Origin: Chara braunii
Taxonomy: Eukaryota > Plantae > Charophyceae
Length of the DNA stretch: 64,000 nt
Direction: 5' to 3'
Assembly (NCBI GenBank): GCA_003427395.1
Contig: BFEA01000013.1
Span: 2,043,106 to 2,107,105 of the forward strand
The position numbers and the translations under genes were made by a program. This document shows positions 1 through 64,000 of this stretch, in pieces. The notes beneath the pieces were generated by a model. The model saw only the letters and a list, made by a program, of their open reading frames with translations. It was not told the origin of the DNA and made no database searches. Each line of letters begins with the position of its first letter. Within the stretch, counting starts at the first letter, position 1.

Positions 1-73
<73 letters not shown>
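1..73. repeat. (AT)n microsatellite
   Basis: Pure AT dinucleotide run. Confidence 0.98.
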
Positions 74-74
<1 letters not shown>

Positions 75-235
75 GTATTTGTTTTTAAGCAAATCCCTAT
101 AAAAACGCCATAGATTACTGCTTTGGTCTATTGCTTGATTATATGATTGGAAGATTGCATTCTCATACTTGTTTGTCTTATGTGACCCCCCAACTTTATT
201 CTATTGACCTTTTTCCTCCCGTTCATTTTGAAATC

Positions 236-3200
236 TTTCATATCGGTTAAGTTCTCCCTAAGGTCGAGGGATTGTTTGATTTTCTTTTTATTTTTTTTTT
301 ATCCGCGTTGTTCAGTTGGATTCATTTGCTACAACATTCTTTTCGGATAACTTGTTTATGTGATGTCAATTCAACGATCATTGTTTTGCCTTGGTTATTT
401 TCCGAATGCATCTGGGTATGACTGCACCCAGATGCGCTGTGCCTCAACCCACTTCAAATAACCTGATCTCGATTGTGCTAAGAGAGGCCGAACGTGGAGA
501 TGGAGATCAAGGTGTTTTTGACGGGGAGGGAAGAAGTAGAAGGGGGTGAGACTCGTGAAGAGTAGATCAACGTGAAGTAGAAGGGGGCGTGACATAGTGA
601 AGGCAACCAGATTAGCAGGAAGGAAACAAGTGAAGGAAAGAAGTTGGTGAAGTTGGAGGGATCAAAGCGAGGAGGAAGAATCCAACTCATGACAGAGGAA
701 AGCACTGATCGTGCCCGTTACTATGTGACAAATAGACTCGAGGAAACTCTTGAAGGGTCGTTGAAACTCCGACGAAACAGTCGGTCTCTTACCTGGGTAT
801 TAAGGAGATGAACTACGGTTTGTCATTACTATTTTATTACATTGTTCCAACCTCCTGGATTTTTTTTTTTTAATTATATTATTGTGTTATATTATTTGTT
901 ATATAATTACATGGTTGTTTTACCTTCTTGCTGATCTTCACGCAAGGTACCAGCACCCTGCCATTTTGTGTGCACATGGTGATTTTTCTCGTCTATCTCT
1001 GAATTTGTTGTGCCAAACACATTTGAGAGCCACATAGCCTAGGGCTACAGTACTCATGATTACTGTATCGGACCGGCATAGGTAGCTCTGTGTACGTTTG
1101 TGATAAGGGTGTGCTGTGTTTGGGGGGAGGACAGGCATGTGTTCGTTTGCGATTAGGGTGTGCTGTGTGGAGGATAGGCATGGCAAGCGGGCTCTCATTC
1201 GGAAGCAATACGCATGATTGTAAGGCTTGGCCGGTAAGGAAGGGTGATGTCTTTCTTGGGTCCAAATTTGTGATGCAATGAATCTGCCAACTCGCGAATA
1301 ACTCTTCGCGTTTACAGAGGAAAGCCATAGTGTCGGCTCGTGTGAGTATTCAGGGGAGATCACCTACGCGTTTCGCTTGCTGCTGAGTACTTTCATATCG
1401 GTTAAGTTCTCCCTAAGGTCGAGGGATTGTTTGCCTTTTTTTTTTTTTTTTTTTTAATTGTTTGTCCTCGTTGTTCAGTTGGATTCATTTGCTACAGCAT
1501 TCTTTTCGGATAACTTGCTTTTGTGAAGTCGATTCAGCGATCATTGTTTTGCCTTTGTTATTTTGCCAATGCCCATGGGTGTGACTGCAGCCAGATGCAC
1601 TAAATCTCAACTCACCTGATGTCGATTGTGCTAAGAGAGGCCGAACATGGAGATGAAGGGCAAGGCGTGCTTGACAGGGAGGGAAGAAGTAGAAGGGGGT
1701 GAGACTCGTGAACAGTAGATCAACACGAAGTAGAAGTGAACTTTGTTTTTGTTTTCAATTTTTTCTGGTTTCTTTCCCTGCGGATCGGTTGCTGTTGTCA
1801 TTTCTCAATCCGCTGCAGCGTCCACGTGGTCCTGATTAGTTGGTTTATTGGTTGATTGATTGATTGATTGATTAATTGGTTGGTTGGTTGATTGGTTGTT
1901 TGGTTGGTTGGTGATCGATTGATTGATGGATTATCATCATCTAAATTTCTTGTTATCATTATTGTATTTAAGTATTATTATTATTCCTATTATTAATTTT
2001 CTTTCCCCGTCGGTCATGAGCAGTTGCCGCACTTTTGAACCTGTCCGTATTTGGCCATTGTCAGACTAACTGTTTCTCTTAATGAATCTGCTCGGCAAGG
2101 CGGGCATATAACATCTGTGAGAGTCTTCGTATAAATCCGCTTCTTCTTGTTGTCCAGAGCGCGACAGGCAATGACTTTTGTGAGCAGGTAGGTGGTTCTC
2201 CCGCTTCGCTCGGCACCAAGTGCCCGCCATAGGTTACCTGCCAAGTCTCACGCCAAAATTCACCAATTTATTTGTCACGCGTCTCCCGCAAAAAAATACC
2301 CGTTGTGTATCTTCCGCAACGGCGGACGAAAAGGAGAAGTTATCCGTGCGAGTTTGTAGAAGTTTGTGTATAGTTTGGAATCCGACCTGACCAGATCCGT
2401 CAGTAGGACTTTTTCAACTGGCCGTAATTGAGGTTATTCCCCCACCTCTTTTTCCTTTCCCTTTGTTTTTTTTTTCAATTTTTCTGGTTTCTTTCCCTGC
2501 GGATCGGTTGTTGTTGTCATTTCTAAATCTGGTGCAGTGTCCACGTGGCCCTGACCAAAACTACACCTTGTCTTATGTGGCCCATGTGGGGTGTACGTTT
2601 GCGATTAGGGTATGCTGTGTGGAGGATAGGCACGGCCAGCGGGCTCTCATTCGGAAGTAATACGCATTATTGTAAGGCTTGGCCGGTAAGGAAGGATGGT
2701 GTCTTTTTTGTGTCCAAGTTTGTGATGCAATAAATCTGCCATCTCGCGAATGAATCTTTGCGTTTTCATAGGAAAGTCATAATGTCGGCTCGTGCGAGTA
2801 TTCAGGGGAGATCACTCACGGGTTTCGCCTGCTGCTGAGTAGTTTCATATCGATTAAGTTCTCCCCAAGGTCGAGGGATTGTTTTTTTTTTTTTTTTTTT
2901 AGTTGTTTGTCCCCGTTGTTCAGTTGGATTCATTTGCTACAACATTCTTTTCGGATAACTTGCTTGTCTGAAGTCGATTCAACGATCATTGTTTTGCCTT
3001 GGTTATTTTCCCAATGCATCTGGGTGTGACTGCAGCCAGATGTGCTGAACCTCAACTCACTTACGTGGTTATTAGGGAGATTAACTACGGTTTGTCATTA
3101 CAATTTAATCATATTGTTTCAGCGTCGAGGTTTTTTTTTATTTTTATTTTATTTGTGTTTTATATTATTTACTATATAATTAATGGTTGTTTTATCTTCT

Positions 3201-3342
3201 TGCTAATCTTCACGTAAGGTACCCTCACCTTGCCATTTTGTCTGCACATGGTGATTTTGCTCGTCAATCTTAGAATTTGTTATGCCAAGCACATTTGAGA
3301 GCCACATAGCCTAGGGCTAAGTACTCTCATGATTACTGTATC
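236..3342. repeat. About three degenerate tandem copies of a 1.2-1.45 kb unit
   Basis: Anchor TTTCATATCG(G/A)TTAAGTTCTCCC at 236, 1391 and 2843. Further blocks are shared, e.g. 1140-1390 vs 2595-2840 and 790-1070 vs 3065-3342. Confidence 0.85.
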
Positions 3343-4330
3343 GAAAAAGCAAAATAATAGAAAGTAACGGTACTAAATACTTTTGCAGTGTGGGTGCACT
3401 ACGCTTATTCTCAACAGGCCTACTACATTTCAATCTTCAACCCCATGATACTGGTGTGTGTGACGAAGATTCATGTGCATTTGGCTTACTCTGGATGTTG
3501 TTGTCGTATGATCCTAGCCGCCTTCCTTGGCAGGTGCAAGCGGCTAGCTGTCTCCTGTGGCAGGTGATGTTGGATTATGTCAGTCGCTTCTTGTAGCATC
3601 TGCTGTTGGATGATGTCAGCTACCTCCTGTAGCAGGGTGTTGTTGTATGCTAGCCACCTTCTGTTGTACTGTGTTAGCCATTGTTGTTGTATGACGCTAG
3701 CTGCCTCCTTGGCACTGGTCTCTGCATTTCAAACTGTTGTTGCACTGTAATGACCTGTTGCAGGCTGTCCTGGGTAATCTACGAGGCACTACAGTTCGAA
3801 TATCTATCAGGGCCTTGTACATAATTATTTTTACTTTCAGTGATTTAGGGTTTTTATCGTACGTGTGTTGTCATATTCGCTACACGCTAAAAAAAAGCAT
3901 GACCGTGTCAGACTGTTTCGTCACACTTTCACCAACTCATCAGGAGGTTGAACCCCGATACTCTGCCCAGGATTCATTTGACTGATGGATCGCCCAGAGT
4001 TAGCGACACCCCTGAGAAAACTGATCGAGTTTACTCACCCCAACCTTGCAATCCAAGCAGACTTCCGGTCCAAACCCTTGATAAGAACGGTAGTAAGTCT
4101 GAAAAGAGAGAGAGAGAGGGATCAATAATGCACATGGGTCCTGCTTTGTATGTTTGCAAATTTTTCAATGGTTGAGATGTCCCGTAATATGACAAGCTAG
4201 CATAAAATATTTCTCATCCATCAGTCTCTTACTTTCTTTTTGTTTTATTGTGTCAAATTCTGTTGTTAACACAAACAAAGGTTTTTGTTATATGTCGTGT
4301 TTTTTGCCCCTTGTCTAACATGTTTCTTGA

Positions 4331-4406
<76 letters not shown>

Positions 4407-4676
4407 GTAATTTGCACAGGGGTCATGCTAACTGGATCTGCTCTGTATGTTTGCAAAAAAAAGTGTCTACGGTGTCCGGTAGAATGACAAACATAATGTT
4501 TGCATCCATCAGTGCCTGTTCCTTTTTTTTCTTTTTTTTTCGGTGCCATTTTGTTATTAGCACAAACATAGTCTTTCGTTATATATCGCGTTTTTTGCAC
4601 TGTTGTTCTGGTAAATACCAAATTTTAGAAATTGTTGGGGTTTAACAACGATCTTGTTTTTTTTATAATTTTGCAG

Positions 4677-6385
4677 AAGACATTTGAAAAGATGTTTGAA
4701 TCTCTTCTATCAAACGTCAACCCGGAGTCAATTGCATTCGAAGATGAGTTGGGGACAGTTTTTGACAAGATGGATCTTTGTCATAAACCTGTACAAGGTG
4801 GTGGTGGGTTGGACCGAACTAGTCTGCTCAGTCTCAAGCAAGGAGGAAAGTGGGAAATGGCAACATTGACACATCCCCATCGGCACCTCCGAGTGACTCA
4901 TGTTATCTTTGCGGGATACACCCAGCCAGAGCGATTTCTTGCACTGTATGCAAATAACGCCGATGGCTTGATGAATAGATTCAATGTCTTTATTTCATCA
5001 GTTGAGCTGGCGAAGTATCAAAAGAAAAAAAAAATGGCCTCAAAATGTCAAAAGGCATCACAAAGTCCAACCAACTTGCTCCTGAAGTGATCGATATTGA
5101 TCAGCATCGTTCTGTCGGCAGCAAAGCAGTGCTCACTTTGGCAGAGGTATGGTGTTTTCTGTTTTGTAATAAACTTTTTTCCTCCTTCTTTTGCAATCTT
5201 TCAACTTATTTTTTTTTTCTTTTCTTGAAATCAGTTGAATGATTAGTGTAAATCAATTCTTTTTTACTATGCTGACTGTCATGCCAGCCTGATGTTCATT
5301 ATGTCTTTCTCTTATTAAAGAATAGAAAGGTTAAGTGAACTTTATTTTGATGACGAAAATGCAAGTTTTTTGGTTGTTGTACTTTATCTTTGCTTGTGGG
5401 AGTAATTTTTCCCTATAATGATGCGTTTTTCATGATCTGTGCAATGGACAGATATGACTCTTGTTTGTGCCCCTCAAGATATCAATACATCTTCATTTGA
5501 ATATTTTCAATCATTTTTAGTTTGTTATATTGAGATACCACTCGGGCCCCCTCTGGTCACCTTGTTTTCCAGGGCGGCCCGACAGTGTAAGGGTAAGGAA
5601 AGTACCTCTGCAAAAAAAAAAAAAAAACCCTGAAAAAAACTATGTTGTGCGGAAAAATAAACCGAACAACTTTTCCCTCAAAGTCGTACTAAAATTTTTT
5701 ACCAAATTTAAAATAAAATCTTAAATTAAATAATATATATATCATCCTGTGATGAAACGCAGAGAGCAGAGTCTCGTGGCATAGACAATGTACATATGTC
5801 TAATTAAAAAAAAAATAATGGTTCTCGTTACATTTCCTGTTGCAGCTATTCAAGAGAATATGGTTGATGCATCATGATGTGGAGAATTTTGGCGCAACAA
5901 CGTTGCATAACTATTGGATTGGCGACAAAGCATTGGAGTCTTTCATAGAGGAATACGACGAAATCCAAGGGGTTCTCTCTGCATTGCATAAAGCATTTCT
6001 ACTTGGGAAAGGAAGTATGTAAAAAAATAAAAATTATTGGAGGTCTGATACATTTTGCAATGTTTTTGCAGGTTTTTATGCAAAGATGAAAGGAGAGGTG
6101 ATCATTGTATCAACAATCCTCCATGTGATCTCTTACGCATTATCCTCCATTGAGGACAATCTCGATGAATCGGAGGATTTTGCTGATTGTCGGATATCAC
6201 AGTCCAGTGTTGATTATGCTCGAAAATTTCTTCGTGTATCTTGCGATCAACGACGGACTCTGATTAATGATGGACAATTGGTGTCAGTTATCAAGATCGC
6301 CCGTGCAGGAAAGAATGTCAATGAGTCCCCCGAGACTCTGGAAGACGAACAGTTAAACAATTCTCAGTCCTTCCTTATGCGATTT
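4677..6385 (+). pseudogene. DUF3987/YfjI-like ATPase, exons 2-4, duplicate copy (4677-5146, 5846-6014, 6072-6385)
   Basis: Motifs KTFEKMFESL, FEDELG, DRTSLLSL..GGKW, GYTQPE, DGLMNRF, FYAKMKG..ILH and RISQSSVDYA. Canonical AG/GT boundaries with consistent phases. Frameshift in the A-run near 5025-5034. Confidence 0.75.
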
Positions 6386-6888
6386 GTAAGTACCGAATTC
6401 CTTATTTTTGTCACCTAAACTTGTATTGACGAGCTGTTAGAATCATAACGGGCAGGTGAACAATATCATTGCATACATGTTTCTTTCTTTTACCGAAGTT
6501 TACCTCTTTCGCCCCAACTATCCGAATTGACCTGGTCGAAACATGCATGGTAGGATCTTCAATTGCAGGGTGACTTCGACCATCTGTGTGCATGTTTCCG
6601 TTCCTACCATTACGAAGAACAACAATGACAATTGTCTGTCTTGGGTCAAGGTCTAGGATCTGGGAATTGAGTAATGAGTCAGTATGTTTCTTGAATGAGT
6701 TATTGGATGCAATCTCTAGTTGAATTCTTGCTTTTTATCTATGCTACTAAAGTGGTCCGGGGCAAATTGCATGCCCAAGCCGAAAAAAAAGAAAAAAAAA
6801 ATATTAATCCTAGTTTACCAGTCAGGCCGCCCGGGTCACCTTGTTTTCCAGTGTGGCTTGGCCGTGCAAAGGCCAAGGAAGATCCAAT

Positions 6889-6938
<50 letters not shown>

Positions 6939-6979
6939 CACAAAAGTGATTTGATTATTTTTTTTTTTGTTGTTTTTGG

Positions 6980-7019
6980 GGTGGTGGGTGTGTGTGGGTG
7001 TGTGGGTGTGTGTGTGTGT

Positions 7020-7054
<35 letters not shown>

Positions 7055-7171
7055 CGTGTGTGTGTGTGTGTGTGTGTGTGTTCGCATGTCACGGCGTGTG
7101 TGTGCGTGTGTGTGTGTGTGCATGTGCGTGTGTGTGGGAGTGTGGTGGAGGCAGGGCGGGCCGACCCTCAC

Positions 7172-7270
<99 letters not shown>

Positions 7271-7305
7271 CAATCAATTAACCAATCATCAATCAATCAA
7301 TCAAT
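6980..7305. repeat. (GT)n and (TCAA)n microsatellites
   Basis: Seen directly. Confidence 0.9.
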
Positions 7306-7644
7306 CTTTTTTTTTTTTCCCGACCCCCCACCATCAACCCACCCCGAGCAAACACCCGAACAAACTTTTTTTTTTTTCGTTTTTCTTTACTTTGGGGGGT
7401 AACCCCCGAAATGCACACCCCCCCCACCCCCTCACATGTCAGAGACACCCCCGGGAAGGCCGCCGAAACGGCTCATACGGCCGTACGTACGGCGCGTACG
7501 GCTGCCTGGGTGGCCATACGTACGGTCGTATGGGCTGTACGGACGCCCCGTATCTGTACGGGGTGTTTCACAGGGCCCAACTATGAAAGTTTGAGCCTCG
7601 AAAAACAAAAGAATAAAAACCGTTCTCTTTCTGTTGGGGGGAGA

Positions 7645-7713
7645 GTTCCTATTTTAATTGCAGCGCCTGATATGGCCTTTCCACGATTAAACAATATTAG
7701 TTTTTGGTTATTA
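7645..7713 (+). pseudogene. cox1: Mitochondrial cox1 fragment (small NUMT or chimeric read)
   Basis: Translates to [23 protein letters not shown], nearly the plant/algal COX1 motif [23 protein letters not shown]. Flanks are unrelated. Confidence 0.85.
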
Positions 7714-10700
7714 TCGGCAATCACGCCTTGAAAAAGTTGGCAAGTACCAGGCAAATTTTGCAAAGTTGGATGGCAGCCAGTATGGGTTATGCTGCAGAGA
7801 TGGGGGCACCAACCGACACCAGGGGTATTTTACAAAATATTCATCTGGCAGGGCATTCCACTTTATTCACATCTTTTTGGGTAATTTTGGCATACATCTC
7901 AAGTATGGGCGTATTTTGCAAATTACCCCTTGTTTTTTTTATGTATCCTTCATAAAAATCGGCGATGGCCCTGAGATATCATCCCGGCCCAATTTTGTTT
8001 TGAAAAACTGTTGGGGTATTTCGTTAGATACCACTGACACAAATGGGTAGGCCGAAATGGTTCAAACTTCTGCATCTGCCCTTGTGTCGGGTCATCGAGA
8101 ACTTCGTCATATGCCCCGCCACTTCGCTGCAGGGGTGCGTATTGTTTTGCTATCCAAAGGGTCCAACACGCAAAAATATAAGGTCATATAGACAAGTTGT
8201 CAAGGGCCCAATAAGAGCATATGCAAAAGATGATAGGTCTAATTGGCAAGTGCGGTATTTTGCAAAGTTTCACAACTGTCATAGGTGCTTTGTGGTCATC
8301 CATAAATTTTATAAATATCCTATGTTAGTATGCATTGTTGTGTTTATGGAATCTGGAAGTTGTGGTGATAGGCCCATGGGCAAAGTATTGACAAGTACTG
8401 GTGGTTTAAAACTACACTATAATATTCATCTGGTTTATGGCATAATTCATCGTGTTCTCTTCTAACTATCTTTTACAATTAAGGGATGCATTATAACTTA
8501 AGGTTGGATCCCACAACGGCGTGGTAAGTTTTGGAAGAGTTTTTTTAAGACTTCACTGGGCGTGGGCAGTTTGGCTAAACTATTGCGTCGTTATTAATAC
8601 TCTTTGTACCCTTCGCTTTCTAGTCATTCCATCAAATCCCAATGCTTCCTTTACGCATAGGATGATTCAACCAAGAAAGTACCCCCCCCCTCCTCGCCCC
8701 CCCCTTCCTCCATCCAGTGTGGACCCCACCCTCCTTGTCCCCCCGTCCCTCCATCTAGTGTGGACACAAGGCACTGAGATTGGATGGAGTGCTGTAAAAG
8801 TGGAAGTCTACTTGTCCCTTCAACCAACATTTCCTGCTTCGCTAACAAGAAACGAGCAAGGTCCCGAAAAATTAATTTGTCGGTGGGATCCACTTCCTCT
8901 TTCCCGTTGCCGTAGGCTACTGTTTGTACTTTGCAAACATTTTCAGATTTTTCCTAAGCGTTTTTCTGTGGGCTTCATCCCTTATTAAATGAAAAAGGGT
9001 TCGCCCCCCATTGTAATGTACCCCTGTGAGTTTTTTTCCTATTTTACAAAATGCCCTGCTAATTAGTATTTTTTCCAAGGCCATATTGCAAAAGGACAAG
9101 GCCTAAAAAGCGTGGTCCAAATCGTAAATTTGCACATTGACTTGACAGTGGCACGACAAGAAGATCTTGGTCCAAAAGGGCATTCTGCTCTACTCACATC
9201 TTTCAAGGGGCTTTTGGATTCATATGAACTTACAGGGGTATTTTGCAAATTATCCATTTGGCTGTCCAAAGGGCTTTCTGCTCGGATAGTTTTCAGATGG
9301 TGTGGTGGATTCTCAATGTCCACCGTTGTATAGTTCCCAACATGCAAAATTTGTTACATGGAAAGTCCTTTAAAGAGCTCACGGAGACCCTCATTTGGAG
9401 AGTGTACCTGGAGTCTGGGTGGACAAAAGGCTAGTGACGCCGTGTCTTGTACTGTTGCCACGGCGTCTGATAGTGAACTTACAAGTTGAGGAGTTGTACG
9501 GCGGATAGTAAGTGGAGTCATGCCGAGTTTTCTCCCATTTTGAAAATTCTGACAACTATACACAAATTACAAAATTTTATATAGTGGACAATAGTGGAGT
9601 CAGTCCCATCATCGTGAAACTAAGTAGCGATAATTCACGGCATTTGGTTCATCGGGATTCGAACTGACGTTTGGATTTCAGGAGTTAACGGGTGTCCAAA
9701 CTGACTTAGGCCAACATAACTAAAATGAAACCATTACCTACGGACCTAGCTCAGTTGATATACCACTGAACCGTTGGCATACAAACTTGAGTTCGAATCC
9801 ATAGGGAACCAGATGAACAAAATTCATGAATTAGCAGGGGCCATCTCCTTTTTTTTTTTCTTTTTTTTTTACTCAAATGAAAAATTTTCTTTTTCTTTTT
9901 CTTTTTTAACTCATAAATGAAACCCTTACGGAGTATCGCCGGAGCCAAGTTCCACTTGCTCCATTTTGTTGAGCCAGTTCAACGTTGTGACGCAATTATT
10001 GTGAATTGTCAATTCAAAACAAATGCAAAAAAAGAGGAAAATATTTTCAAATTGTTGATTTTTTATTTTTTACATTTTCGAAAAAGTAAATTTGAGAAAG
10101 CAACGGTACTAAATATTTTTATCAAGTTTTATGATTTATCTATATTTATAAAAATTTAAAATACAGAAACAAAATATCCTGAAGAGAAACTCTCCTTAGT
10201 TCACACGACTCACGATGTAAAGCATCAAAACAACATGGACAATATTCCTATCTCTGTGCATTCACCCGCCCAAACAACCCAAACAAGTATCCTTCCACGT
10301 TCGTTAAAGTTCCCTCCCACGTCTGCCAGACTGCCCACCCTGAATTTATCCGAATATCCTCCCAAGAAAGGTAATAAAGGCTTAGCCTCCGTTGAATGAC
10401 TATGCAACTTGGCTACGCCACTCCGAGTGGCCCGAGGTGGGGTAGCCAGTTCAATGGAAAAGCATGAGGGTAGAGTGTGTTGTATTCGGGGGAGGGAGGG
10501 GGGGGGGGGATTTCTTTGAATTATCTTGAACCAAAATAAAAAAGCAAAAGTGTTTACCATTCCTATAGGTAAAACCAATGGCCAAATGCGCAACATGGGA
10601 TGTATCTCCAACGTCGCTCCCAATCACATGCGGTGAGCCAGTTGAACGTTACACTGGGTTAATAGTGTAGGAGGGGCTTTTATGTTTTTTTAGAGTAAGC

Positions 10701-10728
10701 TACATTTTCTCTGAATTTCACCTCACAT

Positions 10729-11082
10729 CACCTACCTACCACTACTCCTAATTATAGTCATACGGGGAACCCCGTAGCACCCAGAACTTTGTTCACGAGA
10801 GAACATGCGGGGGCTGCTCCCGACCTGCAGGTGGGCGATACTGGCCAGGGGACTGCCGGTAGCATCAGGGAGCATGCCAATGCGACCAATCGTTGTGCCT
10901 CGCCTCAGGTCCCTCCCCTACAAACATCAGCAGACCCTGCTAAATGTCGGGGGATCCAGTGGTCTATCTCCAGGTGGCGGGCGCCAAGTATGCGCAGGAG
11001 GTACATGAGGCCAACGGGGATTGAACCCACAACCTCCTGAATGCCACTTGCTAGCCAGCCTTACCAACTGAGCTAGGCCGCT
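10729..11082 (-). mobile_element. tRNA-derived SINE-like unit 1
   Basis: Minus-strand head AGCGGCCTAGCTCAGTTGGTAAGG...GGGTTCAATCCCC with Pol III A and B boxes. The 3' block is shared with the neighbouring units. Confidence 0.7.
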
Positions 11083-11207
11083 CGATTGTGTATGTGGGAC
11101 TTGGCCCCCAGTCAGCTCTGTAATGATTTTTTTTTTAATAAAAAAACTATGCTTTATTCTTCTCTCAAATCTTTCATCACCTTTCAAATTCTTTCAATTC
11201 ACCTTCG

Positions 11208-11652
11208 CTACCTACCTATCACTACTCCTAAGGCTTATACAGGGGACCCCTGCCAACGTAGCTTTGTTGTCTCCCTCCAGCCATTAGAGGGGATGCATGT
11301 TGCCCCCCGCCCCAACCATGGTGGTCCAGAATGGGGTGGGGCCGTTGGTGGGGGTTTGGTTAACGCAAAGACCGAGCATTTTGCCAATAGCTGCACCTCC
11401 CTTTTCGTTGTCCCCCACCCCCAACCGAATAACAGCAGTGTCTAAGGCCAACACTCTCCCACATACCACACACAACCCACTCACACTCACACTCACACCT
11501 GTGTTGGCCAAGGACCTTGCTAATACCGATCAGAGGTATCAAGCGGTCTATCCCCGCTGGTTGGCACTAAGTGTGCCACAGGCGGTTGTGGGGCTCGAAC
11601 CCACAACCTCCTGAACACCACTTGTGTGCCTAACCAACAGAGCTAGGCCGCT
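11208..11652 (-). mobile_element. tRNA-derived SINE-like unit 2
   Basis: Head AGCGGCCTAGCTCTGTTGGTTAGG...GGGTTCGAGCCCC. Body is homologous to the + strand copy at 39031-39420. Confidence 0.75.
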
Positions 11653-11834
11653 GGATTCAATATGAGTTTTTTTTTTTTTTTTAGGGGGGGGAATTCTTCC
11701 ATTTTATATTCTTCTCTCAACTTTTGTGTTGCCTTTCACTACCTACCTATTCCTAAGGCTAACCAGAGGGGACCCCTCCAAGCATAGCTACCTCTCACTG
11801 TGAAGGGGCTCAAGGCCATCGGCCCATTGCCGTC

Positions 11835-11885
<51 letters not shown>

Positions 11886-12713
11886 GTCGGAATCTGGGCG
11901 TGTATTCGTCATAAATGCAGAATAACAGAGGAATCGCGATTTTCTACACATCTCTATAAGCACATCCAATTCTCTTTGCTGCCAATGGTGGGACTCGGCC
12001 CCTGGTTGCATCAAGCTCCCTCACAAGGTCTGGAAATTATAGATGCATGCCGCCATAGGAACGCAAAAGATGCATTCAAAAAAAGAGGCGGGCACGCTCG
12101 TACGCACCGTACGAGCTGCCGCTATGAGGCTCTGTCGTATCGAATACCGATCTCGCAGAATATCCTGGTTAAAAAAAAAAAAGTCAAATATTTTTGTTGA
12201 GTTGTCACGGCATAGCGGTTTTGGCCAATCGTCTGTGGGATAGGTGCGCATCAACTCCGACATAGCGCGCGGTGTCAGGGTTGTCTATCCCTTCACACAC
12301 ACGCGGATTTTTGGGCGCGAGTTTGCACACTGCTCCTCGTTTCCACCGGCTTGGCGGGAACTTCCGCACTGATGCTGTACCTTTGGCGGGAGCTTGTGGC
12401 AGCGGATTTCACGACGTGTCTGTCTCTCTTGCGGCATTCTCGAAGCTCTCTCCCGCTCTTTGTATTGCGAATTCCTACAATTCGGGTATAAGGTTTTTGT
12501 TGTTGGGCTGATAGTGGTGACACAACTTAATACAACCATGGAGATTGACGAAGACTCTGTTTCACTGAGGGTCGAAGCAGGCATGAGTACGCTTGCTCCG
12601 ACAATTATGAACTTCGCAGTTTCCAAATCTATAAAGCGAACCTAAATGGCTCAGACTGGAACTGAAATCATTTGTCGGTGGTACTCCCACATTGTTGAAG
12701 CGAGTGATAAGCT

Positions 12714-13172
12714 ATGGCCGCCAAGCAAGGTTCGAAAAGGTGCAGAGCGAATGAGATTGATGGCACTCTTGAAATGGGGAGAATCTTGGGGAGGGCATTC
12801 TCTGCAGTTCCCGCCATACATACTTTGTTGCCTCACGAACTTGCGACGATCACGAATGATCTCGCATCTGAGGCGGGCTGCTCACCCCGGATGGTTGTTG
12901 CACCCATCATGTCGATTGCAGGGTTGATGATGGGTTCTCGGGCGCACATTCTGATAGAGGATAATATGTGGGTTGAGAACCCAATATTCTAGTGCGTTAT
13001 CTTGGCCTTCAGCGGCACCAACAAGTCACGTGCCTTTGGCAAAATCTTGGGAGCGCTTCACAGAGTGGAGTCGGATATACAGGATCTTGTCGCCTAACAT
13101 TCCCCAATAGATGAGTTCGAGAACACCCAGGAGAAATAGGCGGCCAAGAAATTGCAGTTTCATCTCGCTGGA
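12714..13172 (+). pseudogene. DUF3987/YfjI-like ATPase, exon 1 (N-terminus and Walker A-like motif)
   Basis: LLPHELATITNDLASEAGCSPRMVVAPIMSIAGLMMG...WVENPIF*CVILAFSGTNKSRAF, with three in-frame stops. Ends at donor GGA|GTAAGG in phase 0, matching acceptor TTGCAG|AAG at 32455/4677. Confidence 0.72.
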
Positions 13173-13249
13173 GTAAGGTCGATTTTCAGACGTGTTATAA
13201 TTTTGTTATGTATTCTAATTTCCGATAACAATCTCAAAAAAAAAAAAAA

Positions 13250-13404
13250 NNNNNNNNNNNNNNNNNNNNNNNNNNNNNNNNNNNNNNNNNNNNNNNNNNN
13301 NNNNNNNNNNNNNNNNNNNNNNNNNNNNNNNNNNNNNNNNNNNNNNNNNNNNNNNNNNNNNNNNNNNNNNNNNNNNNNNNNNNNNNNNNNNNNNNNNNNN
13401 NNNN
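13250..13404. other. Assembly gap (N run)
   Basis: N bases. Confidence 1.
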
Positions 13405-13469
<65 letters not shown>

Positions 13470-13525
13470 TTCACCACCTAACGAATCGGAGCGACGCGGA
13501 GAAAATTACATGGCCACTGCGCAAG

Positions 13526-13564
<39 letters not shown>

Positions 13565-13565
13565 A
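13405..13565 (+). repeat. (GA)n-spaced ~61-bp repeat unit, same family as 35983-36423
   Basis: CGTTCACCACCTAACGAATCGGAGCGACGCGGAGAAAATTACATGGCCACTGCGCAAGGAT between GA runs. Confidence 0.9.
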
Positions 13566-16060
13566 CCAACCTTGGTGATGCTTGATGGCGACCACCCCTG
13601 CTCCCGCTGGCTGCTGCAACGAAGGATGGCCGCACTTCCCGTAGCGGACGATGGAGGGGGATTGATGTCTTCGATGACAACAGGCAAGGCGTTACGACTG
13701 CGGCGCGAGACACACTGGAGGACACCCGAATGGAATGTCTGGCGGCCTTGCGAGGAGGTTGGCTCACCCGGGTTCGAATTCGAACGTTGGGCGAAAATGT
13801 TCTTCCGGGCCTTGGCGCGGGCCGGGAAAAAATTTCGCCGGCCCGGTTGCAATTTTCCGAGAACCCCCCCTCGCACTTGCACCACGCCCCCCCAATTTTT
13901 TTTTTTTCCCCCTGGACCCTCGTTTTTGGCCATGCGGTGCACGCACTGCACTATGTGGCGCACGTGGGCAAGTGCCGCGCACGATATGCGCCGCAAGTGT
14001 GATCTGTCAAGAACAAGGTTGTGTTGTATAATAACGAGCACAAATGGTACTTCGAGATTTTTGAATTTTTCTTCATTTCTCTGATTAGATATAGAGTTAT
14101 TAGAATTTCAATTATGAGTCTAATTTTTCAGTGGATTGCTTTGCTTTGAAGATATGTATGTGACAAGTTTTTTTTTCTAATATTTTTCTATTCATTTAAA
14201 AAATATTTTGGAGGCCAGGAAATCCTCTTCAATTGCATCCAAAGGCCATCACCCAACTTTGGCTGGTTGGAAACTGAATCTAATATTCCATTCAATTGTT
14301 GTCACCTAAAGTGCGAATAGAAGTACACTCCTGTAAAAACCTTAAACCCTACTGAATTGAAAGCCCTAACAACCTTGTCTTGTTGAGACGATGCTGCACT
14401 CTGCCAGTCCCTTCTTGCTGGCCTTGGAGTCACTTAACTGTCCTCTCCCAATAGCGTTGGTTGAATGGTTGATAGGGGCCACCAGTGAAATCAGATCGTG
14501 CTTCTTGTTGATGGTTAGTAACTTGCCATGGACGAGGACTTGGATCTTGAACTGATTTTTTATCTCTTGGGTGTCCACTGCGTCCCTGTGCATAGTCTAT
14601 ACCTTGCCCTGCCCGACGACCTGGATGAGGCTAGATCTCTAACTGAGTTTTGATATCTTAGGCGTCCACTGGGCGTTGCGTTACCAGCAGCTCTGAAGAT
14701 CTATTTGCAGAAGGGTTTTATTTACGTGATTTTTTTTTTTTTGGGGGGGGGGGTCTTGCTTTTTCCTAGCCCGGGTCCGTGCGGAAAGCCTATTTGGATT
14801 TCTTTTTTTTTTTAATTAGAAAAGCATACGTGTTCCAATAACAGTTGTCGAAGAAGGCTCAACCAGCAACGTCACAAGGCAGCTACATCAGAAGCTCGAC
14901 GTGTTCTACCAGATGCAGCAGCAAACAAAATCTGCCCAAGGGAGAAGCTTAGCTGTTGCTGCAACAGCTTCATCAACAACATTAGGTAGAAGCGAGTGGA
15001 ATGAATGGCACGTCATATAGATCAACAAAATAAATCATATTTTTTTAAATTAAAAACCAGGTAGCAATGAGGCAGCTATCATTTGACACATAAACACACA
15101 CGACAGTTGTACACATTTGGATGAATGACAAGAGCTTCTGAATGTGTGACATTGTTTTCGGACTTGTAATTTTTTCTTTTCTGCTTGAATTACGTTGTTT
15201 TTTTTTTTTTGCGAAAATAGCCCTTGCGTAAGCCCTCTATCCTGGCGGTGGTAAGAGAACCGTAAGAATTGAGGGCTTATCTGTCGGGCTGCTCCATCTA
15301 TTGGTGGGGAGCGGCACCTGCTGGAAACCGGGTCCAATACATCTTTTAACACAGAGATTGTTGTTTCTTGTTTCTTGGGGCTGCGGCCATTTTTGTCTCA
15401 GTCTGGGGCTCCGTTATCCCATGGAGCCGCTAGTATCGCCCATCCCTTCTTGGGATCTGTCGCATCCTGAATGCGAGTTTGTGATGTTGCAAATAATTTA
15501 GTTCTGAAATATAACACTTATTGTTTTTAATAAATGTTTTTTTTTTTTTTTTATGTCTCTTGCAGTTATGGGCGGAAAAAGGTATACTGGGTATGAGATG
15601 AAGAGCAAATTTGGTCCTGTATTTGTCAAATATATCCCAATGGATCTGAACTATACCCAGTGTTGAACACCTTACATAAACACTTCAACTTGAGTTTGAG
15701 AGAGTGGGATGAAGCTTCTGCGGTGATAAAGTAAAGTGTTCGTCACATATTGTCCTTCTCATGTATTCTTAAGGGTGAAGGATATTTGCTGACACATGTT
15801 CGGAGTAGTGACGTAGAGAAAGACTGTGCGTGATCGTGAACATGTGAGTTTGTGATGTTGCTTATTTTATAAGCATATTTTTTAAACGGGGTGCTGAACC
15901 TGTCCTTGAAGGGAGTCCACCGCTTGAATTAAGTTTTTTTTTCTACGAACCCGCGTCTGTGTGGTGTTGTGTGTGGTGTGTTGTTGAGTTGGACACTACA
16001 GCCTTGCAAGGGTGGGGTGGATATCACGACCGGTATGGTTCCACTTTTGAACACCGTGTT

Positions 16061-16700
16061 CTAGCTGTAGTGGTTAAGATACTTGGCTCTGGAGGCCGAG
16101 GTAGCCGGTTTGAATTCCTGTTCGCACGGAGGAGGGCTTAGGCCTAGATGTGCGGATCCATGAACTGCGGTGGCTTATGCTGTCAGTACACATCCCCAGA
16201 CCCTGCTGCCACCTCGGCGCTGCTATCCAGCAGAGCCAGAATATCCCTCTGCCTGAGCTCTCACTTTTCTATATGGAAAGTGAGCTCTGCCTCCCTGCGC
16301 CCTGGGCCTGGCCGCCGTGTTTCCTGCAGCTTCTTGTCGGCCCCCAGTATCTGCGCTTAGGGCCATTGCAGACAGTGGCCTGGGCCCTCAGCAGTTAAGC
16401 AGCCTAACTACGCAACGTGGCCAGCATCGCACATAACGATTCTATAGGCCGAGAGGCACCTGGCCACGTCGTAGCCTGGATGAGCCCAAAGGTTCCACAT
16501 ATCGTGATCCCGCAGGGCGTGGGCCTTGTAACCAACTGGCGCGTGGCAACTGTCTGCTGCCTGAACCTTCAGAAATGACAAAATAGGCCTCATGTCGAAA
16601 TGCAGGGCCGCCTTCACTTAGGGCGGGCACGAGCCTTGCTGGGGGCCCTTTTGTCTGCCGGGTGTTGTGGCCTGAAAGACCCGGCGAGGGGCTCAATCCT
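16061..16700 (+). mobile_element. tRNA-like head followed by a dispersed repeat body (homologue at ~23670-24360)
   Basis: TAGCTGTAGTGGTTAA and GGTTTGAATTCC boxes. Shares CTCACTTT(T/C)CTATATGGAAAGTGAGCTCTGC and CCTTCACTTAGGGCGGGCAC with the 23.7-24.4 kb region. Confidence 0.5.
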
Positions 16701-18035
16701 CACACTGCCTCCTCCTTAGCTTACGAAGTCCGCTGAGGTGCTTTTACGCAGGTGCTTTCCCCTTCAACTTCCTTTCATAATCAGCAACGACGTGAGGTGC
16801 TGTCATAATCAACATTCATTTGGATTCGTGTGATGCCTGAATATGACCTTGTACTCTCTGGTAAGGTGGTCTTCCTCTGCCAACTGGCTTAGGAACGAGC
16901 AGATCTTTGGTGATCCATAATATCGTCAATGTCACGTGGACATTCATGGTTGGGGGCAGCATCTCCTCGATGAGCATCTATCAGTATCAGTGAAATGTGC
17001 AAGCTTGGAAGCATGGAAAACAGGGTAAGTACGCAGGTGACCATTAATTCTAATCACATAGGAGGGACCATCCGGATCACTACCCACGATATCCAAGACT
17101 TCCCAAGGACGAAGTACTGAGGCGTTAGCTTCTTAGAGATGCCGAATTCCTGTTTATTATTTTGCATAACAACGCTTTTTTTTTTTTTTTTTTGACCTTC
17201 TGGCACCCACGGTGGGCCTAGTCTGGTTGCTCGCCCAACCAACAAGTTTTTTTTTTTTTTTTTTTTTTAACCTGCAAGTTGTTGCGATTGGCTTGCAGCT
17301 TCATCTCCTGCAAGTTGTTCATACCTGGTCGAAACACAAGCAATTAATTAAAAGTTAATAATCTGCCGCGCGTTCAAGGATGACGCGCATTAATCAAGAA
17401 ACGGTCAAATTAAAAAAAAAAAAAAAAAAAACCTGCCTGCTGCCTGCTTACCTGACTGCTTGGTTGCCAGCTTGCCTGGTTGCCTGACTGACTGCCTGCT
17501 TGCCTACGTGCCTCGCTGTGTACCTGGTTGATGTGGTTGCCTGGTTGTCTCGCTTACTAGCTTGTTGGCTGCATGCGTGCCTAGGTGCCTGCCAGCCTGG
17601 GTTGTGTGACCCACTGGGGTATTTGTGTGCTGAGAACATCCTTTGACCAGGTGTAACCATGTTGTTTATGTCGGTTGCAGAACATAATTAGAGTTGGCTA
17701 GACCACATAGGTAGAAAAACAATCAGTAGCGGTACCACGTTTTCAGTCCATTAAAAAGTATATCATGAGTGTTTTCAAATGTTAGTAGAATCAAGACATA
17801 ACGAAATGTTTTTTTTTTTTTTTCATTGACAGTATTTTCCTACATTTGATGTGACACTTTGTGTATGATTAATAACCTTCTTGTGTATGTTCGGTTGCTG
17901 TGTTACTGTGTGTGTTTCGTGTTTTTTATTTATTTTTCTTTTATAAAAATTAACAGTTTACCAAGTCACTCAGCACCGGTATTTCGTCAGTACAGTCAAC
18001 AAATCGCAAAAGAGGACCCAGATATGCAGTGCGCC

Positions 18036-18310
18036 AATGATCCTGATGCAACATTGTCATCACCCTTCAAGACAGCGAAAGGAAAGGAAGCAACGCCTAC
18101 AGATGATAAATCATCATCAACACATCATCTTGAAGCAACATTGTCATCACCTTTCAAGACAGCCAAAGGAAAGTAAGGAGCAACTTCTGCTGATGATAAA
18201 TCATCACCAGTTGATGATCTTGAAGCAACATTGACATCACCATTGAAAACGGCCAAAGGAAACAAAGCAGCGACTTTTGCAAATGATAAATCATCACCTC
18301 TTGTTGATGA
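18036..18310 (+). repeat. Coding tandem repeat, 3 x ~87-90 bp (ATLSSPFKTAKGK...DDKSS)
   Basis: Visible in both DNA and translation. Confidence 0.85.
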
Positions 18311-19231
18311 CTCTCACAAAGTTCCATGTGCAAAATCTCCAACCAGAGCTTCTGAAAATGGGGGAGTTCAGCAACAGGATGCACAACCAAGGAGTATGTT
18401 AACCAATCCTGGAACATCTGCATCAAGAGCTTTGAAAATTTCTGCTCTCAATTCTGCAGCAGAAAATGGAGCAGACAATGGCGTTTTAGAAGGTTCACAG
18501 AAGCAAGAACCTTTGAAAAACGAATTTGAGTTCGAAGTCGCAGCTGCTGAGAATGGAGATCCAGTTGCAGTAAGGATAGTTACAACTCAGAACAACGATG
18601 GTATACATGACAAGAAAATTCAGGATGGAGCCATCAGTTTGGATAATAGTGATTCATCCGCAACTGCTTTATCTGGGAGTACTCGGGGGCCAAATTGCAG
18701 CGTAGGCGGAACAAGTGGCTCATTTCACAAACGTGATCGAAACGGTCATTCACAAAGGTCTAGAAAAGGACATAAGAAGAAGAAGACACCACAGTAGTTC
18801 CAGTATTAGTGGTTCAAAAACTATGAAGAACTTTTCTCATGTAACTTATGATTGATGTTTGTTTTTTCCATCTAGCTTTGATTTTTTCTCCATGGGTTTC
18901 AAGGGTTGTTGTGCACAATGATTATTTGAATTTCTTTGGAGAAAGAAGGGTCCAGTCTGGAATCTGACTACCAATCGTATTTGTAATTTTTTTGGCCTAG
19001 GAATTCAAAAGTGGTTAGGGACTGTATTTTGCATGGTACCATAGGCTAATGGTTGTCGTGTTAGTTATGCATTAGGTTAGTCGCAGTCTATAGTTCTCTC
19101 AGTCAGCAGACTTGCTTGGGCCAAAGGTTGAACAACGGGATGAGACGTACATGATGTTTCTATTTCCAATCTGACATCCCGCCCCGCATTGCGGGTCTTG
19201 GTGTTGTCACCTTATTTGGTTGTGTCAATAC

Positions 19232-19290
<59 letters not shown>

Positions 19291-19850
19291 GTCTCTATCT
19301 TTCTCACACACACACACACTCGCTTGCTTGATCTTTCTTTCTTGGTCACTTTGCTTGCTCTTTGTGTATGTGGGTGCCATAATTCAAAGCAAAACAACCA
19401 AGCAATCACCAGTCCTTAAAGATCATCATAAGACGATGCTGATTATTCTTTGGGGAGGCATGTGAAAGGTATGACGTATTTTGATCATCCTATCCTCATT
19501 AGACCCTGAAGCCCATGTCACAGATCTACTGTTTATACTTAGATTTTTTTATGTTTTTTTTTTTTTTTTTTTTTTTTAAGGTTATTGCCATATGTAATAT
19601 AGATACATATCTGTACATATATTTTTGAAGCAACAACTAGGCTACCAACCGGGCCACCCGGTCACCTTGTTTTCCATGGCAGCCTAGCTGTGCAAGGGCA
19701 AAGGAAGGTCCCAACAAACAAAACAAATTAAAAAAAAACAAAATATCCGAAAAAAAACTATGTAGTGCAAAAAAATAAACTAATCAACTTTTGCCTTAGG
19801 TTCTTATCAAAACTCTTTACTTAAGTTTTAAAATATTATATATATATCTA

Positions 19851-20118
19851 GGCTACCAGAGTGGCCCGGGGTCACTTGCCCGGCCGGGCCAAAATAATTA
19901 AAAAATAATAATTTTAAATTTTATTTTTTATTTTAAATTTGTTGAAGAATTTGGATGTGACCCTGAGGCAAAAGTTGTTCAGGTTGTTTTTCTGCATAAC
20001 ATAGTTTGTTTTCGAAAGTTTTAGATTTTTTTTTTTTTTTTTTTTTTTTTCTGCTGGGACCTTACCTGGTCCTTGCACGGGCTGGCCACCCGGGACCCGG
20101 GCGGCCCGTCTGGTAGCC
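19851..20118 (+). mobile_element. MITE with GGCTACCAG/CTGGTAGCC termini in TA context
   Basis: Terminal inverted repeat CTAGGCTACCAG...CTGGTAGCCTAG. An adjacent inverted partial copy lies at ~19640-19830. Confidence 0.75.
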
Positions 20119-22959
20119 TAGATATATATATATTATATCCTATATATATTTTTGTTTTTTTTTGAATTTGGTAGACTAGAGCAGCAGCTTAAAAATCCAA
20201 AAAGCTTCTCCCCCCCCCCCCCCCCCCCCTCTTCAATGTTCATGTTGGGGCAATGCACATTGGGGGGGGGGGGGAGGGGGGAGGGGGGAGGGGGTTGAGG
20301 ATATTTGGAGATCAGTGTCTTTGATATGACACAAAATTCAGGCATGTACTTTTCCAGCAGCTACCTTGTGGCTCTCACATTCACTAATATTCCAAACCTC
20401 AACCCCCTCTCTTGCTAGGAAAATCGTTTTTTTTTTTTTTTAATGAAAAGTGTAACAAAGCACTTTTGGTAATGATGTATAGCTTAAAACGACAGAGTGG
20501 TCACATCAAATATTGTTTATATCAGAAGCCCCCTATTGACAAGATAACATGATATGTCCTCATTCTTGTTGCTATATGATTGAAAGTTATTTCTTCATTC
20601 AAGTTCTCATGTTAATTTTAGAAATTTCTTACAAAAAAATAACACAGGTTTTCTGAACTTTCCAACTTGCTTGCTCGTATTGACGCGTGTATTGCTGGCT
20701 GTTGTTCTGTGTTGTCTCTTTTTTTTGTCTATTTGCATTGTCAAATGTCAATTCAGAATTAATTGCAATTGCGAGGCCAGAGGCCCTTCCCAGCCAGAGC
20801 GTGCATGGCCTAAGTAAAGGCGGGCCCCGAATTGTCATAAGGCCAATAATTTGTCAATTTTGCAAATCTTTGTCGGCGATAGACAGTTATGACGTGCCAG
20901 TTGGTTAAGACTTTTGAGCGTGTTCGCACAGGGTACCTCCCGGGCAGTTGGGCATACCTAACTAACCACGTCTGAATGCAGAATCAGGCCGCGACCGAAT
21001 TTTGAGGAAACCGGGACTCATGTGCAGCCGGGGAAGAACGCCCTTCGATATAGTAGCCGCGGGAGAGCAGGGAAGCATTCGGGCACTTGCTTGTGCGTGC
21101 GGCAGCGCTGCTGTGCTAAGTGTGTGCGTTAGTGCGTCGAGCTCTGCGGTAGAGCAGGGTAGCGCGAGCGGTCATAGCCAAGCTGCGAGCGCTGGCATCG
21201 GGGTGCAGCGCAGGGGGTTACAAGACTGATGAAAACTGGAAAGATGGACTCAATTGCTGATCTGATATATCCCATGACACTTGTCGATGCATTTCAAACT
21301 GTGCACATTTCTAATATGCTACCAGACGACATGCCAAATGTTTTTTCTCATGTAACAGAAGTGTTGAACAACAGAGCATCCGCTTGCCAGAAGAGTCACT
21401 GTACTGAGACAGATGTTTACACGGTTCGCACAAAACTTCGGTGGTATGACAAAACCCTTCTCGAGAATCCGGTAATGACAGCAGATCATGCCCTTCACAT
21501 GACGGAGACCGAATTCATCATCTTACCTGTAATTTCTCACTGGTCACAATGCAAGGAAGCACTTGTCTTCGAAGAATCTGCTCTCCAACCATTCTTCTAC
21601 CCCATGCAAGGAACTTCATCACTGGGTATTCTGTATAAAAAAAAGTGTCCTCATTGTCAAATACCGTTATCATACAGTTACTATACTACTGGAGTAAAGG
21701 AGCGCATGTTTAATGCAACAACAAGAGGTGATGAAGATTGGTTTGAACTCAATTTAGAGACAATCATCAGTGTGAGACTCCTGCGCGAGCACGATAAAAA
21801 ACTGTAAGTGATTTTGGGTGAGTGTTTTCCACGGTTTTCGGAGTGTCATGCAAGTTATGTACTAGTAACATATATGTTTTGTGTTGTTGCCTTGAGTCTT
21901 TGTTCCTTTGGTTGTACCAGGCTTAATTTTTTGTCTTTTGCGCCTGTCCGCTGCAAGTGCGAGGATGATGGACTAGATGCTGTGATCCACTGAATTGATA
22001 AACTTTATGGATGACATCCTATAAATAGTGAACTTCATTTCTACTGGTTCGGAATGTACAGTCTTCGACGAAGTACGACCATAAAATTGGCAAATAGGAA
22101 AGGATATGACAATACTTCTACGTACATTTCGCATATTTACATCTCAACTTTTAACGACTTTGTTTTGTGCTACTCATTTTTCTGTTCTAAATTGTGTACA
22201 GGTATGAATTGAACAGTGGCTTCGCAACAACTGCGACAGTGCACGATGATAGAAAGGGGTTGACAAGATTCCTCACGATTGAGGATCAAACGAAAGAGAC
22301 GACAAGACATAGGCACACAAATCGGTATATCCTAAATAGGCAAAGACTTGAGGATGCCTACTTTCGTTGGAGAGTGTCTTTGTTTCTTCAAAGGCATGAA
22401 GAACATTTAATTGCACATGTGAACCTTCCAATGCCATTGAATGAAATTTTGCTTCAGGTAATAACTTCTTACACTTGATTGATCCTACTTCTCACAATTT
22501 TTATTATAAATTGACTGAAATTACGTGTGTCATATAAGGATCCATCCAATCGGTAACAAACATGTATGTCATGTGGTTCCCTGCATGAAACTCTGCTAAG
22601 ACTAGTGTTTGTTTTTGTATCAACGAGCCTTCAAAAAGAAAAAGTACTTGTACAATGACTTGCATAATATAGTTTGGGACAATGCTGTTCAATTGCAACT
22701 CTGAAATGGAAGAGATTGGGAAGATAAATGGACAAAGCAAGAAGAAGAATTTAGAGTGAAAGAAGGAGATGAAGTCTATGAATGAATATCAGTCCCCCCT
22801 CAACTCATCGATTATATCTGTAAGGAAGTTAATTGCCCATTGCTTTGTTTCTCATTCTTGTTTTTATTATAATTATCATGAATTATATATAATCTAATAA
22901 ATAATTAAAGGATGTGGTGAGAGGAGGAGGTGGACGAGGAAAAGAAGGGCTTGTACTTG

Positions 22960-24430
22960 TGTGTGAGAAGGGTATGCAAGCCATTAGTTTTGCCTTAACG
23001 TCTGTGGACCCCACTCAACTAACTGGAATGGTTTTATCTCTAACCCTTTGCCTTCTGTCCTCTGCGTCACTGACCTCGGCTTCTAGCTGGACCGGAATGT
23101 CTACTGCCTCCTGAATGTCCAGGTCGGCCAACGTGAGCTGGAGTGGTTTGCTGAACTGCGAGCTCACCATTTGACTTGAGACTGCTGTCTGACTAACCCG
23201 TACCTGAGCAATTAGCGCATCAGCCTTCATGGCTTGTCTGCTGCATCCTTATGCCTCTGCTGCTGCGGCAGCGTGTCCTAACACTTGCTCCACTGCTGCA
23301 ACTGCCCTTCGGACCCAGCACTACACATTGCTTTTAGAATGGCGTCAGGCGCCCCAACCTACTCTACTCCCTACAGCTACGACATCTGCAGATGGCGACC
23401 AGGACCCCTTCCTCTTAAAGACCAGTGTGCATGATGTCAACCCCAATCTCGACCTTCTCTTACACATCAGGTATGTATTGACTCGCTCATCACTCTCCCT
23501 TAACTCCCCACAGTGTGCAATCCCTACACCCAACGACCACCATCACCCTCCTAGCTCTGCACCCAGCAGCCTGGCCATGGTCGCTGTGTGCCCACTGCCC
23601 TGCAGTGCACCTCACACCTCCAGCGCCCGTGTGCGCGATCCCGCCAGTGCCTTCGTCTCAATCACGAAGGAGCAAGCCAGCAGCGTGGCCGCATTGCCTA
23701 CCAAGGCCAGAATGACCCTGGCTGCCTTGCTCACTTTCCTATATGGAAAGTGAGCTCTGCTTGCCGAGCTCAGCGCCTGGCTGGACGAGTTTCCAGTAGC
23801 TTCCAGTTGGGCCTCATTGCCTGCACCCAGGCCCACATTCAGTTAAGGGCCTGGGCCTCGTACAGTTAGGCTCATTCAGGCCGACGTCTAGGCTCAAGTG
23901 TCCGTCGTATTCTCATTGGCTGGTTGGGCCTCAGTGTCGACAATGCTGCTTTCCGATTCGCCCGCAACGGCTTCGTGATGTGTCGGCCTCACGCTGACTG
24001 TGGCCATGGTTCAACCACCGGGCCCCTGTGCTCAACTGCTTGGCACATATACTGTTGCTGCGTAGAGCCCAAGGAGAGGCTCACGTTGCACTTTAACCAA
24101 CTGACACCTGATACCCATATTGGAAATGCTGAGATAAAGGGCCTTTCGTGGATATTCAGGCCTGCCTTCATTTAGGTCGGGCACAGGCTTGCTGAGGGCC
24201 ACAACCCAGATTATGTATGAGCCCTATAAGGGCTAGGCCATATAGAAGCTAGAGGCCCACATATGGGTTCCAACAACCACTTAGCATAATCCCACTGGCC
24301 GGAACTTTGGCCTTGCCACAGATATGCAGACCCACCTTCACTTAGGGCGGGCACAACCTTTACCAGCACATGCGAAGGGTCAAATCCTTGCAGAGTCGTT
24401 AGTGTTTCCAAAAACCCTATGGCTTGCAAC
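22960..24430 (-). mobile_element. Degenerate retroelement-like insertion in KDZ intron 2
   Basis: GC-richer block with short coding-like minus-strand ORFs and homology to 16200-16650. Family not identified. Confidence 0.35.
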
Positions 24431-24627
24431 TAGAAGAGAGATACTGACCTCTCTACTGACTCGGTTAATTAACGATGCTGCGTACCTCTTCACCCGGTGA
24501 CATCCTGACTGCTATGGTCTCCGAGGATACATCTGCTCTCACAATTTCAACCAGCGCACCTCCATGCTTGTTTTTCACTATGTTATTAATGTGGGGCATT
24601 CAAACTTGCAGATGATTATCAGTGGAT

Positions 24628-24696
<69 letters not shown>

Positions 24697-25828
24697 GTTT
24701 TGAGACATTTGTTTCTACATAGAGGATACATGTATTAGAAGGTATTCGAACCAGAAACACACACTTTGACATTGGAGGTTTCTTAGACTGTGATTTTTCT
24801 AGGTTATTATAACATCTTTTTCCCACCTTTTTTACTCTCCTCCATTCCTCCATCTCAAGTTCGAATGTATACTCGTTTGCCTCTAATATATAGTTTTCGT
24901 TTTTTCTTGTTGTTGTTTTTTGTGAATGTAGTTGCAAGATCCTTTCTGGTTCCATTTGTTAGAGGAAGCACAAAACCATCCTCTTCAGTGCAGGGAAGAA
25001 CTTTGTGGGAGGTACTGTCATGTCGATGGTCACTTCAAGGTCTGTCGGTCGAGGTGTGCAAAGTCAGATGTCACCTTATATCAGACTGCAATTGGTGCAA
25101 TTGTCAAGGGTTGCCCTGAAACATTTGTCCGACAACGAAAATGGTGTCAGAAACACCTGCCCGAAAAACAACCAATCGATGTGCCAGAGGAGAGCAACGA
25201 GGAAGAGGAGATGTGCATCGCTACTATTGATGAGCCCATTGCCGGTCGTACTCGCTTTCTATCAAAGATCGATATGAATGATGCAGAAATTATCATTGAA
25301 TCGCGGTTGTTTCCAAATATCAGTGCAACTCTTATTGTACATTTGTGTTGGCATACTGTTGCAAAAAAATATGACCATCATACGATATTCATAATTTTTT
25401 TATATATATATTTTTCAACTTCCTTTCTAAGTTTCTATTATCATTCCACTTCCCCCCACACAAGCAAGTCATAAAGGATTTCAATAAGCACTCATGCACG
25501 CTCCTCCCCCTTATGGTGAGGAGGCCTGAAAGAAAGCATTGATTTCTAAAAAAAAGAAGGATGTACCACCCTTCACCCCTACCTAATTTAGCCTGCTCTA
25601 GTTTGGTTCTACAGTTGGATGCTAGTGTGATTACCATATCCTTTCGCTACGGATAGCTTGGTCAAGAAGTCGGCATGTAGAAAGTACAAGACACTGATGC
25701 ATCATGGGAAAGACCCTGTCATCGATCATGACGTAGAATGACCCGAAATCATTCAACCACGATCAAACCATACAAGACCCATAGCGTTGAAGCCTTCCAC
25801 ACCAGCATGAACCGACCAAAGCGAGCAC

Positions 25829-25889
<61 letters not shown>

Positions 25890-27371
25890 GAGATCGTCGA
25901 AGACTTGCCAATCTTCCTGTTCCTATCAGCTCCTTGACTGTCGGATTTTCTTTACTTGCTCCGAGATGCTCGAGCTGTTGGTTTGGGCCTAAGCCCTACC
26001 CTACTTGATTCCTACCAGCTTTGTTGGAGCCCTAAACCTTGGTTGACTTTTCCTCTCCCTTTTTTGGTGTTTACTGTTACCTCTACCGGAATCTTGAATT
26101 CAAGGTTAGAATTTGCTTGCTCAGTATTCTATTGTATGGGCTAAAACCCTAACCCCTAGTCCTATTTTTCTAGATTTTACCACTATCAGGTGGTTGACGA
26201 TGCTTGATCTGGTTTAGACTGCTACCCTTTGGTGGCTTGACTAAAACTCATTACCCTGTCTGAATCATTTTTACTACTCGTTTGTGATCCTTGGACCTGC
26301 CTGCTTGCTATACTGTCGCGTGATTAGTATACCAGCATGTGTCCTAGTGGTATGCTCAACCCGTTTATTGTTCTTCTCTATGAGAATTCCATATGAATGT
26401 CGAAGGATTCGGGGATGCTATTGAGTGATTGTGTTTCTGCTCGTGTTCCATTTTAGCAGTAACCTTTTTTTTTCGTTACAAAAGAAAAATATTCATGAAC
26501 TTATTGCACTTGATTATTTTCTGTTTTCTTGATTTTTTTCACAGGGCTTGTTCTACTTTGTGAAGTGGAAAAATCAGTCATATTCACGATCTTTGTGGTG
26601 TCATGAAAGTGATTTTGCTGGTGAACATGCATCAAAAGTTCTCAGGACTTTTCTAGATGCACAATTGCCAATTGATTTTTATCAGGGGCCATATCCACAC
26701 CCAGATGAAGCAAAAAATGCCGACGACAAGAGTAAGACTGCAAAGCTTCAGCGAACGGCTTGCACACCACGCAAAATAGATGACAAAAACAAAAGCACAT
26801 GTGGCTCTATTCATTGCTTTTGGTCATGTGGTTTCATGTTCCCTCGATGGAAATGATATTGGCAGAGTCCTGCACGCAGGTATGTTGTTGTGTATTTCTC
26901 AAAATCTATTTTTTTCTAGGCTACATTGCTTGCCTGGCCGTACAACAAGGTTAGCCTACCTGGGCTAGTTGCTTGGGGATCACCTGCATGGGCCAAACCC
27001 ATCCAGGCAAAAACCAGCCTTTAAAAAATATATATATGTATATTGGTGGACGATTTTTTAAGCATGGCGAGAGGAGCGCAAATCCGGTTCTTGGCTATCA
27101 AGAGAGAGGGGAAGGAAGGGGGCTATCAATCGTTCTAAGGCCAAAAGGGGTTTAAAAGGGGGTGCTATTAGTTTGAATTTCTACTGGGTTTCATTTTTTA
27201 TTTTTCAAAATTAATTCCATGAGGAATTTTAATGTGACCTTCAGCTAACAGTAGTATTTTGCAATTCTACTACAACCAGGGCTGGACCGCCAATTGGCCG
27301 GTTGATCCAGGCTGGTCCAACTGAGGTTGGTCTAGTTGAGAGGTTCCAACCGAAAAAACGGTTGACCCCAA

Positions 27372-27416
<45 letters not shown>

Positions 27417-27436
27417 TTATATATTATATATATATG

Positions 27437-27686
27437 GGCTACCAGAGTGGCCCGGGGTCACCTGCCCAGCCAGACCAAAAAAAAAAAAAAAAAATTTAAA
27501 AAATTTAAAAAAAATAAAATTAGTGAAGAATTTCGATGTGACCCTGAGGCAAAAGTTGTTCAGTTTATTTTTTTGCATAACATAGTGTTTTTCTCGGAAT
27601 GTTTGGATTTGTTTTTTTTTGCTGGGACCTTCTCTGGTCCTTGCACGGGCTGGCCACCCGGGACCCGGGCCGCCCGGCTGGTAGCC
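27437..27686 (+). mobile_element. MITE copy (GGCTACCAG...CTGGTAGCC) inside (TA)n
   Basis: Same termini and internal GATGTGACCCTGAGGCAAAAGTTGTTCAG as 19851-20118. Confidence 0.8.
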
Positions 27687-27806
27687 TATATATATATATA
27701 TATACATATATGTATGTATATCTATGTAGTCGGTGAAACTCCGATGAAACAGTTTGTCACAGCCCCTCGTTTTTTGTTCTCTTCTCCCTCTCTGCCTGTG
27801 GTAAAC

Positions 27807-27844
27807 CTGTCTCTTATACACATCTAGATGTGTATAAGAGACAG
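27807..27844. other. Nextera mate-pair junction adapter (assembly artefact)
   Basis: Exact CTGTCTCTTATACACATCT+AGATGTGTATAAGAGACAG, the palindromic Tn5 mosaic ends. Confidence 0.99.
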
Positions 27845-30800
27845 ATATATACGTATTTGTTTTTAAGCAAATCCCTATAAAAACGCCATAGATTACTGCT
27901 TTGGTCTATTGCTTGATTATATGATTGGAAGATTGCATTCTCATACTTGTTTGTCTTATGTGACCCCCCAACTTTATTCTATTGACCTTTTTCCTCCCGT
28001 TCATTTTGAAATCTTTCATATCGGTTAAGTTCTCCCTAAGGTCGAGGGATTGTTTGATTTTCTTTTTATTTTTTTTTTATCCGCGTTGTTCAGTTGGATT
28101 CATTTGCTACAACATTCTTTTCGGATAACTTGTTTATGTGATGTCAATTCAACGATCATTGTTTTGCCTTGGTTATTTTCCGAATGCATCTGGGTATGAC
28201 TGCACCCAGATGCGCTGTGCCTCAACCCACTTCAAATAACCTGATCTCGATTGTGCTAAGAGAGGCCGAACGTGGAGATGGAGATCAAGGTGTTTTTGAC
28301 GGGGAGGGAAGAAGTAGAAGGGGGTGAGACTCGTGAAGAGTAGATCAACGTGAAGTAGAAGGGGGCGTGACATAGTGAAGGCAACCAGATTAGCAGGAAG
28401 GAAACAAGTGAAGGAAAGAAGTTGGTGAAGTTGGAGGGATCAAAGCGAGGAGGAAGAATCCAACTCATGACAGAGGAAAGCACTGATCGTGCCCGTTACT
28501 ATGTGACAAATAGACTCGAGGAAACTCTTGAAGGGTCGTTGAAACTCCGACGAAACAGTCGGTCTCTTACCTGGGTATTAAGGAGATGAACTACGGTTTG
28601 TCATTACTATTTTATTACATTGTTCCAACCTCCTGGATTTTTTTTTTTTAATTATATTATTGTGTTATATTATTTGTTATATAATTACATGGTTGTTTTA
28701 CCTTCTTGCTGATCTTCACGCAAGGTACCAGCACCCTGCCATTTTGTGTGCACATGGTGATTTTTCTCGTCTATCTCTGAATTTGTTGTGCCAAACACAT
28801 TTGAGAGCCACATAGCCTAGGGCTACAGTACTCATGATTACTGTATCGGACCGGCATAGGTAGCTCTGTGTACGTTTGTGATAAGGGTGTGCTGTGTTTG
28901 GGGGGAGGACAGGCATGTGTTCGTTTGCGATTAGGGTGTGCTGTGTGGAGGATAGGCATGGCAAGCGGGCTCTCATTCGGAAGCAATACGCATGATTGTA
29001 AGGCTTGGCCGGTAAGGAAGGGTGATGTCTTTCTTGGGTCCAAATTTGTGATGCAATGAATCTGCCAACTCGCGAATAACTCTTCGCGTTTACAGAGGAA
29101 AGCCATAGTGTCGGCTCGTGTGAGTATTCAGGGGAGATCACCTACGCGTTTCGCTTGCTGCTGAGTACTTTCATATCGGTTAAGTTCTCCCTAAGGTCGA
29201 GGGATTGTTTGCCTTTTTTTTTTTTTTTTTTTTAATTGTTTGTCCTCGTTGTTCAGTTGGATTCATTTGCTACAGCATTCTTTTCGGATAACTTGCTTTT
29301 GTGAAGTCGATTCAGCGATCATTGTTTTGCCTTTGTTATTTTGCCAATGCCCATGGGTGTGACTGCAGCCAGATGCACTAAATCTCAACTCACCTGATGT
29401 CGATTGTGCTAAGAGAGGCCGAACATGGAGATGAAGGGCAAGGCGTGCTTGACAGGGAGGGAAGAAGTAGAAGGGGGTGAGACTCGTGAACAGTAGATCA
29501 ACACGAAGTAGAAGTGAACTTTGTTTTTGTTTTCAATTTTTTCTGGTTTCTTTCCCTGCGGATCGGTTGCTGTTGTCATTTCTCAATCCGCTGCAGCGTC
29601 CACGTGGTCCTGATTAGTTGGTTTATTGGTTGATTGATTGATTGATTGATTAATTGGTTGGTTGGTTGATTGGTTGTTTGGTTGGTTGGTGATCGATTGA
29701 TTGATGGATTATCATCATCTAAATTTCTTGTTATCATTATTGTATTTAAGTATTATTATTATTCCTATTATTAATTTTCTTTCCCCGTCGGTCATGAGCA
29801 GTTGCCGCACTTTTGAACCTGTCCGTATTTGGCCATTGTCAGACTAACTGTTTCTCTTAATGAATCTGCTCGGCAAGGCGGGCATATAACATCTGTGAGA
29901 GTCTTCGTATAAATCCGCTTCTTCTTGTTGTCCAGAGCGCGACAGGCAATGACTTTTGTGAGCAGGTAGGTGGTTCTCCCGCTTCGCTCGGCACCAAGTG
30001 CCCGCCATAGGTTACCTGCCAAGTCTCACGCCAAAATTCACCAATTTATTTGTCACGCGTCTCCCGCAAAAAAATACCCGTTGTGTATCTTCCGCAACGG
30101 CGGACGAAAAGGAGAAGTTATCCGTGCGAGTTTGTAGAAGTTTGTGTATAGTTTGGAATCCGACCTGACCAGATCCGTCAGTAGGACTTTTTCAACTGGC
30201 CGTAATTGAGGTTATTCCCCCACCTCTTTTTCCTTTCCCTTTGTTTTTTTTTTCAATTTTTCTGGTTTCTTTCCCTGCGGATCGGTTGTTGTTGTCATTT
30301 CTAAATCTGGTGCAGTGTCCACGTGGCCCTGACCAAAACTACACCTTGTCTTATGTGGCCCATGTGGGGTGTACGTTTGCGATTAGGGTATGCTGTGTGG
30401 AGGATAGGCACGGCCAGCGGGCTCTCATTCGGAAGTAATACGCATTATTGTAAGGCTTGGCCGGTAAGGAAGGATGGTGTCTTTTTTGTGTCCAAGTTTG
30501 TGATGCAATAAATCTGCCATCTCGCGAATGAATCTTTGCGTTTTCATAGGAAAGTCATAATGTCGGCTCGTGCGAGTATTCAGGGGAGATCACTCACGGG
30601 TTTCGCCTGCTGCTGAGTAGTTTCATATCGATTAAGTTCTCCCCAAGGTCGAGGGATTGTTTTTTTTTTTTTTTTTTTAGTTGTTTGTCCCCGTTGTTCA
30701 GTTGGATTCATTTGCTACAACATTCTTTTCGGATAACTTGCTTGTCTGAAGTCGATTCAACGATCATTGTTTTGCCTTGGTTATTTTCCCAATGCATCTG

Positions 30801-32108
30801 GGTGTGACTGCAGCCAGATGTGCTGAACCTCAACTCACTTACGTGGTTATTAGGGAGATTAACTACGGTTTGTCATTACAATTTAATCATATTGTTTCAG
30901 CGTCGAGGTTTTTTTTTATTTTTATTTTATTTGTGTTTTATATTATTTACTATATAATTAATGGTTGTTTTATCTTCTTGCTAATCTTCACGTAAGGTAC
31001 CCTCACCTTGCCATTTTGTCTGCACATGGTGATTTTGCTCGTCAATCTTAGAATTTGTTATGCCAAGCACATTTGAGAGCCACATAGCCTAGGGCTAAGT
31101 ACTCTCATGATTACTGTATCGAAAAAGCAAAATAATAGAAAGTAACGGTACTAAATACTTTTGCAGTGTGGGTGCACTACGCTTATTCTCAACAGGCCTA
31201 CTACATTTCAATCTTCAACCCCATGATACTGGTGTGTGTGACGAAGATTCATGTGCATTTGGCTTACTCTGGATGTTGTTGTCGTATGATCCTAGCCGCC
31301 TTCCTTGGCAGGTGCAAGCGGCTAGCTGTCTCCTGTGGCAGGTGATGTTGGATTATGTCAGTCGCTTCTTGTAGCATCTGCTGTTGGATGATGTCAGCTA
31401 CCTCCTGTAGCAGGGTGTTGTTGTATGCTAGCCACCTTCTGTTGTACTGTGTTAGCCATTGTTGTTGTATGACGCTAGCTGCCTCCTTGGCACTGGTCTC
31501 TGCATTTCAAACTGTTGTTGCACTGTAATGACCTGTTGCAGGCTGTCCTGGGTAATCTACGAGGCACTACAGTTCGAATATCTATCAGGGCCTTGTACAT
31601 AATTATTTTTACTTTCAGTGATTTAGGGTTTTTATCGTACGTGTGTTGTCATATTCGCTACACGCTAAAAAAAAGCATGACCGTGTCAGACTGTTTCGTC
31701 ACACTTTCACCAACTCATCAGGAGGTTGAACCCCGATACTCTGCCCAGGATTCATTTGACTGATGGATCGCCCAGAGTTAGCGACACCCCTGAGAAAACT
31801 GATCGAGTTTACTCACCCCAACCTTGCAATCCAAGCAGACTTCCGGTCCAAACCCTTGATAAGAACGGTAGTAAGTCTGAAAAGAGAGAGAGAGAGGGAT
31901 CAATAATGCACATGGGTCCTGCTTTGTATGTTTGCAAATTTTTCAATGGTTGAGATGTCCCGTAATATGACAAGCTAGCATAAAATATTTCTCATCCATC
32001 AGTCTCTTACTTTCTTTTTGTTTTATTGTGTCAAATTCTGTTGTTAACACAAACAAAGGTTTTTGTTATATGTCGTGTTTTTTGCCCCTTGTCTAACATG
32101 TTTCTTGA

Positions 32109-32184
<76 letters not shown>

Positions 32185-34688
32185 GTAATTTGCACAGGGG
32201 TCATGCTAACTGGATCTGCTCTGTATGTTTGCAAAAAAAAGTGTCTACGGTGTCCGGTAGAATGACAAACATAATGTTTGCATCCATCAGTGCCTGTTCC
32301 TTTTTTTTCTTTTTTTTTCGGTGCCATTTTGTTATTAGCACAAACATAGTCTTTCGTTATATATCGCGTTTTTTGCACTGTTGTTCTGGTAAATACCAAA
32401 TTTTAGAAATTGTTGGGGTTTAACAACGATCTTGTTTTTTTTATAATTTTGCAGAAGACATTTGAAAAGATGTTTGAATCTCTTCTATCAAACGTCAACC
32501 CGGAGTCAATTGCATTCGAAGATGAGTTGGGGACAGTTTTTGACAAGATGGATCTTTGTCATAAACCTGTACAAGGTGGTGGTGGGTTGGACCGAACTAG
32601 TCTGCTCAGTCTCAAGCAAGGAGGAAAGTGGGAAATGGCAACATTGACACATCCCCATCGGCACCTCCGAGTGACTCATGTTATCTTTGCGGGATACACC
32701 CAGCCAGAGCGATTTCTTGCACTGTATGCAAATAACGCCGATGGCTTGATGAATAGATTCAATGTCTTTATTTCATCAGTTGAGCTGGCGAAGTATCAAA
32801 AGAAAAAAAAAATGGCCTCAAAATGTCAAAAGGCATCACAAAGTCCAACCAACTTGCTCCTGAAGTGATCGATATTGATCAGCATCGTTCTGTCGGCAGC
32901 AAAGCAGTGCTCACTTTGGCAGAGGTATGGTGTTTTCTGTTTTGTAATAAACTTTTTTCCTCCTTCTTTTGCAATCTTTCAACTTATTTTTTTTTTCTTT
33001 TCTTGAAATCAGTTGAATGATTAGTGTAAATCAATTCTTTTTTACTATGCTGACTGTCATGCCAGCCTGATGTTCATTATGTCTTTCTCTTATTAAAGAA
33101 TAGAAAGGTTAAGTGAACTTTATTTTGATGACGAAAATGCAAGTTTTTTGGTTGTTGTACTTTATCTTTGCTTGTGGGAGTAATTTTTCCCTATAATGAT
33201 GCGTTTTTCATGATCTGTGCAATGGACAGATATGACTCTTGTTTGTGCCCCTCAAGATATCAATACATCTTCATTTGAATATTTTCAATCATTTTTAGTT
33301 TGTTATATTGAGATACCACTCGGGCCCCCTCTGGTCACCTTGTTTTCCAGGGCGGCCCGACAGTGTAAGGGTAAGGAAAGTACCTCTGCAAAAAAAAAAA
33401 AAAAACCCTGAAAAAAACTATGTTGTGCGGAAAAATAAACCGAACAACTTTTCCCTCAAAGTCGTACTAAAATTTTTTACCAAATTTAAAATAAAATCTT
33501 AAATTAAATAATATATATATCATCCTGTGATGAAACGCAGAGAGCAGAGTCTCGTGGCATAGACAATGTACATATGTCTAATTAAAAAAAAAATAATGGT
33601 TCTCGTTACATTTCCTGTTGCAGCTATTCAAGAGAATATGGTTGATGCATCATGATGTGGAGAATTTTGGCGCAACAACGTTGCATAACTATTGGATTGG
33701 CGACAAAGCATTGGAGTCTTTCATAGAGGAATACGACGAAATCCAAGGGGTTCTCTCTGCATTGCATAAAGCATTTCTACTTGGGAAAGGAAGTATGTAA
33801 AAAAATAAAAATTATTGGAGGTCTGATACATTTTGCAATGTTTTTGCAGGTTTTTATGCAAAGATGAAAGGAGAGGTGATCATTGTATCAACAATCCTCC
33901 ATGTGATCTCTTACGCATTATCCTCCATTGAGGACAATCTCGATGAATCGGAGGATTTTGCTGATTGTCGGATATCACAGTCCAGTGTTGATTATGCTCG
34001 AAAATTTCTTCGTGTATCTTGCGATCAACGACGGACTCTGATTAATGATGGACAATTGGTGTCAGTTATCAAGATCGCCCGTGCAGGAAAGAATGTCAAT
34101 GAGTCCCCCGAGACTCTGGAAGACGAACAGTTAAACAATTCTCAGTCCTTCCTTATGCGATTTGTAAGTACCGAATTCCTTATTTTTGTCACCTAAACTT
34201 GTATTGACGAGCTGTTAGAATCATAACGGGCAGGTGAACAATATCATTGCATACATGTTTCTTTCTTTTACCGAAGTTTACCTCTTTCGCCCCAACTATC
34301 CGAATTGACCTGGTCGAAACATGCATGGTAGGATCTTCAATTGCAGGGTGACTTCGACCATCTGTGTGCATGTTTCCGTTCCTACCATTACGAAGAACAA
34401 CAATGACAATTGTCTGTCTTGGGTCAAGGTCTAGGATCTGGGAATTGAGTAATGAGTCAGTATGTTTCTTGAATGAGTTATTGGATGCAATCTCTAGTTG
34501 AATTCTTGCTTTTTATCTATGCTACTAAAGTGGTCCGGGGCAAATTGCATGCCCAAGCCGAAAAAAAAGAAAAAAAAAATATTAATCCTAGTTTACCAGT
34601 CAGGCCGCCCGGGTCACCTTGTTTTCCAGTGTGGCTTGGCCGTGCAAAGGCCAAGGAAGATCCAATCAAAAAAAAAAAAAAAAAAAAA
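27845..34688 (+). repeat. Copy 2 of the 6.8-kb duplication
   Basis: Begins immediately after the adapter and matches 67-6910. Confidence 0.95.
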
Positions 34689-35601
34689 TCCAAAAAATCA
34701 AAAAAAAAAAACATGTTATGCGCGAAAATCAACAGACTAACTTTTGTCTCAGGGTCATATTATTATTTTTAATTAAATTGATAATAAAATTAAAATTTAA
34801 AAATATATTTTTACCTATTTTTATTTTTTATTTTTGCACACCCGGGCAAGTAGTCCCGAATCACTCTGGTAGCCTAGTGTTAATTTTAATTTTATTATAA
34901 ATTCGGTAAAGAAGTTTGATGTCTCCTTGGGATAAACGTTGTTCGGTTTACTTTCCTGCATAACGTTTTTTTTTTTGGAATTAAAAAAAAAAAAGGTGGG
35001 CCCTTCCCTTATCTTGCACGACCAGGCTGCCTGGTCAAACATGGTGACCTGGGCGGTTCAGCTGGTCGCCCAGTTATATTAAAAAAATCCTAAATTTTTT
35101 TTAATATTAATTTAATCACAACCACAAACACCTTGGAGGACTTTTTTTTATATGGTTATTTCAATCGGGCTGACTTTTGTTTTTTCCAAAAATTGTTTCC
35201 TTTGGTTAACAGTTAGACTGTGATGCATTTTATCTCCAAAGTCAGTATTAGGCCCTCATATGTCTAGCTCGCAGTTGCCCAACGGCCTGTTTGTACATTT
35301 ACTGATTGTTTTCTTCCTGGCTTTCAAAAACTTTCTCGTATGATTTTGTGTGCGAGTGTGTATGTTATCATGACATATCACCATTTTTCTGGTTCTTTTT
35401 TTTATTCTGTTGCAGGACTCTTTCCGGAAGAGTTGTGCAAAAATGATACGAGAAAACACGGAACATCGGAAACTTGCAAGAACAACTCTTGCGAACGTGA
35501 AGTCATATGAAAAATCTAAAGAAATTGATGAGATGTTCCGATACATGGAAGAGATCGAACTGGGAAAATATGTTCTCCATCATCCAAAGATTGGTAAATG
35601 A
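32455..35601 (+). pseudogene. DUF3987/YfjI-like ATPase, exons 2-5 (32455-32924, 33624-33792, 33850-34163, 35416-35601)
   Basis: Same as 4677-6385, plus a phase-0 terminal exon DSFRKSCAKMIRE...EIDEMFRYMEEIELGKY (possible winged-helix tail). Confidence 0.78.
34588..34877 (-). mobile_element. MITE copy in reverse orientation within DUF3987 intron 4 (further partial copies ~33310-33500, ~34900-35072)
   Basis: CTAGTTTACCAG...CACTCTGGTAGCCTAG. Reverse-complement similarity to 19851-20118. Confidence 0.7.
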
Positions 35602-35884
35602 ATCGATTATGCCGTCATGCCCTTTTTATTTTGTAAGGAAAACCTCTGTTTCGAACTGATTGCAAGAATTTTCCTGATTGTAAGAGGGTGTATGTCTGTT
35701 ATGTCCCTTTTTTTTCCTTCTAAAAATGCAATTGATATGTCTCATACTTGCGGCACACAGCAGCGGTGCGCGCTGCACTGCCCCCTAGGCCCAGTGCATG
35801 TGCGCGTGCGTGCGCAGGCATGCGCAGTGCACATGCGGGTCGGGCTGGACCAGGTGTGCAAGATGCGCGTTTTTTTTTTGTTTT

Positions 35885-35916
<32 letters not shown>

Positions 35917-35979
35917 GGGACGGGGCGTTGTGCTTCCACTAGGGTTTGGGAGGTGCCTTCACCACTGAACAAAGTAGGG

Positions 35980-35982
<3 letters not shown>

Positions 35983-36032
<50 letters not shown>

Positions 36033-36089
36033 TTAACCACCTAACAGATCGGAACGATGTGGAGAAGATTACATGGCCGCTGGGCAAGG

Positions 36090-36166
<77 letters not shown>

Positions 36167-36239
36167 TTAACCACCTAACGGATCAGAACGATGTGGAGAA
36201 GATTACATGACCGCTGGGCAAGGATGAGAGAGAGAGAGA

Positions 36240-36280
<41 letters not shown>

Positions 36281-36336
36281 TTAACCACCTTACGAATCGG
36301 AACGACGTGGAGAAGATTACATGGCTGCTGGGCAAG

Positions 36337-36382
<46 letters not shown>

Positions 36383-36423
36383 CCTTAACCACCTAACGAA
36401 TCGGAACGACGCGGAGAAGATTG
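35983..36423 (+). repeat. Tandem ~61-bp unit separated by variable (GA)n, four copies, running into an N gap
   Basis: CCTTAACCACCTAACGAATCGGAACGACGTGGAGAAGATTACATGG-like units at ~36031, 36165, 36279 and 36383. Confidence 0.92.
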
Positions 36424-36505
36424 NNNNNNNNNNNNNNNNNNNNNNNNNNNNNNNNNNNNNNNNNNNNNNNNNNNNNNNNNNNNNNNNNNNNNNNNNAAGT
36501 GGTTG

Positions 36506-36530
36506 CTGTCTCTTATACACATCTAGATGT
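36506..36530. other. Partial Nextera junction adapter just after the N gap (36424-36496)
   Basis: CTGTCTCTTATACACATCTAGATGT. Confidence 0.97.
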
Positions 36531-39030
36531 ATATATATATATATATATATATATAGCCCCTCGTTTGTTGTCCTCTTCTCCTGCTTTACCTGAGAATTAC
36601 CGCGCAACTCTATTTGGCTTCGTTTGTGGTCTTCCCCTCCTTGCTATCTTACCTCTTCCTCACTCGCAACAATCTTTCACACTATGCCATTCATTCTCAC
36701 ATACCCGACTTTGTCTCCTCGTTTCCATCCTAGCGGTGACATAGTGACCTTCCTTGCCCTCTTTGACCTTCTGTCTCGCGATAGTCTTTCCTTTCCTGAC
36801 CTCCTCTTCTTTTCCCACGTAGATGTGCCCTCTCACGTTCTCTTGCCTTCTCTTCCACAACCAGCCTACGTCTCTCTCTCTCTCTCATTGTTGATTTATT
36901 TTAAAGAAACTGTGGAATGTCTTTTTTTATCCCATATTTTAATTGTCTACACGAACAAAGGAAGTTTTTACGATCTCATCAAAGACACGTCTGCTCATTT
37001 CCTCATCTTTCTGTGCCCCCCCCCCCCTCTGAAACACCTTGTATCTTGCTTATCCTAGAACCCAGCTTGAGGGTTGATGTCCAGGCAACCACCGTCGTGT
37101 CTGGACCAACAACAAAAAGGAAAAGAAATGGAAGGGTTGTGATTTAAGCTACAAAAAAATGAGACATTGTAGAATTAGAACTTCATAAAAGAGCAAACAA
37201 ATTATAACCCATTATTTAAGGGATATATTTGTTTGAATTACTTCCTGTTATTCTTTTATAGGCAGCTTTATTTAAGGGAGATATTTGACACGGCCACCTT
37301 TTCGCGACAGTTGCAGCACCAAGGGTTTGATTCTTGGACCTCTCTATACCCTGCGTACAGTATCCCGTGTCTGTGTATGTTTGAACACGTGACCTGTCGC
37401 CCGAAAGTTGTCTGTTTGGGACTGTTGTACATATGTGGGTTGCATGGGTTCGATCCATAGATCTGTAGCGTAGGGGTCGTAGCTTGATTGAGTCGTAACT
37501 GCTACAGAGCCGAAGGGTTACTCACGTAGGTTGTAGATCTATCTAGAACTATCCTAGGTGGCACTTTGTAGGTCCTAGGTCTCAGTCCTACGTAGAAGTG
37601 TCTAGAGGAAAGTCCTACCTAGCAGATCTTACCAGTCCAGTTAGCACCATCTGGAAACATCCAGTCAGCAAGTACCAATGGGACTGTTCACACCCTGGGC
37701 CAAGGTCCGATAGGGTCGGCCAACCAATCTACGAAGTATAAACCAAGAGGCAGCGTCGAGTCATTCATTCATTCCGCCTATGAGCCTTGCGGAAGCGCTG
37801 CCAAAGTAGTCGCTTGTGTACGATGGTCTGCAGGTGCCCGGAGAGGAAGAGGGCTAGGAGAGGGAATCACCATAGCTGTTAGTAGGAGGAGGAAGACGAC
37901 GGCCATAGCCGCCATGTCAGTGTGTTAATAGATGATAGTGAGTCAGTGTGAGTTTGTGTATGAGTGAGACATCCAGGGTAGATCCAGATAGCGAGTGAGT
38001 GTGTGTAGTGTGTGTGTAAACAAGTTGTCGGGATACAGCGATCGGGAGGAGAAACTTTGTCGAGCCATTTCTGAATAAAGTTGGATCCGACTGTATTCCT
38101 GGCCAAATTCAAATCTCCCAGTTTTCAGTGTGGGCGCGGTTGCGCCGGCCATATCTGTATTTGGTTGCATGCATGTCGAGTCGGAGAAAGGAGGTCTGAT
38201 TGCATATTTCTTCGAACTGCTTTCTGGTATTCCCTTTTTATGATGAATATCATGTACTCACTCTTATATTTTCTGTGTTGTCTGCTTTTGCTCTTCCTTT
38301 GTAATTTTTCCGCAGGTATATCATTACTTGCTTACATTGTTTGCAAATCATTCGTTTCCTGAATACATGGGTTATGATGATATGTGTCATCTTTTGCGCT
38401 TTGCACTCAATGCGAAAAGGAAAAATGCAACAACAAAAATCAAGGAATTCACAGACACTGAGAGGATCCATCATGTCGGTAAGTTTTTGTAAATAATCTT
38501 TATAATTTTTCTGCCACGTGCATACTATTTTTCAGTTATGTCTTATATCACTATGTTGTATGGAGTTGTTGTGACACTGTACCACAATGAGATCATGAGA
38601 CTTGTGGGTCCGAAGCTGAATTTTAAAGTTATATGTGGATTATCGCTCAGTGTCTCTCGTAACTCCATCCGAGGTACTTGTGGTATTCATGGAATACTGT
38701 GCTTGATCATGGCGATATTATATGTGTTATTGAGTATAATGGCCACAACATCTCATCCAATTTCTGACAAGGGTTGGTTTTTTCTACGTTGTCTTTGAAG
38801 TTGATTTCTTCCACTTCAAAAATCATGTTGGGCATTGGTGTAACAGCAATGTTAATCCAAGAAAATATGACGAGCTGAAAAAAGCAAACATGTCAATCTG
38901 CGAACAACGTTTCAAATGGTTTGCGCAATAGAAAGGAACAATGAGGTAAGTTGTTTTTATCTTTTTTTTTAATAACAATTTTCTTGTTCTAGTAATTTTT
39001 TAATTCTCCTTGTTATTAAAAGTCTTATTA

Positions 39031-39420
39031 TTGGTTAAGCACACAAGTGGCATTCAGGATGTGGGTTCGAGCCCCATCATCTCCTGCAATGCACTATGTG
39101 GCAAGCGAGTGTGATAGTCCACCTGATACATCAGATCAGTATTGGTAGGGTCTATGACCAACACATGTGCAAGTGTGAGCGTGAGTGGATTCTGTGTGAT
39201 AGGTGGGAGAGCGTTGGCCATAGCCATTACTGCTACTTGATGGGGGATGGGGGATTCCGAAGTAGATGGGAGGCACAACTACTGGCAAAATGCTCGGTCT
39301 TTGCGTTAGCCGGCCCCCCCACCGACAACCACCCCCTACTCTCTGAGCACCGCCGATCAGGGCGCGGGGCAATGTGCATCCGCTTAATTGTGAGAGGTAG
39401 CTATGCTTGTAGGGGTCACT
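39031..39420 (+). mobile_element. tRNA-derived SINE copy in KDZ intron 6
   Basis: TTGGTTAAGCACACAAGTGGCATTCAGGATGTGGGTTCGAGCCCC head. Colinear with the reverse complement of 11250-11640. Confidence 0.72.
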
Positions 39421-39920
39421 GACTCTGCCACTATCTGTCTGTTATGTGGTTAGTCTGCCTGTTTGTCTGTTAGCCTCTGACTCTGTCAATGTCTGTCTGT
39501 TGTGTGTCTGCCTCTCTCTCTCTCTATTTGTCACACTGTCTGTCTGTGACTCGCTTTCTATCCCATGCAAGAAAAGTTGCACTGGTTGCCTGTGGATATG
39601 CCTGGCCGGCCTTCCTGGTTGCCTGACTCCCGGCTTGGCGCAGGGAGGCTGTGTGGCTGCCTGGCTGCCTGGTCGCCTGGCTTCCAATCCTCCTGCCTGC
39701 TTGCCTACCTGGTCACCTGGCTTGGCTGCCTGATTGGCTGTCTGCCAGGCAACGAGACTGCCTGACCGTCTCTCTATCTGCCTGCCAGGCAACGAGACTT
39801 CCAGAGCAGCAGGCTCAGAGCGTGGGGGAGATAGGATGGGATGGGATATGGGGGGATGAGGCCCTGGTTGACTTCAGGATGGAAGACAACCACTACCGGT
39901 CTCTCAGAAATATACACCAA

Positions 39921-42011
39921 GCTGATAAATATACACAACAAACTTTTTGAAGTTTTTTTCCCTTGTTTCATGTGCCCCCACTCTCGAGATCTGTTTTGAC
40001 TTTTGTTCTTGCTTTATCAATTACCTGACATTTTGTTTGGAACTCTTTTGTTATGTTTGTTGATTGTAGAGGTGGGGAAAGTGCGTAGGCTTGACTTTTT
40101 CACCACTTATTATATTTGATTTGACAAATTGACATGCTCCCATTCTTATTTTGCGACATCCTTCTTCACTGGCGGTGTGATATCAGTTTATTTAATTATT
40201 TATGTATTGTAGTTTTATGGAACTATTTATGTAAGTGGTGAAAGATCGGAGGTCGTGTTACCATGATCTGGCCTAGGTGGTAGTGGTTGTCAATGACAAG
40301 CAGTGTTGGCACCCGCATTCACAAAGACCGCAACACCCCAGACCTTGTGTTCTGAGGGGCTGCAGCTAGTAGTCCGAAGAGTCATGCAGACCCCTCCACG
40401 TCTCACGCCATAATGCAAAGTCTGATAATTTTGACAATGTGCACCTCTTCATCATGGCAAGTAGCCCTTCACAAAACTCCATTATCGGTTCTCTATCATG
40501 GGACTGATTTTCGCTCCTAGGTGCAGAGTTTGCACCACCACATCTCACACCATACTCTGCAGCGAGGAGCGAAAACCGGACCCATGATTTTCGCTCCTAG
40601 GTGCATAGTTTGGGCCCCCACATCTCACACCATACTCTGCACCGAGGAGGGGAAACTGGACCCATGATTTTCGCTGCTAGGTGCAGAGTTTGCACCTCCA
40701 CATCTCACACCGTACTCCGCTCCGAGGAGAGAAAACCGGACCATGATTTTCACTCTTAGGTGCAGAGTTTACACCTCCGCATCTTATACCATACTTTGCA
40801 TCGAGGAGCGAAAACTGCACCCACGATAGAGAACCAGTAATGGAGTCTTGTGTAGGGCTACTTGCCATGGTGAAGAGGTGCACGTTATCAGAATTATCAT
40901 ACTTTGTGTTATGGCGTGGGATGAGGGGGTGTCTGCATGACTCTGGACTGCTAGCTTGAACGAGATGCAGCCCCTCAGAAGACAAGCTGTTGCGGTCCTT
41001 GGGAATGCGGGTGCCGTTGGTGTATGTTGAATGTGCAATCAGTAATTTACCTGACAAAAATCACCAGCACGCAGCGAGCTCTCCGGGGTGCAAATTGGAG
41101 TCCTGGGCTAGTTTCCTTTTTTTTTTTTTCCACCCCCAAACCGAGTCTCTGGTTAGGCTTGACCCCATAATGGCCCCCCAATAATAGTTCAGACAGCGAG
41201 CATCCAGAAAGCTCTATCTTTCTGTCCGATTCTCTATGCTCTTCTCTGTCAAACTTTTGCATGCCCGTGACGAGCAGCCAGATTGGTGCCCCCCAGAATA
41301 CATGGGGCATGTGTGCTGTGTGTGGACAAAAACAAAAAGAGTACAGATTTTGAAAAAGAGAGTTAGCCTCAGGCAATCTGACAGTTTAAACTCTATGTGG
41401 ACTTCCCTAAGAGCTCCTCTATGTGAACCGCATTACCTATTAGGACTACCCCCGCAAACAAAAGCAGAGAGCATGAAGGGTGTAGTGGGCTGGTGGCAGC
41501 TCGATAGCAGCTGACCCATGTCATATTTATCTAGTGCATCTTTTTTTGGTCAGCAAAACTTTTCATTGGTGCATAAGGTTTTTTTTTTTGGAATGCCATG
41601 AGGGTGGCGGGGGAGAGCGGGGAAGAAAGGGGGGGGGGGGTGTTGTCTTCTGCCACCATTTTTTTTCTCTTTATGGGTTTAGGACCCAAATGTTCTTGTG
41701 TGAGGTGAGGCTGCTGACAGATACTGCTTGAGCGATCAGATGACCTTGAATTTTACTTTGAAAACAGAATGACGGCTTTGAGTAAAGAAACAAGGTAAAA
41801 GGATGATTACAAGCCTCCCTTACTTCAGCAGGGGCAAGCAGTGTGGCCAATAAATACTGAGGACTGGTTAATCGGAAGCTGATACATATACAAAGCGAAC
41901 TTTTTGAAGTTTTTTTCCCTCATTTCATTTGCCCCCGCTCTCGAGATCTGCTTTGGATTTGGTTCTTGCTTGATCAATTGCCTGACATTTTGTTTGGAAC
42001 TCTTTTGTTAT
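39921..42011 (+). repeat. ~115-135 bp direct repeat pair (39921-40033 and 41878-42011)
   Basis: Shared GCTGAT...AACTTTTTGAAGTTTTTT...CTCTCGAGATCTG...CCTGACATTTTGTTTGGAACTCTTTTGTTAT. Confidence 0.75.
40308..41015. mobile_element. Non-autonomous foldback element: ~195-bp TIRs around four 79-80 bp hairpin repeats
   Basis: GGCACCCGCATTC...GAATGCGGGTGCC termini with GTT on both flanks. Internal units start at 40506, 40586, 40666 and 40745. Confidence 0.82.
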
Positions 42012-42522
42012 CCAAACTTCAGGTGATTTTTTCACCAATTACAAAATTTGTCTGCCTTGCCTTTCTGCCTGCCTCCCTTCGTGCTTGCCTCCCTACTTGG
42101 CTAACTCCCTATTAGTCTGTCTTTTTTTTTTTCGTGATTGGTGCAAAAAGAAAAAAAATATTTCGTAACTTTCAGAGGTTGTCTAACTGGCTCGTTGTCT
42201 GCCTGTCTGGATGTTTGGGTGTTTCTCTCTCTATCTGGCTCTGTGAGTTTGCCCTATATGGCTGTCTAGTTCGCTGTCTGGTTGCTTGTCTATTTTTCTC
42301 GCTGGCTGCCTGACTGTCTGCCTTGCCTGCCTGCATCCTCCCTGTCAGTCTGTATCTCTCTGTCTGTCTGTCAGTCTGTCTGTTTGTCTGTCCGGTTGTC
42401 TGTCCGACTGTCTGTCTGTCTCTATCTGTGTGTGGATTACTCTCTTTGTCTGTAATACACTTTTTATCATATGTGGGTGAAACCGCGTTGGTCCTTCTTA
42501 TTGTTAAAGCAAAAAGTATGGA

Positions 42523-42591
<69 letters not shown>

Positions 42592-42592
42592 N

Positions 42593-42678
<86 letters not shown>

Positions 42679-43199
42679 ATATGTATTTGTTTCCACATTT
42701 GATCAAAACTTCAAAAGGTTACTTGTTCCCAAATGAACGTTGTTCTGGGTCATCAACTCACACTTTTTTTTTCGGTCCTGAATGCCGGTGTGATTTTGAC
42801 TCCATTGCAGGTACATGAACAAGGTTAGATTCAACTTTCTTCTTTTGATCATATGCCAGATCGACCACGAAAAGAAATCGATGACAGAAATCGAGAGAAT
42901 CAACCAGCGCACAGAGAGGTTAAAGAGGAGAAGACTTATTTGTTAACAAGTGGAGAGCAACAATTTCGGGCCCTTGATCAGACCAGGACAAGTGGCAGAA
43001 TCAACTTGCGGACAACATTGGCCATAGTGCCTCGCTCATCCCAAACCGTTTATTCACAGAGAGAGATGAACGGTGTTTGACATTAAATATTTGGAATCAC
43101 TGCAGTTACTTTTTGGGACCACTGCAATTATTATTTCTTTGCTTTGCTATACTTGGTCATACGCATAGCCATAGTGCCTCAGTTATCCCAGCGAATGCA

Positions 43200-43200
43200 C

Positions 43201-43261
<61 letters not shown>

Positions 43262-43364
43262 GTTTGAAATAGATGAGTGTTAATGACTCCGGTTACTACA
43301 TTTCATTTGTTCGCTGTGTTGTGTTGAGGGGTAGTGTTAGCCAGAGTGCCTTCCTCAGAGAGAG

Positions 43365-43438
<74 letters not shown>

Positions 43439-43537
43439 TGTTTGAAATTGAAGAGTGTGGATGAATCCACTTACTACATTTCATTGGTTCGCTGTGTTGT
43501 GCTGACGGGTAGTCTTGGCCAGAGTGCCTTCCTCATC
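43200..43537 (+). repeat. Two copies of (GA)n plus a ~100-bp unit
   Basis: ATG(A/G)TGTTTGAAAT...ACTACATTTCATT.GTTCGCTGTGTTGTG...GCCAGAGTGCCTTCCTCA occurs twice. Confidence 0.8.
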
Positions 43538-44595
43538 TCAAACAATTCAGTGATTGATGCAAGGGACGCTGGGCCCGCTTCCCAGGATATATTGAAAATT
43601 TTGGTTTTCATCAACAAGTCTTTTCTTATTCCTCGACTTTCTCCCTCAACTCCTCTTCATCCTCTTCCTCCTCCCCCTCCTGTTACTTCTCCTCCCTTCT
43701 CTTAGTTGTGATCGTCCTCTTCCGCTTGCTCTTTGTCTTGCTCTTCCTCTTATCATTGTCAATAATTCTTATTACATTTATTATTTAAATATTGTTTTTG
43801 TAATATAATGACTAGTAATAGAAACGGACACATCCCTGTTTGCTAGTATCATTATTATCAGTCTTTTTTTCTGCACTTATCATTCTTAACTGTTATATTA
43901 TTAAATTCCAAAGATTAGTAATGAAAACGGATATATCATGCCCAACTAGATTTGAGTTTGCCTGTCTGACGGTCTGTTTGCCGTGCGCCATGTCTGTTTG
44001 CCTAGCTTGCCTACTTGGCTTGCTCGCGTGCCTGACTTGCCTGCCCACCTGGCTGCGTGGCTGAGTGACCATCTGACAGTCTGTCTGGTTCCTGCCTGCC
44101 TACATACCAGCCCGCCTGCGTGTCAGTTTGCTCATCTCTTTTGTGTGTCTGTTTGTATGTTTCTCTGTCTGTTTGTCTGATTCGTTGGCTGGCTGACTGC
44201 CTATCTGCCTGCCTGTCTGCCTGCCTGCCTGCCTGCCTGCCTACCTACCTGCCTAGCTGCTTGTGCCTCTCCATCTGTATCACACTGTCTGCCTCGTTCT
44301 CACTGCATAGCGCCAGAAAGATAGCTTGTATGCATACATTCACCAGGAAGCCTTCATTATTCGCAGCATGAAGAATAGTAATATAAAGGGATACAACATA
44401 CACAGCTAGATCGGAGCCTGCCAGCTTGCCTAGCTACTTGGTTGGCAGTCTTCCCGGCTTGTCTGCCATCGTGGCTTGCCTGCCTGCCAGGCTTCTCTGC
44501 CTTGCTTGCCTGCTTGCTTGTCTGACTTTCGATTTGTGTGTGTCTGTCAGCCTATCTGTTTGTGTGTGTTCCATCAATGATTACAGATGAGCCAC

Positions 44596-46400
44596 AAAAA
44601 AAAAGAAGATGAAAAAAAACAAATTGCTCTATTTTTCGGCGACTGGGGGGGGTGGGGTAAGTGCAGGTGGAGGAGCCAAAAAAAAAAAAACTAAGTAAGA
44701 AAAGAAAAAAAAGAGAACAAATAGCTCTAATCTTCGACGAAAGGGGGGGATGGGGTAAGAGGAGGTGGTGGGAAAAAAAAACTAAGTAAGAAAAGAAAAC
44801 AAAGAAAACAAATAGCTCTATTTTTCGGCGAATGGGGGGGGTGGGGTAAGTGCAGGTGGAGGAGGAGCGNAAAAAAAAAAATTGAGGAAAAAAATAATAA
44901 AAAAAACAAACATTTCTATTCTTCGGCGAATAGGGGGGGTAGGGTAAGAGGAGGTGTAGGAGGAGCGGAAAAAAAAAAAACTAAGTAAGAAAAGAAAAAA
45001 AAGAGAACAAATAGCTCTAATCTTCGATGAAAGGGGGGGATGGGGTAAGAGGAGGTGGTGGGGAAAAAAAAACTAAGTAAGAAAAGAAAACAAAGAAAAC
45101 AAATAACTCTATTTTTCGGCGAATGGGGGGGGTGGGGTAAGTGCAGGTGGAGGAGGAGCGAAAAAAAAAAAACTAAGTAAGGTGGAGGAGGAGCGAAAAA
45201 AAAAAAACTAAGTAAGAAAAGAAAAAAAAGAGAACAAATAGCTCTAATCTTGGGGGGGATGGTGTAAGAGGAGGTGGTGGGAAAAAAAATGTAAGTAAGA
45301 AAAGAAAACAAAGAAAACAAATAGCTCTATTTTTCGGCGAATGGGGGGGTGGGGTAAGTGCAGGTGGAGGAGGAGCGGAAAAAAAAAACTGAGTAAAAAA
45401 AGAATTAAAAAAACAAATATTTCTATTCTTCGGTGAATGGGGAAGGGGTGGGGTAAGAGGAGGTGGAGGAGGAGCGGAAAAAAAAAAAAACTAAGTAAAA
45501 AAAGAAAAGAAAAAAAGAACAAATAACTTTATTTTTCAGGGAATGGGGGGGGTGGGGTAAGAGGTTGAGGAGGAGGGAAAAAAAACTAAGTAAGCAAAGA
45601 AAAAAAAGAAAACGAATAGCTTTATTCTTCGAGCAATGGGGGGGGCTGGGGTAAGAGGTTGAGAAGGAGGGAAAAAAAGACTAAGTAAGCAAAGAAAAAA
45701 AAAAAAAACACATCGCTCTATTCTTCGGGGAATGGGGGGGATGGGGTAAGAGGTGGAGGAGGAGCAGGAACACAAAATTAAGTAAGAAAATAAAAACAAG
45801 AAAAAAAATAGCTCTATTCTTCGCTGAATGGGGGGGTGGGGTAAGAGGTTGAGGAGGAGCAGAAAAAAAACGAAGTAAAAAAAAAAAAAAAAAAAAAAAC
45901 AAATAGCTCTATTCTTGCTATTTATTTTCCATTTCTTCTTTGGTAACTTCAATTTTTTTTTCAATCTCCCTTACCTCACCCCATTCCTTACTTTCGACGA
46001 AGATTAGAGCTATTTATTTTCGTTATCTTCTTTGGTAACTTGGGCAATTTGGAATTAAAAAAAAACAAAGGCTGATTTGTTTTCGTTTTTTTCTTTGATA
46101 AGTTAACTGTTATTTGTCGAAGTTAACTGGTATTTGTTTTTATTTTTTTCTTTGATAAGTTAATCCTCCTCCACACCCCATCCCCCTATTTCCCCGAAGT
46201 TTATGACTATTTTTTTTCAATCCCCCTGACCACACCCCATCCCTCTCTTTTCGGCGAAGAATAGAGCTATTTGTTTTCTTTTTTTTTCTTTGCTTACTTA
46301 GGTTTTTTTTTTTTTTTTTCCTTCTCCACCTCTTACCCCATCCCTCCTTTTCGGCGGAAAATAGAACCTATTTGCTTCTTTTTTTTTTTTCTTTGCTTAC
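44596..46400. repeat. ~95-105 bp purine-rich satellite (about 13 units), with inverted degenerate units after ~45960
   Basis: Repeated AAATAGCTCTATT(C/T)TTCGGCGAATGGGGGGG.TGGGGTAAG..GGAGGAGC..AAAACTAAGTAAG. Reverse-complement TTCGGCGAAGAATAGAGCTATTTG lies near 46250. Confidence 0.9.
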
Positions 46401-47579
46401 AAGTATATGGTGTGAGACAGGAGAAAGACTTAAAACCAAAAGCAAAAAAAAAACAAAAAACAAAAACAAATAATATTCATCGTATCATTAAAAATAACAA
46501 ATCTCACATTGGTCAACGAAAAGAGATACCAACAACAACAGTGTTTACAGATTAACCATACTTCCTTGACGAAGGGGAACACTCACAACAACTTTCATTG
46601 ACGAACAAGTGTTCTTCTTCAACGAGGGTCACCAAAAATTTGTTGCAAGCTTCAGTGACTTGTTCGGCGACGTTTTCGGTGGTCATTAGCTGCGAGTGCA
46701 TTACTAACTCGCTGATTCCAGTAAGATAGGATAAGTGTGATCTTGACTCAGAGAGGCTTATCACCCTTTTGAAACTCTGATTCGATCCTTATCATGCGAT
46801 TCCTCCCTGAATTGCATGAATGGTATTGCTTGAGGTCATTATGTATATAGGGCTCATAATTAACTTATACGAGGGAAGAAACATAGTAGAACCATTAGGA
46901 CAAACAGGCTGGGAATGAATTTTGTTCATTACCTAGACCAATCTGGTGAGCGAATTAATAGTGAGGATAAAAGTTAGGCGGTAGGTCGACGGTGAGCACC
47001 AAACAGTGGGTCACAAGGCTAGAAGAGATCTTCTAGATCCCAACGTCGAAGAAAAGGCGTTAAGATTCTTTCGGACTGTGCTGTGTCTACAGGGTTCAGC
47101 GCTCTTGGAGAGGACTATGGAAGAAATCCGTAAAGGAACTATAAATTCTGTTGTCATTGGATAACAGGTCGGTAGAACTCTGACTCAACTTCCACCATGG
47201 CTTGACACCCACACCTAAGACAAGACCTAAGAAGGGAACAGATAAATCTTACCCCTGTATCTATGCCTACATTGTCCAAATCACACTCAGGAGTCTTCAA
47301 AAATGTGAGGGGCTGAGGTAAAAGGAGTCAGGGTTGGGAAGGAATGTTGTTTTCAAGGGTTTGGGGCGTGAGTGACATGCTATGAATGGATTAAGGTTTG
47401 ACACTTGTAGCGCATTTTGTGTCTGCATCTGCATGTGTGTATGTGATGTCTTGCATCTGCACAAGTGTTGGACGTTTGTGCTGTCTTCTGAATTTGGGAC
47501 CGTCTGAGAAATTCGGGCAAAGGAACACGACAATCGTGAAAGTGAGGTCCAGCCCTCAGTCAGCTCCCCTGATCTACAT

Positions 47580-47620
<41 letters not shown>

Positions 47621-48689
47621 CACGTGAATGGGATCGTAAGTTGGTCGGGTCATGAAAAGTTATTTGCCTAGACTTTCGTTTGAGAGAATAAAAGACTACA
47701 AAGGGGTTCGACCCTGACAATTCTCACATGATGAGCAAAGTAAACGTTGAGTCATTGTCATAGTTAGTTACTAAGCGTGGAAGACTGTCCTAGAAAATTC
47801 GACCGGATTAATACTCGGTCCGAAGTGTTAGCACCTCGGGGCACGACATACGGGTCAATCTTAAGGCGTTCTACCGCGCGTATGCCTATGCTACGACGAT
47901 CGAAAAAACGCCCTCGACTGGCCTACCTCTGCGATTGCATGTAAAAGCCTTCGTACGTGGGTCAGTAGCTTAACAGGGATACGCCCACCTAAGGGATGGT
48001 GACAGCTCCCGCAAGTGAAGGTAATGTTGTACCTCGTGGGATCCCTAACCTGTCGTAGGGAGTCGCGAGAGGTATAGCGCGCGCGCACGGTCGGAGTGGT
48101 GTTTCGTCAGAGTGAACAAAAGACTCCTGCGTGACACGATCGTGAGTCCGACACTAAAAACATTACTTTACGTCTGGGTGTGGGACCGCCGCGCGCGACA
48201 ACGTCATTCTTGCGAAAGAAGCAGGGTTGGTTAAACTTCCTTTTAAATTTTTTCTTTCTTGGCCGCGGTGGAGGCGACGATGGGGTCCAACCACAGTGCT
48301 GGCGACCTCTTGCTGCTCTGACTCAGGGGCCTGCTCCCAGAACGAGATCCAGTAGCCCAAGATCCCAGTGTACTCCTCAGATCACCCACCTATGGAACGT
48401 ACTCAGGCGTATCCAGATCACCCACCTCTGGAACGTACTCAGGCGTATCCAGCTTCATCATCCATTGAACGTCCTTGCCACTCCAAGGGTCCTCCTCTTC
48501 AAAAGGCTTGAGTATCAGTTCAGCCTTCTGTTCATATCCCTTTGGCGCATGCCAAATGGGATGACCAACGAAGCTAGGCACTCGCAAAGACCACTCATTA
48601 ATGTGAAGGCGAATGTCTTCCTCCTGGTCCAAAAAGCCATCAACAGGGGGCGTATTTTCTATTGCCTCCCCTTCTTGCTTATCCCAGTT

Positions 48690-49140
48690 GATGCGACTTA
48701 GCCCATCTGCTTTATTCTTACTCCCCGAGATTCGCTCCAACTCAAAGTCGAACATCCAGATCTATGTTAACCACCTGGCAACTGTTGGATCGGATGGAAC
48801 GTAGTTCGTTAGGTAAAAGGCTAGAGCAGTCGGATCCACCCTCAATACAAACGTTCTGTCAAAGATGTAGTTTCGAAAAATCCGTAGGCGGTGAAGGACA
48901 GCGAGAGTCTCTCTCTTGAATTGAGAATAATTTATTTCCATCATACACAGAGTTCGACTCTCAAAACGCAGTGGTCTCTCTTTTCCTTCAATATCTGTTT
49001 GGATCATAACTCTACCCAAAGCAGTTGGTCCAGCATCTGTCTCAACAATGAATGGCCTCACCTCTGTAGCGTCATAGTCCGACGCTCCTAATATCGATCC
49101 TCCTTCCCGACACTCTTCCTTCATTCCTGCCACCGCCTTC
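48690..49140 (-). pseudogene. Gypsy RNase H domain
   Basis: PFIVETDAG...PLRFESRTL...YSQFKRETLAV...RVDPTAL...ARWLT, then FDFELERISGSKNKADGLSR. Confidence 0.9.
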
Positions 49141-49199
49141 TCTTGATTTTCACCCAAACCCATTCTTGATCCTGACGAACCAACTTCCTCAATTGCTCT

Positions 49200-50110
49200 C
49201 TTTTGGCAGCAAAGTTTTTGACGAGGGTCCTCCAAAATCCACACGTGCCGAGGAAGCTCCTTACATCTGTTATCGAATGGAATGACAACGGTCATTCGAT
49301 AATCTTGTCCGTCTTCTTAACGTCTTGCCGTCGGCCACTCCAACTACAGACGAATCCCAAGATGGTAGCTTCCCTCATGCAATGTCTAGATTTGGCTCCA
49401 CTAGCCGTAAGGTTATGTTCTTCAAGCAAATTTATGACTTTATCAAGGTCCTNAACATGCTTNCAGACAAAACGCCTTACTCCTGGCAAGACCTCATCGT
49501 CCTNTTTCTTTCTNGGTCTCTTTANTGCCAAGTCATCGATATATGGNTGCNTAATATGCGGACTAACTGTTTGCATGGCCCGAATCATATGTCTCTGAAC
49601 CATTGCTACAACATTCGTCCACCCTTCTGGAGTCACATTCATATGGATAAGGCCTCGAGGTGTATACATCGCTGTTACTGGTCTGTCCGATGGATAGACC
49701 GGAAACTGGTTATATCCGGAATAGAGGTCAATGAGTGAGATTATTAGCCTCCCAGCACATGACTCCGACAACGCATCTGCATTTGGCAAGCCTCCTGCAT
49801 CCCACAATGTCACAGCATTCAGCCTTTGCAAATCCTGCACCCACCTCAATGTCCCATTAGGCTTGATGAAACAAAATCACGGGGACGCGCAGGGTCCGCT
49901 CAAATAATCGGCGACGTGCGTGCGAACTTTGTCATCAAGGTAATCTACCACCTTCTTCTCTTCGTCATGATTAGGATATCGTGCCCCTCTTAAGTTTCAT
50001 GGCTCATGTGACACGGTATGGATGTGGATCATAGGAATCTTGTCTACATCCAACCTACCGCGCTCCTCATCGCTAAACGCATAGGCGCGATGCCTTTTCT
50101 TCATTAGCTC
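49200..50110 (-). pseudogene. Gypsy reverse transcriptase domain
   Basis: RWVQDLQRLNAVT, SLIDLYSGYNQ, PEGWTN, PYIDDL, KSRHCMREATILGFV. Confidence 0.93.
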
Positions 50111-50739
50111 TATCATTCACGCACTTTCTCGGGGCAACATAAAATCATATTCCTTTACTTTCAGCTTCCCTTCGTTCCCCTCATTGTTACGACATAACCC
50201 TACTGAGGCATTCTCCTTCATCTGCCGTATCAAAGCTCATTCTCGCTCGTAGTATACCTCCTCATCTTCAGTAACGAGAACGAAAACTGGGCGACACTTT
50301 TTATCTATCGTCTTGTACCGCCTTTGGGAACCCTGCTTGAGTCGTCCCCTAAAAAAGGTCGACTAACCGTCTGTGCGTGCGCCATAGTAATGTCCCTACT
50401 CCCCCTTGGAAACCGATAAATCAGCTCCATCTCTTCTGGTCGGGGACACTCCAGGACTTGTTCCCTCAGCGCCTGAATGGCGTCTGGATCCACTATTTCA
50501 TGCATGGCCACTATGTCCATGACCTTATTCACATCAGACAAGCTGAGTGCGAATGCTTCCTCCCTTACTTCTCCTTCAGGCTCCGCCATAAGTTTCTGAC
50601 GCTCGTCCTCTGACTCTTCAATAGTGAAGAAACCAGGGTTGGGCCTATTCCTTATGCTCCGTGGTCCAATGTTTCGGCAGGTAATTACCTCATAATTCCA
50701 CACGTTGGATCACATAAAATCAAGATCAGTGACCCATCA

Positions 50740-51045
50740 TGTTTGTTGAACATTAGGGTCTCTGTCCTGCATAAAAATGATCTCCCCAGGNGAATGCCAT
50801 GGTCCACGTNTGACCTTTACTCTTCCGATTTCTAAGAGTACATTCGAGGCAATCCCGCAGAACACGGCCTTGCAGTTTGCCCCATGCAAAATNCCGCAAT
50901 TCGAGCGGTNTATTTCCAGTCCAAACCTGAGTGCGTCAGCTTCGCGGATAATATTCATCTCTGCCCCCGTATCCACCATCGCTGCGCACTTGGAACCTTT
51001 TACCACTAAGTCCACCATACCGCATGTCACACACTTCCAGTCCAT
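50740..51045 (-). pseudogene. Gypsy aspartic protease
   Basis: AMVDTGAEMNIIRE, LHGAN. Confidence 0.88.
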
Positions 51046-51959
51046 CTTCGTTCCTGGTTCTGCCCATTCTACCTCCTTTGGCAGAATTCACACTGAGATG
51101 GACACTTGGTACCAGACGCCTCAAAAGCCTACCCTTTAGCTCATTGTGGAGCCTTGGGGCGGACGCCAAGATCTCCTTCGGGGTCATAAGATCATTATGG
51201 CCCTCAAGTAGCCTGTCGATCACTCTTTCCACATCAAAACCTTCCTCGAGCCGGACCGCGTATTTCTTCTTCTTTGGCGTTGTGTCGTGCAGAACTGGCT
51301 CGACTTCTTTTCCTGGGAACCCCTTTTCCTTGCCCTTTGTTCGGCCCTCAGATCTTCCTCTTGTCCGGGCCTCTCATCCTCTTCATCTTCATCATCATCC
51401 TCCTCTACTTGCATAGACTCCTTTCTACGTTCTGGCTCTTGCTCTCTCTGAGGCGGGTCCTCGCTCGCCCCTGCCTTTGCCTGTCCCCTAGTCCGTGCGG
51501 TCAATGCGGCTCGTGCCAACGGAGTAGAGGGTCTGTGGGTCATCCCAGACCTAGGCCCTTAACTCACTGTGGTAACTCCGCGGTATCCTTGCCTTCCTGA
51601 CATACATTTATGACCTGAATCATAAAGGAAGACCTTAGGGATACCAGCCTTCCAACTCTCTACCTCTTCACATATATCCGTCAATTTTTGCTGGTATTGT
51701 GCCATCTTATCCCACAAATCCTCAATCTTTCCCAAAAGGACAGACATTGGCTCCACCCCTTCACCCTCACTCTCATCGTCTGACTCGATGACTATAGGCT
51801 CTTCCTTTATGACCCCCGCCTGTAGTCTTAGAGTCACCTCCTCATCGCCTTCCACTTCGTCTACTCCTATTGTCGGGTCATCCTTCTCCTGCCATAATCT
51901 GAAAGTGGCAGGCGGCGCTTGTCGTGCAACTACCCTTTTTTGGGCTTCCGCCCTTACTC

Positions 51960-53349
51960 CGCCAGGGACCTTCCTCCCTCCTTACATTACAAAATTGTAT
52001 AGTATACCCTTGCTTATCGCAATGCTGGCATATGGCGGTCCTCCAATCAAAATGGGGCCTTCCATACCCTTGACCCCCTTGATTCCCTTGGCCTTGGTAG
52101 CCTTGGTTATCCCAGCGCCCTCCTCCTCGGCCTCCGCAGTCTCTGCCGCACCTTCTTCCGCCACCTCTCCCTCCATTCCCTTGGTTACCCTGACCCTGGT
52201 CCCCCCCTCTTGCCACGCTACCTTGTGAACTCGGCGCGGGCCATGGAGGCGGTACCATGGGCTGGGCCTGTGCCGCAGGGTAACTTGGTGGTGGCATACT
52301 CGTTTGGGGCCCTGCATAAGGTATCATCTGCCCAGATGGGGCCGGGATTACCCATGGCACAAAAGTGTTGAACACAGGCCATGGCAATTGCCCGAATGGT
52401 GGTACCGTCGCTTGCGAGGGTCCCGCACTACTTAACGCCGCCGGTGCACTTGATGATGCTACTACCACTGCTTGGGGCGCCTACCCCTTTCCTGAGCGTT
52501 GCCCCCCCTGCGTTAAGTTGCGCTGCTTGCGTAGCGCCTTCCAGAGGTGTTGGGGCACCGACTCCTCTTCTTCCCATTCCTCTTGAACGACCTCCTCTAG
52601 CACCTGGTCCTTCCCTTTTCCCTGGATTGTCGTCACCACCTTCTTTTGTATTACCACGTCTTTTCCGTAGCCTAGCTCTGCAAGCACGTTGGTGACAATC
52701 CTCCTAACTCCTGGTGTCCAGGAGGCGGTTGCATCCCTTTCCTTCCTTTTCCGCCTTTGCAGGCGCATCTGGTGTTGTTCTACCTGATCCAGACTTTCTT
52801 CCTCGACCTCTTTGTCGATAGTGGCCCAGATGAGCTTCACACTTCCCCTCCATGACTTGTGAGCTTTGATGCCTCAGAGGCAGTGAGTAGCCCGAGGAAA
52901 ATAGCGCACTGCGCTTCCTCAGATATTCCAGGGACCTTCCTTGCCTTTTTCTTGAATTCCTACACGAAGGCTCCAACCGTTGTGAAGTCATCCTTATTCA
53001 TAGCCTCCAGGTCTGCAATGGTTAACAGGTTGTCGCCCAGCCTGTATTTCCTTTGCATCTCATCTTTAAACCTGACCCAACTACCATTGGCGGCGTTTAC
53101 CACTTTCTCTACCTCCCGAGGATGACCATGGAACACATATTTCAAAATTCGTTGAAACTTCACAGCGTTAGACAGCCCCACCAGTGCTTGCTCCACTAGG
53201 TCTAGCCAATCCGAGACCCGTTCCCCGTTGAAATGGAAGGTGTCGACCTTGGGAACATTGCTTTGTGACCTTTCATGCCTGTCCAAGGCCTCGACCAAGT
53301 CGTCGATCGTCAGGACCTTTCCGGTACCATTAGCTATGCCTCCCGACAT
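51960..53349 (-). pseudogene. Gypsy gag (frameshifted)
   Basis: FHFNGERVSDWLDLVEQ...WVRFKDEMQRKY, a Gly/Gln-rich linker and a degenerate CCHC knuckle. Confidence 0.8.
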
Positions 53350-53580
53350 TTTGGCAGAACTTCTTTTCTCAATTTCCCCTATTCATGAGACTAAGGAAAA
53401 AACTTTTTAACCCAGGCAATCAATCAGATCAGGGATAGAACTTATTACGCTAATAACAGTTATTTATCATAGATAGCCTGGCAAGACATTATGCACTCTG
53501 TCTTTCCTCATATGCCTATTTTCTCTCTCAATCTTATACCCGGATGTCGTTCCACCAGGGACAACGGTACGCTTTCGTTA

Positions 53581-53598
53581 TCCCCGGCAACGGCGCCA
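53581..53598 (-). promoter_or_regulatory. Primer-binding site complementary to tRNA-Asp
   Basis: Minus strand TGGCGCCGTTGCCGGGGA, 2 nt inside an LTR end (...CGACA). This is the PBS known from Athila-type elements. Confidence 0.88.
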
Positions 53599-53600
53599 CC

Positions 53601-54128
53601 TGTCGAGCGCATCGGTCCGACACCGCTCAAGGGCAGTATGGGACCCTCCCGGCCACGTCACGCAGGAGTTGATTTGTTCCCTTGCCTCGAACATACATGG
53701 AGCTTGTGCCAGCCGCTCTGGCCGAGTGCGTTAGTCATGCCTCTCGTGAGTTCATATGACAGGATAGGGCCTACACAAGGCACGACTTACCTCCACCTTA
53801 CGGGAGTTGTCACCTCCCTTTCGTGGGTGTATCCCCGCCGAGCTACCAGTCCACAATACGAAAGCTAATCAGTTGCAATCGCAGAGGTGGACCAGCCGAG
53901 GGCGTTTCTCGTTCGCTGTGGCATACGGGGTACGCGCGGTATTACTCCTCTATCGGACCCTTACACGAACCGACACCTTGGGGGGCTGAGGTCCCAAGCG
54001 CGACTCGTCGCCAGTCGACTAGGATGCATCCCACACTCCACGTGCACACCACTATAAAGAACATAAAAATAAAAGCACACATATACTTACACACACATAC
54101 AAAACGACGCCGGATAAACAACGCGACA
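53601..54128 (-). repeat. Probable 5' LTR (~528 bp)
   Basis: TGTCG...CGACA termini next to the PBS. The distal boundary is inferred because no second copy was found. Confidence 0.55.
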
Positions 54129-55279
54129 ACACCCCTAGTCCCTTACTGACCGTCCCATAACTTTCGGATGTGGAAATCGGATGGGCGTCACGCGCGAGAC
54201 TTAGTATAAAGTCGCACGGGCGCAGGACCTAATCATATCGACTAGCAATGCAATCATACTCAAGTTGTCACAATGATGGCGTACTATGTAGTGTCCATAA
54301 TCAAGCGGTCCTTCGTGGATCCGAGTACCGTTTACGACACTCAAGTGTCATTCTCAAAGTATCGTGAAGGTTTGCCCCTTCACGATATTGCACGGCTGAA
54401 GGAATAGCCGTGCGGCCGCCGTGACACCTCCGGCCTTAGGCTGAGTGTCTCGGCAGGCAGGGCAAATAGGCTCTGCGCAGGGGAAAATTCCTTCCATGCA
54501 GAGTCTAGTACCTGGGATGTCCTTGACAAGGACCTCGAATCCAGGCCGAGGACCAACGTATGACTAAGAAATCTTTAAGAAGTATACAACCAATAGAGCG
54601 GGGTCACAAGCGGTTATCGGATAGCTGAAAATTCAAGAATGAAAATTATGAAGTGAGAGTTTTGGGCAGTCTGAAAATCCTGAATGGTCATAAAGTGGTG
54701 AAAGGTCCGAAGACCTTGAAAACCACGTGTTTAGGCAGGCTGCATCCTGAAGAAGAGAAGGAAAATTACAGAGTATAATTAGAAATAGTCTGGACAAGTT
54801 GAACATTGTTTCCAAGACGAATGGTTCATTCCCCAGCCCATATTTGCATTTTCTTTTGAGAACAAAGTCGGAAAGCTATTAAAGTTTGGATATTAAACAG
54901 TTCAGGGCGACTAGGCATTGTTTTCAAGCTGAATGATCTAGTCAAGTGCCCAAAGAAGAGAAAAGTAGTAGTGCAAGCTGTTCGTGTATATCTTAAGGCA
55001 CGCTGGACATTGTTTCCAAGCCGAATGGTCTAGCACTTGTGCCATATGTAAGATGGGTATAAGGGTTGAATTACCTAAAGGTTCATGAACTATTTTACAT
55101 AAATGAACTTGGGATAGTGAGAGTACTTACCTTTGTGGCTTCGCACGCATGTGACTGAGTGCGACCACTACTTAGTCTGAGTTTCAGTTTGATAGGTAGT
55201 TGCTTTGGTTGCTCGCCACGTGCTAGAGCCATAGGAGTTAGGTTCAATTTCTGCATTTTCTGGATTATTTATTATACTT

Positions 55280-55850
55280 GGTCTTGTATAAATTTTAGTA
55301 AGTCATTTTCTCTTCGGGAAGCGCTGCCGAAATTTTTACAAAATCAAGGAGTTAGTCAGATTTTGTCTTTCAAAGTTCAACTTGTCTGATTTTTTTGGCT
55401 TAGTAAAAATATAGAAAACCTCCTTTTGTAAAGGGAGTGCTGCCCAAATTTTTGCTAATCTAGAGAGTTAGACAAAATTGGACCTTGAGAAGTCAAAGTC
55501 ATTTTAGATTATGAACTTAGCTCTGTATAAATTTTGGAATAACACTTTCTCTATGGGAAGTGCTGCCGAAATTTCTACAAATCTAAGGAGTAAGTTAAGT
55601 TTTGTCTTAGCTGAACTCAGGTCTTGTTTCTGAGTTCATATGTGACTTAGTATAAATCTGGGAAGTTTATCTTTCTAATGAAAATGCTGGCCAAAATTTT
55701 GCTAATTCAGGGAGTTAGACAAATTTTGTTTTTTCAGAATTAGAGTTTGATTTTTGCTTTTATATTTGGATAATTATAAATTATGTGAAGCCACTTTTCC
55801 TACTTGAAGCACTGATGAAATTTTCTTAGTTTAGAGGAGTTAGATTATAT
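55280..55850 (+). repeat. About five degenerate ~120-bp tandem units
   Basis: Recurrent TATAAATT...GCTGCCGAAATTT...GGAGTTAG..AATTTTG. Confidence 0.8.
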
Positions 55851-56701
55851 TTTGAGAGGTGACGATTCTAGCAATCCCTTCTGCATAGAGGAGATTCTTG
55901 CAAAAGATCTACCTTTCCATTAGGCACTGACTTAGGGATAAATTTAGGATTTGTTAAGTACAATGATTCTTGGTGAAATCATGATATAAACTTGTAAATT
56001 TAGCATAGGGATTGACCTATCTTGTGTTACAGGTCCTCTTGATCGCTTAATTCAAGATTTGGGCTAAATTCAAGATTTGGGCTAAATTCAATTTGATCCT
56101 ATAAGGATCATCTTCTGTTATCACTGATAACAGGTCGGTTGTCGATTCGTCGGTCTACGACTCAATTCCAATTCACCCTTAATGCTCAACCTAAAAGGCT
56201 TTAGCTATGGTGATTTTTTTGTTTTATTAAGGTTTTCACCCGGACTTTTATTGAATGGCCATTTAACAAAGGTACTGAGTATTTAATTATGGTTGGTTTG
56301 ACAGAGGCTGGGGTTTGCATGGCTAAAGCAGGGGTATGAGTATAAAGATCGATTGGAGTTGACTCCGTGTAGTGCATGGACTTTGTCGACTCATTGATGT
56401 GATAACAAGTATGATCTGTGGTTCGGATTTTTGATTTGACTGCCTGCGATCACACCTAAATAAATGGTCATTCACTACTTATGTGATTACTGTGATTGTG
56501 AGAAGTGATCGTCACATACTTATTCCCCTATATATATATATATATATACATATAAATATATATGTATACCTATGCAGGGTGTCCGCGTGACCTTTGAGGA
56601 CCCACGCTTAAGAGGTAAAGAAGGGTTGCGATTGAGAAAAGAAGCAGAACCCCGCTGAGAGAAGGTTAACAACGCTCGTATTTTTCATCACCACTTCAGG
56701 A

Positions 56702-56882
56702 CACCCTTCACCATTTCAGGATGCAGCCTGCCTAAACAAGTGGTTTTCAGGGTCGTCGGACCTTTCACCACTTCAGGACCATTCAAGTCTGAAAATCCTA
56801 AATGGTCCTGAAGTGGTGAAAGCTCCGAAGACCCTAAAAACCACTTGTTTAAGCAGGCAGCATCCTCAAGTGGTGAAGGGTG
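56702..56882. repeat. Long imperfect hairpin (~82-bp arms); arm sequence also at 54651-54750 and 56880-56955
   Basis: CACCCTTCACCATTTCAGGATGCAGCCTGCCTAAACAAGTGG...CCACTTGTTTAAGCAGGCAGCATCCTCAAGTGGTGAAGGGTG. Confidence 0.85.
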
Positions 56883-59800
56883 GTTTTCATGGTCTTCGGA
56901 CCTTTCACCACTTCACGACCATTCAAGACTTTCGGACTGCCCAAAACTCTCACTTGACCACTTGAGGACACCCTTATACTCAGTTTATACTTATGTGTGT
57001 GATTTTCCGGCTAAACCATTTAGCTTCGAAACAATGCTCAGCCTTAGACCAAAATCCTCCCTCAGATGAAAACAAGAGAACCCGTCACCCTTATAAAATA
57101 AACATAGCAACCAGGTCATTCAACTTAGAAACAATGTCTGGCCCGTCAGATAACAGCCAAATAAACAAAGGCCTGGGTCATTCAGCTTAGAAACAATGCC
57201 CAGTCTTTGGTTGACCCAGTCAAATGCATGCAGTCTGCCTTTCTCCCACCTTTCTCCAGTTCATCCCTTAGTCTGCTTTTAATCAAAATAAAACTTAAAC
57301 TTATACTTCACTCTCATGCATTCTTTTCATTCAGTCTGGTTAAGTCTTGAAAGAAAGCAAAGTCATAGGGGCAATCTCATGCATACATCAGTCAAACTAA
57401 AGGGAGATAAACAAACATAGGTATAGTGGGGTCATACAGATAGAAAATGGTATACGTGTCAATTCCCTGCCTCCAGAACCTCGCCTAGGTTCCAGCAGAG
57501 CTCCCGCAATCGGTGGGTGGACTCCCGACAGAGTCTTGATGCGGTCCTACGGGTTGCGATCCCGCCTGCCACCTTCCTCTCGTAACCAAGGACTAAACTT
57601 AGAGTTAGAAAGGCAGAAGGAGATAGGTTGAGACTCTCAGATACAAGAATGGTGCGCTCAGACTCGCGAGACAGGACCTTGATTTCTTGACACGCCTGAG
57701 GGTCCCGCAATGGTGACCAAAACTGCAGCAGCTTGATCAAACAAAGTCAAACGGTTGAACCCAACTCTCTGACGACTCCCCAGGTTGCAACAATAACCTT
57801 CTTCGCAACCACTCCTCCTTTTTATCCAAGCAGCAGTCAAACGCAACGCTAAGCCCCTAAAGGAACCCAATGTGTAGAGTAAAAATGGCGTAGCGAGACT
57901 GCGTGCACAGCAGCCGCTTCTGCGGCAAGACCCAGCGAGCTCAGCAACAAAGTGTTGCTCAACAGTTACAGCAGTCCGTAGCAAGTTCAGCAGTTGCCGT
58001 AGTAGAAGCACGACTGAGGCAACCTGCGGCTTCACCCAGCAGCAGAGCAACACCGGATAGTGCAGCAGCAATGCATAGTGTCAACCACAATGCTCAGTCA
58101 GCAGCGGCACGTCAACTTCTGGCCAATCTGCTATTGCGCAGCCTAAGATGAGTGCACTCCTGTGCTCTAGGACTCCACAGAAAACAGCGCGCTTAACAAT
58201 CGTTCACAACAACAGCGCACCTCAACAATGTATAGTGCTAGGTACAATACCGCCTCACGACCCTCTTTCCTCTAATCAACAACACTCCTCTTTCCCAACT
58301 CGGTCTCTTCGTCGTGCCTTGCGATCCGAAGCGTTTCGGCAATAACCCAGAATACTGGTTGCAGATCAAAAACTCGGCCCTTGCTTATGCCGAGATAGGT
58401 GACAACGCTGTTTATCTAGCCACGCAATCACCAGAGCTTGGCAATACTTATGTAGAAGGTGACAGTGTTGAACCACCGTTAGCATCCGGTACCTACCCAA
58501 CCAGTAGGCCGACTCATGATACTTTAGTTTAGTGAGATAAACGACACACCACTCAGCGGATGGATCTGTAATGTCGTAGCCTACAACCCACCACAGACAT
58601 GCCCTCAGCTTGTGTGGCTCACTCCCCGCTGGCTTCTTCAACTAGCAGGGTGGGTCCACTGCAGACAGCTAGGATACACGCCGCTCTTCCAGTTGTCCGT
58701 ACAGAGGAGCAGGTGCGTGCTACCTTCTCCGACACATTGGTCCAAGCCTGAAGGGTCGGCCACCCAAATCATCTGCCCGACTGCGCAAGTCGACCGATGA
58801 GAAGAGTCAAGATGCCCCCACCTGCTAGATGCAGACCTTTACACTACAAGCCCCTCCCTCCAGACATCTCAGCCTTCACCATCGTAGCTCATCTCCAGAA
58901 TCTTCTTGCACAGCCAATCTTCGAGGCGAGCCCTCCAACCTTTTCCCGCTCTCGCTTGTCCTTGCTACCAGGTAAGTCGTCGTCCCCTACGAGTAGCTCC
59001 ACACGCTACTCCCACCGATATAACCCGAGAAACCGGCGTGAGTCTTCCGCTGGTACGTGGCCGCATGCAGCACGAGGTAAATGCTTAAATCCTGCTGCCT
59101 TACTTCCTATCTTTGCCCACTCGTCAAGCAGAAAGGAAGTGCTCCTTTCGCCCTCGATCTCGCTAGCTATTCCAAGGCCAGGATGCGGGCTAATCATCCC
59201 GCTAATCAGGCCCGATGCATCGCGCGCTGGCTACGATCAGTCTGACGAGCAGGCGAGGTGGTATTCGATATGATGGAGGGAACCCGGCCAAAGACTTTAG
59301 TTACACAAACCAGTCACACGAGTAAGGAGGACAACCACCGCATGTGAACTGAAGGCAAGGAGTATCATGGTTCCCAAGGAGCACGAAGTAGAAAATAGAA
59401 CATTAAATGAATCTACTCCAAAAACACGAAAAGATACATCGCCATATTCGTCTCCGAAAGCCACTTCGCCATTCCCCGACGCATCCTGTTTTCCTACTAA
59501 CTGTCTTTCTTTTAACCTACAGCTGAATCTAGCCATCGATTCGGGTTCGCCTTCACTCCAAACTACAGATCAAACTTCTTCCTAACATAAATCGCCCCCT
59601 ACTCGGTTGAAAGCTAATTTTTTCTTCCTCATCCACCATGGCTCCGTGCAATAACTTGTCTACTAACCTCCCTTTCTACCATTCAATCATACAGACTAAC
59701 ACTGGATTTGAGGTCGACTAACCCGAAAACCCCTATCTAACATCTCCTTTCACTCGATTTCATACAGAATCGGGTGAAATCTCGGTCCTCCTCTTCCCGC

Positions 59801-62800
59801 TGTCTCTATCGACGCCATGTCTCCGCGCAACCCCTATCTCACTTATCTCTCTCTCTCTACTAACTGATTGCTAAATCTGACATAACAGTCGAATTCGCCT
59901 CGGTCAAAAACCCCTTAATCGCTTCTTCCCACATCTAAATCCGGTCGGAAACAAGGGAGATCAGTACTTCCTCACTCTCCCTCCTTCTTACTCCCGCCAC
60001 CACCGCGCACCTTTCTCCTCCAGCAACTCACCACCTACTCACTTTTGCTCCAATCTGACCTCTCCACGCAACTCGCCTCACCTTCAAATACCAACTTCAT
60101 CTCTTTCCTCGCTCAATTTCATCGAGCGTCGAGGGAGATCGCCACCTCCTAATCCGTCATAGCCAAGTTCCCCCCCTTCCACCATCTTTTATTCTAGATG
60201 GACCCTGGCGCAAAGTGCGCCCAGGTTCGTTTACTTTTCCTTGCTCTTTACTCCTTGCCTTCGCCAGCTCCGACCTACTGCGCCCAGTAGTCGGAGACCA
60301 TCCAGCGCTATACCACGCACTCCCCCACACAGCGCACCGGCTCAACCTGATACAACCGGCGGGTCGGTGGTCGTAGAGGTCGAGCTCCGGTAGGGAGCCT
60401 GTGCTAACTTTCCCGCGGAGTCAGGCAGTCCCTAAGGACGGATAGCACGGAGTCCACGGCCTATGCCCGGCTGCGACGGTCACTCTGCCCTCCTTACGCA
60501 CGGGTTATGCTAATCTTCTTCGTATCGTTCCATCCTTAACAGATGTCCCGAAGGACTTCGATCGGGCAGTGCCTTGCGACCCTTCGGAGCCTGAGCGACC
60601 CTAGGCATTTCAAAGTATTCGGCCCCACACCTCAAGCCCCACTATCTGGGACCGAATGCGGGTCTACGTCCTATCAGCTCACGGGTGAATCCACCGAGCT
60701 ACGCCTATTGGGTCAACAACTAGTCTTGGACCCGGCCCTGGGCCCGATTTCAGATAAGACTAAATAAGAGTAAAGGAAAAATTTACAAAAGCAAGAAAAG
60801 TTCAAATTAAGGGAGGGAGTGATCGAGAGGAAGGGAGGGACCCACCGGTACTTCCTCGACCCTTCCAGCACGGCCCGCAATCAGACTTCCCAACAAAAAA
60901 ACAAGGGGGATAGTCCCACTGGACCCTCGACCCCTTTGCCTCTCCATAAGACGCTCCCTCGCTCCTAAGCTGCCGCCCGCTGGCCTCGATCCCCGCATTT
61001 CCGTCTCGCAAGTCCAATGTCGTAACCCATAGGGCTAAGCCCAAGCCAGGAACCAACATGCGTGGATCTCATATAAACCAGTGCAGCGTAGTGCTCAGGG
61101 TAAAGAAAGCGCCATGGGCCGTCTCTCCGCCCACGGTCGGGCGTGCGTCATTCCGCATACCCAACTTACCGTCGATCGAACGTGCCGGATAGGAAGACAT
61201 AAACTTCGATATCCTTACCTTAATCAGCAAACAAAAACCAAGCCGGCTGGCTATGCCGGCCTTACGATCAATTCAAAGGAAAAGATCACATGCGCGTCGT
61301 AAAGCTTGCGCGTCCACACACTCTCTGTTCTAGTCAACCATTTAGTCAGTGTGATATCATAGACGCAACCGCGCCTTGCATGGAATACTTAGATTTTAAA
61401 CCAACTTATTTCCTGTTGTTTGCAAAAACTAGGGCGGATACCCTTGTAAGGGTATTCGCACCAACAGGCGACCACCTTTTTTACGGACTCTCTCACTCTC
61501 TCCCTCTCTTTTCTTTCATTTTCATAGACACATCCATATATACACCGACTCTCCCTCTCTCTCTTCTCTCTCTCTCTGTCTTATCGAAATACACACATAC
61601 ACACACATATAATTACAATACTCATCATGGCATGAAACTCTGATGTGTCTGGCGGCAATTTCGACATCTACAGATTCTAGACACAATCATGAGGTACCAT
61701 ACCACCCGTTGAAGAGGTGGTGACGATCTCTTGCAAAACTAGTTAAAACAACCATAGAACACACCCACCTTTCGATGGTCTCACTCTCTTTCCTCAAAAG
61801 ATGCACACATCCATACATACACGTACTCCCCACTCTCTTCTCTCTCACACACACATACATGCGCACACATACACACACAATGATAATACTCCTTTGGGCA
61901 TCTTACTTAGACATTCCTGGCCACAATTTCGACATCTTTGGACTGAAATCGTCTGGTTGTACTAGTGGAAACGTGGTAAGTCGTGACAATTTCAGTTAAA
62001 GAAACGCTAAAGTTGTGGCCAGGAACATCAAAGTTACATACCCAAAGGGGTAAACGAAGATACACACTAACAAAAAAAAACAGTTCCATAGAACATGGTT
62101 CAATGTAGCGCCCTTGCACCCAAGACCCCAAGTATCCCTTCTCTCTCACACCCACACACACACACCCTAAGCAGTTTGACGAAGCCATGCCTTCTTTTTA
62201 TGGAGTTGTGTATAGCGAACATGCCAAAACATAAGTGGAGGGAGGAGGGGATGAGGGGTGATACACGTGGAAGGAGGGAGGATGAAGCATGGAGGAGGGA
62301 GGAGGGGTCATGGACGAGGGAGGAGGGAGGATATGTAATGGAGAGACGATGTAAGGAGGAGAGTCGTGGCAAAGGAGAAACATAGCAACCGAGGAGGCCA
62401 AATACAGATAACAAAAAAAATAAAATGGCGGGAGTACAAATTTACAATGGTAGAGGAAGGAGCGAAGAAGGGACGAACGAGGGAGGACAAGCGATGAGCA
62501 ACAACAAACGGGGAAGGAGGCGAGACGATGGGCAGAGGAATAAAAAGATGGCGAGCAGGAGGATGAGTGGTGGAGAACAGAGGCAGGAGGACAAGTTACG
62601 GAGGGAGCGCCCGTAGTAGCAGGAATGGTGTTGCCGAAAGTGGTAGCAGTAAACGAGGTAGTAATGCTCGTGTAGAAGTAGTAGTAATAGTAGTAAGTGG
62701 AAGTAATTGTGGCAGTAGTTGTTACGATTCTGGTTGTGTCGTTCAATTGCAATTGAAATGAAAGAGCTTGGAAAGAGAAATAGACAAGGGAAGAAGAAGA

Positions 62801-63263
62801 AATAAGAATGGAAGAGAAGAAGATGTACACCAGCAAAGACCAATGTCAAATTCATTTCCCACTCGCCACCATCTCCAACTACCTTGAACTCCCCCAACGT
62901 TTTCTTAACAATAAGAATAATAACATTAAAATAATAAACCAGAATCAACTGTCTGAATCTCCTCCTTACTGCCAGCAACTCTAAAGGTCCACCATCGCCA
63001 CACACTACACCTCCTTCCTTCTCCTAGTAGGTGGGTATGGCGGACTAGCGGAGCCCAACTCCGATGTTCAAAGGACAAAGCAAAGCTGATATGCTCCCCC
63101 TACTCAGGCCGCCATGCCTATATCTGCCCCGAAGTCGCCCTCGAAGAATTACACCTTGTACGGGGCCTTCTCGGTGTAGCAACAACGAAGAAGATGAAGA
63201 TGTCGTCCATCATAGCCAGGTAAGTACCCCCGTCACTCTCCTCCTCCTCCTGCACCCCTGGAG

Positions 63264-63301
63264 CTGTCTCTTATACACATCTAGATGTGTATAAGAGACA
63301 G
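63264..63301. other. Nextera junction adapter between two exact 148-bp copies (63116-63263 and 63302-63449)
   Basis: Exact 38-bp adapter with identical flanking segments. Confidence 0.99.
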
Positions 63302-64000
63302 GCCTATATCTGCCCCGAAGTCGCCCTCGAAGAATTACACCTTGTACGGGGCCTTCTCGGTGTAGCAACAACGAAGAAGATGAAGATGTCGTCCATCATA
63401 GCCAGGTAAGTACCCCCGTCACTCTCCTCCTCCTCCTGCACCCCTGGAGTCTTCCCCCTGGTCCGCTACACCATAGCTGAGTGGAGGGGCCAGACCGCCT
63501 TCTTGCTCACCAACGCTGGCCACACTAAGCACTCTCTCCAGCAGCGTGACGCCAAACTTGCACACCGCAAAATGAGAACCACTTCGCTCCTCTTGAAGTT
63601 ATACCGGGCAGCGGACTCCATGGGCGATGACTCTCCACACACACACACACACACATACATAAACACAAACACACACAAGCATGTCATTACATAGTGTTAG
63701 TATAGTAGTAGTAGTAGTAGTAGTAGTACCAGAAGTAGTAATTGCAGTAGTAGAGGTAGAATTGGCTATAGTAATTGTGCTACTACTAGTCCAAGTTGTA
63801 GTAGTAGTTACAGTACTACAACTGCTACAAGCAGCAACAGTAGTAGCATAATGCCAGAAGTAGTGTCATATGGCATTGCAAGGTCGTGAAGGTCATCGCG
63901 CCATTGACAGAAAACTACACCTACGACAGAAGAAAAAAAAAGTTGGCCCGTGTTTGTGTGTATGTGTGTGTTTGTGTGAATGTTTTTGAATGTTCACCAC

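Follow-up and report, generated by a model that had tools for sequence, protein, structure and literature searches.

A chromodomain-bearing KDZ transposase, a DUF3987 helicase and a PrimPol have moved together as one element in Klebsormidium nitens, and a stretch of the Chara braunii genome (the window, 64,000 nucleotides of contig BFEA01000013.1) probably holds a decayed copy belonging to the same family. This would be an old, Kyakuja-like KDZ family of streptophyte algae, with a core made of the chromodomain-KDZ transposase and an SF6/MCM-like helicase of the DUF3987 type, to which the complete member from K. nitens adds a PrimPol of the AEP superfamily.

The K. nitens relative, the only complete element seen, is an insertion of 13,956 bp (L001:5259-19214) that holds orthologues of the DUF3987 and KDZ genes together with a PrimPol gene. 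It is flanked on both sides by the 8-bp target-site duplication (TSD) CAATCGTC, although with one insertion to go by the true TSD could be 7 bp long and the eighth base a coincidence, and it is bounded by imperfect inverted ends of about 205 bp (133 of 184 identical; score 64, against -33 +/- 12 and a maximum of 4 for shuffles) with the termini CA..TC. Excising it in silico restores a stop-free primase-D5 ORF of 982 aa, in which the PHROG positions are contiguous. An insertion that has a TSD and inverted ends, and whose removal restores a gene, means that the three genes moved together. This supports the original prediction in assigning the DUF3987 and chromodomain-KDZ genes to one mobile element. 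Alternative junctions at 6-7-bp repeats around ATTAAT were rejected by inspection, as they leave a stop or a frameshift in the target gene. Inside the element, DUF3987 and chromo-KDZ lie tail-to-tail with 253 bp between them, and PrimPol stands head-to-head with DUF3987, a pair that recurs on the Logan contig L002; L002 and L003 also carry a second, degenerate DUF3987-like copy. In having a zinc finger of the UL52 type the AEP is similar to PrimPol of eukaryotes, and one exon matches human PrimPol 5L2X (E=0.008). No PolB or capsid gene is called within these 14 kb, and the searches demonstrated no match to an SSB or a processive polymerase. Virus-like replication genes surround the K. nitens element. 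Scans of viral contigs gave no matches, and the KDZ matches in metagenomes are 1.3-kb contigs without DUF3987.

In the window, the helicase gene consists of five exons on the + strand. Exon 1 (12714..13172) holds a Walker A-like SGTNKS motif and stops at 12990, 13095 and 13137, and matches the paralog P0001 at 43% and the related protein P0003 at 26%. Exon 2 (32455..32924) carries the Walker B motif FEDE, a DGLMNRF motif and a frameshift near the A-run at ~32800-32812. It is followed by exon 3 (33624..33792), exon 4 (33850..34163) and exon 5 with the stop codon (35416..35601), the last without a family match and placed where the C-terminal domain would be expected. These exons are tied to DUF3987 by homology to relatives that score against the profile PF13148: P0003 reaches 72.3 bits (cut-off 27) and P0001 E=6e-5, with E=5e-20 for the K. 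nitens relative. Together with the 72% identity of the paralog GBG75866.1 to exon 2, this upholds the claim that a DUF3987 gene is present. A PHROG search returned a DNA helicase (E=6e-8), and P0003 found no match in the PDB. The Lys-Ser/Thr and the acidic pair of the Walker A and B motifs are retained, with a deviant glycine pattern in the Walker A of both species. The Chara paralogs show 72% protein and 87-95% DNA identity; copies of at least 85% identity are few, and a word-index search over a limited length band found no further full-length gene.

The transposase gene comprises seven exons, also on the + strand. Exon 1 (21229..21803) encodes a CxC5-like cysteine cluster and matches the K. 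nitens exon with E=1e-13, which itself scores as CxC5 below the cut-off (E=0.011). Exon 2 (22202..22457) precedes exon 3 (24932..25336), with a CxC6-like cluster, an HVDG motif and the start of the chromodomain, and exon 4 (26545..26879), with the chromodomain body, the start of the KDZ core and a 1-bp frameshift near 26845. A GYDDMCH motif lies in exon 5 (38316..38478), VDxFH and CEQ motifs with a stop at 38929 in exon 6 (38801..38945), and the terminal stop codon in exon 7 (42811..42946). All of the exons match the K. nitens KDZ gene and one of them the Chromo profile (E=6e-4), so that the predicted chromodomain-bearing gene of KDZ type is indeed there. When the window exons were searched singly against Pfam, Chromo was the sole match, with none to the KDZ core (PF18758); for that profile the K. 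nitens protein stays below the cut-off (E=0.017), and a related piece of L004 scores 26.5 bits against 26.6. The CxC6 assignment comes from Atlas structure neighbours only, those of the KDZ protein being KDZ, CxC5 and CxC6 clusters. The core motifs DG, YDDxCH, DxFH and CEQ occur in both the Chara and the K. nitens gene, and we take their acidic and histidine residues to be the KDZ catalytic core. As to an RNase H fold, the predicted model reaches a pLDDT of 38, and an Atlas model aligns with a KDZ cluster at TM 0.72 (by row); both AlphaFold models obtained (n=2) are of low confidence, and a fold search based on them was uninformative. No KDZ paralog was found in Chara by the word-index search, again within a limited length band.

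As assembled, the window reads DUF3987 exon 1, an unknown gene, KDZ exons 1-4, DUF3987 exons 2-5 and KDZ exons 5-7. The exons of the two genes are interleaved because a contig of 8,579 bp (contig C, 27845..36423, + strand) appears to be misplaced; most likely it belongs in the gap 13250-13404, giving the order A-C-B-D and a span of 29,939 bp plus gap contents. A complete Nextera mate-pair junction adapter (27807..27844) shows that contigs B and C were joined artificially, and a partial one (36506..36530) lies directly past the second gap; neither N gap represents simple continuity. Exon 1 of the helicase gene ends at 13172 and joins the exon at 32455 with the phase preserved, an arrangement shared with P0001. 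Moreover, the (GA)n and 61-bp satellite that closes contig C (35983..36423, + strand) resumes at 13405-13563, the start of contig B, and the units most alike stand at the two ends. A further copy of 27845-34688, without a single mismatch, occupies 67..6910 (+ strand), carries DUF3987 exons 2-4 and terminates in a run of 47 A; it was probably assembled twice. The linkage of DUF3987 and KDZ in Chara thus depends on the proposed reordering, and so does the earlier description of three co-oriented genes in series: all three are on the + strand, and they stand in series only in the order A-C-B-D.

The unknown gene has a soft model on the + strand (14845..18797; exons ~14845-14985, 15566-15730 and 17957-18797) with 90-bp internal repeats, a stop at 18174 and a broken middle exon; its start was not located, no homologue was found, and it is at most a candidate member of the Chara element. 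A MITE of very high copy number lies in KDZ intron 4 (27421..27715), and its family recurs at 19637-20121, 33314-33516 and 34588-35070. Its occurrence in introns of both identified genes, which had been put forward as a link between them, is real and uninformative, the read depth being ~13,000-19,000 against ~8 for unique DNA. The light decay noted for all three genes is confirmed, and with its stops and frameshifts the Chara copy is no longer able to encode intact proteins; in the RNA check that had been suggested for spliced copies, no spliced RNA was seen at the window genes. Within the window, neither a PrimPol gene nor element ends or a TSD were found, and a search for terminal inverted repeats (TIRs) in Chara returned low-complexity matches only. 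A minus-strand ORF (12288-12689) considered as an RPA-like protein gained no support from the searches. Five intron positions of the KDZ gene and up to four of the DUF3987 gene are common to Chara and K. nitens, in phase.

The mechanism that can be proposed begins with the zinc clusters of the transposase, which would bind repeated subterminal motifs. The enzyme would then cut both ends and integrate at an 8-bp staggered cut, and the chromodomain may steer insertion toward repeat-rich chromatin with methylated histones. Least securely, helicase and PrimPol might cooperate as a small replisome, either copying the element after excision or resynthesizing it at the donor site, with copy gain as the result. 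The Chara copy would have grown to ~30 kb through intron expansion and nested insertions. For the helicase, the original prediction had offered replication, strand transfer or target selection; with PrimPol as the third core gene of the complete relative, replication is favored over the other two. The bacterial DUF3987 protein, an SF6/MCM-like enzyme (PMC4889955), is a 5'-3' helicase that binds a PrimPol (PMC11724360), and this biochemistry suggests by analogy that the algal elements replicate their own DNA. It is a serious possibility, though short of probable, that they constitute a new class of eukaryotic self-synthesizing DNA transposon. In this class a KDZ transposase would perform the integration, the element's PrimPol and MCM-like SF6 helicase would do the copying with neither PolB nor capsid, and streptophyte algae would have kept such elements from a time preceding the Klebsormidium/Chara split.

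A serious contender, though short of probable, is that the same element moves by ordinary cut-and-paste, with helicase and PrimPol as accessories in gap filling, donor repair or the restart of host forks stalled on the element. A TSD with inverted ends is the usual signature of that mode, close Chara copies are few, and no SSB or processive polymerase accompanies the PrimPol in the search results. PrimPols are enzymes of low processivity involved in repriming and repair, which counts in the same direction, as do their documented repair roles (PMC11724360). Against this, pairs of DUF3987 and AEP typically serve mobile elements as replication modules (PMC11724360, PMC4889955), and the head-to-head pair is found in two sources, K. 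nitens and L002.

It is rather unlikely that the adjacency in Chara stems from chance or misassembly in repeat-rich DNA, bringing together different copies or unrelated elements. The scaffold does contain three adapter insertions, two gaps and one perfect duplicate, the orientation differs from that of K. nitens (KDZ and DUF3987 are co-oriented in Chara, tail-to-tail there), an unrelated gene lies between, and the ends were not found; but both genes are low-copy, their nearest relatives are adjacent in one K. nitens element, the satellite joins contig C to B, and the KDZ exons join B to D. Distinctly unlikely is the reading that PrimPol and DUF3987 were acquired a single time from a virus-like element and have since travelled as passive cargo of no use. 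The virus-like surroundings in K. nitens and the degenerate extra copy on L002/L003 would fit such a capture. Against it, both genes have many introns at positions that different lineages retain, and the DUF3987 ORF of K. nitens has stayed intact while sharing only 25-40% identity with Chara, which implies prolonged purifying selection. A domesticated host cluster kept by synteny, suggested by introns conserved over a deep split, by HMGXB3, a domesticated KDZ gene in animals, and by the highest-ranking Atlas feature match (the cluster HMG domain-containing protein 3, with a score of just 0.82), is highly improbable and largely refuted by the discrete K. nitens insertion into another gene with a TSD, and by the stops, frameshifts, paralogs and lack of spliced RNA in Chara.

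The preferred reading, a KDZ family with its own helicase and PrimPol, can be set beside several known systems. Kyakuja elements, including the fungal carriers of TET/JBP, likewise have several genes and one end starting with CA, and the putative CxC5/CxC6-type clusters before the KDZ core would be a further common trait. Described Kyakuja have a 7-bp TSD, CA..TG ends and no TIRs (PMC12730594), whereas the K. nitens relative departs from these termini with its 8-bp TSD, CA..TC ends and imperfect TIRs. In addition, its companions are helicase and PrimPol instead of TET/JBP, and the chromodomain lies within the transposase. SWIM, SAP and other CxC types are typical of Zisupton/Dileera and absent from the Pfam scans; nor was an Ulp1 domain seen, and the clusters here are tentatively assigned to the CxC5/CxC6 type. 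Zisupton and Dileera share the 8-bp TSD with the K. nitens relative, Zisupton having TIRs as well (PMC12730594), and no description of either with a helicase or primase was found in the literature.

Prokaryotic integrative elements carry adjacent AEP and DUF3987 genes (PMC11724360, PMC4889955). This arrangement is that of AgaPP/AgaPH elements, SF6 phage helicases and PICMI satellites; unlike them, the present system is eukaryotic and spliced, with a DDE-type KDZ transposase in place of a tyrosine integrase. Polintons/Mavericks, casposons, pipolins and Teratorn also combine an integrase or transposase with their own DNA synthesis genes. In these systems the synthesis depends on a family B polymerase or an entire viral genome, in contrast to the 14-kb element without called PolB or capsid. 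Helitrons and Academ are eukaryotic DNA transposons with a helicase too, of the PIF1 (SF1) or RecQ (SF2) type, and Helitrons use an HUH nuclease. As far as is known, DDE transposons of eukaryotes that synthesize their own DNA likewise rely on one or the other. An element of 14 kb whose gene set is limited to transposase, PrimPol and MCM-like helicase would, if this holds true, be a minimal, testable alternative solution.

In the literature searched, no paper was found on KDZ/Zisupton with a primase or PrimPol, on a DUF3987-KDZ pairing or on Kyakuja in Klebsormidium. A spliced SF6 helicase on a eukaryotic transposon is unexpected, because a survey of dsDNA virus replication lists DUF3987 SF6 helicases in phages and no SF6 in eukaryotic viruses (PMC4889955). 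In K. nitens the ends of the copy are defined, its helicase gene is intact and the alga is culturable, so that direct assays of transposition and replication are feasible. This element also supplies termini and a TSD for a poorly characterized KDZ lineage beyond fungi and animals.

The prediction that a DUF3987 helicase-like NTPase and a chromodomain-bearing KDZ transposase belong to one element is upheld by Klebsormidium nitens, where their counterparts adjoin, together with a primase-polymerase (PrimPol), inside a single insertion. On scaffold DF237628.1, the K. nitens DUF3987 relative (P0003; 72 bits on PF13148) is flanked head-to-head by a UL52-type zinc-finger gene on one side and tail-to-tail by a chromodomain gene on the other. 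When the spliced Chara braunii proteins were queried exon by exon, every KDZ exon matched this chromodomain gene in the same order (E=7e-4 to 2e-17). Intron position and phase agree between the two species for five introns of KDZ and for a minimum of three, probably four, of DUF3987. The zinc-finger gene is a PrimPol: it has recognisable AEP motifs, and an exon of it is similar to human PrimPol (5L2X, E=0.008).

All three genes lie within 13,956 bp, 711 bp of them a gap (5259-19214 of the 22-kb locus L001; record 24276-38231). This block is flanked on both sides by the 8-bp repeat CAATCGTC, absent elsewhere on the same strand of the locus. Its two ends match each other imperfectly in inverted orientation (133/184 identical; score 64, with shuffles at -33 +/- 12) and bear CATTCAGGATTCA motif arrays in opposite orientation. 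Deleting the block and one repeat in silico yields a stop-free 982-aa primase-D5 helicase ORF. The block is a complete transposon insertion, and the DUF3987, PrimPol and KDZ genes are thereby shown to be co-mobile in K. nitens, with an 8-bp target-site duplication (TSD). It also contains a GC-rich called gene of 282 aa, for which no family match was found.

The surrounding target region (L001 1-3719, 4422-5258 and 19215-22296; a further piece, L006, 1-989) carries a Prim-Pol/D5 primase-helicase and a UL9-like helicase gene, a second, unrelated KDZ-like gene and a possible tyrosine-recombinase-like ORF, and appears to be a virus-like or composite element. Two public gene models look wrong: K. 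nitens KFL_006790040 omits open CxC5 and CxC6 exons, and that of the Chara DUF3987 paralog P0001 includes a fused piece of ribosomal L22. PrimPol is again head-to-head with DUF3987 on two overlapping Logan contigs, which stop before any KDZ position. On Logan contig L002, the PrimPol and main DUF3987 genes are separated by a second, degenerate DUF3987-like gene (3029-3938).

The Chara genes had been described as three in series, which does not hold in the assembly as given, where DUF3987 and KDZ exons interleave. For DUF3987, exon 1 (end, 13172) joins in phase to 32455, matching P0001 exactly; for KDZ, the break falls between the end of exon 4 (26879) and its continuation at 38316. Nextera junction adapters occur at 27807-27844 (complete) and 36506 (partial); directly after the first, 27845-34688 is identical to 67-6910, with zero mismatches. 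Unitig depth in the source sample, which does not equal copy number, is 6.9-8.5 over this stretch and 5.7-9.4 for other single-place contigs, suggesting one sequence assembled twice. One satellite is found at both the end of contig C (C, 27845-36423; satellite, 35983-36423) and the start of contig B (13405-13563), the last C unit being most similar to the B unit. Placing C between A, which precedes the gap at 13250-13404, and B, with D after the second gap, would separate both genes and recover the series over 29,939 bp plus gap contents. This order would agree with mate-pair geometry in which the B end was joined to a C start about 23 kb upstream. A third adapter (63264-63301), flanked by two 151-bp repeat copies, created a small duplication at 63113-63449. 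Upstream of DUF3987 exon 1, a 4.9-kb block lies between a 47-A run (6890-6936), which splits a MITE in half, and a 49-A run (11836-11884); these runs may be further misjoins.

The light decay ascribed to both identified genes is confirmed. In the DUF3987 gene (five exons; closest relative of an NTPase exon, Chara GBG75866.1, 72% identity), exon 1 is interrupted by three stops and exon 2 by a frameshift. The KDZ gene (seven exons, CxC5-like and CxC6-like clusters, chromodomain) is disrupted near 26845 by a frameshift and at 38929 by a stop; its DG, YDDMCH, DxFH and CEQ motifs are intact, and the transposase is predicted to act as a KDZ enzyme. The middle gene (14845-18797) is a soft model, and no relatives were found in any sequence search made. 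Diverged DNA pieces (87-95% identity) show a few paralogous copies in Chara. Poly-A RNA reads (6% of one run) contained no splice joints and covered exon 4 and intron 4 at only 1-2x, unspliced; read mapping spanned 32300-35860. Introns of both genes do share a MITE family, as noted originally, but its depth exceeds that of unique DNA more than a thousand times, so it is uninformative on linkage.

Neither PrimPol-like sequence nor the element ends and TSD sought for the Chara copy were found within the 64-kb window. The KDZ and DUF3987 genes point the same way in Chara and in opposite directions in K. nitens; the family has therefore rearranged. The Chara genes very probably form one element of the K. 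nitens-type family. A decayed ORF at 12288-12689 (-) is head-to-head with DUF3987, the place of PrimPol in K. nitens; its Cys pattern recalls RPA70-C, an identity unsupported by Pfam, PDB or Atlas. At 44598-46400, 1.7 kb past the KDZ stop, a 97-bp unit is repeated about 13 times ahead of inverted partial copies; this is a foldback element or possibly the right subterminal array of the KDZ-DUF3987 element. A single 36-bp match to the K. nitens subterminal motif (16807-16842, E=0.01), in an intron of the middle gene, is probably chance.

The transposase cysteine clusters are closest to those of Kyakuja, but the K. nitens ends do not fit its published definition (7-bp TSD, CA..TG, no TIR; PMC12730594), and the element is classed as a distinct variant within the KDZ group rather than as Kyakuja; its 8-bp TSD is shared with Zisupton and Dileera (PMC12730594). 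In the accessible literature, most subscription papers and Repbase being outside its scope, no paper was found in which a primase or PrimPol accompanies KDZ or Zisupton, and DUF3987 appeared in prokaryotic contexts only; the pairing is provisionally new.

DUF3987 proteins are SF6, MCM-related helicases accompanying AEP primases (PMC4889955), and one bacterial member, a 5'-3' helicase, binds its own PrimPol and drives strand-displacement synthesis (PMC11724360). In the proposed mechanism, the KDZ transposase would cut out and insert the element, and its chromodomain would target repeat-rich chromatin, which fits the location of the K. nitens copy within a gene of another element. The helicase, with PrimPol, would either duplicate the element or restore the donor; true self-replication and an accessory repair role appear about equally probable. 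A new kind of self-synthesizing element is proposed only tentatively.

The window also contains a decayed Ty3/Gypsy-type retroelement (47864-53949, -) with gag-like, RT and RNase H pieces and inverted, 75% similar flanks (47864-48075 and 53737-53949). KDZ intron 6 holds a palindromic 700-bp element (40308-41015) with internal 80-bp tandem repeats, surrounded by a 90% duplicate (39919-40054 and 41876-42011). A short cox1-like peptide (7620-7720), judged by eye, is a probable mitochondrial insertion, and an inverted, 74% similar pair with a tRNA-like end (11283-11637 and 39031-39388) is probably a SINE family. Short inverted repeats cluster at 54651-56955, with a 180-bp palindrome at 56702-56882.
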